Positions 1 through 64,000 of a stretch of DNA of 64,000 nt are shown in pieces (positions within the stretch are counted from its first letter, which is position 1; the number at the start of each line of letters is the position of its first letter). The stretch is from positions 20,627,018 to 20,691,017 of the forward strand of contig NC_081376.1 of assembly GCF_030684315.1 (NCBI RefSeq). Direction: 5' to 3'. This stretch comes from Stegostoma tigrinum (Eukaryota). Under the pieces are notes generated by a model, which saw only the letters and a program-made list of their open reading frames with translations, was not told the origin of the DNA and did no database searches. Made by a program: the position numbers and the translations under genes.

Positions 1-1734
1 ATCGAACGGGATCATGGCAAGGCCAAGCCAAATCTACATCACACTTTGAGCTACTTTTGTCAGGAAAACACTCTCAACTTGTAACATCAATAAAGTTGAA
101 TATCAAGTGCAGCTGGCACTATGGGACAACATAATCTCCAAGTTTCCCCTTGAGATCACATACTACCCTGACATCGAGATAGGTTGGCTGTTTTTTCATT
201 GATGCTAGGTCAATGTCAGGGGCCTTCTTCCCTAAACTTGAGGCATTTTTATCACAAACTGTAGCAATTAAAGAAGACCCTCCACTAAGTTCTCGAGGAC
301 AACTAGGGATGAACTATAAATGTTGGCTTTGCCACTGATACATGCATGCTGAAAATAAATTTGAAAGATAACTTACTTGAATATTGGATACATCTTCAAA
401 CCCATTATTACTAAAATCAACAAAACTAGGAAACGCAATACAGTCATGCAGTTTATCCTTGCCATGTTCAATAGTAATCCTGCAGGAAAGAGAAAACTAG
501 ATCATTAATGTTCATTTTTAAAAAGATCTTAGAATTTGCATTCATATGGTGTGTTTGCACAGCTTCAGAGCATTGAGAGTCAAATAAGTACTTATGCAAA
601 ATATGGTAATTTGAGAAAATGCTAATTTCCTCATGTTAAGGTCCCACAAACTGCCAAAGGATGAGTCATCAGTCGTCCGATTGGGGTAGTGTTCCACCAC
701 TTCAAACAAGTTTTTATTTGCACTGTCATCAATTTCAAAATTGCCACTGATAGTGTTTTAAGTTTAGTTTGGACAGAAACAACTGAGATTAGTGACTATT
801 TCATAGCTCATTAAAGGTGCGCACAATGCAAGTACAAACTTCTCTAAATAGCATTTAGTTAATGTTCAATTAGGGTTTTATGTATTTATAATTTCTGAAG
901 TGGTGTGGGATTGCAGATTCTACAAGTAATTTAAATAAAACTGCAGCTCATAATTAAACTACATGGAAGGTGCATCCCTGCTACTTATTAAAATAATCCC
1001 ACGTGGTATACTATAGCAGTCAAACCATATTCATACAAAAGCGCCCACAACAAGCGGCAGGGACTACTATTTGCCAGTATCTAAATACTTGCACTGAAAA
1101 GATGCCGTGAGGTGTTTCAAGTCCACCTGAGAAGAACCTTTGTCTAATAGCTCATCTGAAAAGTGACACCAAACTGCCAAGATGTGAGAAGCAGTTCAGG
1201 CCGTTCTGCAGAGTATAATCAGCCAACCACTTTTTCTAACGTTACCTTGAAGTAGCACCTGGAAGCATTGCAAAAATAGCTTAAAATGAAAATGTATCCC
1301 TGGCAGCACAGTCTGAAGCGGTTGAATTGCTTGCTGTTGGAACTGACTGTAATAAAATGAAATGCACGCCAACATCAAGTCATACAAGTTGATACTTTCA
1401 CTTTCTTGATGGCAAAGTACAGGTGAAGTGCTACTGTGTTGCAATGTGTTAGGACAATTTGTTCTCTAAAGGAACTGTTCCACTATTAACTTTGAGGATA
1501 AGGGGATAGAGAAACAGAGGCAAGGGTGCAACAAGGTGGACTTTATTCCACAAATGAGATGATTTCAATGGTATGGTTCGGCTTCGTTTTAGCTGCAAAT
1601 GCTACTCAAGTCTACGTGCTGTGCTACAGTGTACACATGCTAATGGTAAACAAGATGGTGTCATAGTGAATGCAGTCCCCACTCCCAAGCAGGTCTTATA
1701 GTGGGAATTGGATGAATAAATTGGACTCAAATCT

Positions 1735-3600
1735 TCCAATAGAGTCACAGTCAGATAGTACAAACAGAGATCCTTTGGCCCACTAGGTCGATACCAACAA
1801 ACCAACACCAAACTACACTAACCTCATTTAGCTGTACTTGCTCCCTGGCATTTTAAGTACTTATCCAGATGCTTCTTAAATGTTGCAAGAGAACGTTCAT
1901 CCACCACCATCTGAGGTAGCATATTCCATATTTTTGTCACCCTCTGGGTGAAAATTTTTTTTTCCCCCTCAGATTCCCTCTAGTCATAGAATCATAGTCA
2001 TATAGCACAGAAACAGACCCTTCGGTCCTGTCAGTCCATGCTGACCATAATCACAAACAAACTAGTCCCATCTGCCTGCTCCTGGTCCATATCCCTCCAA
2101 GCATACCTTATTCATGTACTTATCAAAATGTCTTTTCGATGTTGTAACTGTACTTGTAATCTAATTCCACACACAAACCATTGTCCTGTGTAAAATGGTT
2201 GCCACTCACATCTTTTTAAAATCTTTCTCCTCTCACCTTAAAAATATGCCCCCCCATCTTGAAATTCCCCATCTGAGGGAAAAGACATCTGCCATTCACC
2301 TTATCTATACGCCTCATGATTTTATAAACCTCTGTAAGGTTCACCCCTCAGCCTCTGACACTCCAGTGAAAAAAGTCCCAGCCTATCCAGACATTCCTTA
2401 TAACTCAAACCCTCCATTCCCAGCAACATCCTGGTAAATTTCTTCTGAATTCTCTCCAGCTCAATAATGTACATCCAATAACAGGATGACCAGACCGGAC
2501 ACATTACAAGCCACTTGCTCCTCATCTTAAAAACTTACACCCTCTAGTCTTAGACATATGTGCCATGGGTAACACATTCTCACGATGTACAGTTGATGCC
2601 CCTCATCATTTTGTATACCTCAATCAGACAACCCCTCAGCCTCCTCTGTTCCAATGAGAACAAACCCAGCCTATCCAGTCTGTCCTCATAACTGAGACTT
2701 TTGATCACAAACAACATCCTGTTGAAACTCCTGAGCACACTGTCTCGTGCAATCACATCTTTCCAATAGTATGGCAACCAGAAACGCACACAGTATTCCT
2801 ACTGTGGCCTAACCAATGTTGTAATAAGACTTCCTTGGTCCTATATTTTATGCCCTGACCAGTAAAGACAAGCATCCCATATGCCACCTTCTTTACTCTG
2901 TCTACCCATGCTGACACCTTCAGAGATTTATGGACTTGTACAGTAAGGTCCCATTATTCCTCAGTACTCCCTTGGGAGTTACCATTCCTTCCCTTTGGAC
3001 CTCCCAAAAGGCATCTCTTCTTACTTATCAGGATTAAATTCCATGTGTCATTGCTGTGCCCAAATCAATATCAGACTGCAGCCTCAGACCATTCTCCCTA
3101 CTAATCAACACCATCGCCATTTTCCGTGTCATCTGCAAATTTACTAATTATACCTTCTGTATTCACATCTGAGTTGTTAATGTGCATAGCAGACAGCAAG
3201 GATCCCTGTGGTACTGCTGGTCACAACTTTCAATCACAAAAACATCCCTGCACCATCACCCATTTCCTAATGTTTGTAAGCCAATTTTGGATCCGGTTTG
3301 CCAACTTGCCTTGGATCCCATGGACTGTCACCTTTTGGACCAGCCTTCCATATGGGACCTTGTCAAAGGTATTATTGAAGCCCATGAAAACTACATTAAT
3401 ACACTACATATTTAGCCATCCCTCCAAAAATCTCAATTAAACTAGTCACACAGAATGTCCCTTTAACGAACCCATGTTGGTTACCAACGATCAATCCCTG
3501 CCTTTCCAAGTGTTAATTAATCCTGTTCCTCAAATTTTTTCCCCTCCAATAATTCCCTTACCACTGACATCAGACTGGCTGTCTTTGTTCCTTCTGATAT
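1735..3600 (-). mobile_element. Decayed CR1-clade (HER1-like) LINE 3' fragments, nested
   Basis: Minus-strand ORF pieces LSYKECLDRLGLFSLECQRLRG (2322-2525) and LSYEDRLDRLGLFSLEQRRLRGCLIEVYKMMRG (2580-2789) match the CR1 ORF2 C-terminus; stops and frameshifts present; boundaries approximate. Confidence 0.8.
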
Positions 3601-4059
3601 GTTTTCCTTCTCCAGCACTCTCCATTCCCAGATACCTAATTTAGTTTGAAATAAGATTTTTGGAGTGGAAAGTGGAACTACTTGAAGCATTTTTGGCATG
3701 CTTTGGGTTTAATTCTTGTAACTTAAGAGAAAATTATTTTACTTCACATTAAAATCTTATATTCTACTACAGGGAGCAAAACATCAAAGCTCGACAGGAA
3801 CATTAGTTCCCTTACTGCCATTTTCTACTGAAATAATAGGACATTTTAGTTTAGAAAAGGGTTATATTTTAATACAAATACTTTAATCAAAGGGTAGGCA
3901 GCAGAGCAAAACAAAACCTAAATCTGATCTTGTGAGGAGCAGCTTTTTTGTAAATGGAACCCAAGCTCTGGAATTCCTCTCAAAACTTCTCTTTACCTTT
4001 TACGTTACAGTTTGAAACCTCCATTTTTGACCCAGTGTTTGATTAGCTGTAATCACAGG

Positions 4060-4830
4060 ATCATTAAATTATTAGGTTGCAGAAGGAGACCATCAGTCCG
4101 TTGTGTCTACCCTGGCTCTCTCAACATTTTAAGTTGGTGCCATTTGCATGTCTTTTCCCCATAACCCCACACACTGTTTCAATTGAACATCCATGCAATG
4201 TCCTTTTGAATGCCTGAAATGAACCTGCATCCATCACATTTCCAGGCAGTTCTTTCCAGACCCCAATTACTCACTGTGTGGAAAAGGTTTTCTTGCTTTG
4301 CATTCGCTTCTTTTGTAAAACTATACGCTCTGGTTCTCGATCTTTTCTTGAATGTAAACAGTTTCTCACTATCTACATCTAGACTCCTCTTGATTTTGAA
4401 CACTTCTGTCAAATCTCCTCCTAGCTTTCTCTCTGCCAAGGAAAACCTCGATCTTTCCTCATAACTGGAGTATTTCATCCCTGCAACCAATCTTGAAAAT
4501 CTCTTCTGAATTCTTTTCACTCTATTCACAACCATCCTACAGTGTGGCACCCAGAACTGTGCATAACACTGAGGTCTAACCAGTGTCCAATGTAAATTTA
4601 TCATAACCTCTCTGCTCTTGTATTCAACATATCCTTTATTAACAGCTCTCTCTACCTGTCCTGCCATCTGTCAGCTTCTGCTCACCCTTTAGAATAGTAC
4701 TTTTTATTTTATACAATCTCTCCATGTTCTTTGTATTAAAATGCATCACCTCATCTCTTTGCATTAAACCTTACTTGCCACATGTCCACCCACTCCAGCA
4801 ACTTATCACTATCCTCTTGAAGTTCTCTAG
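4060..4830 (-). mobile_element. Decayed CR1-clade LINE 3' fragment
   Basis: ORF 4179-4667 (-) reads TLVRPQCYAQFWVPH...RIQKRFSRLVAGMKYSSYEER...GGDLTEVFKI, a typical CR1 ORF2 C-terminus. Confidence 0.8.
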
Positions 4831-5934
4831 TGATTGGATAGGAAGTAAATAACTCTTCCCTCAGATTTCAGGGATTGAATTAGAAATGATGAAACACAGA
4901 AAACAAACAAACAGTCATATCTATAATTTTAGAGTGTTGCAACAATTCTAGAATGTTTGTGTCTGCTACTACTGTTGGGAAGGTTAAATACGCCCAAGTT
5001 CAACAACTAATGTTGCACAAGGCTGGGCTCCTTAACTGGAAAAAAAAATAACCACCCTCTATTTCTCTAGAAGATTCATGAGGACCTTACAAAATCCAGC
5101 TCAACCACAGATTTGTGGGTTAGGCTAGGGTATGCGCTATTCCATTTCTTTCATGGGATGTGGGTGTCAGCAGCATAGCTGGCACATGTTGCCCATCTCT
5201 AGTTGCCATTTTACTAAGTGGCTTACAGGGCCATTTAAATAGGATGGTTAAGAATCAACAACGGTGCTGTAGGTCTGAAGTCACATGTAGACCAGACCAG
5301 GTAAAGATGGCAGGTGTCCTTCCGGGGAGGGATTCAGATGAATTTTTAATCACAAAAAACAATGGATTTCAATGTCGCTGTTTTGAGACATGGTGGTGCT
5401 GTGGTGAGATTTATTCCCAAGTCTCCTGTGCCTGTGGTCATTACCGCTACACCACTGACTCACTGGGGACACTTCCAAATATTGACAAACTCTAGCCCTA
5501 AATTTCATGCTAACACCTTATAATCTCATTTCACCAAGAAATACTGGCGTGAGCTTAGAGTCGAATTGTTGCCAACTGAATTGTTACCATTTATTTCTCA
5601 GAGGTTGTGTAACCATTCCGTAAAGAAAACTGTTCATACCAGATGAAACAATCATTTTCCTTGCCAGTTATGTACCGTACATGTACAAGAAGCAAAACAG
5701 TTGCAGACATGTGTACTGTACCCAAGTGTAACAGTTTAAGAAAGTGCACTATCTCAAGGGCAACTAGAATTAGGCAATAATGTTGGCCTTTCCAGCATCA
5801 CACACCCTAAGAATGGATTTTGTAAAAGCATTAACTTTACAAAATTAAGCTGAAGCAAGAAAGTAAAATTTAGTTTGTGATATTGTTTGGCAAGTGGGTC
5901 ATCCATTATTTCAATCAAAACTTAAATTCCAATT

Positions 5935-6105
5935 TGCATAAATATTGGCCAATGCAGCAGGGAGAACTCCCTTTCAGATGGTGTCATTGGATTTGTTTAT
6001 CCACCAAAACGACTCATTGTCTATGTTTCATCTGAATGCAAAAATGCAGCATTCCCTCGGTTCTGCACTGGAGTGGCAGAAACGCTGATCACATGCGCAG
6101 CTTCT
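5935..6105 (-). mobile_element. Ancient Deu-domain SINE (SacSINE1/AmnSINE-like) remnant
   Basis: aatattggcc...cagggagaactccc...gcagcattccctcggttctgcactggagtggcag resembles the reverse complement of the DeuSINE core; recognised from memory, not aligned. Confidence 0.55.
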
Positions 6106-7419
6106 AAGCAACGTCTTCCAGTAGGGAAGAATTCTTACGCCTATAAGCAGCAAGAACATCACAACTTTTCCACAACTCCCTTTTTTTCTAATCCATTAAA
6201 CACGAGTTTGCAGGAAAATACGTCAAAATGGAACCGTAGCGTGTAACTAAAGATGATATTGCCATTAAAACGAGCCTTTCATTTGAACTTGGCTGGGGCT
6301 TTGCTATAATGCAGTCTCCAATACAGAACCAATGGACCCAGAGATTAATACAAAGACCCCTATCTCAGTAACATTCATCATAGCAGAAGCTACCTGAGCC
6401 AACTCACGTTGTGCTACGATCTGAATATTCAAATAGTGATCCACACAAACAGTTCTATCAGGGGGGTTTGTCAACCCGTTGAACGTATGTTCTCGAGATA
6501 ACAATATTTGACATTTCGCTCTCTCACCACTTCCCGCCCATTTACAATATGGTAATAAAATTAGAAGAATATTGAACGCAGCTATGCACCCAACAGCTTC
6601 CCGGAGATGCATTTTTTTTAAAATCCTGGGGATTCTAGGGCACTCCTGGAGGGTTGGCAACCTTTATCACTGTCGGGGCTGATTCCAGCCTTAACTGCTA
6701 AATCTCAAGTGAAATGTAAGCAAAACATTGTAGTCTGTAATTCTTCAGTAATTGCAATTAAATCTTGTAATGTGCCACGAATCCTCAGAACGTGATTCTG
6801 GGATATTCCGCCTGACGACGAGCAGTGATTAAATAGAGATAAAGTCTCCTCCCATTGCTAAGTCCTGTGAGGACAGATTTGACCCAATGGAGTCTTCAGC
6901 TCGCACTGATGTGAGATCAATTCCCCGTCTCCAATACTGAATACCCACCACGTTCCCGTCGTCCAGGCATCTCCACTCGCCTGTTTCGTGTCTCTGCCAA
7001 TGCTGCTCTCCTTTTCCGCTTCCCGCAGCTCACTTAAAGCAAGCCACCCAATTCTCGCTCTTTCACTTTCGGCATTTATCGTCGTAGGACCTAAATACCT
7101 TGCACCTGCGCAAAGTTAGTTAAGAATTATGTATTGTACAAAATAGTCAATACAGAAAATAATAATATGCAGTGTACAACATCAATGTCTCTAGTGCATT
7201 TTATATAAGACAAATAATCCACAAAAGAACCTCTAAATTCAAACGCTATAACGAATAGTCAAAATGCTCACCCTGCTGTCTCGGAATAATTGTGTGTCGC
7301 TACGATTGGAGAGTCTAGGAGATGGAATACCACTGAGATATAACGTGGTAAACTATTTCCCACAGACAGGCCAGGAACAATTGAAGTATTCAGTTTTTTA
7401 AAATCACGTTTTAGACCTT

Positions 7420-7790
7420 TCTAACATGCTTTGCAAGCAGTGATTTTACTCCGAGAGCCATCGCACAAAATGACCCAAAGAGCTTCATGGCCAATTAAAT
7501 ATATTTCAACTGTTGTTTTTATTGTAACATAAAATAAGCTAATTTATACGTGGAAAAGTCTGACATTGAGCTTTGAGATAAATGATTAGATAACCTGTTT
7601 GTGATACTGATTGAGGGATAAACAATAGCCAGCAAAGCAGGAGTATCCCCTCGCTGTTCTTTGCAAAGTGTTGTGGGGTCTTTTGCTTTTACCTAAATGG
7701 CTCGACAGGGTCTTCATTTAACATGGGCATCCAGCATAGCAGCACTTTCTCAGTACTGTACTGAAGTGTCAACCTCAATTACATAGAATC
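7420..7790 (-). mobile_element. Ancient Deu-domain SINE remnant
   Basis: gattgagggataaac...gcagcactttctcagtactgtactgaagtgtcaacc matches the reverse complement of the Deu core; related copies at about 20240-20510, 25080-25330, 40400-40730, 48100-48500 and 62370-62560. Confidence 0.6.
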
Positions 7791-8370
7791 GAAATGCAGA
7801 AATTGACCGTTCCATTCAACAGGTTTTACCAATATTTATAATGTGCAGGGGTATCTTGCAACTGTAAATATATCTCACTGTTCCACACCCATATGAGGTT
7901 GTTGACTTGCTCGCCGAGCTGAACGAGAACAAGCCAGCTCGGCGAGCAAGACGACAATCTCACCCACAACCCGAGCTACAGATCTTTGCCAAAGCTTTAA
8001 ATCCACGCCCATTTCCCTCTATTCTTATCTTCATTATATCTTCTCTTAAACCTAGTAAATTTAACTCTAACAACCACCGCATGTCGGAATGAATTCCACA
8101 TTGACATTTCACTGTCCTACTTTTTTGTGCCTTGGATGCATTTGGGTGCTTTTCCACTTTTGTCGAGTAAGTGTCAGTATTGTATTGTTCCGTTGTTTCT
8201 TGAGAGGTTCAAGCTTGCTGAGCATTGTTGGAACTTCATTCGTCAAGGCAAGGAGAGAGCATTCAATTAAATTCCCACCTTGTTGGCAGAGAACGGGATT
8301 TTGGGGGGTCATGAGGTGATTTAGTCACTGCTAGAGTTCATAATTTCACAAACCAAATTATTTGTACAGT

Positions 8371-8710
8371 CAAGATAATAAAATGAGAGGCTGGATGAAC
8401 ACAGCAGGCCAAGCAGCATCTTAGTAGCACAAAAGCTGACGTTTCGGGCCTAGACCCTTCATCAGAAATGGTGGAGAGGGTTCTGAAATAAATATGGGGG
8501 GAGGGGGGGTCGAGCGCGGACAAGAGAGTTGCAGTGAGAGAGAGATCCCCTGAGGTTTGTCCGGAGGCAGGACGATAACTTCTTCAGGTTAGGCATCCCT
8601 AGAAGAGGCTTTGCATGAGGTCAAAATTGTATCAGAGATAATAGGAACTGCAGATGCTGGAGAATCCGAGATAACGAAGTGTAGAGCTGGATGAACACAA
8701 AGCAGCATTT
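8371..8710 (-). mobile_element. Internally deleted Penelope-like element (pLTR end, tail, putative 5' ORF start, second pLTR)
   Basis: Same pLTR and tail sequence as the RT/GIY-YIG-bearing copies at 13315, 30838 and 36671; hammerhead-like motif at 8436-8466. Confidence 0.75.
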
Positions 8711-10359
8711 TACTTGTACTTCTTTCAATCTAGTTCACCATATTCGCAGTTCACAATGTTACATTGGTGAGATCCAATACAGACTGGCTTTGTAGAACAC
8801 TCCCTCTCTATAAAAATGACAGTATTCTTCCAATTGCTTATATTTTCAATAATCTATCTTGCTTCCACGCCAACATCTCCATTCTATAAATAAAGAACTG
8901 AGGGGGCTGGAAAGCTAGAACATTACGGAAATTACTCCAAAAACTCACCAAGTCTAGCAGCATGTTTGGAGAGAAATCAGAGTTAACGTTTTGGATGCAG
9001 TGACGCTTCTTTAGAATTTCTGTTGTGGTGTTCTTGCAAAGTTTAATGTAAGCTGGAGAACCACCACTTCGCTCTACCTTTAGGTGCTTTACAGCCTTCA
9101 GAACTCAGATGTTAAATTCATTAATTTCAGAGAATGATCTCTGTCCTTAATGTTTATTTTGATTTCTCTCGCCCTGTCGCAACGTGTCTCGCTAATTTCT
9201 TGTTGGCTTCGCTTTCACCAGAACTGACCTATTTTTCTCTAATTCAAACGAACCACTCGTCCATTTTACATATAAAACTCTCCCTTGCTACGAGAAGTGT
9301 ACCCTTTGTCTTTAGTTCCGGATTGCCTCACCATCCGTCGCACTTACTCATCTTTCCCACCTTGCCAAGAGTATTGAAACAATACGTTGTCGCTCCCTTC
9401 AAGTCCGAAGAAGTCTTTGGATTCGAAAAGTTAATTTTGCTCCCTGTTCACAGATGCTGTCAGACCTGCTGAGATTCTCCAGTATTTTCTGGCTTTTTTA
9501 AAAAAAACATTCTTTCGGATATTGAATTTAATTTCGTCACTTATTCAGCCACCTCTGTTTAGATTTTCCTGTGTTTTGATACAGCCCTTCACGATATTAT
9601 CTAAACCCACTCCTATATGATGTAAGCCGATGTAAAATTTTGATACAATTCCTCCAATTTCTGGGTCTGAACTACGTGGACAATAATGCACCAGGTGCGA
9701 CAGCTTCATGTTTATCCGTCCAAGAGCCTTCCACCAGGTCCGAAGTTTTTCAAAATTACCAGTGCTTCTCCCCTCAAAATATCTGTGTTGACCATTGTGT
9801 CACTTTGTCTAATTGTCTGTCCTTTTTGCTCTATGTCTCCTATTTTTGTGCTTTGCGAATGGCTGATATCCGAATACTGAGCTACTTGAGTTGGTTGTCA
9901 CCTTGGGTAAAATTTGATGCTACGTTCGGTGAGTCGGGCACTAGGACAGACGTACTGCAAAGGTGCATCAAATATTCACACTGTTTACGAAGAACCCACA
10001 GCCTGCTCTGGGATCAGAAATGTCAGGAGTGGTGCAACAGCAACATAAATGGCAAACGGATCGAAGATTGTGATTCTGGATTTACTGCTCGAAGTCAAAG
10101 AGATCAAAACATTTCATTCTTCATCAAGTGGAATTTAGTAATTTCTGTCTCTGATCTCTGCTACAAGTTTGCGTTGCCATCATGCACTGATGGGGTGATT
10201 CTTCTCTGCTATCTATGATTTCAGTTGAATTTAGGACACTAGAAATCTACGAACGCCAGGATTGTAACTGTAGATGATGCGGCACAATAAAATAATAAAC
10301 ACCCCACTGTCCAAATTCCATCAATAATCGCCCTGACAGCAAGAATATCCTAATGATCA

Positions 10360-10600
10360 ATTCCACACGCGCTCGCTCGCTGAAGGGAAGGGATGAGCAG
10401 CTCGGGCGGACCGATTGATAGTGGGTGGTGCGGCAGACCGGCGCATTTAGATGAATGAACCAGCGGACAAATGTAGAAACGGACCAGACTTCCGGTTGTG
10501 AGTAGAATTTGCAGAGAGTGAAGTAAAGCAAGGGCTGAGCTGAAGGACGGTGAACAGAACCCCGCTGTCGGACTGCATCGAGTCCAGGGAGGGTAGGACT
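10360..10600 (+). promoter_or_regulatory. MLST8: Probable MLST8 promoter and non-coding first exon
   Basis: Local CpG enrichment, GC box GGGCGG at 10404, ETS motif ACTTCCGGT at 10488-10496, candidate donors GTGAGT (10498), GTGAAC (10550) and GTAGGA (10593). The ATG exon has an acceptor (ttacag, 16280), so an upstream exon is expected. Confidence 0.55.
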
Positions 10601-10619
10601 GATGACGGAGTCTGGGTTT

Positions 10620-11404
10620 ACTAAACGTCAGTTTTCCTGCTCCTGAGATGCTGCTTGGCCTGCTGTGTTCATCCAGCTACACACTTTGTTATCAGAGATA
10701 ATGGGAACTGCAGATGCTGGAGATTCCAAGATAATAAAATGTGAGGCTGGATGAACACAGCAGGCCAAGCAGCATCTCAGGAGCACAAAAGCTGACGTTT
10801 CGGGCCTAGACCCTTCATCAGAGAGGGGGATGGGGGGAGGGAACTGGAATAAATAGGGAGAGAGGGGGAGGCGGACCGAAGATGGAGAGTAAAGAAGATA
10901 GGTGGAGAGGGTGTAGGTGGGGAGGTAGGGAGGGGATAGGTCAGTCCAGGGAAGACGGACAGGTCAAGGAGGTGGGATGAGGTTAGTAGGTAGCTGGGGG
11001 TGCGGCTTGGGGTGGGAGGAAGGGATGGGTGAGAGGAAGAACCGGTTAGGGAGGCAGAGACAGGTTGGACTGGTTTTGGGATGCAGTGGGTGGGGGGGAA
11101 GAGCTGGGCTGGTTGTGTGGTGCAGTGGGGGGAGGGGATGAACTGGGCTGGTTGAGGGATGCAGTGGGGGAAGGGGAGATTTTGAAACTGGTGAAGTCCA
11201 CATTGATACCATATGGCTGCAGGGTTCCCAGGCGGAATATGAGTTGCTGTTCCTGCAACCTTCGGGTGGCATCATTGTGGCAGTGCAGGAGGCCCATGAT
11301 GGACATGTCATCAAGAGAATGGGAGGGGGAGTGGAAATGGTTTGCGACTGGGAGGTGCAGTTGTTATCTCGGATTCTCCAGCATCTGCAGTTCCTACTAT
11401 CTCT
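10620..11404 (-). mobile_element. 5'-truncated Penelope-like element (10694-~11360, -) nested in an older plus-strand pLTR of the same family
   Basis: ORF 11046-11306 encodes the GIY-YIG C-terminus (RRLQEQQLIFRLGTLQPYGIN); the host pLTR is split into 10620-10693 and ~11361-11404 with ttgttatc at both junctions. Confidence 0.85.
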
Positions 11405-11454
11405 GTAACAGTGAGGTTTTGTTTAACAACAATTCGGCAAATCGTTAAATCATT

Positions 11455-11935
11455 AGAGATAATGGGAACTGCAGATGCTGGAGAAACCAAGATAACGAAG
11501 TGTGGAGAGATAATGGGAACTGCAGATGCTGGAGAATTCCAAGATAATAAAATGTGAGGCTGGATGAACACAGCAGGCCCAGCAGCATCTCAGGAGCACA
11601 AAAGCTGACGTTTCGGGCCTAGACCCTTCATCAGAAAAGGGAGATGGGGAGAGGATTCTGAAATAAATAGGGAGAGAGGGGGAGGCGGACTGAAGATGGA
11701 TAGAGGAGAAGTTAGGTGGAGAGGAGAGTATAGATTTCGGGCCTAGACCACTGTCTCCTCTCCACCTATCTTCTCCTCTATTCATCTTCGGACCACCTCC
11801 CCCCCCCCTATTTATTTCAGAATCCTCTCCCCATCTCCCTTTTCTGATGAAGGGTCTAGGCCTGAAATGTCAGCTTTTGTGCTCCTAAGATGCTGCTTGG
11901 TCTGCTGTGTTTATCCAGCTCCACAACTTGTTATT
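11455..11935. mobile_element. Non-coding miniature palindromic Penelope derivative (two inverted pLTRs, doubled tail)
   Basis: Minus-strand pLTR to ~11735 followed by plus-strand pLTR ~11750-11935; tail agagataatgggaactgcagatgctggagaa occurs twice at the left end. Confidence 0.8.
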
Positions 11936-11959
11936 ACAGTTTGCCTTATGAACGTTTGA

Positions 11960-13314
11960 ATTGGGACCAGCCTTCCTGGTCCCTAGAGCCTGCTCGCGCA
12001 ATTACATAAATTCATGGTTAATCTGATTACTCCTCATTTCAGTCTGCCCCAATAACTAACTCCAACCCCGCTTCCAAAGAATCAATCAACCTCCGTCTTA
12101 AAATATTAACAAAAATATCCACTTGTACCACCTCTGAGGAAGAGAGTTCCAAAAATGATTGAAGATATAAAATCTCCTAATTTATTTATTAAATGGGTGT
12201 TCTTTTAGTTTTGAACAGCAACCCAGAGTTCTGGATTTTCCAACTAGAGGAAACATCCTTTATATCCTGTCAGAACCTCTCAGGATCTTGTGTACTTCAA
12301 AGAAGTCACCTCTTTCTCATCCAAACTCTCCTGAATACCAGGTGAGCTTGACCACTTTTTCTTAAGAGTCTACCTGTTGCTTTTGGGAATGAGTCAGTTA
12401 AATCTCTAAACTGCTTCCCATGCGTTTACTTGCTATCTTAAATAAGAAAACAAATTCTGTATGCCACTCCAGACATGATCGTATCAATGCTTGTTACAAC
12501 TGAACCATAACCTCCATACTTAATATATTAAATTTCTGTTGCAATAAATTATAACATTCTGTTACCATTGTTAATTACTTGCTGTTTCTGCATATTAACT
12601 TTTGTGATTTGTGTATTAGGACACATTACTTTGCAACTCTGTAATTGCTCACTATTTAAAAATGCACTTTTTTATTCTTCACACAAAATGGACAATTTCC
12701 CCTGTCCTCAAGTTGTCACGTACCCTCCTTTTTCACGTAACTTATTTATATATATTAATATATACCTTACCTACATATGTAGCCTTCATATTTCATGTTT
12801 ACAACTTGCCTTCCTACCTTTCTTTGTGTCATCAGCAGATTTAGCAACCATAATTTCAATATCTTTATCTAAAGTAACATATAAATTGTAAAAAGCTCAG
12901 CACTGATCCCTGTGGCACACTACTTGTTACATCTTGCCAAACAAGAAAAGACCTACTTATGCCTACTCGTTCTTCCCTGTTAGCTGCTAAATCTACTAGT
13001 CTTGCTGATGTATTACCACCTGCATCATGAGTCTTTAATTTCTGCAATAACTTTTGGTGTGGCACCTTATCAAGTTTGTTCTGGAAATCAAAGTTCCATC
13101 CATCTTTTATCCATGTCCTTTTTATCCAAAATAGCACATTTAATTTCCTTAAAGAATTTCAATAAATTGGTCAAATGTGATATCTCTTTCATAAAAATAT
13201 ATTGACTCTTCCTAATTACCTTAAATGTTTTGAAATGCACTGCTATAATGTCTTTAATATTAGCTTGTCATACCTTCACTATGATGAATGTTAAGCCAAC
13301 TGGACTATCATTTT
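11960..13314 (-). mobile_element. Decayed CR1-clade LINE, continuing after the Penelope insertion to about 16100
   Basis: ORF 12865-13137 reads DFQNKLDKVPHQKLLQKL...VTSSVPQGSVL (RT motifs DFxKAFDKVPH and GVPQGSVL). Confidence 0.75.
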
Positions 13315-15650
13315 AATAAAATGTGAGGCTGGATGAACACAGCAGGCCAAGCAGCATCTCAGGAGCACAAAAGCTGACGTTTCGGGCCTAGACCCTTCAT
13401 CAGAGAGGGGGATGGGGGGAGGGAACTGGAATAAATAGGGAGAGAGGGGGAGGCGGACCGAAGATGGAGAGTAAAGAAGATAGGTGGAGAGAGTGTAGGT
13501 GGGGAGGTAGGGAGGGGATAGGTCAGTCCAGGGAAGACGGACAGGTCAAGGAGGTGGGATGAGGTTAGTAGGTAGCGGGGGGTGCGGCTTGGGGTGGGAG
13601 GAAGGGATGGGTGAGAGGAAGAACCGGTTAGGGAGGCAGAGACCGGTTGGACTGGTTTTGGCATGCAGTGGGTGGAGGGGAAGAGCTGGGCTGGTTGTGT
13701 GGTGCAGTGGGGGGAGGGGATGAACTGGGCTGGTTGAGGGATGCAGTAGGGGAAGGGGAGATTTTGAAACTGGTGAAGTCCACATTGATACCATATGGCT
13801 GCAGGGTTCCCAGGCGGAATATGAGTTGCTGTTCCTGCAACCTTCGGGTGGCATCATTGTGGCAGTGCAGGAGGCCCATGATGGACATGTCATCAAGAGA
13901 ATGGGAGGGGGAGTGGAAATGGTTTGCGACTGGGAGGTGCAGTTGTTTTTTGCGAACTGAGCGGAGGTGTTCTGCAAAGCGGTCCCCAAGCCTCCGCTTG
14001 GTTTCCCCAATGTAGAGGAAGCCGCACCGGGTACAGTGGATGCAGTATACCACATTGGTAGATGTGCAGGTGAACCTCTGCTTGATGTGGAATGTCATCT
14101 TGGGGCCTGGGATGGGGGTGAGGGAGGAGGTGTGGGGACAAGTGTAGCATTTCCTGCGGTTGCAGGGGAAGGTGCCGGGTGTGGTGGGGTTGGAGGGCAG
14201 TGTGGAGCGAACAAGGGAGTCGCGGAGAGAGTGGTCTCTCCGGAAAGCAGACAGGGGAGTGGATGGAAAAATGTCTTGGGTGGTGGGGTCGGATTGTAAA
14301 TGGCAGAAGTGTCGGAGGATAATGCGTTGTATCCGGAGGTTGGTAGGGTGGTGTGTGAGAACGAGGGGGATCCTCTTGGGGCGGTTGTGGCGGGGGCGGG
14401 GTGTGAGGGATGTGTCGCGGGAAATGCGGGAGACGCGGTCAAGGGCGTTCTCGATCACCGTGGGGGGAAAGTTGCGGTCCTTAAAGAACTTGGACATCTG
14501 GGATGTGCGGGAGTGGAATGTCTTGTCGTGGGAGCAGATGCGGCGGAGGCGGAGGAATTGGGAATAGGGGATGGAATTTTTGCAGGAGGGTGGGTGGGAG
14601 GAGGTGTATTCTAGGTAGCTGTGGGAGTCGGTGGGCTTGAAGTGGACATCAGTTACAAGCTGGTTGCCTGAGATGGAGACTGAGAGGTCCAGGAAGGTGA
14701 GGGATGTGCTGGAGATGGCCCAGGTGAACTGAAGGTTGGGGTGGAAGGTGTTGGTGAAGTCGATGAACTGTTCGAGCTCCTCTGGGGAGCAAGAGGCGGC
14801 GCCGATACAGTCATCAATGTACCGGAGGAAGAGGTGGGGTTTGGGGCCTGTGTAGGTGCGGAAGAGGGACTGTTCCACGTAACCTACAAAGAGGCAGGCA
14901 TAGCTGGGGCCCATGCGGGTGCCCATGGCCACCCCCTTAGTCTGTAGGAAGTGGGAACACCTCCGCTCAGTTCGCAAAAAACAACTGCATCTCCCAGTCG
15001 CAAACCATTTCCACTCCCCCTCCCATTCTCTTGATGACATGTCCATCATGGGCCTCCTGCACTGCCACAATGATGCCACCCGAAGGTTGCAGGAACAGCA
15101 ACTCATATTCCGCCTGGGAACCCTGCAGCCATATGGTATCAATGTGGACTTCACCAGTTTCAAAATCTCCCCTTCCCCTACTGCATCCCTCAACCAGCCC
15201 AGTTCGTCCCCTCCCCCCACTGCACCACACAACCAGCCCAGCTCTTCCCCCCCACCCACTGCATCCCAAAACCAGTCCAACCGGTCTCTGCCTCCCTAAC
15301 CGGTTCTTCCTCTCACCCATCCCTTCCTCCCACCCCAAGCCGCACCCCCCGCTACCTACTAACCTCATCCCACCTCCTTGACCTGTCCGTCTTCCCTGGA
15401 CTGACCTATCCCCTCCCTACCTCCCCACCTACACTCTCTCCACCTATCTTCTTTACTCTCCATCTTCGGTCCGCCTCCCCCTCTCTCCCTATTTATTCCA
15501 GTTCCCTCCCCCCATCCCCCTCTCTGATGAAGGGTCTAGGCCCGAAACGTCAGCTTTTGTGCTCCTGAGATGCTGCTTGGCCTGCTGTGTTCATCCAGCC
15601 TCACATTTTATTATCTTGGAATCTCCAGCATCTGCAGTCCCCATTATCTC
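13315..15650 (-). mobile_element. Penelope-like retroelement (Neptune-type), 5'-truncated palindromic insertion
   Basis: Left arm 13315-~14955 (-) has an uninterrupted frame with RT motifs QTKGVAMGTRMGPSYA, RYIDD and FLD, the Cys linker CNRRKCYTC, and GIY-YIG VVYCIHCTRCGFLYIGET..RFAEH. Right arm ~14956-15650 (+) is an inverted copy of the 3' part. TSD ctggactatcatttt at 13300-13314 and 15650-15664. Confidence 0.95.
15522..15553 (+). ncRNA. Minimal type I hammerhead-ribozyme-like motif in Penelope pLTR
   Basis: ct-CTGATGA-a-GGGT-ctag-GCCC-GAAA-c-GTC-ag has both catalytic core boxes, stem II and a GUC cleavage triplet; identical copy at 38072-38103; activity not shown. Confidence 0.7.
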
Positions 15651-16302
15651 TGGACTATCATTTTCCTGCTTTCTGTCACCACTTTTTTAAAGCAATTGCA
15701 TTTGCTGTTTTCCTATCTAATGGAGCCTTCGTCAAATTTTGGAAAACTAAAACCAACTATCCGAATGGCCAGTTCTTCTCAGGTCTGAGAATGAAGTGCA
15801 TCAGGACAGGGACTTGTCATCCCTCAGCTCTGACAATTTAAAGAGTACCTCTTTCCTGGTGATTGTAATTTCTTGAGTTCTCCCATAACATTTCCAAATT
15901 AACAGTTATTTCTGGGATGTTACTGCTATTCTCTATAGTGGATACTGATGCAAAATACTGGTTTAATTCATCTGCCTTTTTATTTTCCATTATTAATTCT
16001 CCAGATTCAATTTCTATGCTTATTTTGTTAACTATTTTCTTTGATAAATATCTTCAGAAACTCATTATCTGATCTTATATTTCTAGCCAGAGTTTTCTTG
16101 CACTCTAATTTTTTCATCTTTATTAATTTGAGTTAACTTGATTTGAAGGTACAATCTCAGGATTCCAAACCAGGTCTGTGGCCACTATACTACCACATTG
16201 ACAAAGGTCAGCATAGCAGTGGTTAAGGACTTGATGGTTGGCAGTTTTGGCAGTGAAGCTGAAATTCTTTTCTGTTACAGGTGACTGTTCAAGGCTAACA
16301 CA

Positions 16303-16431
16303 ATGAATACAAGTCCAGGCACAGTTGGCAGTGACCCTGTCATCCTGGCCACTGCTGGTTATGATCACACGGTCCGCTTCTGGCAAGCACACAGCGGTAT
16401 CTGCACTCGAACTGTGCAACATCAGGATTCT
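16303..16431 (+). CDS. MLST8: MLST8 (mTOR-associated protein LST8 homolog) coding exon 1 of 8
   Basis: [43 protein letters not shown] matches the vertebrate mLST8 N-terminus; acceptor at 16280; donor GTATCTGT at 16432. Confidence 0.98.
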
Positions 16432-19167
16432 GTATCTGTACCAAATTGTATGTGTTTGTTTGGACCTGATTATTTCTGTGGTTCATGTACATAGACACCC
16501 AGGTCACTCTCAAGACCCAAAAATTCACAGTCTCACCTTTCGAAAAATAATCAGTGTCATTGAACTTCTCTTACCAAGTTGTACTCATTCAACTTCTCTA
16601 TCCCTCTGCAGTCTTTTTATGTCTTCCACACTGCTAACTTTACACTTAACTTGCACCATGCCCAGACTCTGATACTTTGCATTCAGTTCCCTCCTCCAAG
16701 TTATTGATATAACTTGTAAAAAACTCAGGCCTAAGCATTAACCATATCTTTTTACAGTTGCCAACAGTAACATATTTCTTCTATTCTTACCTACTCTTTC
16801 CTCTCTTTTAACCAATCTTTATCCAGTGCAAATATTGCCAATCCCATGAGTCCTAAGTTTGTTGTATAAGCTTTTGTGTGACAATTTATCAAATGTTTTT
16901 TGGAAGTCAAAGACCCTCTGTACTCATTGGAATTTAGAAGAATATAGAAACAAAAAAAATTATGGAGGGAAAAGGTAAGAATGAAGCAGGGAGGTTGTTT
17001 CCGCTGGCGGGTGAAACAAGAGCTAGGGGGCATACTTCAAAATAAGTGGGAACAGATTTAAAACTGAGTTAAGGGGAAACTTCTTCACCTGAAGAGTTGT
17101 GAATCTGTGGAACTCCCTGCCCAGTGCAGCAGATGAGGCTACCTTGTTGAATGTTTTTCAGGCAAAAATAGATATAACTTTGAATAGTAAAGAAATTAAG
17201 GGTTTGTAGTGAGCAGATAGGTGAGTGGAACCGAGTCCACGAAAAGATCAGCCATGATCTTATTCAATGGTGGAGCAGGCTTGACAGGGCACGTGGCCTC
17301 CTATTTCTTACGTTTTTATTTGCTAGATCTCCCTTATCCGTCCTGCTTGTTACATATTCAAAAAATGCCATCAGATTTGTCAAAAGTAAATTTGCATTGA
17401 CTCTGTTTATCATACTATCATTTTCCAAGTACCCTGTTACCACATTCCTAATAATAGATTCTACGATTTTGTCTGCTACTAATGTAAAACTAAATGTCCT
17501 ACCAATCCCCATGTTCTGCCTTTCTCCTTTTTTAAACAGCAAGGTTATGTTTGCTCCTGTCCAATCCTTAGGAATTCTTCTGGAATCTGTGGGGTTATGG
17601 TAGACCAAATAGTTTTGGAAAATCAGGCATCCAGATTAAATATTTTTAAAAATCCTGTTTTGAGCAAGCATGAACTTCTTGTGTCCTGTCCCTAGCAGCT
17701 ATGGATCTACATGATTATCTTCCATAAAGGGACTGTGAGCACACCTCAATTCACAATCTCCATAGTAAGTGAACTAGCCCACTCTACAATGCACTGTTGC
17801 AGATACGTCCCACATACATCGTGGAAACAGACCGTTCACTCCAACTTGTTTATGCTGAACAAGCTTCCCAAATTAAACTCATCCCACTTGCTTGTGTTTG
17901 GCCCATATCACTCTAAACCTTTTGTATTCATGTACCTGTCCAAATGTCTTGTAAATTTTGTAACTGTGCCTTCCATCTCCCATTTCCTCTGCAGTTCATT
18001 CCACCTAGCAACCACCTTCTGTGTGATGAAGTTTTCCTTCAAGTCCCTTTTAAATCTTTTCCTCTCATCTTAAAAATATGCCCTGTAGTTTTAAACTCCC
18101 CTATCCTAAGGAAATCGTTTCTGAACCCCATCCAATTTAATAATATCCTTCGTATAGCATAGTGACCAGAATTGTATACAGTATTCCAAAAGTGGCCTCA
18201 CCAACATTCTGTACAACCTCAACTTGACATCCCAACTCCTATACTTAGTGGTCCGAGTAAGCTTGCTAAATGCATTCTTAGCCACTCTGTGTCCTTTTCA
18301 TGGGACATTCAAAGAACTATGTAGCTGAACCCCTGGGTATCTCCATTTCATATCACTACCCAAGGCCCTACCATTAAGTATATAAATCCTGCCCTTGTTT
18401 GTTTTACCAAAATGCAGTACCTCGTATTTATCCAAATTAAACTCAGTCTGCCGCTCCTAAGCCCATTGGCCCAATTGTTCAAGATGCCATTTTAATCTTA
18501 GATAACCTTCTTCACTCTCTGTTATGTCACCAATTTAGGTATCATCCGCAATCTTACTAACATGCCTCTTAAATTGTCATCTAAATCCTACCTCTTGACT
18601 CACACCAAGCCTGCTTCCAGCTGTTTATCTTTCGTATGCTGTTCAACTTAATGTATGATCCCTGAGAAGTCTATGCATTCCCATAGGTCTATGGATCACA
18701 ATTGCAAAATATTAATTTAGATAGAAATGTGAATGAGTATCGCCTTGTTGCATAAACAGCATGTGTACAGCAACATTCAGATAAACAGCAGTTTAATAAA
18801 TTACACGGTTGATTGCACGTACCCTGCCTATACCATTATACAAGGATATGTAGTAGTTGATGCAGCATACGTTTAATGGACAGCAGACATTATGCCTGTA
18901 TTTTAAGTAACGTCGCAAATATGCAGAATTCAGGATTTGTTACAGGAAGTCCCATAAAAACTTATAATATGTATGGCTTCTTCATGACAAGCTTCTTCGT
19001 GACCATTTAATGTGTAGAGTGAACGAGCATCACTGCCTGCACATTTATGCAATCAAAATCACCAGTGAAATCTTCAGTGTTTTATTGAAGATCCAGCTAG
19101 GAGCTAAGTTTGCAAATGACTGTGAATTCCTCTTTCATTTATTCTGCTTCCTTAACAAAGTTTCCAG

Positions 19168-19219
19168 CAAGTGAATGCCTTGGAAATCACCCCAGACCGC
19201 AGTATGATTGCAGCAGCAG
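19168..19219 (+). CDS. MLST8: MLST8 coding exon 2
   Basis: QVNALEITPDRSMIAAA(G); acceptor ttccag preceded by TTCCTTAAC; donor gtaagc. Confidence 0.97.
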
Positions 19220-20053
19220 GTAAGCAGAGTTTATACTGTATTACAAAGAACCCTACAGCACAGGAACAGGCCCTTCAGCCCTCCAAGCTTGCGCCGATCA
19301 AGATCCTCTGTCTAACCTGTCATCTATTTTCTAAGGGTCAGTGTCCATTTGCTCCCTGCCCATCCATGTACCTGTCCAAATATATCTTAAAAGATGCTAA
19401 CGTGTCTGCGTCTATCACCTCCGCTGGCAACGCATTCCAGGCACCCACCACCCTCTGTGTAAAGAACTTTCCACGCGTATCTCCCTTAAACTTTCCTCCT
19501 CTCACTTAGATCTCATAACCCCTAGTATTCTTCATGGTTTTTAATCAGCCCTGTAGTAATGACCCTTGCACCTAACTCCATACTGGGAAATGTGCAATAA
19601 TTGAATTCCTTATCAAGAGTGAAAATATAATCATTGTTTGATATACAACTTGTGTTTAGTTGAAATGAAATTAGTAACTGATGCACGCATTACTCTTAAC
19701 ATCAGGTATTCTTACATCCATAGGTTGGCTTCCCCATGGGTGAGAGAAGGAAAGGAGGGATGCCTTTCTCATTCTCTGTTCTTATTCAAGGCGTATCAAT
19801 TATTGTACTCATGCCCGACACACTTAATTTTCCTGAAATTAACATTATTTATGTAACAAAAACATTATTTCCCCAACGGGCCTGATGCATCGTGTTTTGT
19901 GCTTACTTTCTGAAGAACAAGAGCTTCGTTTTCGACCATGTCTCTGCACAGTCTTATAACACAGAGTATGATTTGAACCATGTTATGTGATGTAAAATGT
20001 GCACACATTGTAAGCGCCACCTGGTAAAGTTACTTTTCTGGTCCACCTTGTAG

Positions 20054-20216
20054 GGTATCAGCATATCCGAATGTATGACCTAAATTCTAACAACCCGAAC
20101 CCAGTCATCAACTATGATGGAGTCAGCAAAAACATCACCTCAGTGGGATTCCATGAGGATGGGCGCTGGATGTATACTGGTGGGGAGGACTGCATGGCAC
20201 GAATCTGGGACCTCAG
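20054..20216 (+). CDS. MLST8: MLST8 coding exon 3
   Basis: [53 protein letters not shown](R); AG/GT boundaries in phase. Confidence 0.97.
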
Positions 20217-21099
20217 GTAATTAACTGAGACAAACAATAAATTGTCAGCCGTGGTCCATTCAGCAACATTCTCAGATTTAAGCCAGAAAGTTGTGCATTG
20301 AAGTACCACTCCAGAGATTTGAGCACATAATCTTTGCTGACAATGTTGTCGACCTTTAGCACCGTTGGAGTTGCTGTCTTTTCATTGCAACATTAAATAT
20401 ATGCCTTGTTTGCTGTCTTGGGTGTATGTGAAACACTCCATTGTATTGTTCTGTAGAGGAACAGTGCATTTCTTTTCAGTATTCTGCCCACTGTTTATCT
20501 TTTGTTGATTTTAGGGGTTGATAATTACATGTTCCTGATATAGGTTGTTGACAATCTGCAAGTAATTACTAGATAGTTGATTCAGATTATTAAGAACAGC
20601 AGTTAAGATATGATACATTAGCTAATTAGATAAAGCGAGTATGCAACGATGATAACCAGGTGGCTCACAAATACCAGAGAACAAACACACTTTTGGTGCA
20701 GATTGTGTCAGTCTCATTTAGTTCGTGAAGGCATCATGCGGCTTTCTTGCCAAGATGTTAGGGAACTCTTCTTTGGGTCTTTCCCCTTCTGTTCTGATCC
20801 ATTTTCCATCTGGAGAAGACAGCTCCCTGATGAGGACTGCTGCTTATGAGGACTGCCCTCTGCCCTGGAGCACTTTTATTTCTAGGTGATGGTAGTTCAC
20901 GCTTATCACTGAATTGTCTGAATCCGTTTGGTCAATAACCAAGGGGCAGCTATGCATGACATTGGATGACTTTGTCTCCTTGCTCACCTACATCTGAAAG
21001 TTGGTTTTTGTTCCTTCCAAGAACAAAATCATTTTATTTTCAGAAACACTGATAGAAGTCTATTTACCACTGTAATGCAGTTAAATGAGTTAAAATGCA

Positions 21100-23390
21100 G
21101 AAGAAAGGCAGGCCGATACAAAAGGTGAATTACAGAAACTTGGTTGTGAGAGGGGCAAGACTGGCAGCTTAACATTCTGGGATTTAGATGTTTCCGGGGT
21201 GTGGTAGAGAGGGATGTAAAAGAGGTGGTGGTGTTGCTTTACTGATTAGAGAGAATATCACAGTTGAACTGAGGGAGGAGACCTTGGAGGGCTCATGCAG
21301 CATGGCCCTAGGGGTAGAGTTCAGGAATAGGAAGGGTACAGTCACTTTGATGGGATAGTATTACAGGCCTCACAATAGCCAGCGATTGATAGAGGAACAA
21401 ATATGTAGACAGATTATGGGAAAAAAACAACAAGGTTGATTTGGTGGGGATTTTGACTTCCCCTATATTGACTGGGACTTGCTTAGTGTCAAGGATTTGG
21501 ATGGGGAAGAATTTGTTAGGTGTGTCCAAGACAAGTTTTTTGTAACAATATGTAAATAGTCCTACTAGGGAATGGGCCATTTTAGAGGAATGAGGCTATT
21601 TAGGTGATGGAAGTTTCAGTGGGAAAGCGTTTTGGAAACAGTGACCCTAATTCTGTAAGTTCTGAAATACTCATGGATAAGGGTAAGAGTCATCCTTGGG
21701 TGAAAGTGGTAAATTGGAGGAAGGCTAATTATAACAATATTAAGCAAAAACTGGGGAATGTAGACTGAAGGCAGCTGTTTCAGGGTAAATCCACATCTGT
21801 TGTGTGAGAATCTTTTAAAGGCTAGTTGATTAGAGTTCAGGTTCAGCATGTTTCTATGCAAATGAAGAATAAGGATGGTAAGGCTTGGGAATCTTGGAAG
21901 ACAAGGAATTGAAAGCTTAGTCAAAAATTGAAAGGAGGCATACAAAAAGTCAAGAAAATGGAAGAAGTACAGACACCTCGAAGAATACAAAGACAGCAGG
22001 AAATAACTCAACAAAGAATTAGATTGGCTAAAGGGGACCATGAAATACCTTTCGCAGATGGGATTTTCTGTGATCCTATAACAATTTGTTCATATGTAAG
22101 GGGCGGCACGGTGGCTCAGTGGTCAGCACTGCAGCCTCACAGCACCAGGGACCCGGATTCGATTCCAGCCTCGGGTAACTGTCAGTGTGGAGTTTGCACA
22201 TTCTCCCCGTGTCTGCGTGGGTTTCCTCTGGGTGCTCTGGTTTCCTCCCACAGTCCAAAGATGTACAGGCTAGGTGGATCGGCCATGTTAAATTGCCCAT
22301 AGTGTTCAAGGGTGTGAGGGTTATTGGGAGATGGGTCTGTGTGTGATGCCCCAAGGGACATGTGGATTTGTTGGGCCAAAGGGCCTGTTTCCACACAGTA
22401 GTGGATCTGATCTAAGGGAAAGGGTAGGTCCACTCAAAAACAAAGGAGGGAATTTATATGTGGAACCAGAGGAAGTGAGTGAGGTCCTTAATAAACACTT
22501 TGCATCAGTATTCACTGAGGAGAAGGGCATGCTGGATGATGAATCCCAGGATGGCTATGTTGATATTGTGGGCATTTCAAGAAACAAAAGGAGGTATTGG
22601 GTGTTTTAAAATGCATTAGGTAGGGAAGGCCCCAGGACCTGATGGGATCTATCCCAGAATGGTGAGGGAGGCAGGTGAGGAAGTTGCTGGGACCCTTGAT
22701 GAAATCTCTGTATGCTCTTTAATCGCAGGAGAGGTCCCATAGGACTAGAGAATAGCCAGTGTTGTTCATTTGTTTAAGAAATGCAAGAGGAATAATCCAG
22801 GAAGTTACAGGCCGGTGAGCTTTACATCAGCAGTAGGGAAATTATTGAAGAAGATTCTTCAGGATAGGATTGACTCACATTTGAAAAGTATGAATTATTA
22901 GTGATAGGCAGTCTGGCTTTGTGCGAGGAAGGTCATGTCATGAGTTTTTTGAGCAAGTGACAAAGTTAATTGATGAGGGTAGGGTGGTAGTTGTTGTCTA
23001 TATGGACTTTAATACGGCCTTTTGGTAGTGTCGAGCAAGGCAGGCTGATACAAAAGGTGAAGTCTAATTGGATCTGTGGTGTGCTGGCAAGATAGTTACA
23101 GAAGAGAGAGAGAGAGTGATGGTGGGAAGGGTAGAGACTTGGGCAGCGAAATGACAGATAGAGTTTAATCCAGATGAATGCGAGGTGACGCATTTTGGGA
23201 AAGGTCTAATGCATGGGAATAGTATACAATAAATGGTAGACCCTTAGTAGCATCAACATACATGGAGATCTAGGCCTGCAGATCCACAATTCCCTGAAAG
23301 TGATAATATTGTCAAGGAGGCATATAGCATGCTTGTCTTCATCGATTGGGGCATAAAAATTGGCAAGTCATGTTACAGCTGTTTAGAACA
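21100..23390 (+). mobile_element. Decayed CR1-clade LINE (endonuclease through RT), interrupted by HE1 SINEs and resuming at ~24560-25000
   Basis: Degenerate ORF2 motifs (gacttcccctatattgactgg = DFPxIDW; LNKHFASVFTEE; ccaggacctgatgggatctatcccaga = PGPDGIYPR; SYGVRLNKL..LELRRMR). Confidence 0.8.
22100..22410 (+). mobile_element. HE1-type tRNA-derived SINE (V-SINE)
   Basis: A box tggctcagtgg, B box gattcgattcc, V-domain gtggagtttgcacattctccccgtgtctgcgtgggtttcc, LINE-like 3' tail gggcctgtttccacac. Confidence 0.9.
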
Positions 23391-23697
23391 TCAGCAGCAT
23401 GCTAGCTCAGTGGTTAGCTCTACTGTCTCACAGAGCCGAGGACCTGGGTTCGATTCCAACATTGGGTGACTGTCTGTGTGGAGTTTGCACCATCTCCCTG
23501 TGTCTGCATGGGTTTCCTCTGCTTGCTCCAGTTTCCTCCCACAATCCAAAGATGTGCAGGCTAGATGGATTTGCCATGCTAAATTGCCTATAGTGTTCAA
23601 GGATGTGTAGATTAGGTGGGTTTTAGGGGGATGGGTGTGGACTTGTTGGACCAAAGGGCCTGTTTCCACACTGTAGGAATTCTGTGATGATCTATGA
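23390..23697 (+). mobile_element. HE1-type SINE
   Basis: Same A/B boxes, V-domain and tail as the 22100 copy. Confidence 0.88.
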
Positions 23698-24231
23698 TAG
23701 TCAAAGAGAAGGAGCAATTGGAGACATTTAGGATGCAGGCCACTGAAAGTGTAGCCACTAACAGTGGAGTAACTGAAACTATACATGTGTAAGGGGCCAG
23801 AATGAGAGGAGCACAGATACCGTGGAGGGTTGTGGGATTATAGAACTGTACAAAGATACATAGACGTGAGGCATTTAAGGGATTCTGGAGTGGACAGACT
23901 GTATCTTTTATTTTTCTGTATTTTTATTGTGGACTTAAATGAGAAAAGAACACTTTTAAAAACCAAGGATCACTGAAGGATTTTGCACATTCCAAAGATA
24001 TGCAAGTCGGGCAGATTTGAAATAAAATGTCCTAAGTGTATAGGCTAGGTGGATTAGACATGGTAAGTGGGGGGATACAGTAGGGGGCTGGGTCTGAGTG
24101 GAAAGCTCTTCAGAGGGTTGGTGTGGACCCAGTGGGCCAAATGGCCGCCTTGTAGAGGTTCTATGAATTCTCTACATACAATTACAAAATGGCTTGGACA
24201 ATGCTAAATGGGCAGAGTCAGTATGACTTTT

Positions 24232-24557
24232 GGGCAGCATGGTGGCTCGGTGGTTAGCACTGCTGCCTCACAGCATCAGGGACCCGGGTTCGATTCCACC
24301 CTCAGGCAACTGTCTGTATGGAGTATCCACGTTCTCCCTGTGTCTGCATGGGTTTTCTCTGGGTGCTTTGGTTTCCTCCCGCAGTCCAAAGATGTGCAGG
24401 CTAGTTGGATTAGAATTGCTAAATTATGCTCAGGGTTCAGGAATATGTAGATCAGGTGGTTATAGGGAGATGAGTTTGGGTGCAAAGCTCTGAGGGTCAG
24501 TATGGACTTGTTGGACCAAAGAGCCTGTTTCCACACTGTAGGGATTCTATGATCTAT
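24232..24557 (+). mobile_element. HE1-type SINE
   Basis: gggcagcatggtggctcggtggttagc...gggttcgattcc...V-domain...cctgtttccacactgtagggattctatg. Confidence 0.88.
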
Positions 24558-26304
24558 GAGCTTTACTTAGGCCACATTTGGACTAATGTGTACAGTCTGG
24601 TCACCACACTGCAAGAAAGATGTGGAGGCTCTGAAGAGAGTACAGAAGTGGTTAACAGGGTATTGTCTGGGTTGGCAGGTGTTAGCTATGGGGTGAGATT
24701 GAATAAACTGTGTCCATTTACTCTTGAACTTCGAAGGATGAGAAGGTGACTTGATAGAAGTTTAACATTAAAAGAATGGATATTTGGAGTTTTTTTTTCC
24801 CCAGGGTAGTAATGTCAGTTACTAGAGGATGTAGGTTTTAGATAAAAGTGGGCAAGTTTTTTACACAGAGGATGGTAAGTGCCTGGAATGTGCTGTGAGA
24901 GGAGGTGCAGGAGGCAGATACATTAGCCACATTTAAGAGGCATCTTGTCCGACGTATGAAAAAAAAGGGAATAGAGGGATACAGACCACATCTTGACAGA
25001 TATATGAAAAGGCTGCCCTGTTCTTTGTTGAACCAGAACACTTCCCAAGTGAAGTATTCTAATTTGAAAATGTAACAACTAATTTACAAACAAGTAGCAA
25101 TGCGTTAATAGCGACATTGCGTTTTTTACTTACTGATGTGATTTGGACATCAATGTTGGCCCAGATGCCAGGGAGAACTCTTCCTCAGATATTACCATGG
25201 GATATTTTATGATCACTCGAGCCTTAGGTTAATATGACACCTCCAACAGTGCAGAACTCCGTCAGTGTTGCATTGGAGTATCTGCCTAGATTTTTACTCA
25301 AGATGCTGAAGTGAAGCTTGAACCCGTAACCACTATAAGCCTGTGTCAAAGGCATGGATATTGATTATTCTTCTATTCATATTTGAATTCTGAAGCTGGG
25401 CCTAATCTCTGAGCAGACATGTACGACAGATGGCAGAATGTTCAGTGCCTCATATTTATGCACATTATGTCACAGGCATGTGTTTAAATTGACAACTTTA
25501 CTCAACATGCAAACAACTTAAGCTAAGGAATCGTTTTGCAGTCTTATCACTGTCCTTCTTAACATTGTGTATTTACTTGATGTCCTATCATGATCATAAC
25601 AATCCACAGAAGAAATGACCATTTCAAAGTCTTGTAAATAAGGAAGTGAAGAGCTTTTACCAAACATGGAAATATTTGAATTCTGCCGCAGAGCTAAGAA
25701 AGTGGAATATGTCACCAATCCACAATATTTAAATAAGGCAGAAGGAGTGCTCATTTATAGATCAAAGAAAGCACTGAAATGCATAATCAGTAAGATGTGG
25801 GTTTGTGGCTATAACTCACACTACTATTCCCATAAATCACATGATAAGGAGATTGACCTCTTTCATCCCACAAACTCATTATTTATTTTAAATCTCTAAC
25901 GATGCCCTGGAAAATAGCACATGATCTTGATTTTAACTTGCAAGGGGATACGGGTGTATGTGTTTTCAGGGAAGGTGTTAAACAAGAAGAAATTGCCATG
26001 ACCTGACATTAACCTACCCACTGCTGTCTTTAACTCATGTGCAATTTGAGGTGGATCTGTGATTTAGATACAGAGACAGGCAATTATCTGAAGATGTAAC
26101 TTTCTTCTGACTTTAACTTGGTTTCCTGGGATGTCTGAAACTTGTCAGGATCCACAAGTTTGGGAGTATAATGGAGATTGATGAACCTGGGAAATTGACT
26201 GCCTGGAAATCTTACACATACTGAACCAAAACAGCTGCTTCTTTTTGTTGTTTGGCAGCACAGAACTTGACTATTTCTGAATAAATGTTCACTTTGTTGA
26301 ATGG

Positions 26305-26465
26305 ATAGTAAGAACTGCAGATGCTGGAGTCAGACATAACACAGTGTGGAGCTGGAGGAGCACAGCAGGCCTGGCAGCATCAGAGAAGCAGGAAAGCTGA
26401 CGTTTCGGGTCAGGTCCCTTTCTTTCTGAAGAAGGGTCCTGACCTGAAATGTCAAATTTCCTGCT
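26305..26465. mobile_element. Short older Penelope pLTR derivative with back-to-back hammerhead-like motifs
   Basis: Minus-strand tail and pLTR ending gacgtttcgggtcaggtccctt, immediately followed by plus-strand ctgaagaagggtcctgacctgaaatgtc. Confidence 0.65.
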
Positions 26466-27149
26466 TCATTTTGTTGAAGCTTTTCTTCCTGCCCTTGTCA
26501 GGTTAATTTGTAATAATATAATTTAAAGGGAAACCAACATTTATGCTGTACAAGAGGAGAGTACTGATTGATTGGCAAGTGAAATTTGACTGATACAGGT
26601 ATAGAGAATGGCCCAGTTAATAACAGCCAGGTTTTGTTAACATTTTAAACTAAACAGGTTGACTTTGTTTGGTCAAAACTTTGCCCTGAGAAATGATCTC
26701 TTGAATGACTGGACAGTTCAAGAAAAGCAGGGTAATGAGGCAAACTTGGATCTCAACTGAACATAAAGAGAAGCAGCACCAGGAATGGCAGCTGTCTTTG
26801 AGTCAGCATCCTGACATTTCACAGAGCTCCATTCCACAGGAGACAGTTTTCTCATGGGGTATTCTGTAACTTTCAGGACATGATTTAACAGTTTTCCTCT
26901 GGAAGCACAGGATTTTTTGGCAGAATTTCATGGGATGAGCATGTTACTGGCAAGTAACAGTGTTCGTTATTCCAAGTCAGAATGGTGGGTCAGTTGGAAG
27001 GGCTTTTGCAGTGGTGGTGTCTCCATGTATGTACTACCCTTGGTCCTTCTAGACATTGAGGCAGCCTGTTTTAAAGAAGATTTACTGAGCTGATGTTGTG
27101 CACATTGCGCATCCATGCAAAGAATATGTTTGTTGCTCACATCTGCATT

Positions 27150-27900
27150 GTTCTGCAAGATTTCCTGTCCAGTGAATCATGTAGGCGCATTTTGCTGGTT
27201 GTGTTCAAGATGCCAGACTTCGTAGTCTTCAACGCCTTCCAGGAAATGGCTGGAAACATCTGAAGGATTTTACAATCTGCTGCAACAGCACATCTTCCAG
27301 GCTACTGCCATATTTGCAAAGTCTGCACTTATGTCCGTTTTTGCATCTTAGAATGACCGTTGGAATGAGAGGGTCCTTGTATTAAATGCAGTGATTGGAT
27401 TCCTACAAGTGCAGACAGTTAGATTGTACCCATGAGGCATTCCAGGCATCATCAAATAAACCAGGAGTATTTACGAGTAAAGAAGGATTCCACTCTAATA
27501 TTGTTTAACTGTTCTATAGAGGATAATTATGCATATCTGTGTAAAACATTTAGGAAGCTGCCGTTGATACTTTCATTCTGCGTCAGTTAGGTCCCTCGCA
27601 GATCTTCCCAACTCCAAGCAGATTTAACAGATGGCTAGTTTGAGACAAGGAATAACCTCTGCAGATATTGCTGGTGATGCCCATGAGGATGTTTAATTGG
27701 GCATTAATGCACAGGAAACATATAACAGAAGCCACATGAACATAAGGATGGTTATTGTGTAAGTAGTTAGATTGTTAAAGTGTGATTGAGTTGCCTGGCT
27801 AGATACAGAGCACCTTTTAGTATACACTAACATGTATCAAATTATAGTGCTCTGATAGACTTTGAAAAACATGGCATAACAGAAAGGATTGGAGCTGCAG
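27150..27900 (+). mobile_element. PIF/Harbinger DDE transposase relic
   Basis: Ordered degenerate motifs GFLQVQ (27397), DCTH (27422), FTSKEGFHS, GSCxD-FILRQ (frameshifted) and WLV*DKE*PL, corresponding to the Harbinger motifs GAIDCTH / NRKGFHS / PGSxHD / WLLGDKGYPL; in-frame stops. Confidence 0.8.
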
Positions 27901-28868
27901 AAGACAAATCTGATGACATTGCTTATCTTTGGAATCAAACCATTGAATCTATTTTTATTTCAATCTTGAATCTCCAAATCTATTCACCATGATTTTTCAA
28001 GTGCATGCAACCTTTCATGGTCTCTACACTCCTTATTTATGTAACTTCCTCCAGCTCCACAGCATACCAAGGTTTCTGTAATTCTTACCTTCTTGTGCAT
28101 CTCCAGGGTAGTTTGGGATGGGCAATAAATACTGCCTAGACACAGGCCATCATATATCTGAGTGAATAAATAAAAAAAATCATCCCACCATGTACCTTCA
28201 GTTGTCTGAGCCCTGAGCTTTGAAATCCCCCTCTAAACTTGTTTGCCTCACTTTGGTCCTTTGCACTCCTTAAAATCTACCTCTTTCATTAAACTTTTTA
28301 TTTGCTGCCGTATGACTCCGTATATGTCTCAACATCATAGTTGATGATTTCAATTTGATGATTTGATTTATTGTAGTCATATGTACTTTAGTGCAGTGAA
28401 GAGCTTTGTTTACAGGTAGTGCAGGCAGATTATACGGTGCTTAGACAGAGTGAGGCATAGAAGTTACACTGCACAGGAGGTGCGCAAAGCAAGAACAACA
28501 TTAACAAGATCAACATTATTTGAAGTTAGAGAATCCATTCATCAGTCTAATAATGGCTGGGAAAAAGCTGTTGTTTGAACCTGTTGGTGCATGAGTTCAA
28601 GCTTCCTGTACATTCTGCCTGATGGAAGGGATTGTAGGAGAGCACTACCAGGGTGGGATGGGTCTGTGATGATGTTGGCAGCCTTTCCATGGCAACAAAA
28701 AGCGTAACTGTCATCCATGTCTGGGGCTTCCGTAATGGTTTGGACTGTGTACACAACCTTCTGTTTCATTTTATACTGCTGTTCCAAAGTGTCCTAGGAA
28801 GTTTTATTATATTAAAGATGTTAGGTAAATTCAAATTTTTCTTCATCTGAAACTTTCTCTCTCAACAG

Positions 28869-28944
28869 GTCACGTAACCTGCAGTGTCAGAGAATCTTCC
28901 AGGTCAATGCTCCTATTAATTGTGTCTGCCTGCATCCCAATCAG
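28869..28944 (+). CDS. MLST8: MLST8 coding exon 4
   Basis: [25 protein letters not shown]; caacag acceptor, gtaagg donor. Confidence 0.97.
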
Positions 28945-30837
28945 GTAAGGGGCAACACTGCACCCCCAAAACTGCAGACAGACTTTGTATGTCAACCCAC
29001 CCTGAGAAGCTGTGTGTGGTTTGTAATGGAGACATGCAAAGAGTTGAAGCTGGAAATCTTATCTTTCAGTTTAGCCACAGTATGCATTTCCTGCCAGTGT
29101 GTGGCACTGCTGCACTCTGCAAAGTCTCTTTGTAATTTGCTGGTACTAATTGGGCTGGTGATCAGATCCAGTCTGACTTAAAATGCCTTGTCTGAGTAGC
29201 TCCTAACCTACAAAATCAGCTAAAGCATTGAATGTTTCTGTTGTGAAAATAAAGAATTTAGATAGGATAATAATAGTTACGGTGTTACATCAAAGATTTT
29301 CAGTGCTGGATTTTGTACAAACTGTGTTTGAATACCCATCGAGCACATCAAAGATGCAGACCTTTCAAGACACATCCCAGTTTACTCTGTCGTCCTCCCA
29401 AATGTCAATGACACTGTGCTTCTCTTTACAAGGGATTTCAATTCTTCACTTCCGAAAAATCAGCCTTGAATTCCCTTTGAAGTCACTTCTTTACAGACAG
29501 CCTCAATGATAGTTCACATCCCGGCACCTTAAACCCCTCTCCTGACATTCTCTCCCTGGATTCTTGAAACTACACTCCAGCTACTTAAAGATCCAATTCC
29601 AGCTTTTCTTCACACTGCTATTTTCTGTAAGCTAGCACTGTCGCTGGGTTTCTCCGAGCTCCAGTCTTTCTTAGCTGCTGCAAATAATCTGGACTTCAAT
29701 CACCCCCTCCCAGCTGCTCTGGACAAATTAGTGACTTTCAGGGCTCTTTCAAACCCCAATGACTCTAATTTTCCTGAGCCTTACCCCAACACTTTCCTGC
29801 ACCTACTGACTCCCCTGATTTCTCTGAGCCCTGACTGCTTAGAATATGTTAAAGCACACCTTTTCAGGATGGGACTCTTTCTCCCTGCTGCTGTAAATTT
29901 ATCCTTTATCGTTGTCATGGGTTTTATAGCATGGATTTGCACCGTTCCCTGTCCCATGGCCAATTTTTCGTCCTCTGCAATCCTATGGGTGCACTTTTGA
30001 CATCCATATGGTCAAGCCCTTTAATATGTAAAACAAAACGACAGAGGGTAAATATATCCTGTCACACTGCTGTTCTGAGTATGTGCTGGGACTTCAGGGC
30101 CTACCAAGGAAAGAAAATCCTTGCCAGAGACAGAAGTCAGAGAGGTTTGAGTTTTGAAACCGGTTGAAGAAGGTAGCAATGCTGAAATCATATGATGACC
30201 AGTTAGTAATAGTTAGGGTATAGCGGGGCAGCTGAAGGTCTGAAATTCAATGCTGATGGATGCCTCGACTATGAATTACGTCTCCATATTATGGCATATG
30301 GCAATAATAGATTATTCTTTTAGAGACTGGATTAATGATCAACTCTCACAGCACATTGGGAAGTCATTCTCCTATGCTAGCTCTTTGAAAGAGTTCTCGA
30401 ACCAGCTCCACTCCATCCGTATAGCTATGCTAAATTTTCTTTGAAAGTATAAATCAAATTCCTTTTTGAAAAACATTATTGAATTTGCTTCTTCCATCTT
30501 TTTAGATAGTGCATTCCAAATCACCATAACATGCTGTATAAAAGAAAATTCCCATCATCTTCCCTGATACTTTTGCCAAAGACATTTAAACCATATTTTC
30601 TGATCTAGTCTATTAAAATGACCTCAGAATTTTGAACTCCTCTCATTATATTTCTCTACTTTAAGGAGAACAACCACTGAATTGCTTATCAATGAAGTCT
30701 TTAATTACTAGTAATGTCTGAATGTCATTGCAGAAATTATGGGTCATTCGGCTCAACAATGTTAACAGTATCGGCTCCAGGTGTGTTCATGAGCTCATCC
30801 TCACATGGAATGTAAAACCTTTTTGGACCGTGGACCA

Positions 30838-33746
30838 GAGATAATAGGAACTGCAGATGCTGGAGAATCCAAGATAACAAAGTGCGAAGCTGGATGAACA
30901 CAGCAGGCCAAGCAGCATTTCAGGAGCTCAAAAGCTGATGTTTCGTGTCTAGACCCTTCATCAGAGAGGGGGATGGGGAGAGGATTCTGAAATAAATAGG
31001 CAGAGAGGGGGAGGCGGACCGAAGATAGATAGAGGAGAAGATAGGTGGAGAGGACAGTATAGGTGGGGAGGGGTTATGTCAGTCTGGGGAGGACGGACAG
31101 GTCAAGGAGGTGGGATGAGGTTAGTAGGTGGGAAATGGAGGTGTGGCTTGAGGTGGGAGGTGGGGATAGGTGAGAGGAAGACAGCAGTGGGGCGAGGGGA
31201 CGAGCTGGGCTGGTTTTGGGATGCAGTGGGGGAGGGGACGAACTGGGTTGGTTTAGGGATATAGTGGGTGAAGGGGAGATTTTGAAGCTTGTGAAGTCCA
31301 CTTTGACACCATTGGGCTGCAGGGTTCCCAAACGGAATATGAGTTGCTGTTCCTGCAACCTTTGGGTGGCATCATTGTGGCACTGCGAGAGGCCCAGGAT
31401 AGACATGTCGTCTAAGGAGTGGGAGGGGGAGTTAAAGTGGTTTGCGACTGGGAGGTGCAGTTATTTATTGCGAACTGAGCGGAGGTGTTCTGCAAAGCGG
31501 TCCCCAAGCCTCCGCTTGGTTTCCCCAATGTAGAGGAAGCCACACCAGGTACAATGGATACAGTATACCACATTGGCAGATGTGCAGGTGAACCTCTGCT
31601 TAATGTGGAAAGTCATCTTGGGGCCTGGGATGGGGGTGAGAGAAGAGGTGTGGGGGCAAGTGTAGCATTTCCTGCGGTTGTAGGGGAAGGTGCCGGGTGT
31701 GGTGGGGTTGGAGGGCAGTGTGGAACGGACAAGGGAGTCACGGAGAGAGTGGTCTCTCCGGAAGGCAGCTAAGGGTGGGGATGGAAAAATGTCTTGGGTG
31801 GTGGGGTCGGATTGTAGATGGCGGAAGTGTTGGTGGATGATGCGTTATATCCGGAGGTTGGTGGGATGGTATGTGAGAACGAGGGGGATTCTCTTAGGGC
31901 GGTTATTGTAGGGGCAGGGTGTGGGGGTGTGTTGCAGGAAGTGCGGGAGACACGGTCAAGGGCGTTCTCGACCACTGCTGTGGGGGGTTGGCGTGCGGTC
32001 CTTGAAGAAGGCGGACATCTGGGATGTGCGGGAGTGGAATGCCTCATCCTGGGAGCAGATGCAGCGGAGGCGAAGGAATTGGGAATAGGGGATGGAATTT
32101 TTGCAGGAGGGTGGGTGGGAGGAGATGTATTCTAGATAGCTGCGGGAGTCAGTGGGCTTGAAATGGACATCAGTTTCTAGCTGGTTACCTGAGATGGAGA
32201 CAGAGAGGTCCAGGAAGGTGAGGGATGTGTTGTAGATGGCCCAGGTGAACTTGAGGTTGGGGTGGAAGGTGTTGGTGAAGTGGATGAACTGTTTGAGCTC
32301 CTCTTGGGAGCAAGAGGCGGCACCGATACAGTCATCAATGTAACGGAGGAAGAGGTGGGATTTGGGGCCAGTGTAGGTGCGGAAGAGGGACTGCTCCACG
32401 TAACCTACAAAGAGGCAGGCATAGCTGGGGCCCATGCGGGTGCCCATGGCCACGCCCTTTGTAGGAAGTGGGAGGAATCGAAAGAGAAGTTGTTGAGGGT
32501 GAGGACGAGTTTGGCTAGGCGGATGAGGGTGTCGGTGGAGGGGGACTGGTCGGGCCTGCGGGACAAGACGAAGCGGAGGGCCTTGAGGCCATCTGCATGA
32601 GGAATGTAGGTGTATAGGGACTGGACGTCCATGGTGAAAATAAGGTGTTGAGGACCAGGGAATTGGAAGTTCTGGAGGAGGTGGAAGGTGAGGATGGTGT
32701 CACGGACGTAGGTGGGGAGTTCCTGGACGAAGGGGGAGAAAATGGAGTCCAGATAGGTGACATCCGGATACAACGCATCATCCTCCGACACTTCCGCCAT
32801 CTACAATCCGACCCCACCACCCAAGACATTTTTCCATCCCCACCCTTGTCTGCCTTCCGGAGAGACCATTCTCTCCATGACTCCCTTGTCTGCTCCACTC
32901 CCCTCCAACCCCACCAGACCTGGCACCTTCCCCTGCAACCGCAGGATGTGCTACACTTACCCCCACACCTCCTCCCTCACCCCCATCCCAGGCTCCAAGA
33001 TGACTTTCCATATTAAGCAGATGTTCAGTGTCGTATACTGTATCCACAGTACCCATTGTGACTTCCTCTACATTGGGGAAACCAAGCAGAGGCTTGGGGA
33101 CCACTTTGCGGAACACCTCCGCTCGGTTTGCAATAAACAACTGCACCTCCCAGTCGCAAACCATTTCCACTCCCCCTCCCCCTCCCATTCCTTAGACGAC
33201 ATGTCTATCCTGGGCCTCCTGCAGTGCCACAATGATGCCACCCAAAGGTTGCAGGAACAGCAACTCATATTCCACTCGGGAACCCTGCAGCCCAATGGTA
33301 TCAATGTGGACTTCATCAGCTTCAAAATCTCCCCTTCCCCCACTGCATCCCAAAACCAGCCCAGCTCGTCCCCTCCCCCAAATGCATCCCATAACCAGCC
33401 CAGCTTGTCCCCACCTCCCTAACCTGTTCTTCCTCTCACCTATCCCCTCCTCCCACCTCAAGCCACACTTCCATTTCCCACCTACTAACCTCATGCCTGC
33501 CTCCTTGACCTGTCCGTCCTCCCAGGACTGACCTGTCCCCTCTCCACCTCCCCACCTATACTCTCCTCTCCACCTATCTTCTCCTCTATTCATCTTTGGT
33601 CTGCCTCCCCCTCTTTCCCTATTTATTTCAGAACCCTCTCCCCATCAACCCTCTCTGATGTAGGGTCTAGGCCCGAAACGTCAGTCTTGGTGCTCCTGAG
33701 ATGCAGCTTGGCCAGCTGTGTTCATCCAGCTCCACACTTAGTTATC
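30838..33746 (-). mobile_element. Penelope-like retroelement, palindromic insertion, older and frameshifted
   Basis: Left arm 30838-~32760 (-) extends furthest into RT (LPTYVRDT, FTMDVQSLYT, AMGTRMGPSYA, RYIDD); right arm ~32762-33746 (+) encodes linker and GIY-YIG. TSD ttggaccgtggacca at 30823-30837 and 33747-33761. Confidence 0.95.
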
Positions 33747-33803
33747 TTGGACCGTGGACCATGTGGATCTTATCCATGGGATATTGTCACTATTGTTTTA
33801 CAG

Positions 33804-33956
33804 GCAGAGCTGATTGTTGGTGATCAGAGTGGTGCCATTCACATCTGGGACCTGAAAACTGACCACAATGAGCAGCTAATTCCCGAGCCAGATGTTTCAG
33901 TCAATGCAGTTCACATTGATCCGGATGCAAGTTACATGGCAGCTATCAATAGTTCG
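33804..33956 (+). CDS. MLST8: MLST8 coding exon 5
   Basis: [51 protein letters not shown]; ttacag acceptor, gtaagt donor. Confidence 0.98.
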
Positions 33957-34307
33957 GTAAGTGACATTGAACCATGAGCAGTACATATCTTCATTTGTGC
34001 TCTAACTAGACTGAGGCATAGAGTCATACAGCATGGAAACAGACTCTTCGGTCCAATCAACCAGGTTCCCAAACCGAACTAGTCCCACTTGCCTGCATTT
34101 GGCCCATTATTTCTCTAACCTTTCCTATTCATGTACTTATCCAATTGTAACTCTACCTGCATTCACCACTTCTTCTGGCAGTTCACTCTCTTGTGTAAAA
34201 ATGTTGCTGCTTGTGTCCTTTTTGAATTTTTCTCCTCTCACCTTAAAAATATGCTTAAAAATAAAAATATGAACTAACTCCATGCCAGGGAAAAGATCCT
34301 TGTCAGT

Positions 34308-34470
34308 CACTTCATCTATAATTTAGGAAATGACACTTCATCTATAATTTAGGAAATGACAGATGAGTTTTTCCGGAACAGTGCTGTTGGGTGGGAGAAG
34401 GGACCTGGTGCTGGGCTGTGGGAGCAGGGACCTGGTACTGGGCTGTGGGAGCAGGAGCCCGGTGCTGGTG
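34308..34470. repeat. Two short tandem duplications
   Basis: 25-bp unit cacttcatctataatttaggaaatg(a) twice at ~34308-34359; 27-bp unit gggacctggtgctgggctgtgggagca about 2.5 times at ~34400-34470. Confidence 0.8.
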
Positions 34471-34807
34471 AATGGGAGGTGTGGGGCCTGTGTTAAAACA
34501 GTGGGATTGATGAAACGAGTGCTGGTGGGAGATTATGCAACCAACTGTCAACCTAATCTTACTTCCTGCCGAACACTTGTTTCACTGCAATTTCAGTGCA
34601 CAGTGGCACTGAGCTGTTTTTCCTTGTCCATCAAACTTTGTGTCTGGAGTCAGTAGTGCTTTTTTTGTTTGTCACACTGATGTTCAGCCTTCTCATGCTT
34701 CTGCTAATGCTTCTTCTGTTTGAAGGGGTTGATCCCCTCCCTTGGTCAATACTTTCCATAAAATCTTAGCAGATTAATTGATTTCTCTGTTCTTTCTTTA
34801 TCTCCAG

Positions 34808-34932
34808 GGTAATTGCTACGTGTGGAATCTAACAGGTGGAATTGGTGATGATGTCACTCAGCTCATTCCCAAGACCAAGATCCCAGCTCACAAACGCTAT
34901 GCTCTACGCTGCAAATTCAGCCCTGACTCCAC
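34808..34932 (+). CDS. MLST8: MLST8 coding exon 6
   Basis: [41 protein letters not shown](T); ctccag acceptor, gtaggt donor. Confidence 0.98.
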
Positions 34933-36670
34933 GTAGGTTCTTCCATTTCTGTGATATCATAATCTGCTATCAAACTGTCTGCTCAGTGTCGTAAGTGGGT
35001 CTGAAGTATTTCGGAAATGATAGTTCATTTTATACCTCCTGCAAAATACTTTGCTTCCTGAGACCCGCTATATGACTGACTGTATCACTTGGCTGGTTGA
35101 CTGGTTTGTGATGCAGAATGATGCAAACAACATGCGCTTAATTTCCATACCAGCTAAGGTCACCATGAAAATTCCATCTTCTTGACCTTGATCCTCACCT
35201 GACAAACAGTAACGAAGGTTAAATTACTACCAGTCATATCTCTCTAATGAGACAGCAGTTCTCTGGTCCTCAAGGTCTACTGCGGCTTTACATATGTTTT
35301 TAGATTAATCTGTAAGAGAGCATAGTTTAGGCAAACAATGACCCTACCCTCTTTGAATGTATGCAATAGGAACGATAGATCCATGCAGGGACAAATTACA
35401 CCCTGAATAGGCCAACAGTGCGCTTCACCAGATCAACTATTTCAAAGTGATAAATGTCTGAAAATTTTGCAATTTTTTTCATCCATTTGTTTTGTTTAAT
35501 GTAAAGTCGAGCAACAAACTAGACATGATGAAATAATTCCGTTCCAAACTTTGTACTGAATCAGTAGACTCTATCTTACAGTATTTGTTGTCAGCACTTA
35601 CCCTAGTTTTGCTACTTCAAGTACACAATGGCACTGATGCATATTTCTCTTGTCCATCAAATGTTGCGCTGGGAAGTCAATAGCGATTCTCTGCTGTCGC
35701 ACTGATGTTCAGCCTTGTGTTTCCGTTATTCCTTGACCTCTTTGGAGGAGATAGTTTCCTCCCTTAGTCAATATTATCCAAAAAAAGGTTAGCAAAATTC
35801 ATTTATGGCACCCAAGAGACCATTCAGCTTCAATGCTGGCTCTCTGAGAAGAAATCAGTTCAATGCTGCCTCTCCATCTGCATAGTCCTGCAAGTTATTT
35901 CCCTAAAGTGCCTATCCAGCTTCTTTTTGAAATTATTTATCAGTTTCACTTTCACCACTGTCATTCTGGGTGATTAGAATTTGGTACACTAAAGATAAAA
36001 TTCTACCTTGCCTCCCCTGTATTTCTTTTCTGAAAACCTTAGATTTGTGTCCTCGTAGTGCTTGGACTTTAGCTAACGGCAACAGCATTAATTTATCTTT
36101 ATTATAATTTAACACAGCCCTCTTATGACATCGCCTCAATCTCTTCTGCTCAATGGAGAACAACTGCAGCTTCTCCAACCTATCCTTGTAGCCACAATCA
36201 CTAATCCATCCAACATTTGGGTAAATATCTTCATTGAATCATCCTGCCTTCCACATACGGCTGCTAACTCTCCCTATATAACAGTTGCTACATTCTAAGT
36301 AATTAGTTAGGTGTGATACTCTTTAAGTTGTTCCTGGAGATATGCTAAGCACAGATCTGTCTCACATTTAAATTGTGATATGTCATTGCAACCACCAACT
36401 GAGAAGAATACAACATTAATTGGGGAAAAAAAGCAAAAAGAAAATGCAGATGTTAGAAATACAGAACATTAATTGGGCACTGAAAACAAAGATGTATAAC
36501 AATTTTCTTCAACAAAGTGCTTAATATCTGTTTTGGCTATAAAAAAGGACTGTGTCCCACCATGCTGCCACCTTGGCAATCAGGAGGGAGTAGCCGGAGG
36601 AATTACTCAACATTGACTCTGGACTACATAGCACCAGGTCAGACATGGACAAGGAAACTTCCAGCTGAGT

Positions 36671-38198
36671 TAATGATAATAAAATGTGAGGCTGGATGAA
36701 CACAGCAGGCCCAGCAGCATCTCAGGAGCACAAAAGCTGACGTTTTGGGCCTAGACCCTTCATCAGAGAGGGGGATGGGGTGAGGGTTCTGGAATAAATA
36801 GGGAGAGAGGGGGAGGCGGACCGAAGATGGAGAGAAAAGAAGATAGGTGGAGAGGAGAGTATAGGTGTGGAGGTAGGGAGGGGATAGGTCAGTCCAGGGA
36901 AGACGGACAGGGCAAGGAGGTGGGATGAGGTTAGGAGGTAGGAGATGGAGGTGCGGCTTGGGGTGAGAGGAAGAACAGGTTAGGGAGGCAGAGACAGGTT
37001 GGACTGGTTTTGGGATGCAGTGGGTGGAGGGGAAGAGCTGGGCTGGTTGTGTGGTGCATTGGGGGGAGGGGACGAACTGGGGTGGTTTTGGGATGCGGTG
37101 GGGGAAGGGGAGATTTTGAAGCTGATGAAGTCCACATTGATACCATTGGGCTGCAGGGTTCCCAAGCGGAATATGAGTTGCTGTTCCTGCAACCTTCGGG
37201 TGGCATCATTGTGGCACTGCAGGAGGCCCATGATGGACATGTCATCTAAAGAATGGGAGGGGGAGTGGAAATGGTTTGCGACTGGGAGGTGCAGTTGTTT
37301 ATTGCGAACCGAGCGGAGGTGTTCTGCAAAGCGGTCCCCAAGCCTCTGCTTGGTTTCCCCAATGTAGAGGAAGCCACACCGGGTACCGTGGATGCAGTAT
37401 ACCACATTGTCAGATGTGCAGGTGAACCTCTGCTTAATGTGGAAAGTCATCTTGGGGCCTGGGATAGGGGTGAGTGAGGAGGTGTGGGGGCAAGTGTAGC
37501 ATTTCCTGTGGTTGCAGGGGAAGGTGCCGGGTGTGGTGGGGTTGGAGGGCAGTGTGGAGCGAACAAGGGAGTCACGGAGAGAGTGGTCTCTCCGGAAGGC
37601 AGCTAAGGGTGGGGATGGAAAAATGTCTTGGGTGGTGGGGTCGGATTGTAGATGGCGGAAGTGTCGGGGGCAGCTCAATAGTATCAATGTGGACTTCACC
37701 AGCTTTAAAATCTCCCCTTCCCCCACCGCATCCCAAAACCAGCCCAGTTCGCCCCCTCCCCCCACTGCACCACACAACCAGCCCAGCTCTTCCCCTCCAC
37801 CCACTGCATCCCAAAACCAGTCCAACCTGTCTCTGCCTCCCTAACCTGTTCTCCTCTCACCCATCCCTTCCTCCCACCCCAAGCCGCACCTCCATCTCCT
37901 ACCTACTAACCTCATCCCACCTCCTTGACCTGTCCATCTTCGCTGGACTGACCTATCCCCTCCCTACCTCCCCACCTATACTCTCCTCTCCACCTATCTT
38001 CTTTTCTCTCCATCTTCGGTCCGCCTCCCCCTCTCTCCCTATTTATTCCAGAACCCTCACCCCATCCCCCTCTCTGATGAAGGGTCTAGGCCCGAAACGT
38101 CAGCTTTTGTGCTCCTGAGATGCTGCTGGGCCTGCTGTGTTCATCCAGCCTCACATTTTATTATCTTGGATTCTCCAGCATCTGCAGTTCCCATTATC
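36671..38198 (-). mobile_element. Penelope-like retroelement, palindromic insertion (linker and GIY-YIG portion only)
   Basis: Left arm 36671-~37667 (-) has CNHRKCYTC and VVYCIHGTRCGFLYIGET; right arm ~37675-38198 (+). TSD acttccagctgagt at 36657-36670 and 38199-38212. Confidence 0.95.
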
Positions 38199-38214
38199 AC
38201 TTCCAGCTGAGTAC

Positions 38215-39500
38215 TGTGTACTAACCCCTCAGCTGACGAATATTCCTCCATGTTGAACCTTGGAGGAAGCTTTGAGGGTGGCAAGGGCACAGAATGTACT
38301 TTGGCTGGGGGATTTCAATGCCCACCACTAAGTGACTTGGAGGAGCCACGACTGAGTGAGCTGTTTGAGTCCTAAAGGAAATTGCTGCTAAACTGGATCT
38401 GTGATAGGTGGTGAGGGAACCAACAAGAGGGAAATACATGGTTGGTCTCATCCCCATCAATCTGCCTCCTGCAGATGTATAAGTAAGAGTGGCCTCTATC
38501 CAGTCCTTAAGGAGACAAAGTCCTGTCTTCATTTTGACAGTATTGCCTGTTGTCTTGTGTGGTATTATCACTGTGCTATATGGGATGGACTTTGAACAGA
38601 CCTAGCAATTCCATTGGGTATCCATGAGATGTGGTGTACCATTTACAGCGGCAGAATTGTACCTCAGCGTGATCTACAACATTATAGCTGAGTACATCTA
38701 ACCAATCCACTCTTGTCATGAAGACAGAGATGAAGCCTGGTTTATTGAAAAGTGCAAGAGGGTAGATTAGGAGCAGCATCAGACATATCGAAAAGTGTGT
38801 GTCAACCTAGTGAAGCTACAAAACTAGACAATATGGTACCATACAGCATAAGCAACAAGTGACAGCTAAGCAATTCCATGATCAGGTCCAAGCCCTGCAA
38901 TCCTGTCACATCCAGTTGTGAATGGTGGTGCACAATTAAACAATTCATTGGAGGAGGAGGCTCATAAATATTCTCATTATTAATAATGAGAGGGCCAGCA
39001 CATCAGTATAAAAGATAAAGCAGAAGCATTCACAACAATCTTGAACTGGAATTGCTGAGTTGATGATGCATCTCGGCCTCCTCCAGTGGTTCCCAGCATC
39101 ACAGGAGTCTGTCCTCAGCCAATCTGATTCACTTCATTTGATATCAAGAAACATTTGGAGGTACTGGGTATTACGAAGGCTATGAGACCTGACAGCATTC
39201 CAGCAATGGCACTGAAGACTTGTGATGCAAAACTTGACACGCTCCTTGCCAAGCTGTTTGAGTACAGTCACAACATTGACTTCTACCCAATAATGTGGAA
39301 AATTGCCCAGGTATGTCCTGTACACACACAGCAGGACAAATCCAATTCAACCGATTGTCACTTCATCAGTCTACTCTCGTTCATTGGTAAAGTGACAGAA
39401 GGAGTCATTAACTGTGCTGTCAAGCTGCATCTGCTCAGTGATGCTCAGTTTGGGTTCCGCCAGGGCCACTCAGCTCCTGACCTTATTATAGCCTGAGTTC
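38215..39500 (+). mobile_element. Decayed non-LTR retrotransposon (CR1/L2-group) ORF2 fragment
   Basis: ggggatttcaatgcccac (GDFNAH); ORF 39155-39496 KAMRPDSIPAMALK...WKIAQVCPVH...ISLLSFIGKVTEG...QFGFRQGHS. Confidence 0.8.
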
Positions 39501-39815
39501 AGACATCTGGACAAGTGCAGGCAATTGAAGGGAGAACTTATCAGAATTAACTGACTTGTGCTGGGTACTGCCCTTTCAGAGGATACATCATTGATATTAA
39601 AACCACCTGACGATGTCAGACAAGCTGCCACTGAGACGTCTCAGGCTAACAAAGCTTTGAATAGTTTAGAACAAATCCTTTTGTACTCCCTGTTATTGCA
39701 TATTAAAAGTTGATTCCATTTTAATTCAGATTGTTAACAATGTGTTTTTTAATAATCCTGCTTGAAATCATCCTGTCAATATGTATTCTACAGTTCTGTT
39801 ACTATTTCCTGTCAG

Positions 39816-39979
39816 ACTTCTTGCTACCTGCTCAGCTGATCAGACGTGTAAAATATGGAGGACTTCAAACTTTTCACTGATGACAGAGCTTAGCATTAAG
39901 AGCAACAATCCAGGAGAGACATCACGAGGCTGGATGTGGGATTGTGCATTCTCTGGGGATTCACAATATATTGTCACAG
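39816..39979 (+). CDS. MLST8: MLST8 coding exon 7
   Basis: [54 protein letters not shown]; gtcag acceptor, gtaaga donor. Confidence 0.98.
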
Positions 39980-40895
39980 GTAAGAAGAGTGCCGTACAAA
40001 AAAGGAACTAGTTCCATTTTAGCTCTGCCTAGAACTGCTCCAGTATTATCATCAGGTTTACAAAAAGGATGATGACTCACTCCAACTTACAGTGGAATTC
40101 ATGCAAGTGTTTATGATTGAGAGCTCTTAAAAAGAATCTTCTTGGTTCATTGCTGTAGACCATGATGTCAAAGTGGGTTCTCACAGATTAGTATTATGGA
40201 AATATCAGATGGCAGACCACTTTAAAGGAGCGCATAGGATTGAAATAGCACTCAGTTTGTGCCCTGAAGACCTTGCATATCTGCTTTTCAAACCAAGCTT
40301 TGCTGAGTGGCTTGAGTTGGAAGGTTGTAAAGTCAAGTCCTGCTCTAAGACTTGAGCCCGTAACCAAAGGTGACAAACCAGATTAGGACTGAGAGATGAC
40401 CACACTGTTGGAGCTGCTGTCTTTCAGGTGAGACATTAAGGTGAAGCCTGAACTGACCCCAAATGGACACAGGATATTATAACGTATTTTGAGAACAAGC
40501 AGCGAAGTTCTTCCAAAGTTCTGTTGAGTATGTGCCTCTTAAATAACATCACTGAAATAGATTGACTGGTCATGGAAAACATTTCTCTTTGTGAGTCTTC
40601 CACTGTCAGGAAGTTGACTGCTGTATTTATTGAGACAAACAATGATTACACTTCAAAATACTAGATTGCCTTTAAACCATATTGGAACCCTGTTTAGGAT
40701 TGTGAAAGATACTATATAAATGCAAATTATGTCTTTTAAAAGTACACTGGCTTGCTCAAACCATTTAGGTAACTGAGCAGTGAGCTCAAGGCCTTTATAA
40801 AGTATGTTAACATGATTTTAACCCAGAAGACTAAATTGACAGCTGATGAGTGTTCTTTGCGTACTGGAGAGTAATGTTGTTTTTCTCAATCACAG

Positions 40896-41014
40896 CCTCT
40901 TCAGATAACCTTGCGCGCCTGTGGTGTGTGGAGACAGGTGAAATTAAACGGGAATACAGTGGCCATCAGAAGGCAGTCGTGTGCCTTGCCTTTAATGACA
41001 GTGTTCTGGGCTGA
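40896..41014 (+). CDS. MLST8: MLST8 coding exon 8 (stop)
   Basis: (A)[38 protein letters not shown]; exons sum to 981 nt = 326 aa plus stop; AATAAA candidates at ~41971 and ~42001. Confidence 0.98.
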
Positions 41015-42898
41015 AGATTTCCACCCCATCCCACCTCCATCCCTCTCTTTGCCCCATTCCCTTTTCCATTCCAAGCTCTTTTTGAAATTAATTCCCAGCC
41101 GAAATTGTTGTTTGGAAGTCTCTGTGAGATCAATCTGAGCTGTTTAATGCTGGAACGTACATACATGCATCTTTGGCAGGTTCAACCATCACATGACTTG
41201 TGAGACAGTAATTAATAGCCCAAGGACATGAGTTCTGATGCAAGGTTTTAGTAAAGTCGGTGACAGATGAATGAACTTTTCACCCTGTATCCACTTGAAC
41301 TCTGAAGAAATGTTCAGCAACACTTAGACCTTTCGCTTCCAAACCTGGATAGTAAGATATATATTGTGAACTTTCTAGTAGCGGGTTGAAGTATCGGTAA
41401 GTACAGGTCTATTGTTGGTGGTAACAATATGAGTATTTTTGAAGGTATAAATTAAGGATATCCTGTTTAGTATTAAAGTGTAAGCTCTCTGTTGTTACAT
41501 CCTTCTATGTAGTAATTTTGATAGAAGAGAAGCTTGTCAACAATTCTAGAATCCCAGTGTGAACAGGTTTGCTTTTACTCCAATTGTAGTGGGAGCCACA
41601 ATGGAAGCTGTTTGATTTGTAGGAAGCGGGCATATCTGATGCCATCAGCATAATCATCTGACATTTTGCATATTGAGACAATATGGACAATGAGTTTACA
41701 AGGCAATCACTGAATGTTCTGATCGTTAACCTGATGTTGAATGAAAACATTAAACCTATAGACAAAGAAGAATTATTTCTACACCTGACTGGATGCTGCT
41801 TTCCTTTTTTGAGAGAAAGGAGAAGGGGTATTATAAGACTCCATCGTTAAGCTGCTATGTTTGGAATGCGCTGTGGAGACATGGCAGTGTATAAGTGCAA
41901 GTCTTATTTCTGTTTTATCTCTGAATAACTATAGTTTTAAAACTAGGTAACGTTTCAGCACACATACATAAATAAAATACTGAAGATACTGGAATTTTGA
42001 AATAAAAACAGAGAATGTTGGAAATACTCCACTAGTCAGATTGCATTTATGGCAGAACAGGTTTAACAGTTTTGCAGCATTTGCAGTGTATGAAATGTGT
42101 GTGCAGATTTGATGCCTGTTTTTCCTATATTAAAACAGTGGCCATACCCAAACATCCTTTTGGTGCAAAACACTCTGGAAGGACCCAGGATCAGGAAAAG
42201 CATTGAGGAAGTGCACATACGTTATTCAGACTAACTTTTTTTTGGGCACATTTTTCTGGCATTCTGCATTTATGATTAAGGCTGAGGATCTCTTCCCTAT
42301 CAGTACTGAGTTTTCAATGAGTGGCCTCATTCTACTCTTGTTCTGTGAAAAGGGTGCTGTCTTGAGGTTTCAACAAGTGATGCGATTCCATGTCTGGATG
42401 TTACAGACTATGGCAACAAAAATGTATCCACGGCGAGTTGATCAGTTTTATTGTTTCTCTGGAAAACTCAAGAACATGTAGATGGATGGTGTACATCTCA
42501 GTAACAAATAGGCAACTGCATGAAGCAATATAAAGAAACTAGTTCTCTGATGCCATTGTAAAATCTTGAATTTTGGTAATTTTTAACCGCTAATACTTCA
42601 ATAACAAAATATATTAATTCTGAACTTGGGAAGAAGTGGCATATTGTATTCAACAGACTAACCAGGCAAATGAAAGTAACTTCCTCCCTCTTCAATTCAC
42701 CTCCCCTCTGTACATAGGTTGTTGCATATCCTTGCATAGAAGCTTATTAATTAGTTGCTGGTGCTCTGAATAAGAATTGGGAAAGAAAGGAATCGGAAAT
42801 GTAAGAGTAAAGGAAAAGCAATTAAGTTACTCTTTTTAGAACAAATCGGCTATGTTCTGTGATCAATGACTAACGTGAGGAAGTAGTGCAGGCAAGGT

Positions 42899-43027
<129 letters not shown>

Positions 43028-43438
43028 TCAGGTGCCAAATGGAATGCAGCCGGTAGGATCACTAATGTGTCCTTAATTATTGACCGAGTACACAGCATAG
43101 CCGTGCCTTTTCTGAGCTAATTCATGAGCTACAGTACCACTAGGACATCGCATGGCACTGTAAAGGTTTTGAGAGCAATGCCTCCCTTCAATGGCACTTG
43201 AATAAATTACAAGTAAAATTATTAAGCTACAGAGATTTTCAGTAAATGTTCTGCATCATGTTCTTGACAAAGAACACTGTTGAATGGAGTTTATTGTAGA
43301 ACAGCAAAAGGGAAATTACACATCTGGCATTCTCACTACATCAAAAATAAGTGAAAGGAGTTATTCCAATCCTGACACTTAGTGTTTTATAAAATTATGT
43401 TACAATTGTTGAAACCCTTTTAAAAACACAGCACTTAC

Positions 43439-43583
43439 TGTTACTTTTCTGCAGCCAGTAAACAGAGATGTGATTGCAGAGGCCGTCAACATGATCACCC
43501 AAAGTCAGTAGATCCACTTTCTTTTTACTCAGGATTCCAAAATACTCCCTGGAGAATTGGGTTTCATTTCTTGGCAGCAACAA
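43439..43583 (-). CDS. BRICD5: BRICD5 coding exon 5
   Basis: LLLPRNETQFSREYFGILSKKKVDLLTLGDHVDGLCNHISVYWLQKSN contains the second BRICHOS Cys (LCxxxxxYW); aaccag acceptor, gtaagt donor. Confidence 0.92.
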
Positions 43584-46500
43584 CTGGTTAAGTTAAGAAG
43601 AAATCAGTGTTTTCTCTGTATAACTCTTCAGGTTTTTCACATGGTAAATTGGCTACTTACACTTTGTAAATTCTCATTGTCAACATCGCCCCATGGCATT
43701 CCACCCTTCCCTACCCCACCTCCTTTTCTCTCTCTAACCACCTTCACCTCTTTCTGCTGCAGTGTTCCATTGAAGCCCAACACAAGCTTGAGGAACAATT
43801 CATGTCATATTTAGACACTTTATAACTGTCTCGATTCAACTTTCAGCTAACCTTCAGACCATTAACTCTGGCCTCTTTTGTTTCTATTTGTCAGTGTTAG
43901 TGTGTATCTTTGTGATTTTCCTTTCTGGCAAATCTCAGGTGAAGTACAAAAGATTTTAAGAAGACATAGTCCAATAATTGGATAGTTAGATGGTAGTTTC
44001 TATTGGCTTTCTTGGTAATGCTTAATTCTATTCTACAGGTATTTAACAATTTTTGTTTCAACAAATCCAATTTGTGGAGCCAAATGAGGTGTTTTATGCT
44101 GCAAATAATATGTAATTTAAGATGTGTCTCAAATTCCACCATCGCAATTTTACATTGTGATCTTGTCTGTGCTGATCACCTCTTTCACCAGTGCCAAGCC
44201 AGACTTGTCGAACATAAACCACACTCTGCACTTGACTGAGCAACAAACTAAGATGGAATGCATAATGTCATTGGAGAAAGGAATTCCCGACAATGGAAGA
44301 GAGAAATAAAAACAGTCACTTTTATAGTAAATGAAATGCAGAGGAAATGTAATTTGCATAGGATGAATGATCGCAAGCACTAAATATTTGTGCACGTATA
44401 ATTTTGCAAAACTCATGAATAATTAACAAACACAATAGGTAAGTGAAACGCTTTGAGCAGAATTTAGTCATGCATAGAGCAGGTTTGATACTTTATTCGT
44501 GCGAAATTTAACTGAACTCAGATGGAGAATGGTTGTGGCAAAATGGCTTTAGTGACTTTGGATCATTCAGGGAGAAAATGAATGTACATAAGCATCTGCT
44601 GGAGAGTGGAAATCAGGTAAGACTTTAATCACACATATTTCACCAGCTCTGTCAGAGGTCACACATGAAAAATATTTGCTTAGGCGACATTACTGGAACT
44701 GTATCCCTGAAATGATCAGTACCAACAGATGAAGATAGGAGAGTGTTTAGTGGACCCTATAGATACAAGTGAATACTCTATATTTTCCTGGAACCTAGTT
44801 TTCCTCGATGATGGAAAGTCTGTGTGAAAGCATGACTGGAATCATTTTGGAGATGTGAGCTGAGATGGTGTTTCAGCGCAGCATTCCAATATAATGCTGC
44901 AACTTTTACAGTGAGAATGGAACAAAGCAGGTTTTGTGTTAAATCCACAGCCACTCATGAAGGGATGCATTTCATTTCGGGCCTTAGCCCACTGCCAGAA
45001 ATGCGCAGGGTGAATTCTGTTTGCTGGTTGTAACCATCAGTTTTAATGGGTAACAAATTTAACTTTTAGTTAATTCAATTGCCAGGTCTATGAGAATATT
45101 AATATATTTATTAGTTACTTATTGTCCTTTTCCTTATGAAAAGTGTGTTTGAATACTTGTGCATATCCTGCAGCTGCCCCATCCATGTAAATCCTGGTGT
45201 GTTGAAGATATGAGTAGAAACCCCATGAGCCTGCTCAGTCCTTATTCATGGTTTCATTTCAAACTAAAGATGGATTTCAAAGACATTATTTACTTATATT
45301 GAGCAATTTAGGCTCCTTGCCAGCTAAGTCAGTACAGTAAATATCACTGGCATTAAAGAAAACCGGATGGCTATGTAAATTTTCCTGCTTCAGAACAATC
45401 ATTTTTAAAATCCACTTTAAGGGTATATTGCCAATCTTACACTTTTAATAACTTCAGAATTTGAATTTCACAACACAAGAATTAAGAGTAGGAGTTGGCC
45501 TCTCAACTCTTGAGCCTGCACTGCATCCATTCTGAAGCTGTCATCCCTTTGTGGACTAACCCAAAATGGGAATATTTTCTCATCATTTATCCTGTTAAGA
45601 CTTATCAGGATCTTAAATTGTTTCATTAAGATTATTTCTTATTCTTCCAAATTCCAATGAATAAAAGGTTCAACTTCAGCATTTACTCATGAAAAAACCC
45701 CTGATTAGCAGTGATCAACCTAACAAACTGACTCTGATTCAAGTAAATCCTTCAGTAAATAAGGAAACCAAAACTTCAAGCAGTTTTCAAGATATGTTCT
45801 CACCGGTTCCCTGTACAATTTAGTGAGACATCCCTGTTTTTATACTCCAACCCCCTTAACAAGAAGGGCCAACATTCTATTTGCTTTGCTGATTACTTGC
45901 TGTACCAGTATGCTAACTGTGTGATTTAGGCATGAGCTACTCAAATGTAGCAATTCTTCATTTAAATAATATTCTGCCTTTTGTTTCCCTGTCAAAGTTG
46001 ACCAGCTATTATTTTCCTACAATATTCTCCATCTGTCAATTTTATCCACTCACTTTTTTTGCCATTTGTAGACTCTATATTTTTCTGATAATTTGCTTTC
46101 CTACCTATTTTTAAATTGACAGCAAATTTGGCTACAATCTACTCTACCTTCATCCAAGCCATTATATAGATTGTAGATGGTTGAGGTTCCATTCCTAATA
46201 CTTGTGACACCCCACAAGTTATGACAATATTTTGTCAAACTGAAAATCACACAATGACTCTTTGCATTTTGTTAACCAGTCAGCTATGCTCGCTTACAGA
46301 TTACCCGGCACCATGAGCTCTTGTGTATTTATCTTTTATGTGATACGTTTCACTGGAGTCCCGAAGGGTGTAAACCTGAAACGTCAATTTTCTTTCTCCC
46401 CTGATGCTGCCTGACCTGTTGTGTTCCTCCAACTCCACACAGTATTGTCTATAACCAATGCATTTCTTTAAGACCCCAAGATGAAGGCTATCAGGATCAG

Positions 46501-46831
46501 GGGACATGTCAGTCTTTCATCTCGTTAGTTTTCATAACACTTTATCCCTTTGTGATAGTGATCATTTTAGATACCTCTGTCCCTTGTGTTCCTTGATTTT
46601 CTACTACAAGTTGATGCTTTTCTTGCCTTCTAGTATGAAAACAGATAGAAAAGAAAGTTGCTGAATATCTGTCATTTCCTTATTGGTTGTTATTTGCTCC
46701 GTTTGTGCAAGCAGTATTGTCGTTATGGCACATGGACACATCTGGGAACTTTGTGGAACATGTTTCTATTTCTCCATGAAACTATTTTCTGCTTTGGGCT
46801 GAGTTTTGGGGAGATGCGAATGTTGCTTTAC

Positions 46832-46939
46832 CTTATGCTTCTGGGCAGTGATGACAGTGTGAATATTCTTCTGGTCAGCAGCCAACATTTTCCGAACTAG
46901 ACAAATGTTACCCCCTCCCAGTTGATAACAAACTAAATG
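46832..46939 (-). CDS. BRICD5: BRICD5 coding exon 4
   Basis: HLVCYQLGGGNICLVRKMLAADQKNIHTVITAQKHK; polypyrimidine tract plus tggcag acceptor, gtaaag donor, phase 0-0. Confidence 0.92.
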
Positions 46940-47669
46940 CTGCCAAAGGAAAAAAAGAATCAGTTAGTCTGTGTCAGAAGCACAATAGAAATAAAACAAG
47001 GGATGGGGAGACAATCTGCTTCCAGGAGCTGAGTTGATGATATTTTGTGGACGGGCGGTTAGCTGAAGCAAAGACAGTTTTAGGGGAGATATTAAGTGTC
47101 TGTAGGCTGGATGGAGCAGTACTTTCCAAATTCCCCAAGCTTTCCCCCTCCCCACATGGAGTCCAGTGGTTGTTTGCCCTAAAAAGCACCCCCATTGGGG
47201 GAGGGGTGAAATCTTACCAGAAAAAGGAGCAGTTTGTGTGGCTAAAATGCCACAGAACTGAGAGAAACCCACAGATTTCCAAGTTTTCCAACCAAAGGGT
47301 ACTAAGAAGAATGTAACAATCACTTAAAAGAATCTAATAATGATTTTGGATTAAACTTTTCATCTGGACAGTGATCAGTATGTTGAACTTGCTAATACGT
47401 GGTGTTGTTGGATTGAAGTAGTATTGATGCATTTAATACAAGGGGCAACCAGCTAAATACATGAGAGTGTAAGGGAGGGATGTGTTGATGAGATTACAGG
47501 AAGCAGAAGGAAGGTTATGTGAAACATTATCCATAAATGCAGTATAAATTTGATGGTACTAAAATGAAGCCTACAACAAATGCAACCTGAGGATTTGTCT
47601 GAAATCTGAGCAGCAACTCCTAATTTAATATATATAGCATTACTGGAGCCATTCCAGCCCCTTACTCAC

Positions 47670-47807
47670 ATTCTTGCTGTCAAACAGCACCACTGCTGTA
47701 CGGTTCCTGTCCATTATATGGTATGTTACCAGGTCCCCTTCCTTGTTCACAACTGCTGACTGACTGACCATAGCACCCTGCACATCGTGAAATGTAATCT
47801 GAACAAC
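47670..47807 (-). CDS. BRICD5: BRICD5 coding exon 3
   Basis: VVQITFHDVQGAMVSQSAVVNKEGDLVTYHIMDRNRTAVVLFDSKN contains the conserved BRICHOS Asp (VLFD); ccttag acceptor, gtgagt donor. Confidence 0.92.
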
Positions 47808-49153
47808 CTAAGGAGAGGCAGATACTTGAATATTAAAACCAGCAACAACCTCTCGTGACTACAATCTCCTTTCACTTTACTGAATTTCAACAAATGCAGT
47901 GACACAAATCTTATTAGAGGAAGAGAGGTTGACTTGGACAATACAAACCTACACAGGAAAGAAGAGTGTATCCGAGTACATGTACTGTAAATAAATGTAT
48001 ACATTACACTGAGTTTACATGAGTTTGCTACATGAACAAGACAATTGTAAGTCAATACTAAACATGATAGATCTAGCTGTTTGGCTTACCTACAAAACTA
48101 AGGTGATAGTTGTGTTCCATCGGCTAGAACACTTGCCCCTCCTGCGGTAGGTTGTGGATCTAAGCCCCATTGCAGAGACTTCAGTGTTAAATATAGGCTG
48201 ACACTCCAGTTCATTATGAGAGGAATACTGCACTGTTGAGGCTGCAATCTTTCGAATGAGATTTTAAAGCAAGACCTCATCTGTTCTCTTGGTTAGACAT
48301 AAACACTGCACCGCAATAATTTAAAAAGTGGAATTCTGCTGGTGGTCTAGTCTTAACCAGGATAGTTAAAAACAGATTACCTCGACGTTAACCTCATTGT
48401 TGTTTGTGAGAGCTTGCTATATGCAAATTTGCTCTAGAATTTCCAACATTGTGTGATTTATTGGATGTAAGGCATTTTGGATTGCAAATACTTTCTGTCA
48501 AAATGAGTTCTTCATTTACTAGACTCATAATTCAGCAGCTGGGACCAATCCAGGGAATATGAGTTCAATCCCAAAATTTGAGATTTTGAATTCAGTTTTA
48601 AACATCCTGAAACATTAACAGTGTATCTTTATCATCTTCGACAGAAGATAACACTGAAAATAAATGAAGTGGCCCTGAAATTTTGTAGAAAACAATAGTA
48701 TAATCCAAATCCATCACACTTAAAAGCAATATCTGTAAGCTCTTAATGTGGTTTCCTGTATGACCTGATTTTTTATTAACCAACTTTAACCATTAACTGA
48801 AATGAAAATACATTTTTATTTTTGCTGGGGTCTGGTAACTTGGGTTTATGAAATGTTATGTCAGAGTCAGAAAACTAGGCTGGAGATAAAACCACAAATT
48901 CCAGATACACAGCAGACAGGTCAACATTTGAGATGTGATCCAGCTGCTTGCAAAGAAACATTTTAAAGTTCTGGGTTGTTCAGTTTTTAGCTGTTTCCCA
49001 GTTTGTTTCAAAAAACCTGAACCTCAGTGTCTGAAATTTGCTTCCTAACTGGCCAATTCCTGTTTGGCCTCAAATTCCTTTCCACTTTTCAAACTCGCTT
49101 ATTGACCTGAGATTTGAGGTTGGGCAGGGAGTGAGTATGCATGTTTTACTTAC

Positions 49154-49294
49154 TTGTTGGTTGCTTGCCTTCAGACCTAGGATGCTCATGGTTGAGACCC
49201 CAATAATTGTGGCCATGACCAGCAAGAGTAAAGCTCCCCATAAGATGCGCAGTCTTGTCCTGGCTTGAGTTCCCAAGGAATCTGCTTGTACCTG
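49154..49294 (-). CDS. BRICD5: BRICD5 coding exon 2 (type II transmembrane anchor)
   Basis: QVQADSLGTQARTRLRILWGALLLLVMATIIGVSTMSILGLKASNQQ: basic residues then a hydrophobic helix; CAGCAG acceptor, gtaagt donor. Confidence 0.9.
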
Positions 49295-49840
49295 CTGTGG
49301 GAACTGTGTAAAGAGGAAGGAGTTTAAATGTTGAATATGCAGAATAGGCACAACTTCCACTCAGGTTCAGATGAATCAGGTGGAATTATTTTCTGAATTT
49401 GCAGGAATGAAAAGGAAATGGAGTTTCTCCAACCTGTTCAGAACCTCTGACCTATTCAGAAAGAAATTCTTCTTTTGATACTGAACGAACTTGAGTCTCA
49501 ATCAGAATTAAAACTTGAGAATAATGAGGGCCTAGCCCACTGTAGAGTATTAGCTTCTGCAGTCTTGCTACAGTCCCTCGTGATTGAACATTCAACCTGA
49601 CCCTTCTTGACATTAAAGTCCATGGGTTCTGAAATAATAAAACTGGCAGTTATGAAAGAAATGAGTCATTGGCACTCAGTAGTTTCTCTCCAACTCAGCC
49701 AACCTATGGTGTTGCTGGTCACGAACTGCAGGTTGAACTTGAAGAAAATCTCTCCTTCCCAAACCCCACTGTTACCACACTTCTACAACCAATTTAAGGT
49801 AACAGCATATCTGAGAATGTCATTGATACTTAATACTTAC

Positions 49841-49891
49841 AAATGGGAATACACCCTTCAGGGTATTCACAATCCTGCTGCTTCTCTCCAT
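49841..49891 (-). CDS. BRICD5: BRICD5 coding exon 1 (start)
   Basis: ATG in agtATGG context, MERSSRIVNTLKGVFPF, then donor gtaagt in phase 0; exons sum to 678 nt = 225 aa plus stop. Confidence 0.75.
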
Positions 49892-52800
49892 ACTTTGAGA
49901 ATGCTGACTGCAATTTCCCTCTCCTTTCTGGCTCCTGCTGCTGCAGTGGACATCGACACTTTGTTGATGGAGCCGAAACCTGTGTGGCTGAACTCCCTTC
50001 CCTTCCCTTTCCCGAGCCTCAGCTTGTTTGAGCCAAGGAATGCAACCTGATGCCAGGTGCGATGGAGCAACAATAAGGAGAGCTCTGAAGAGTGCCAGTA
50101 TCACAAAACAGGAGCCAGAGAGCAGCAGGTGCCAGAGAGTCTCTGAGATACGAGAGCATGCTCAAGAATGTGAGGGGAGTTCAAGTCTGTTCAGATGGAC
50201 AATGATACACAGTCACTGATAGCAGTTAGAATAAGTTCATGTGTAAAAGAAGGAGTTTAAATTGAAGGGGAGAGGATGTTTGGTGTATCAGTTGGGAGTT
50301 GGAGCATGTTCAGTTATATCTAAGGGGAGCTTTAATATGTTTCCTTGAGTATCTGTATCTGAGGAGTATTGCAACATGTGTCTCCAGGACAGAAGGAATG
50401 GAAACAAAACCAAGAAAACTAACAACCTACAAAGCAGTAGGAATGTGAAAAGGAATTGAGGAGGAGGTTGATATCAAGTAACAGAACAAGAGAAAGAAGT
50501 TGTGTGTGAGGAGCCAAGACGCAATTTGAGTAAAGGTCAGTTCTATGTCACATTAATTCTGATAACTAATTTCCTCATATTCAGTTTGACACGTCAGAAT
50601 TCTTAATTTCGCTCTAACCGTTTGGTTTGTCTGGTGATACTGTAGGAATGTTCAGCATTTTGCTCAACATCTGTTGCTCCCTAAACCATTCTTGGACCCT
50701 TCTGTATCTTTTACACATTCCAGAAATGTGTCCTTTTATCATATGCTCCATGCATTTAATCTTTCTTGCATTTCAGTTACCTCAGTTATTCCCCTTCAGA
50801 GCTGCTTCAAGTATGTATTTAATTTTCTTAAGTTATATCTTTCTGGGAATGGTGGGAACCCTAAAGAATTCAAATTGTGTTATTGGTATTAAAAACATGA
50901 AATGAATTGGGGTACAGGGTGGGCAACAATATTCTCAAATCATGCAACATAGAAGCCATTTATGTCTGTGCTAGTTCCTTGAAAGCAATCCAGTCAGTCC
51001 TACTCTGTTGCTCTTTCTCAGTGGCCCTACAAATCTTTCCTTCTCATGTACAAGTGTGTTTTCTTTTTAATTAGCTTTGTTAGTATGATTTTCACAGAGG
51101 AAGTCATGGACTCAGTTTTTAAAACACAGATATAATTTCCAGGCAAAAATAAAGAAATGATAAGGATGTTAAACATTACAATTAAAGCTAAAATACTAAT
51201 GAAGGAAAGGAACCCAGCATATGTGAACTGCACTGTATATTTACTCCTACACTGCAACAGTGGCTGCCCTTCAAAAGTGCTCCACCGGCTGTCCTGAGGA
51301 TAGTGTAAGATACAAGTTATTTTTCTGTGACTTCATAAAATCAATTTAGTATCCAGGCTTTCTCTAAGCTTTTCTTTTTAAGTTGCAAGAATTCTAAAGC
51401 TCTTCTAGCTGACCTCCCAATTTTGTGCCTTCCATATGCTTAATGCTGTTTAAAACTCTGTTGCTTCTATCCTCATCCTCATGTTTAAATCCCTTCATGG
51501 CATTATACTTCTGTAGCCTCCCCAAGCCTTACAATTCATCCCTTCCACCCCTCTGCCCATTCCTATAATACTGAAATTCTGTGTTTTTGACCCTGCAAAT
51601 GATCCTTTAGCAGTCATACCTCCTGTAATCAATGTCTGTGCTCGACAATTCTCTCCAAAAGTCTTTTGGTTAGCCTTTGTTAATGTCCTCCTTAAAACCC
51701 ACCTCTGACCAAACCAATGGTCATCACTCTGTTTGTGCCTCAGTATTCACTTTCGTACGATTGTAACTCTATAAATGCGTTTGAATTTTGTCCTACTAAA
51801 AATGCAATTATATGTAAATTGTTGTTGATGTGATCTGTTATTGGTGTGACTAAAGTAATTGGCTTCAAAATGTTGGCCAGAAAATGGAGAGTCATGCAGA
51901 TTGAAATTCCTTGCAGTAAGGTGTGCTTGAAGCACCAGGGGATGATATGTTTGGCTTGGCTTTGCTGCTGGTGTAGTGACATAGCCTGCCAACAGTTCAT
52001 TGATCAGAACCATGCAACAGACAAAAAAGAACATCTGGCACTTGGCAACAGCTACCCATTATGATGTTGGCACCTTTGGATTGGGCAGCACGTCAGTGGA
52101 GAGGAAATTGAATGTGTGACAAAAAGACAATTTCTTCAGCAATCTCCAGTTATTAAAAAGGGGGATGATGGCAGCTAGAGATCACAGGTCACACGGGATG
52201 AAATAGAGAATAACACCAAGCATAAGAGTGAAAAAGAGGAAGCAAATGAGGAACATGATGAACTGAAACTTCATGAGCCATTGGAGGCATGAGTGAGGCA
52301 GTTGAGGTGGGGAAGTTGCAGAAAATGAAATTTGGTTTGAGATCCTGCCCCTTACAACCTTTCCAGAGATGGGTTCACAAGTTAGGTCTAATGAGAAGCT
52401 ATTTGTGGGACTTAAAATAGCAAATAAAGTCATTTTAAGGATGCAATGGTTCTTTCTCAACCACATAAGGGTATGTGTTGTGCCTGCAAATCAGCAGGCT
52501 GGAAAAGACAACAGCAAAGCAGGAAATCATTGAATTTGATGTGATATCAGCACTTTAAAGGGCGGAAACCAGCAAACCACATTCAGAGGCTTGTGCTGTA
52601 CTTAGTGTCAAATTATTTAAGTCCTTTGGAACAAATTTTCTCAACACCTGAGATATTGTACAATGCCATTGGCTCCACATGTATATGTGTGATTATGGCT
52701 AGACCATTGAGGAGAAAGTGCAGCATCCTCCGGACCAGCAGCACAGTGATTGGACAACAACCCAGGAGGAGCAATAGCTGCAGCATTCTTCAGTCAGTTA

Positions 52801-52949
52801 CAACTGGACAAATTATGGATGGCCACAGGAACCTTGATCTATAAGCCAAGTCAAAACAGAATACAGTGGATTCTGGACATCTAAAATGCAATCAGATATT
52901 TGTTTGGGTCCAAACAATTCCTAATCTACATCAGTTAGTTGGATGTGTA

Positions 52950-53810
52950 TGTTAAATATGATGTTTGCAAGTTCGCAGATAATACACATCGGGGAGTGTG
53001 AGCTGAGAGGAGGATGCAAAGATAGTTCAAGATTTGGAGCGGATAAGTGATGGGCAGAAATTTGGTAGATTATAATGCAGGAAAATGTTGTTAGCCCATT
53101 TGTAGGAAAAACTGAAATACAGTTTATTTCTTAAATGGTAAGGTTGGAGAGTGTTGTTGGAGTGTTTCAAAAAGATTTAGGTGTCTTCATTTATGAATCA
53201 TAAGTAGACCAAGCAATGAAGCGGACAAATAGTACATAGAGCTTTCATAAAGCCAGATTTGGAGTCTTGTATGCAGCTTTGGTTTCCTCACCTATGGATG
53301 GATATGCTTACCCCAGAGGAAATGCAATAAAAGTTCACCAAACTAATTCCTGGGACAGAGGTGTTGTCCTATAAGGTAAGGTGAAATAGAATAAGGCTAT
53401 AATTGCTGGCATCTAGAAGATTGAGTGGTGATCTGATTCAAATACACAACATTCTTAAGGGGCTTGACAGGGTAGATAATTGTAGGGAGAATGTTTCTGT
53501 TGGCTGCAGGGTCAAAAACCGAGGGACATGGTCTCAGATTAAGGGGCAGACCACTTAGAACTGAGGAAGAATTTCTTCACTCAAAGGGTGATGAATTCTT
53601 AGAATGATTTGACCCAGAGGGTAATATCAAGGCTCAGTCATTGACTGTGTTCAAAAATGTGATTGATACGTTCTACACAAGAAAAACTTAACTGAATATG
53701 GGAATAGTGCAAGAAGATGGTGTTGAAGTAGAAGGTCAGCCATAATCTCATTACATTAAAGGAATGGATTCAAGGAGCTGAATGGTCTACAGGTGGTCCT
53801 ATTCATGTCC
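52950..53810 (+). mobile_element. Decayed CR1-clade LINE 3' portion
   Basis: aagttcgcagataat (KFAD-), agaagattgagtggtgatctgatt (RRLxGDLI) and gaatttcttcactcaaagggtg (NFFTQRV) in the expected order. Confidence 0.75.
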
Positions 53811-54556
53811 TTTTGTAACCCAGATAAAGACAAACAATTCATCCAAAGACTAAGGTAAAAACTCTGGGCTTTCAACATATCAGATATCAATCTATATCAA
53901 AAATTAAGTCAAAAAGAACAAATTGCAATACACTGCACTCACACTATTTATTCTTAAAGAAATAGACTGTATCTCTTCAGTGTTTTGATACAGCTCCTGT
54001 TATTATTCCAAGGTCAACAGTATTTAATGCTGGCAAAAGTCTATGTGGATGTGGACTACAATAACAATATGTCATTGATAATGTTGTATTAACACATTAT
54101 GAAAGACAGCCAGAGTCAACTGTCACTTCTACAATCCAAAATGTTTCATTTAAAGTGTAATCCACCCCTGAAAGTAACAATACTACAGCATTACAACTGA
54201 ACAGCAGTAATACTTTTCTTATAAAATGTATTAAAAAGCATCCTTTTAGATACATAAACACCAGAAGAATTGCATCCTACAAGATGGCATTACGTACAGA
54301 CATGATCTTCCACCCCAATGTGCCATATTACAGATAAGTGCATCTGGTTTGTCACTGAAACACATTTTTGTTCCAGCCTTATTCAGAAGAAGAAATAACA
54401 TGATTGTTATAGACTGCTATTTAAAATAAACTTTATACAAAAACACTTAACAATCATTGCGCCAAGGTATTCATGATATTACAGTGATTGTACTGTATAG
54501 AGGATAAGAATACAGTAAAAGCCATGCATAAAATGAGCACAATGTCATGACTTTTG

Positions 54557-54879
54557 TCAATCAAGTGCTGAAAGCAGGTCAGCTACACTGCCCACGTAGT
54601 AGCTGGGAACCAGCTTGTGGTGGTCAGGGGAGTCGCTTTCCAGATATGCCATTGCCTCTTCTAGTTTGGAAATGCCAGTTAGAGTTAGGATGGTGCGGAG
54701 GCCACAATTGTACCCCATGACGATGTCAGTGTCCAGCCTGTCTCCCACCATTACTGTCCTGCTTGGATCAATGCCATGCTCTTTCACCATACAATCAAAC
54801 ATGAAAGCATTGGGTTTGCCGATGACATGAGCAGTGCGATTTGTTGCTGCTTCAACTGCCTTCACCAAGCAGCCTGTGC
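54557..54879 (-). CDS. PGP: Phosphoglycolate/glycerol-3-phosphate phosphatase exon 2
   Basis: (G)TGCLVKAVEAATNRTAHVIGKPNAFMFDC...VMVGDRLDTDIVMG...ILTLTGIS...ADLLSALD* contains HAD motifs III and IV; tcacag acceptor; minus-strand AATAAA at 53947-53952. Confidence 0.95.
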
Positions 54880-56043
54880 CTGTGAAGATACAAAAGGAGG
54901 GAACAGGATTAGTGTCAAGGTATCCTAATCATGTATCTCACCAGTCCATGGTTAATAGGAAAATGCCGGAAACATTGGAGCTGATGTTAGCAGTATTAAT
55001 ACAAAGTTGCTGGGACATTTAGATAGAAAAACAAACTGTTCCCCCAGTCCCACCCATGAACTGATTTGAACAAAACTTTAATATATGGAAAAGGCTCAGC
55101 AAATTAATATTTCCAACATAATTGTTCTTTTGTGTTAATATAAGCATTTTGCGCTGTAGGATACTTAAGGAGGTCCTGCTCTGTTCATTTTACTTATTCC
55201 TCCATGGCTGTTTTCTGATACAAATACAGTACTTTATGAGCATATGGGAAAGATGCACACTGCACTAGCTTCTCCTCAGGCATCAGAACTAAATTATTTA
55301 GAAGTGACTTGATCAAGGGTACAGGTACAGTTAAAGTTTGTGAATGGATCGAAGAGGAACTTTCCAGATTATTTTTCTGTTATAAGTCTGAGTTCTATAT
55401 TTTGCTTCTTCCGAGAAACTAAATAGCGGCAGGGTTGGGGATAAGAAATGCCTTATAATTTATGTTACAGCCATGAGTTTAGGGCACTCTTGAAGAAGAG
55501 CGGGTCCTTTCCTGTCTGTTAATTTCACAGTATATCAATCTACAGTCCCAAACTCTACTAACAATAGAAACTTCAGGACAATAAACATAGTGAGCAAGTG
55601 CTGACAGGAACCCTCAGCCAAATATCATGCAAACACGGGCCAATTGCAGTTGGATTTCAGTTGACAGTACTGAGAAGAGTCCTGTTGAAAAACAGTAAAG
55701 TAACGCGCTCGCCGCATTTTAATGTCATACTACAGGCATTCAGATGCTGTTGAAACTGGCGAAGCCATTTCATCGTATTGAAATGAGGTCAATTGATTCA
55801 ATAATACAATTTTCACCAGCTAACTAATCGAAACATATAATTTTCCGAACTAATTTGTCACTGTTTCAGAATGAGGATTAGAACCAATAAATTACAGGCT
55901 CCGCTGAAAGTTAATTTCCAAAACATCACTAAGTAATTCGTGCAACAACAGCTTTTTGACTTGTTCACTTCCTGAAATTAAGTCGCCTTGCGCAATCCTA
56001 CATTGGCAACATGATCTCCACCTCGGACCCTGTCGATTCTTAC

Positions 56044-56644
56044 CCGGGACCCCACCTCCCTCCAATGGGAGCAGGGTGTCTGCATTTGTGGCAAGGAAGA
56101 TACAGGAGGGATCCCGCAGGTAGCGGGCGGCCCGGCACAGCTTCATGTAAGTGAAATGCTCATCGAAGCCGATCAGCACGGCGCCCACAGCTGGGTCGAG
56201 GGGTTCGGCCGCCCAAGCCTGCATGGGCCCGGGCCCAGGGGTGAGCTCTGGACCAGGGCTGGAGCCCGAACAGACGATGCCTTGTGCCCCCAGCTCCCCA
56301 CGGAGGGCCGCGCCGCCGATCAGGTAGACGGAGCCTCGCAGCTTGGCTTCCTGCCGTAAATAGAGTGCGGCGCAGGGCGCGGTGCCGTAGACCTGTTCAG
56401 GGCGAGCCTGGAAGCCCAGACCCTGCAGCTTCTCCCCATACATCTGCCTGCTCTTGGTGCTATTGTTGGTCAGGAAGAAGACCCGCTTCCCCCGCTCTTG
56501 CAGCCGGTTAATTAATTGCACGGCCCCGGGAATCGGGGTGTCTCCTTTCCACAGCACCCCATCGCAGTCAAACAACAGCGTATCGACCGAGGCCAGGAAC
56601 TGTGGGCATAGAGCCCCATACAAGTGAATGCAGCTAGCGGCCAT
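56044..56644 (-). CDS. PGP: Phosphoglycolate/glycerol-3-phosphate phosphatase exon 1
   Basis: ATG at 56644 (the ORF track start at 56650 is TTG); HAD motif I LLFDCDGVLW, motif II FLTNNS, cap domain GFDEHFTYMKL..FLATNAD; donor gtaaga; two exons total 924 nt = 307 aa. Synteny with MLST8 and BRICD5 favours PGP over the paralog PDXP. Confidence 0.95.
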
Positions 56645-56689
56645 GATCAAGATGGGAAGGTCGCCTGGAGAGGAACCAGCGAAGATGCC

Positions 56690-57115
56690 ACTCGGGTCCC
56701 GCCCCTGCAGCTATGACCACGCCCAGACCCGATTAGCCACGCCCGCTGTCACCACAACCACGCCCCCGAAATATCAAATCCCGTCCCCAGACACAAGGAC
56801 CGCGCTCCCTGGGGGAGCATGTCCCCGCCCCATCCCACTTCGACCACGTCCCCAGCCGGACAAACCCACGCCCCCACATCCGACAGACACCACGCCCAGA
56901 CTGCGCCGACCGCGTCCCCGCCACTCAGACGCCAAGGCCGCGCCCCAACCTGCCCGTTCCCCACCATCACCCCATCGCGCCTCGCCAGGCTTCCGTTCCG
57001 CACCCGTCGTACCCCGTCCCCGCACTGCCAGCTCGGCTGTTTCCCCCCCCCCCGCTCAGTACCATTCCGCCACCCATTCTTCCTGATTCACACACACACC
57101 CCGCCGGAAACTACA
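56690..57115 (-). promoter_or_regulatory. PGP: PGP CpG-island promoter with Sp/KLF boxes
   Basis: GC-rich and CpG-dense; CCACGCCC at 56717, 56737, 56758, 56866 and 56890, plus CCCCGCC boxes. Confidence 0.75.
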
Positions 57116-58244
57116 TGCAAAATAGAAGTAAAGTATTTGTGTGTGCTGGGGATCTGAAATAAAGATAGAGTGCTGGAGAAACCTAAGAACAGTCACGTCG
57201 GATTCAACGTTAACTTTGCTTCTCACTCCACAGGTGTTGCCAGACCCGCAGACTTTGTCCAGCACTTTTACTTTATCCTTAATTTTTAAACCGCGCCCCC
57301 CGCCAGCATCTCGATTCTGTCGCAAGAGAAATAATTCTCTCAGCAAGTTCGCTGTCAAGCCCCTTCAGAATTTTAAGCGTTTTAGTACTTTTCATTCTTT
57401 TGAGCTCCAATGAATATAGGCCAACCTGCCTTTCCCAAATTTTGTTTTACCACAATCACTGATAGTTTCATAGTTACTAAGATCAGCCGTCTGTAATAAT
57501 TAGTACAAAGACCAAAGACTGCAGCTATCATATTCAAATTGAATAAGAAACTCCAGAGAAACAGACTCTGGCATCTGTCATGTGTTTAAAAGAAAGTAGA
57601 CGAACAGGTGAACGATTTGTTAGAGATAGTAAGAACTACAGATGCTTTCTCCAAAGATGGTGCCAGACCCCGAACTTCATCCTGTGTTTGTTTTTTCTGG
57701 ATCCCATTCTCAGCTAGTTGAGCCGGGGAGGGTTTACAGAGGGGGGAGTCCCAACTGGACTCTTCCCTGGCCCTTCCCCCCGCCCCCCGCCCCCGCCAGG
57801 TCTTGGGGCGTTGTTTGTTCCACTCATCACCGCAGTTCCATCTCGCTGGTACTGCCAGTCCTGGGGAAGGCTCAACGAATCTGAAACGTTAACTCTGATT
57901 TTTCTTCACGGATGCTGCCTGACCTGCTGAGCTTTTTCTGCAACTGTTTTAGTCGCCAGTGCTGTACAGCCCCAGCCCGAAACCTCCACATCAATCTTGG
58001 CAGTAGGCACCCCCACAGAGTTGGTCTCCATGATGCAGGTATTAATCCCAGGGTAATTGTTTATAACACCAAACTACAGTCCGCTAACGTTGCATTTTCA
58101 GCACACTCCACTACCGTAGTGGGATTTGCCCCAGCTTCACTGGGCAGGAAAAAAAACACTGAACAGCCAATTACATAATAAAATCTCATTGATAACTAAG
58201 AATTTCAATTGAATAGATCACATACAAAACAAACACAAGAGCTC

Positions 58245-58360
58245 GGAGACAGTAGGAACTACAGATGCTGGAGAAACTGAAATAACAAGGTGTAGGGCTG
58301 GATGAACACAGCAAACCAAGCAGGAAGGCTGACGTTTCGGGCCTAGACCCTTCTTCAGAA
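58245..58360 (-). mobile_element. Solo Penelope pLTR fragment with hammerhead-like motif
   Basis: gtaggaactacagatgctggagaa...gctggatgaacacagc...gacgtttcgggcctagacccttcttcag (CUGAAGA core variant). Confidence 0.75.
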
Positions 58361-58444
58361 AAATTACAAGAGCTCAGCCTAGAAGACTCCATTTCCATTT
58401 ACTCTCTATTTAATTTTAAATCAAGTTGAAATTGTTGAAGAGAT

Positions 58445-58578
58445 AAACTACATTTCCCAGCGTGCCCTGCTCTGCGCAGCCGCATTGACACGTGTCCTCT
58501 CCACGGCTGGCTCCACCTTTGGCGGCAGGTCGTAAACCGCCATTTTGTGGTCCTTGCGACAAGGGAGAGGAAGTCCTG
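58445..58578 (+). promoter_or_regulatory. Housekeeping-type promoter of the gene divergent from PGP
   Basis: ZNF143/THAP11 motif ACTACATTTCCCAGCGTGC at 58447, TGCGCA, E-box CACGTG, YY1 motif CCGCCATTTT at 58537, ETS motif GGAAGT. Confidence 0.75.
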
Positions 58579-58642
58579 ATGAATTCCGAGAATACGGCAG
58601 AGAGGCAGTCTGTGGTGGCCCCGAGTGGCGTTGGGGAGGAAG
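58579..58642 (+). CDS. E4F1: Probable E4F1 first coding exon (rest of gene not found in window)
   Basis: MNSENTAERQSVVAPSGVGEE(G|gtaacg), phase-1 donor; resembles human E4F1 ..APSG..SEED; assignment rests mainly on synteny (E4F1 is divergent from PGP in human). Confidence 0.55.
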
Positions 58643-59699
58643 GTAACGTGACATCCTGGCTCAGGCTCCAGGACAGGCCCTGACCTTGGCTTCAGCGTTT
58701 CCCTGGGTCACCCGAGGTGGTCAGGCCTTAGTGAAGGGCCAGGGTTAGTCAGGCAAGGCCGGAGGTTAAAGGGTGGTCTGTTAAAGAGGGAACCTCTACG
58801 TCCCATTACCCAGCGTCTCTCAGTAGCACACCCTGAGCGTCTCCATCAAGTCCTTATGCCTTCTTCCTAACCACCTACCTGTCCTTTTTATGCCCAGCTT
58901 GCCTCTCGCAATCTGTGTCCCATGTCTACTCCCCCTTGTACTTTCAATCATCCCCTGACTGCACTGACATGATAAAGTCAGTTTACAAATCCTGAAATGT
59001 GGGCCATTGGCCTTTTAATTTACAGTTGAAATTCCAGTTGCAGTACTTCACACTTGTACCTTTAGAGGCATGTTATTATTTGCACATTTCAGCTCACCAA
59101 ACTTTGTTGTAAATGTTCTATCTCTATAATCAGTTCTGAGGATGGGTCACCAGCCCCTAAATATTAACTGATTTCTCTTCACAGATGCTGCCAGACTGAG
59201 CTTTTCCGGCAATTTCTGGTTTTGGTTCTGATTTACACTATCTGCAGTTCTTTTGGTTTTTATTTATTTATGTTCTATCTCTGTTCTCCTCCCTTCACTC
59301 TGTACCATCTCCTAGGTTTATTGAGTGTTTAAGACTGGTTGCAATCACAGTGGCCACAATCAGCCAGATGTGGATGATGGCATATGATTGTTAGTGAATT
59401 GAAGGCAGAAAACTTCTCAGATCAGATCTACACTATCAACAGTTTCTGCTTACACATTTACAGATTCACTATATGATAGTAAAAGAGGAGAAGAATTAGT
59501 TATAATGCATCTGTGTGGTATTCCTGCCTACAAACTAACTTTTCCTGTCCTGTCAGTTTTTATATTAAAAATGCTAGTACACGTGTGTATAATAGGGACC
59601 ATCACACTGCTGGAGTTACTGTATTTTGGATGAGATGTTACACCATGGCTCCATGTTTGGATGAATGTGTAAGTGCCCATTAGCACAAATAATACTGAA

Positions 59700-61100
59700 G
59701 ATGTATGTTCCAGTTGTATCTGTATAGCTACAACACTGGCATCTATCCAACAATGTGGAAAATTGACCAGGTGTGTCTTTTACATGAAAATATAGGACAA
59801 ATCCAACCTGGACGGCTCTATTGGCACAGTGATCATGTCCCTATTACTAGATCAGGAGGCCTGGGTTCAAGTCGTGCCTTCAGTGGTGTGTAATAATGTC
59901 TCTGAACCGGTTGATTAGAAAATATCGACAAAGCCAACCTGACAACTTCGTACTCCCATCAGCGAAGGGATCATCAATAGTGCTATGAAGCATTTGTCTC
60001 GCAATGACCTGCACACATGCTTGGTTTGGGTTTCATCAAGGGCACTCGGCCCCTTACTTTATTATAGCCTTGATTCAAACACTAAAGAGCTGAAATCCAG
60101 AGGGTAGGTGAGACACACTGCTCTTCACGTCAAAGCTGTATTTGACAATGTAGCAACAGGCACCCCACTAAAACTCAAGTAAATGGGAATTGAGAGGAAA
60201 CCTCTGGAGTCATACCTGGCACAAAGGAAGATGTTTGCGGTTGTTGTAGGTCAGCCGTCTCAACTCCAGGACAACATAGGAATTCTGCGGGCTGGATATT
60301 TTTGAATCACCCTGTTCAGAGATGTTGTCACACACTTCGTACTCCCATCAGCGAAGGGATCATCAATAGTGCTATGAAGCATTTGTCTCGCAATGACCTG
60401 CACACATGATTTGAACCTGTGTCTCCTGGCTCAGACATAGGAATAGTACCACTGCCGCAAGAGCCCTAGATCCACTTGCCTTCGGCAATGACCGTCATAA
60501 AGTTGGAAGTTGAGACTTTTGCTGCTGATTCCTAAATGCTCAGCAACATTTGTGGTTGTTATGTACAAATGCAGCAAGATCTGAACAATATCTAGGTTCG
60601 AGCTGACCTGTAACTTTGATGACACAAATGTGCCAGGCCATAATCATCTCCATTAAGAGAGAATCTAACCATTACCCTTTCATATTGAATGATATTACTA
60701 AAATTGAATCCTCCATTATCAGCATCATTAATTAAAGGCTGATATGGACCAGGGATATAAATGATATGGCAACAAGAGCCCTCACAGGTTCAAAATGAGG
60801 CAGCTAGTAACTAACCAGCTGAAGCCCCAATAGTTTTGTCCACCATCTGCAAGGCAAAAGTCAGCAGTGTGATGGAGTACTCTCTGATACAAGTCGCGAT
60901 AAGTGGCAGCTTGTAAACCTTTCACTGCACTGATGTGAGTACATGTGACAATGAAGCTAATTCAATTCAATTCAATTCAACTCAAAACATCCCTGGATGA
61001 ATATGCACCAATAGCACTTAAAACGTGACACCATCCAGGACAAAGCAGCCTGCTTGACTGGTGCCACAATCTCTCCTCCACAAATGCTCATTAGCAGTAG
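59700..61100 (+). mobile_element. Decayed LINE (same family as 38215-39500) with two nested short tRNA-like SINEs
   Basis: LYSYNTGIYPTMWKIDQVC matches the 39155 copy; SINE at 59811-59926 (+) flanked by TSD gacaaa(t/g)ccaacctg; inverted copy at ~60295-60467. Confidence 0.7.
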
Positions 61101-61764
61101 TGCGCATTTGCCAAGTGAGCGATGGCTGTGGACAAAAGGATTCTTTTTAGCTTTGCAAATGGTGAAAATGCAGTGGATCCAGCAGGTGGAAAGGGAGACT
61201 TTATAAATATCTTGTGTAAATTTCAAACCTGAAGACACAACTCCTGGGCCCCCATTTGCAGCAAATGACTTGACAGCTCATAGAATAGAATAGAATCAAG
61301 CTATAGGCTTCTGCCCAAGGACAGGCCTTGGGGGCTGTCTGTCATTTTTATTGGGGGCACTGGACATGGGGTGCAAGCGTGGATGCCATTTTTGTAAGGG
61401 GTAGTGTTTGGAAAGACTGGTAAGAGTTGCTGTCCATTGTTCAGAATGGAGACAACTTGTACATCAAGTTGCATTAGCCTTTCATATTCCATGTCTTATT
61501 GATGAAGCTGAGCAGCAGCAGATGAGGAAAGGAAAGGAAGCAAATCTTAATATCCAGATCCCATTACCTCATGAGACAACCTACCCTATGTGTCCAAAAA
61601 TCTGGTCAGTCACATGAAGACCCAGGGCAGTTTCTCACAATCTGATTAGACGTCACTATTGAATCAAAGAACTGCCAATCACATTGAGGGGCAATATTTA
61701 GCTGAGAGAATGTATGTGGTTCACTGAGCCAGGAGGAGACGGTATTGTGAATTTCTAAAATAAA

Positions 61765-62040
61765 ACACTGGCTCACCGGCTAGCATTGCTGCCTCTCTGC
61801 ACCAGGGACCCGGGTTAAATTTCCCCTTTGGGTGACTGTGTGGAGGTTTGCACATTCTGTCCGTGTTTGCGTCGGTTACTTTGGGTGCTCTGGTTTCTCC
61901 TCCCACAGTCCAAAGATGTGCGGGTAAGGTGGATTAACCATGGGAATTGCAAGGTTACAGGGATATGGCTTGGGGATTAGTTTGGGTGTGGATTCAAAGG
62001 GCTGAATGTCCTGATTTCACACTGTAGCAATTCTATGTTT
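61765..62040 (+). mobile_element. Degenerate HE1-type SINE
   Basis: accagggacccgggtt...tttgcacattct...ggtttctcctcccacagtccaaagatgtgc. Confidence 0.8.
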
Positions 62041-64000
62041 CTGTGACACAATCTACAAGATGCACTGCAGAAATTCACCAAGTCTCTTTAGAAAGCACTG
62101 TCACTATCATGAAGGACAAGGCCATCAGATATTTGGGAACATCATCAGCAGGTTTTCCTCTAAGCCATGCACTTTCCTATTGCTGTACCTTCAGCGTCAT
62201 TGGGTCAAAATCCGGGAACTCCTTTTCTAAAAGCTTTGTTGCTCTGCCTACACCAAGTAGACTGTTGCTGTTTAAGAAAAGGGCAGATAGGGATGCACAA
62301 TAAATACTGGTCTGGCCAGCAATGGCCACTTCACACAAATGAAATTAAAAAAAACCTATAAAGAACAGTTGAGTGATCCCAGGCATCCTGGTGATTATTT
62401 GATGAATATTTCAAAAACATTATCTGGTCCTTATCACTGCTTTTTATGGGAGTTTGAGTGTAAATTGGTTGGTATGTTACAACAGTTCTACATTTCGTAA
62501 AGTAATTCTCTGGCAGTAAAGTGCTTTGAACATCCAGAAAAGCTTGTTATAAAGTCAAGTCTGTGTTTAAATAAAAACTGCCGAAATACTTGTTATTCTA
62601 TAACTATATTGTGCTCCCAGCAGTGGAGCTAGAGAACCTTAGTCAAACTTCTGCTCCTTAAACATCGCAGATGCCCAACATTTTAATATTTAATCACATT
62701 CACTGCAAATCGAACAAAAATAATATATCAATAATCGCTTGGTAGTACAAAGCTTAAGAATTTCTATAAATGTTGCAATTGGTTAAAGCATTTCACTGTG
62801 AGTGGATTAGGATAATTCACAATAATTACTAAAGTCAAGGGAAAATGTATCAGAGGAGAGTTCTGATTGGTTGGCTACTGGACTGTGATTGCTAGGGATT
62901 TGCCGTGGAAAATGCGCCAGATAATAATGGCTGACAGTTAACTGTCAAACTTTGTTTAAATTGTTACCCAGACAGATTGACTTGGCTTGGTCCAGCATTG
63001 CTACTGAAAAGTGAAGCAGAGGATGGCTATCACCTATTTTGTTGTGTTGAAATAAGTACAGGGTGTACATGTTCTCTTTGCAAAGTATATGCAAAATGCC
63101 ACAATTAATTGGCACATTATCCATTGCAATGCCTCTACCAATAAGTAGTCCACTTGCCTACTAATAAGGAGTCTCCCCTTATACAGTGTAGTTATTGTTC
63201 CTCCCTTACATTGGTAATTCTTGTGAATTGTCCTGATCAGTTCAAGATGAAAATCCTTACACAATGTTTCTTTTAGCTATATTGTATTAAGATTGAGAAA
63301 AACGTATGATTTTAAAATGAGGATGGAAATGCACTACATACATATGCATTAGAAGGAAGATAGGCCACTGGGGCCCCTCAACCCTGCTTTGCCATTCAAA
63401 AAGATAATGGCTGCAAATCACTCCACATTCTCGTCTACTCTGACAGACTTTCACCCCTGTGGTTGTTGAGAATATTATCAGCTTCTATCTTTAAAAAAAA
63501 ATCAATGACTCTGTTTCTGCCAGCTATTGAAGAAGAAAATTCCAAAGATTTAAAGTGGATACTGTGGCCAAATTGTCCCAACACTCTCACCTGAAAACCT
63601 TACTTAATCTTGAATCCTTGAATGCAAAGAAAGAATCAGGAAGTTTCAGTTAATTATGGTGTAGAGATGAGCCATACAATAATTTGGAAATTGTTATTCA
63701 TTCAGAAGGTGACTGACTTCAAATAGTGTTTATAACTAGAAAGTAAGACGAAACTTAACTGTAACATTTGGCTCGTAGCTTAAACTGTGATTGGGTCAAT
63801 CAAATGTTGATTTAACAGTAATTCAACTTTGTGGCTTTGAAGAGACACCTTTCCAGCACAACATTTATCTTTATAGTATAATCCTGTCTGCATGTATCAA
63901 CTAACCTCACTTGAGCAGTTCAGTGGCTGGGGCGATGAATATATATAAAAGTTTGAATTCATCGTTCTGGCTCAAAAATTCATTTTTTTTCTAAACAAAA

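What the first reader, a model, noticed from the sequence alone, without database searches (positions are those of the whole stretch)
8436..58358. About a dozen minimal hammerhead-ribozyme-like motifs, several in the sense strand of MLST8 pre-mRNA
Seen: CTGA(T/A)GA-a-gggtctaggccc-GAAA-cGTC-ag occurs intact at 8436, 10792, 11604, 13373 and 58328 (-) and at 15524 and 38074 (+). Mutated copies lie at 11844, 26426, 30935, 33655 and 36736. It has an extra A after the CUGANGA box, a 4-bp stem II, an almost absent stem III (GAAA-CG-UC) and only a 2-3 bp stem I. Known: PLE pLTRs encode minimal type I hammerheads that generally cleave as dimers. Inference: the intact plus-strand copies are transcribed in MLST8 introns and could cleave the nascent RNA unless their inverted partner arm sequesters them. 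The palindrome would then act as a built-in ribozyme silencer.
Basis: partly seen in the sequence, partly recalled or inferred. Interest (0 to 1): 0.7.

Follow-up and report, generated by a model that had tools for sequence, protein, structure and literature searches.

The report
Penelope hammerheads in MLST8 introns
These are the known tiny self-cutting RNA motifs of a jumping gene with about 90,000 identical motif copies in this genome; the ones inside MLST8 are likely harmless passengers, but many copies elsewhere begin exactly at the predicted cut site, which hints that the motif does sometimes cut the jumping gene's own RNA.

Summary
The motifs are real (11 copies within 3 mismatches, none in shuffles). 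They are the minimal hammerheads in the 3' pseudo-LTR of a Neptune-type Penelope-like retrotransposon (PLE), with 90,316 exact copies genome-wide: a described class.

The MLST8 reading is not supported. In 1.86 Mb of gene interiors of known strand, intact copies are 45 sense and 44 antisense. Those lacking an inverted arm are 23 and 19. The core decays as fast as its flanks. The monomer is predicted to fold into an inactive hairpin. The palindromes are the known insertion layout (59 of 63 pairs have the tail on one arm only), not a silencer.

The better lead lies elsewhere. 5' ends of copies pile up at the predicted scissile bond: 709 palindromes are centred there, against 50, 272 and 23 at three control words. 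In a second, unrelated PLE family with no microhomology there, 20 of 42 arms end exactly at the bond. This likely records in vivo cleavage of PLE RNA, but reverse-transcriptase stalling at a hairpin fits nearly as well.

The scan noted this footprint before on other DNA of this genome. The second family and the strand test were done here.

The parts
15524..15553 (+). Intact minimal hammerhead (F1 family); predicted cut after 15551; upstream of the first MLST8 coding exon, likely intron 1
38074..38103 (+). Intact minimal hammerhead; predicted cut after 38101; MLST8 intron between the exons at about 34.8 kb and 39.8 kb
8436..8465 (-). Intact hammerhead in a short PLE 3' piece (8371-8507), upstream of the likely MLST8 promoter
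10792..10821 (-). Intact hammerhead in PLE arm 10693-11365 (tail present), antisense to MLST8
11605..11634 (-). Intact hammerhead, left arm (11506-11723) of a short head-to-head pair
11844..11873 (+). Mutated hammerhead (two CpG-type changes), right arm 11758-11934
13305..14956 (-). Longest F1 PLE arm: 5'-truncated RT, C-X4-C-X2-C linker, GIY-YIG domain (open frame 13628-14956, 442 aa), 3' UTR with the hammerhead at 13374-13403, no tail
14955..15652 (+). Inverted partner arm, 99% complementary over 659 nt, carrying the 15524 hammerhead and the approximately 37-nt tail (about 15616-15652)
15490..15523 (+). TATTTAT box and pyrimidine run; 54 of 132 young truncated copies in the sample begin at the equivalent of 15518-15524, the likely transcription start of the element
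   Evidence: the start is inferred
26314..26455 (.). Old head-to-head mini-palindrome with two degenerate hammerheads (26397-26426 minus, 26426-26455 plus; stem II GGGU/ACCU)
30835..33751 (.). Older inverted PLE pair: minus arm 30835-32473 with a mutated motif at 30935; plus arm 32760-33751 with a mutated motif at 33655 (A9 changed)
36675..38201 (.). Inverted PLE pair: minus arm 36675-37670 (motif 36737, G12 changed, no tail); plus arm 37670-38201 (intact motif 38074, tail)
46358..46450 (+). Old piece lacking the 5' half of the core, downstream of the MLST8 stop
58246..58359 (-). Older short copy beginning at the hammerhead (58329-58358, N7=A), beyond the PGP CpG island
16281..41014 (+). MLST8 coding exons: 16281-16431, 19168-19219, about 20054-20216, 28870-28944, 33804-33956, 34809-34933, 39817-39981 and 40895-41014 (stop)
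   Evidence: (first three spliced)

Best explanation
The motifs are minimal hammerhead ribozymes in the 3' pseudo-LTR of a very abundant Penelope-like retrotransposon; the copies in MLST8 introns are likely harmless passengers that are predicted not to fold into a cutting shape alone, and the ribozyme likely cuts only occasionally, in the element's own RNA during retrotransposition. Shown: the location behind an RT + GIY-YIG frame, the copy number, neutral decay, no strand bias in genes, head-to-head pairs with a one-sided tail, and two preferred 5' boundaries. Inferred mechanism: (1) the element is transcribed from a start 0-6 nt before CUGAUGA; (2) an RT-endonuclease complex nicks both DNA strands and primes two cDNAs at the two sites that bound the 37-nt tail; (3) each cDNA runs until it is truncated or reaches the RNA's 5' end, and the two ends are joined head to head, giving the palindromes; (4) in about 0.5-2% of arms the RNA had been cut at GUC, probably as a protein-assisted dimer through the self-complementary ACGU, so the cDNA ends at the scissile bond. 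In a host intron there is no such protein and no close partner, and the core pairs with its own cleavage strand (CUGAUG with CGUCAG), so little or no cutting is expected.
For: PLE frame. 90,316 exact copies, reversed control 0. Strand test on 252 copies in 64 gene intervals: 129:123 for all, 45:44 intact; unprotected intact 23:19, 15:13 and 9:8 at 3, 5 and 10 kb. Exact copies are not depleted in genes (37 vs 28 per Mb). Core vs flank decay 26/1400 vs 112/6020. One-sided tail in 59 of 63 head-to-head pairs, and both long-arm and short-arm tails occur in the window. Predicted inactive fold -11.4 vs -3.5 kcal/mol, and stem I probability 0.0 in three contexts. Boundary counts around the cut, genome-wide, reference position 117 = first base after GUC: 109=318, 113=157, 115=162, 116=449, 117=3043, 118=394, 119=472, 124=1647. 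Palindrome centres: 709 (AGCT at the cut) vs 50, 272 and 23. Second family: 55 at cut+1 vs 19 at -2 and 29 at +9; 20 of 42 arms at cut+1 (read by hand). PMC11167929 (parts 1-2 of 4 read): the Anolis PLE hammerhead cleaves only with its protein, and the protein cuts and extends both strands and initiates at two sites bounding the tail.
Against: No cleavage was measured. The strand test excludes only a loss of more than about 35-40% of sense copies, and cutting an intron need not harm splicing (exon tethering, PMC4410947 passage), so lack of bias does not prove lack of cutting. Step 4 has a close rival. In both families the predicted inactive helix ends next to the cut site. In F1, a blunt join of two arms stalled at position 119 gives the same AGCT-centred sequence as two cleaved ends annealing. 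About 63 of 100 listed position-117 hits are palindrome centres, and the remainder (about 840-1440) is no higher than position 124 (1647). The local 1.96-Mb sample, which included old diverged copies, shows no step (29 vs 34 boundaries, P=0.61). PMC11167929 found no RNA-seq reads ending at the cut and no need for cleavage in vitro. No cap-G excess at the presumed start (22/54 vs 15/41). Pfam hits are below curated cut-offs.
Confidence: 0.75

Rival explanations
1. The hammerhead is an inert or nearly inert relic here. The pile-up of 5' ends beside the cut site comes from reverse transcriptase stalling at the inactive core/cleavage-strand hairpin, plus microhomology joining at AGCT. The identity of the motif and its harmlessness to MLST8 are unchanged.
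For: Predicted helices end at position 118 in F1 and have their stable part ending at -1 in the second family. AGCT-centred palindromes fit blunt joins at 119. Boundary counts vary about 10-fold between ordinary positions (157 to 1647). The local sample shows no step. PMC11167929 found no cut-site RNA ends.
Against: Non-palindromic boundaries are about twice as frequent at 117 as at 118 or 119 (about 1126 vs 394 and 472), the reverse of a stall at 119. An equally strong word 5 nt upstream (ACGT) gives 50 vs 709. In the second family the joins at cut+1 are blunt, with no microhomology. RT usually reads through the hairpin (54 ends upstream vs 4 at 117). Core and stems are kept across three divergent families.
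Confidence: 0.35
2. One reading: intact sense copies cleave MLST8 nascent RNA unless the inverted arm sequesters them, so the palindrome is a silencer that lets the insertions be tolerated.
For: In head-to-head pairs the antisense arm is always transcribed first and covers the motif. Both intact sense copies have such arms upstream, and the duplex is very stable.
Against: Unprotected intact sense copies are as common as their antisense counterparts (23:19). The intact fraction is equal on both strands (38/69 vs 41/71). Decay is neutral. The monomer is predicted to be self-inhibited. The two intact sense copies are 22.5 kb apart in different introns. The layout is explained by insertion (59 of 63 one-sided tails) and was already described.
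Confidence: 0.06
3. Palindromes arise by self-priming (fold-back) of one nucleic acid strand rather than by two independent primings, so 'both arms end at the cut' reflects one cut RNA, not a dimer.
For: PMC3846280 (passage) interprets junction palindromes as self-priming. Symmetric centres follow naturally from it. The excess of double-ended cases in the second family (7-8 of 21) needs no dimer.
Against: In two window pairs the longer arm lacks the tail and the shorter arm has it (13305-14956 with 14955-15652; 36675-37670 with 37670-38201), so each arm holds sequence that the other lacks.
Confidence: 0.3

Closest known systems
min-HHR of metazoan Penelope-like elements (Cervera and De la Pena 2014, PMC4209133; parts 1-2 of 4 read, figures and supplements not seen)
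   Same: [quoted passage not shown]
   Different: Stems are shorter than the Schistosoma ones described (II 4 bp vs 7-8; I 2 bp vs 4-5). 90,316 identical copies, against about 4,000 and 9,000 motifs reported for coelacanth and Xenopus. No shark is named in the parts read.
PAc, Poseidon element of Anolis (Frangieh et al. 2024, PMC11167929; parts 1-2 of 4 read, supplements not seen)
   Same: Hammerhead followed by a 30-40-nt tail bounded by two RT start sites; both-strand cutting and extension fits the paired arms; the ribozyme is protein-assisted.
   Different: This element has a Neptune-type Cys linker. That study found no RNA ends at the cut site, whereas genomic 5' junctions here cluster there.
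Complex EN+ PLE insertions with an inverted 5'-truncated copy and a one-sided tail (PMC8557442 and PMC3846280, passages)
   Same: Head-to-head inverted arms, junction palindromes, tail on one arm, TATA/Inr-like motifs in the pLTR.
   Different: Quantified here (59 of 63), with junction positions related to the ribozyme.
Non-LTR retrozymes (bioRxiv 10.64898/2026.07.22.740005; part 1 of 5 and passages)
   Same: Type I hammerhead derived from PLE pLTRs, found in introns as well as between genes.
   Different: Retrozymes are tandem arrays and were reported as depleted from Xenopus introns. These copies are dispersed or inverted and are not depleted in the genes sampled.

Membership tests
min-HHR of metazoan PLEs | CUGANGA and GAAA boxes with an NUH cleavage triplet | tested here: met
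min-HHR of metazoan PLEs | Extra nucleotide before stem II, G10.1-C11.1 pair, palindromic 15.2-16.2 | tested here: met
   A / G-C / CG in F1 and F2; U / G-C / CG in F3
min-HHR of metazoan PLEs | Compensatory change in stems across families | tested here: met
   Stem II GGGU/GCCC, GGGUC/GACCC, GUUACC/GGUGAC; stem I CU/AG, AGUU/AACU, UCA/UGA. Within F1 only one-sided U-G to U-A change (37 of 101 old copies), while the loop varies. Columns were matched by descriptor; no formal covariation statistic was run.
min-HHR of metazoan PLEs | Lies in the pLTR of a PLE | tested here: met
   About 225 nt behind the stop of the RT + GIY-YIG frame
min-HHR of metazoan PLEs | Self-cleavage as a dimer or with protein help | not testable with these tools
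   Only indirect junction evidence
Rfam hammerhead families | Match to a covariance model | tested here: not met
   No hit at E<=1 in the window or at E<=10 on 15480-15620; the motif lacks helix III and most of helix I
EN+ Penelope-like element | [quoted passage not shown] | tested here: met
   442-aa open frame; GIY-YIG E 0.00065 and RVT_1 E 0.023, both under the curated cut-off; 5'-truncated
EN+ Penelope-like element | Adjacent inverted 5'-truncated copy and a 30-40-bp tail on one end | tested here: met
   59 of 63 head-to-head pairs; 3' ends cluster at reference 178-186 and 212-218
EN+ Penelope-like element | Full-length partial tandem (pLTR-ORF-pLTR) and target-site duplication | not tested
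   No full-length copy in the window; sequence after the tail showed no shared continuation in the 25 of 82 rows printed; TSDs were not examined
Neptune clade | CX2-5CxxC linker between RT and endonuclease | tested here: met
   C-N-R-R-K-C-Y-T-C in the frame; definition from PMC8557442 and PMC3846280 passages; Nematis also has a linker
Neptune clade | RT phylogeny | not tested
   No tree was built
Non-LTR retrozyme | Tandem units each with a complete hammerhead | tested here: not met
   None in the window; 4 of 89 intact copies in the sample have a co-directional intact neighbour within 1 kb

The most novel reading that the evidence does not exclude
PLE minimal hammerheads do cleave in vivo, inside the retrotransposition complex and often in both RNA templates at once as the predicted dimer. 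The genome preserves this as thousands of insertions whose 5' ends lie exactly at the scissile bond, in two unrelated PLE clades. Junction mapping would then be an in vivo activity read-out for any PLE ribozyme, answering the open question of whether these motifs function at all.
Probability: 0.45. Interest if true: 0.65.

Novelty: new member of a known kind. Interest (0 to 1): 0.38.

Why it matters
The motif class and the palindromic layout are published, and the proposed effect on MLST8 fails its population-level tests, so the finding as written is ordinary. Two things are worth keeping. First, tens of thousands of intact-looking ribozymes sit in introns in either orientation with no sign of selection, which argues that they are safe without a silencer. 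Second, whether metazoan PLE hammerheads cut in vivo is stated as unresolved (PMC8557442, PMC11167929), and the clustering of insertion ends at the scissile bond in two families makes that directly testable. I found no paper reporting this clustering in searches. Lunse et al. 2016 and most subscription papers were not available, and supplements were not read.

Tried and rejected
Rfam: only spurious miRNA-type hairpin hits and no hammerhead.

Placing MLST8 exon 1 with RNA contigs on 9900-10597: the tool did not complete, so the intron-1 status of 11844 and 15524 stays inferred (GTGAGT donor at 10498; no CpG island passed my threshold there). No RNA holder was on record for the stretch. The three runs are guessed RNA from a related organism and are contigs, which cannot show RNA ends.

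Cap-G test at the presumed start: no excess.

Local 1.96-Mb boundary profile: no step at the cut site. Old diverged copies blur it.

Pfam on 113 frames around MLST8 to find neighbouring genes: 0 of 113 hit, so the transcription units over 8436 and 58329 are unknown.

A distal extension of stem I in F1 appears only under constraint, at about 10 kcal/mol above the minimum. A forced dimer with stems II and the 4-bp helix III scored -13.3 vs -38.0 for the cofold minimum.

The explanation of the cut-site palindromes by the 4-letter word alone was considered and rejected as insufficient (controls 50, 272, 23; blunt joins in the second family). RT stalling could not be rejected.

The F2 family was not used for junction counts: it is too diverged, and GTTAAC spans its cut. 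Lunse et al. 2016 is not held; only its title was seen, in a reference list.
Full report
1. OBSERVATION. The 30-mer occurs 11 times within 3 mismatches and never in 100 shuffles. Three more degenerate copies appear at 7-9 mismatches. The structure reads CUGAUGA, an extra A, stem II GGGU-CUAG-GCCC, GAAA, CG, UC, with a 2-bp stem I (CU/AG). No Rfam hammerhead model matches. MLST8 is on plus: exon 20053-20217 matches LST8 chains at E 1.6e-34, its first three coding exons are joined at GT..AG in contigs of three RNA-type runs from a related organism, and later exons were located by short recalled motifs. 38074 is intronic. 15524 is intronic only if an upstream exon lies near 10.5 kb. Two contigs carry unplaced 5' letters, but their place could not be shown.

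2. WHAT IT IS. Every copy is the 3' end of one retroelement lineage. The longest arm has a 442-aa open frame with part of an RT, a C-X4-C-X2-C linker and a GIY-YIG domain (Pfam scores under cut-off). The motif lies about 225 nt after the stop. This is an endonuclease-bearing Penelope-like element of Neptune type by the linker (no tree was built). The exact 30-mer occurs 90,316 times in the 3.2-Gb genome. That the host is a shark rests on recall and on earlier scan notes, not on a call. The motif has all four hallmarks that PMC4209133 lists for PLE min-HHRs. Two further families in the genome keep the core while changing both stems compensatorily. Within the main family stem II changes only one-sidedly (U-G to U-A in 37 of 101 old copies) while the loop varies.

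3. TESTING THE MLST8 IDEA. I fetched 192 tiles (1,863,371 bases, 12,126 N) between same-strand profile hits of 17 myosin, 26 kinesin and 21 HECT genes. The muscle-myosin cluster, some short intervals and leftovers under 6 kb were left out, and gene limits are inferred from hit order, not from an annotation. Of 441 pieces, 252 span the motif: 129 sense and 123 antisense; intact 45 and 44. Intact sense copies with no antisense arm upstream, against intact antisense copies with no sense arm downstream, number 23:19 within 3 kb, 15:13 within 5 kb and 9:8 within 10 kb (ratio CI 0.63-2.35 for the first). Exact copies are slightly denser in these genes than genome-wide (37 vs 28 per Mb). In 140 young copies the non-CpG core mutates at 1.86% and the flank at 1.86% after four subfamily-diagnostic columns were dropped (4.15% with them). 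So the host neither purges, protects nor preferentially breaks sense copies. Folding gives a reason. From the likely start site the core pairs with its own cleavage strand (-11.4 vs -3.5 kcal/mol for the hammerhead fold), and in longer contexts stem II is mostly lost. The two intact sense copies are 22.5 kb apart. Limits: modest power, and a cut intron can still be spliced (PMC4410947, passage citing Dye 2006).

4. THE PALINDROMES. Copies have two 3' ends, about 37 nt apart. In 59 of 63 head-to-head pairs one arm has the tail and the other lacks it. This layout is published for EN+ PLEs (PMC8557442, PMC3846280, passages). It fits PMC11167929, where the protein cuts and extends both strands and starts at two sites bounding the tail. 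In the window the tail is on the short arm twice and on the long arm once, which favours two primings over a simple fold-back. The geometry does place an antisense arm before every sense motif, whichever way a gene is read, but this is a by-product, and unpaired copies fare no worse.

5. WHERE COPIES BEGIN. The main 5' boundary is 0-6 nt before CUGAUGA (54 of 132 young truncated ends), about 30 nt behind a TATA-like box: likely the transcription start. A cap-G test was negative. A second boundary lies at the predicted cut. Genome-wide counts of three mismatched bases followed by element sequence are, by reference position (117 = first base after GUC): 109, 318; 113, 157; 115, 162; 116, 449; 117, 3043; 118, 394; 119, 472; 124, 1647. 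The anchors are about equally often intact (101-132 in the sample for the five positions checked). About 63 of the 100 listed hits at 117 are palindrome centres. The rest scale to about 840-1440, above 113-116, 118 and 119 but not above 124. Perfect palindromes centred on self-complementary 4-mers number 709 at AGCT (117-120), 50 at ACGT (112-115), 272 at GGCC (104-107, CpG-tolerant pattern) and 23 at GGCC (143-146). 40 of the first 50 of 992 close palindromes are AGCT-centred. The second family (F3, Poseidon-like frame) has no such word at its cut. It gives 55 boundaries at cut+1, against 19 at -2 and 29 at +9; after removing palindrome centres and indel-like prefixes by hand these are 39, 11 and 14, and the +9 pattern is less sensitive. 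Of 21 close palindromes (control 2), 20 of 42 arms end exactly at cut+1, 7-8 have both arms there and 4 are blunt joins (read by hand). With a downstream anchor, 8 of 39 have both arms there and the next commonest centre has 4 (overlaps). Such ends are about 2% of F1 arms and 0.5% of F3 arms (rough scaling).

Against this reading: the local sample shows no step (29 vs 34). In both families the predicted inactive helix ends beside the cut, so RT stalling predicts nearly the same ends, and in F1 a blunt join at 119 is indistinguishable from annealed ends at 117. An earlier scan note reports a LINE that targets this ribozyme (e1-8593294, untested), which could add non-palindromic junctions. I put cleavage at about 0.5, stalling at 0.3 and microhomology or other causes at 0.2.

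6. MECHANISM. Shown: identity, copy number, neutral decay, no strand bias, paired arms with a one-sided tail, two preferred 5' boundaries. Inferred: transcription from just before the core, two-strand priming at the tail sites, head-to-head joining, and occasional protein-assisted cleavage, probably as a dimer through ACGU, that defines a minority of cDNA ends. Predicted: little or no cleavage in MLST8 pre-mRNA.

7. KNOWN AND NEW. It works like the PLE min-HHRs of PMC4209133 and the protein-assisted PAc ribozyme of PMC11167929, and it meets every min-HHR feature that could be tested. Activity could not be tested. It is not a tandem retrozyme. Papers seen: PMC4209133 and PMC11167929, parts 1-2 of 4 each; bioRxiv 10.64898/2026.07.22.740005, part 1 of 5 and passages; PMC8557442, PMC6765202, PMC2377424, PMC3846280 and PMC4410947, passages only. 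No supplements were read, and those of PMC11167929 (Fig. S2) bear on copy ends. Searches returned no paper reporting junction clustering at the cut. The scan itself had noted both boundaries in this genome (e1-9888490, e1-9868529), and two notes attribute the cut-site centre to the 4-letter word alone (e1-9873180, e1-9815704). These notes were read after my counts and are not independent evidence.

8. VERDICT. Observation confirmed; family assignment right; the MLST8-cleavage and silencer inference unsupported. New member of a known kind, interest 0.38. The in vivo cleavage footprint has probability about 0.45 in its full form and would merit about 0.65.

Noticed in passing
window 55892-56710 and 54557-54928 (-): Two exons of a HAD-family phosphatase (Hydrolase_6, E 1.9e-29) with a CpG island at 56.1-57.3 kb. 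The name PGP, and its neighbourhood to MLST8 in human, are recalled.
   Followed up: partly
window 15490-15524; F2 copies in L011-L202: Likely PLE promoter just before the hammerhead: TATTTAT about 30 nt upstream in F1; TATAAA plus TCAGTT (initiator-like, recalled consensus) in F2, whose first four transcribed bases AGUU would form stem I with AACU. 54 of 132 young F1 5' ends fall at this site.
   Followed up: partly
L011-L202: At least three hammerhead-bearing families share the genome: F1 (252 spanning copies), F2 (72; 36 sense and 36 antisense) and F3 (27; 15 and 12). F3 follows a GIY-YIG frame without the Cys linker, so it is Poseidon-like, and its frame runs into the hammerhead.
   Followed up: partly
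L011-L202: F1-lineage PLE pieces cover at least 144,809 of 1,863,371 bases (7.8%) of the gene interiors sampled. Long 95-99% inverted pairs in introns could form dsRNA for editing or small RNAs.
   Followed up: no
window 15527-15568: The AUG inside CUGAUGA opens a 13-codon frame (MKGLGPKRQLLCS). In Anolis PAc the ORF start also overlaps the hammerhead.
   Followed up: no
window 10593-10693: A PLE piece begins at AAACGTCAG just behind a chance-looking CTGATGA in unique sequence, so a hammerhead-like core is recomposed across the insertion junction without a proper stem II.
   Followed up: no
window 11361-11545 and 8628-8699: Extra and repeated tail pieces (tail hairpin 11361-11490, tandem tails at 11449-11545) suggest repeated priming at one target.
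   Followed up: no
window 16170-16281: One RNA-type contig (X2) reads unspliced into the intron before the first coding exon, while two others carry 44 and 27 unplaced 5' letters.
   Followed up: partly
window 22103-24454 and 61769-61942: A tRNA-head SINE-like repeat in four to five copies (families D8, D16, D20).
   Followed up: no

Follow-up and report, generated by a model that had tools for sequence, protein, structure and literature searches.

The analysed window comprises 64,000 nt of Stegostoma tigrinum (NC_081376.1, 20,627,018-20,691,017), and all coordinates given below are window-based. As outlined in Table 1, it carries three head-to-head insertions of one element, E1 to E3, which were recovered where the earlier note had placed them, with TSDs of 15, 15 and 14 bp and one tail each. 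The TSD strings occur twice each in the window and none of them can be extended. In agreement with the earlier description, the tail is one-sided, being carried by the short arm of E1 and of E3 but by the long arm of E2; its length, then given as about 40 nt, was measured as 33 to 35 nt, and the tail string quoted at that time is exact in E3 and inexact in E1 and E2. The tail-less end of E1 halts 3 nt short of site 0, at the C of ...ATTATC, and that of E3 carries 4 extra bases. The first five tail bases of E2 equal the first five bases of its TSD, a microhomology at the priming site. The arms are 99.4% alike in E1, 87% in E2 and 94% in E3.

A fourth, older head-to-head copy had been overlooked; its tail is one-sided as well, and no TSD was found around it (11507-11934). 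The family also targets its own older copies (10599-11403), where the stretch 10695-11365 is nested in an older copy at the element's own tail boundary. An MLST8 exon lies 43 nt downstream of the right TSD of E2.

Table 1 Features of the head-to-head insertions in the window.
Feature	Position	Strand	Remark
Fourth head-to-head copy	11507-11934		older, one-sided tail
E1 left TSD	13300-13314		15 bp
E1 long arm	13315-14956	-	tail-less end; ~1640 nt upstream reach; young subfamily
ORF remnant in E1 long arm	13628-14956	-	open
E1 short arm	14955-15649	+	with tail; 2-nt overlap with long arm at centre
Hammerhead-like core in E1 pLTR	15520-15551	+	read from sequence
E1 tail	15616-15649	+	34 nt
E1 right TSD	15650-15664		15 bp
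E2 left TSD	30823-30837		15 bp
E2 long arm	30838-32759	-	with tail; oldest of the three elements
E2 tail	30838-30872	-	35 nt, within long arm
E2 short arm	32760-33746	+	tail-less
E2 right TSD	33747-33761		15 bp
E3 left TSD	36657-36670		14 bp
E3 long arm	36671-37670	-	tail-less; 4 extra bases at outer end
E3 short arm	about 37670-38198	+	with tail
E3 tail	38166-38198	+	33 nt, plus 2 nt common with TSD
E3 right TSD	38199-38212		14 bp

Classification of the element

Judged by its sequence motifs, the element is a Penelope-like retrotransposon (PLE) with a linker of the Neptune/Nematis type. The label 'Penelope' used before thus holds in the broad sense and fails in the narrow one. A single ORF of 715-716 aa, read at locus L099, combines a PLE-type reverse transcriptase (RT) containing the DKG motif (KPADKGG) with an endonuclease (EN) of GIY-YIG type at the C-terminus, as in endonuclease-bearing PLEs; Pfam matched RVT_1 at E 1.7e-4 and GIY-YIG at E 1.9e-4, neither of which reached the curated cut-off. 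Its endonuclease exhibits the CCHH motif, whose two cysteines lie between GIY and YIG (VVYCIHCTRCGFLYIG ... EHL ... NHF), by which endonuclease-bearing PLEs are defined in the relevant part of PMC8557442. Between RT and EN lies the linker CNRRKCYTC (CX4CxxC), an instance of the CX2-5CxxC linker of Neptune and Nematis, which also share the DKG motif and the C-terminal CCHH endonuclease with the present element. The Penelope/Poseidon clade, which lacks this linker, was rejected. The ORF remnant in E1 retains C-terminal RT motifs, the thumb, the CX4CxxC linker and the GIY-YIG endonuclease with CCHH (Pfam GIY-YIG E 6.5e-4, under the curated cut-off). An RNase H family was sought in the 715-aa RT-EN frame at E values up to 0.1 and none was found. 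The full unit L066 consists of an inverted arm, a 177-nt direct pLTR, a 3.5-kb unit and the tail, i.e. the partial-tandem pLTR, inverted copy and tail of endonuclease-bearing PLEs. Microsatellite targeting, proposed for Neptune in the part of PMC8557442 on that clade, was not evident in the target sites of the present family examined.

Insertion geometry in a 200-locus sample

The family is very abundant, exact matches to its 3' end numbering about 100,000 in the genome (31-mers: 50,572 tailed versus 97,554 core). Such numbers, and the clean TSDs around its insertions in unique DNA, make its insertion geometry countable. Copies were located by pattern searches with the 3' end, yielding a sample of 200 loci that lie on one chromosome and belong to two young subfamilies: 121 inverted insertions, 72 single arms and 7 complex loci, which were excluded. 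TSD statistics were restricted to loci with a TSD score of at least 8.5 (104/121 inverted, 34/72 single), a threshold passed by 2 of 400 mismatched flank pairs, so that 17 inverted copies and 38 single arms remained without a call; L070, a gapped both-tailed pair, was dropped from these statistics. Only two-piece, one-tailed elements entered the arm-length tests, and the 3-kb loci L001-L030 were inspected only.

The median TSD was 15 bp for inverted copies and 12 bp for single arms (n = 34; p = 1e-8), and 94 of the 104 inverted copies had a TSD of 13-17 bp. The target is two-fold symmetric, being A-rich 6-8 nt outside both TSD edges: A reaches a frequency of 0.54, 0.65 and 0.49 at -8, -7 and -6 against a background of 0.29. 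This signal holds for each side separately and was found again in 60 later loci. For the 18 single arms with a TSD of 12 bp or less, the far-side T-rich motif kept its distance of 20-23 nt from the primed nick (37/72, p = 6e-5, in windows picked after the first logo was seen) instead of moving with the end of the TSD (21/54, p = 0.08). Microhomology amounted to about 2.0 nt at both kinds of outer end compared with 0.8 nt in simulation (p < 0.001), and the outer ends, some with added bases, scatter within a range of about 10 nt. TSD length and microhomology were not significantly correlated (rho 0.18, p 0.14). Two earlier proposals, that one TSD around both arms reflects a single integration event and that priming takes place at each of the two nicks of a cut staggered by 14-15 nt, are supported by these data.

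A one-sided tail was found in 116 of the 121 anchored inverted copies (103 of the 104 with a TSD), and likewise in 34/34 inverted copies of a sample not selected for the tail, so that the non-random tail distribution expected earlier is borne out. The genome-wide counts of tailed and core 31-mers given above point the same way. The rule is not absolute, since both-tailed pairs (5/121 anchored and 1/16 incidental copies) and tail-less pairs (3/16 incidental copies, one of them with a TSD) exist. With two sets pooled, the tail sits on the longer versus the shorter arm in a ratio of 33:27 (tail arm longer in 21 and 12, shorter in 21 and 6, equal in 25 and 10). In full units the tail continues directly into the 5' leader and ORF; both start sites are therefore internal, and the earlier suggestion that one of them is the RNA end is not supported.

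Of 108 pairs, 52 had two short arms, 47 had two long ones and 9 had one of each (p = 5e-21), and the lengths of partner arms are correlated (rho 0.73). Arm starts accumulate at -95 (198) and -63 (170), versus 21 and 14 at control positions; in E1 these hot spots correspond to 15520 and 15552. Among the arms listed, a G precedes the start in 63/100 cases at -95 and 34/100 at -63, compared with 5/35 at two control positions, and read contigs exhibit one extra C at the same joints. The extra G at -95 appears cap-like, although, instead of a copied cap, it could be a base added without template where a strong stop occurs. The hot spot at -63 coincides with the cut site of a putative hammerhead, whose core in E1 comprises CUGAUGA at 15524 and GAAAC, with the predicted cut after 15551. 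Rfam at the gathering threshold gave no match over the window, hammerhead included; the MFE fold of the pLTR end is not a hammerhead (z 0.24), and helix I spans just about 2 bp. Near-equal breakpoints in long-long pairs (5/28) stayed within the permutation range (p 0.09). A single master palindrome behind the mini-elements was rejected, as the centres differ copy by copy.

Origin of the two arms

The 200-locus sample is what is new here, and it suggests how the mirror-image form arises. We consider it slightly better than an even chance that reverse transcription is primed by both nicks of the staggered cut and begins at two internal sites within a single segment of sense RNA. The steps of this scheme are drawn from inserted copies on one chromosome, belonging to two young subfamilies. 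Two protein copies, probably a dimer, would recognise the two-fold symmetric target and set a nick in each strand, 14-15 nt from one another, the symmetry and spacing being taken from sequence, which would leave two 3' overhangs. Both 3'-OH ends may then prime on the sense RNA, presumably with pairing over about 2 nt as an aid, at site 0 and about 35 nt downstream, both within the transcript; the stretch between the two starts would become the tail. The same RNA segment would be copied by both polymerases, with the downstream polymerase either trailing behind the upstream cDNA or displacing it, as the element has no RNase H. On a segment from the 5' pLTR, run-off at the capped end (-95) or the hammerhead-cut end (-63) would yield mini-palindromes, and on the 3' pLTR segment both arms would become long. 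End-joining of the free cDNA ends, followed by fill-in, would finally leave the arms head to head, with a single tail and a TSD of full length. Priming by one nick would give a single arm, with the unprotected overhang trimmed to a shorter TSD. Against this scheme stand the 9 of 108 pairs in which one arm is short and the other long, the both-tailed and tail-less pairs, and the loci that gave no TSD.

If the two nicks were instead to prime on two separate RNAs, held by the protein dimer or a double hammerhead and usually from one donor locus, the same mixed pairs would be accounted for, as would five both-tailed pairs; minimal PLE hammerheads have been proposed to work as dimers (PMC4209133), and the old pairs L044, L085, L110, L134 and L141 differ at 3-4 linked diagnostic sites (nominal p 0.001-0.03). 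Independent templates, however, predict about half mixed pairs (33/67 expected versus 5 seen) and provide no reason for exactly one tail. Partner arms have 4.5 rare alleles per kb in common versus 0.76 per kb for same-subfamily non-partners, a sharing that could also stem from gene conversion between the arms or from one donor supplying two RNAs. None of 24 long pairs unites the young with the old subfamily, which perhaps were not active together; with few within-subfamily differences (uncorrected for multiple testing), subfamily discordance was rejected as proof of two RNAs. We regard two RNAs as unlikely, and between two templates and template re-use, which the earlier note had left side by side, the data lean to re-use. 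According to the published model (Discussion of PMC3846280 and the corresponding part of PMC8557442), an antisense transcript self-primes at the palindromic centre and the endonuclease resolves the hairpin, leaving the tail at one end. Correlated arm lengths and shared alleles are predicted by it, 25/67 centres are symmetric within 10 nt, and the endonuclease can cut at the element's tail boundary, as in the nested copy described above. The centres are nevertheless mostly without pairing (of 68 junctions, 26 contain inserts and 26 have 0-1 nt overlap), the truncations lie at features of the sense RNA, and the variable outer ends resemble priming rather than ligated cut ends; this model therefore appears quite improbable.

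Arms from the same donor, with correlated lengths and only one tail, would equally follow from a fold-back, in which one nick primes and the first cDNA copies itself, halting about 35 nt short of its start. A copied tail-less arm cannot out-reach the primed arm in the 5' direction, yet the tail-less arm is longer by >10 nt in 21/67 and 6/28 pairs, by up to about 1.9 kb (27/95 in all), and E1 and E3 contradict the fold-back too, making it very improbable. That two insertions followed each other at the same spot, or that the assembly is at fault, we find scarcely credible. The family does enter its own older copies, as noted for 10599-11403, but a single TSD encloses both arms, no TSD copy was present at the centres examined, and the arms share rare alleles while differing by 0.6-9% of aligned bases in E1-E3. 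These differences, together with a short-read contig of the same species (maybe of the assembled individual) that covers the left junction of E1 (12903-13337) with zero differences, led us to reject a mirror artefact of assembly. In a related organism, contigs from 3/3 runs match the left flank of E1 up to 13312 and then continue with 24 letters not matching the element, the pattern expected of an empty site, for which this is a candidate.

Double priming on one RNA segment, if true, would jointly explain the tail, the inverted pLTR, the mini-palindromes and the shorter TSDs of single arms, and would mean that hammerhead-cut RNA serves as template in vivo. The counts argue against the fold-back and the antisense self-priming model, and the scheme yields predictions for in vitro work: target motif, stagger, two start sites and one RNA. 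Priming at both nicks also matters for annotation, as the mini-palindromes resemble MITEs, and for retroelement-based insertion tools. Whether PLEs in general integrate by such symmetric double target-primed reverse transcription, with a dimer, a bipartite target, a fixed 14-15-nt stagger and one RNA segment copied twice, we judge an even call; no match to the model was found in the literature searched.

Comparison with known systems

In LINE-1 twin priming, reverse transcription also begins at a second-strand nick, with the same RNA as template, and an inversion within one TSD results; no part is covered by both cDNAs, and the second site can lie anywhere. Here, in contrast, the starts are fixed about 35 nt apart and the inverted part overlaps the non-inverted one over the whole shorter arm, which bears out the distinction drawn earlier and led us to reject twin priming of the LINE-1 type.

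The palindromic architecture itself is real, but its presentation as a finding was overstated: it is already published, including the one-sided 30-40-bp tail and the single TSD, and is ordinary when taken alone. In the Fig. 2 legend of PMC8557442 and the corresponding part of PMC3846280 (Pen2a_Av), canonical endonuclease-bearing PLEs likewise have an inverted 5'-truncated copy adjoining the 5' end, a 30-40-bp tail that is often one-ended, one TSD per whole unit, a pLTR hammerhead (a putative one in the present family) and partial tandems, comparable to L066. The rotifer examples there have TSDs of 8-10 bp, versus 14-15 bp here, and neither tail side nor arm length nor target symmetry is counted in those passages. 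The origin of the inverted repeats and the one-sided tail is named an open question in the relevant part of PMC8557442.

The closest biochemical comparison is Poseidon PAc of the anole Anolis carolinensis (PMC11167929). It belongs to another clade and lacks the linker zinc finger; it prefers ATT for cleavage, as opposed to the bipartite target found here, and its cut DNA shows no homology to the start site, as opposed to about 2 nt of microhomology. This lack of homology counts against double priming in the form proposed here, as do two further PAc results: the start sites are alike on both strands, and no RNA reads end at the hammerhead cut. Inverted insertions and TSDs are not treated in the main text of PMC11167929, and the steps after first-strand synthesis were left unvalidated. 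PAc and the present element nevertheless share the C-terminal GIY-YIG, two internal start sites that bound the tail, and continuation past it (in PAc, of the RNA); PAc is moreover a predicted dimer, and with it both strands were nicked and extended in vitro (PMC11167929).

Insertions in the window and the element behind them

As described in an earlier note, E1, E2 and E3, three head-to-head two-arm Penelope-like element (PLE) insertions, are present in the sequence, each with a target-site duplication (TSD; 15, 15 and 14 bp, respectively) and a one-sided tail. In E1 and E3 the tail belongs to the short arm, in E2 to the long one. It measures 33–35 nt and not the 40 nt claimed in that note. 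At aligned bases the arms differ by 0.6% in E1, 8.7% in E2 and 3.4% in E3, and the three insertions are therefore separate events of differing age. At the left flank of E1, contigs of a related organism (three runs) match up to 13312 and continue with 24 letters unlike the element, which fits an empty site; a same-species contig passes from this flank into the element with zero differences.

Features of the window
Feature	Coordinates	Remarks
E1	13315-15649	
E2	30838-33746	LST8 exon starts 43 nt after the right TSD
E3	36671-38198	
Fourth head-to-head copy	11507-11934	one tail; both arms break at about -179
Partial tail duplicate	about 11455-11505	upstream of the fourth copy
Young single arm	10695-11365	8-bp duplication
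Older same-family copy	10599-11403	holds the young single arm exactly at its tail boundary
Further short family fragments	8371-8699, 26314-26420, 46363-46450, 58246-58359	at 8520-8699 tail joined to 5' start of the element unit
Exon matching LST8 (MLST8)	33804-33896	E 3e-17
Dispersed repeats, family of about 300 bp	22101-24559, 61768-62037	
Dispersed repeats, family of about 250 bp	1996-2251, 17813-18083, 34022-34254	

No TSD was found in the flanks of the fourth copy. The nested single arm suggests that the element's own tail region may be nicked by its endonuclease.

By the definitions in the accessible text of PMC8557442 the element is of the Neptune/Nematis type and not Penelope/Poseidon, an assignment by motif definitions. 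A full 3.5-kb unit elsewhere in the genome (locus L066) has an inverted arm and a direct terminal repeat (pLTR) upstream. The earlier note had tentatively placed one priming event at the RNA end; in the full units (L066/L067, L099, L105, L164), however, the tail runs directly on into leader and ORF, so that its end is not the RNA end. The 31-mer at the pLTR end has 97,554 exact copies in the 3.2-Gb genome, the one entering the tail 50,572.

Tail rule and target site

We sampled 200 loci from one chromosome, 64 picked by the pLTR-end 31-mer (core-anchored, unselected for the tail) and 136 by the tail 31-mer, the last 60 being analysed later under unchanged rules. The sample comprised 121 inverted, 72 single-arm and 7 complex copies. 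One tail was carried by 116 of the inverted copies, two by five and none by zero, the last state being detectable only in the 34 core-anchored inverted copies; all 34 were one-sided, which bears out the non-random tail distribution proposed previously. Incidental pairs (n = 16) were one-sided in 12 cases, tail-less in three and both-tailed in one. Evidently, the one-tail rule is strong yet not absolute. Both-tailed copies include a palindrome without TSD whose arms both break at -475 (L138:1090-2115, oriented copy) and an insertion with a clean 14-bp TSD (L113).

TSDs were called, at a false-call rate of 2/400, for 104 of the 121 inverted copies (13–17 bp in 94, median 15) and for 34 of the 72 single arms, where they were shorter (median 12, p = 1 × 10−8). 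In the rebuilt empty sites the frequency of A at -8, -7 and -6 outside the TSD edge was 0.54, 0.65 and 0.49 on either strand (background 0.29), and the 60 loci analysed later gave the same pattern. The target thus has two-fold symmetry. In short-TSD single arms the far-side motif holds its distance from the primed nick (windows picked after the first logo), as if the cut were unchanged and the unprimed overhang trimmed.

Ends, breakpoints and centres

With positions numbered from site 0, defined as the final base of tail-less ends (minus upstream in the element, plus into the tail), tail-less ends fall mostly at -6 to +4 and tailed ends at +29 to +44. Mean microhomology to the target at outer ends is about 2 nt versus 0.8 simulated (p < 0.001 in subsets without anchoring bias), a value that target preference could partly raise, and bases were added at 10 of 71 tail-less ends. 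Both kinds of end look like priming events.

Breakpoints at -98 to -86 account for 41 of 134. Counted genome-wide, arm starts with the same three-letter prefix numbered 198 at -95 and 170 at -63, with 21 and 14 at the controls -73 and -50 (the -50 pattern covers one of two variants). By hand count among the matches listed, G precedes -95 in 63/100, versus 34/100 at -63 and 5/35 at controls (p = 7 × 10−5 and 5 × 10−7); at these joints, read contigs show a single additional C in the cDNA strand. Cap copying occurs with other reverse transcriptases, and we read -95 as a putative capped 5' end copied by the enzyme. The -63 site, coinciding exactly with the predicted cleavage site after GUC, is read as a probable hammerhead cut, and this truncation hot spot suggests that cleaved RNA may serve as template in vivo. 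Both sites are features of the sense RNA.

The tail arm was the longer one in 21 pairs of the first set and 12 pairs from the later 60 loci; it was shorter in 21 and 6, and as long as its partner in 25 and 10, respectively. Arm lengths are coupled: in 52 pairs neither arm exceeds 105 nt, in 47 both do, and 9 combine a short with a long arm (p = 5 × 10−21). Rare alleles are common to partner arms six times as often as to non-partners. One centre insert (L046) resembles telomeric repeats and may be slippage on similar nearby element sequence; at L032, L108, L135 and L213 pieces of the unit's 5' part or middle are caught between both arms.

Mechanism

The best reading, which we hold with somewhat more confidence than doubt, is that a symmetric target would be nicked in a pair 14–15 nt apart, that both nicks would prime on one sense RNA segment, one at site 0 and the other at about +35, and that the two cDNAs would then be united by end-joining. 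Spacing, symmetry, tail rule, length coupling and hot spots are read directly from the sequence; a dimer, the order of events, strand displacement and the cap are what we infer. Double priming as such, on one or two RNAs, is clearly probable. The chief alternative to the single-segment reading is double priming on two RNAs, which has a minor chance of being correct.

The published proposal of antisense self-priming appears unlikely, since among 68 centre junctions the inserts in 26 and the overlaps of 0–1 nt in another 26 look like end-joining of two cDNAs. Still less is to be said for a fold-back: in 27 of 95 pairs the tail-less arm extends further than the tail arm, whereas an arm made by simple fold-back could be no longer than the arm it copies. 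An artefact or two events is hardly credible; the arm divergences of E1–E3 argue against palindromes mirrored by the assembler.

Comparison with known systems

The value of the counts is that they make a mechanistic question, so far open, accessible to specific tests. For double priming in PLE inverted insertions we found no statement in the searchable literature, whose coverage ends short of older subscription Penelope papers, and the available portions of PMC3681739, PMC8969392 and bioRxiv 10.64898/2026.07.22.740005 give no mechanism. The same structure, together with an empty site, is described in PMC3846280, where the TSDs are 8–10 bp and the antisense self-priming is proposed. In the text available of PMC11167929 both strands are nicked and extended, two internal starts bound the tail and a dimer is predicted; its main text, as accessible, does not treat inverted insertions or TSDs. 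PMC4209133, as excerpted, reports minimal hammerheads, probably dimeric, and also pairs of such hammerheads on opposite strands at a distance of 100–700 bp. The insertions are thus a real feature, of an architecture already known and from a new family member.
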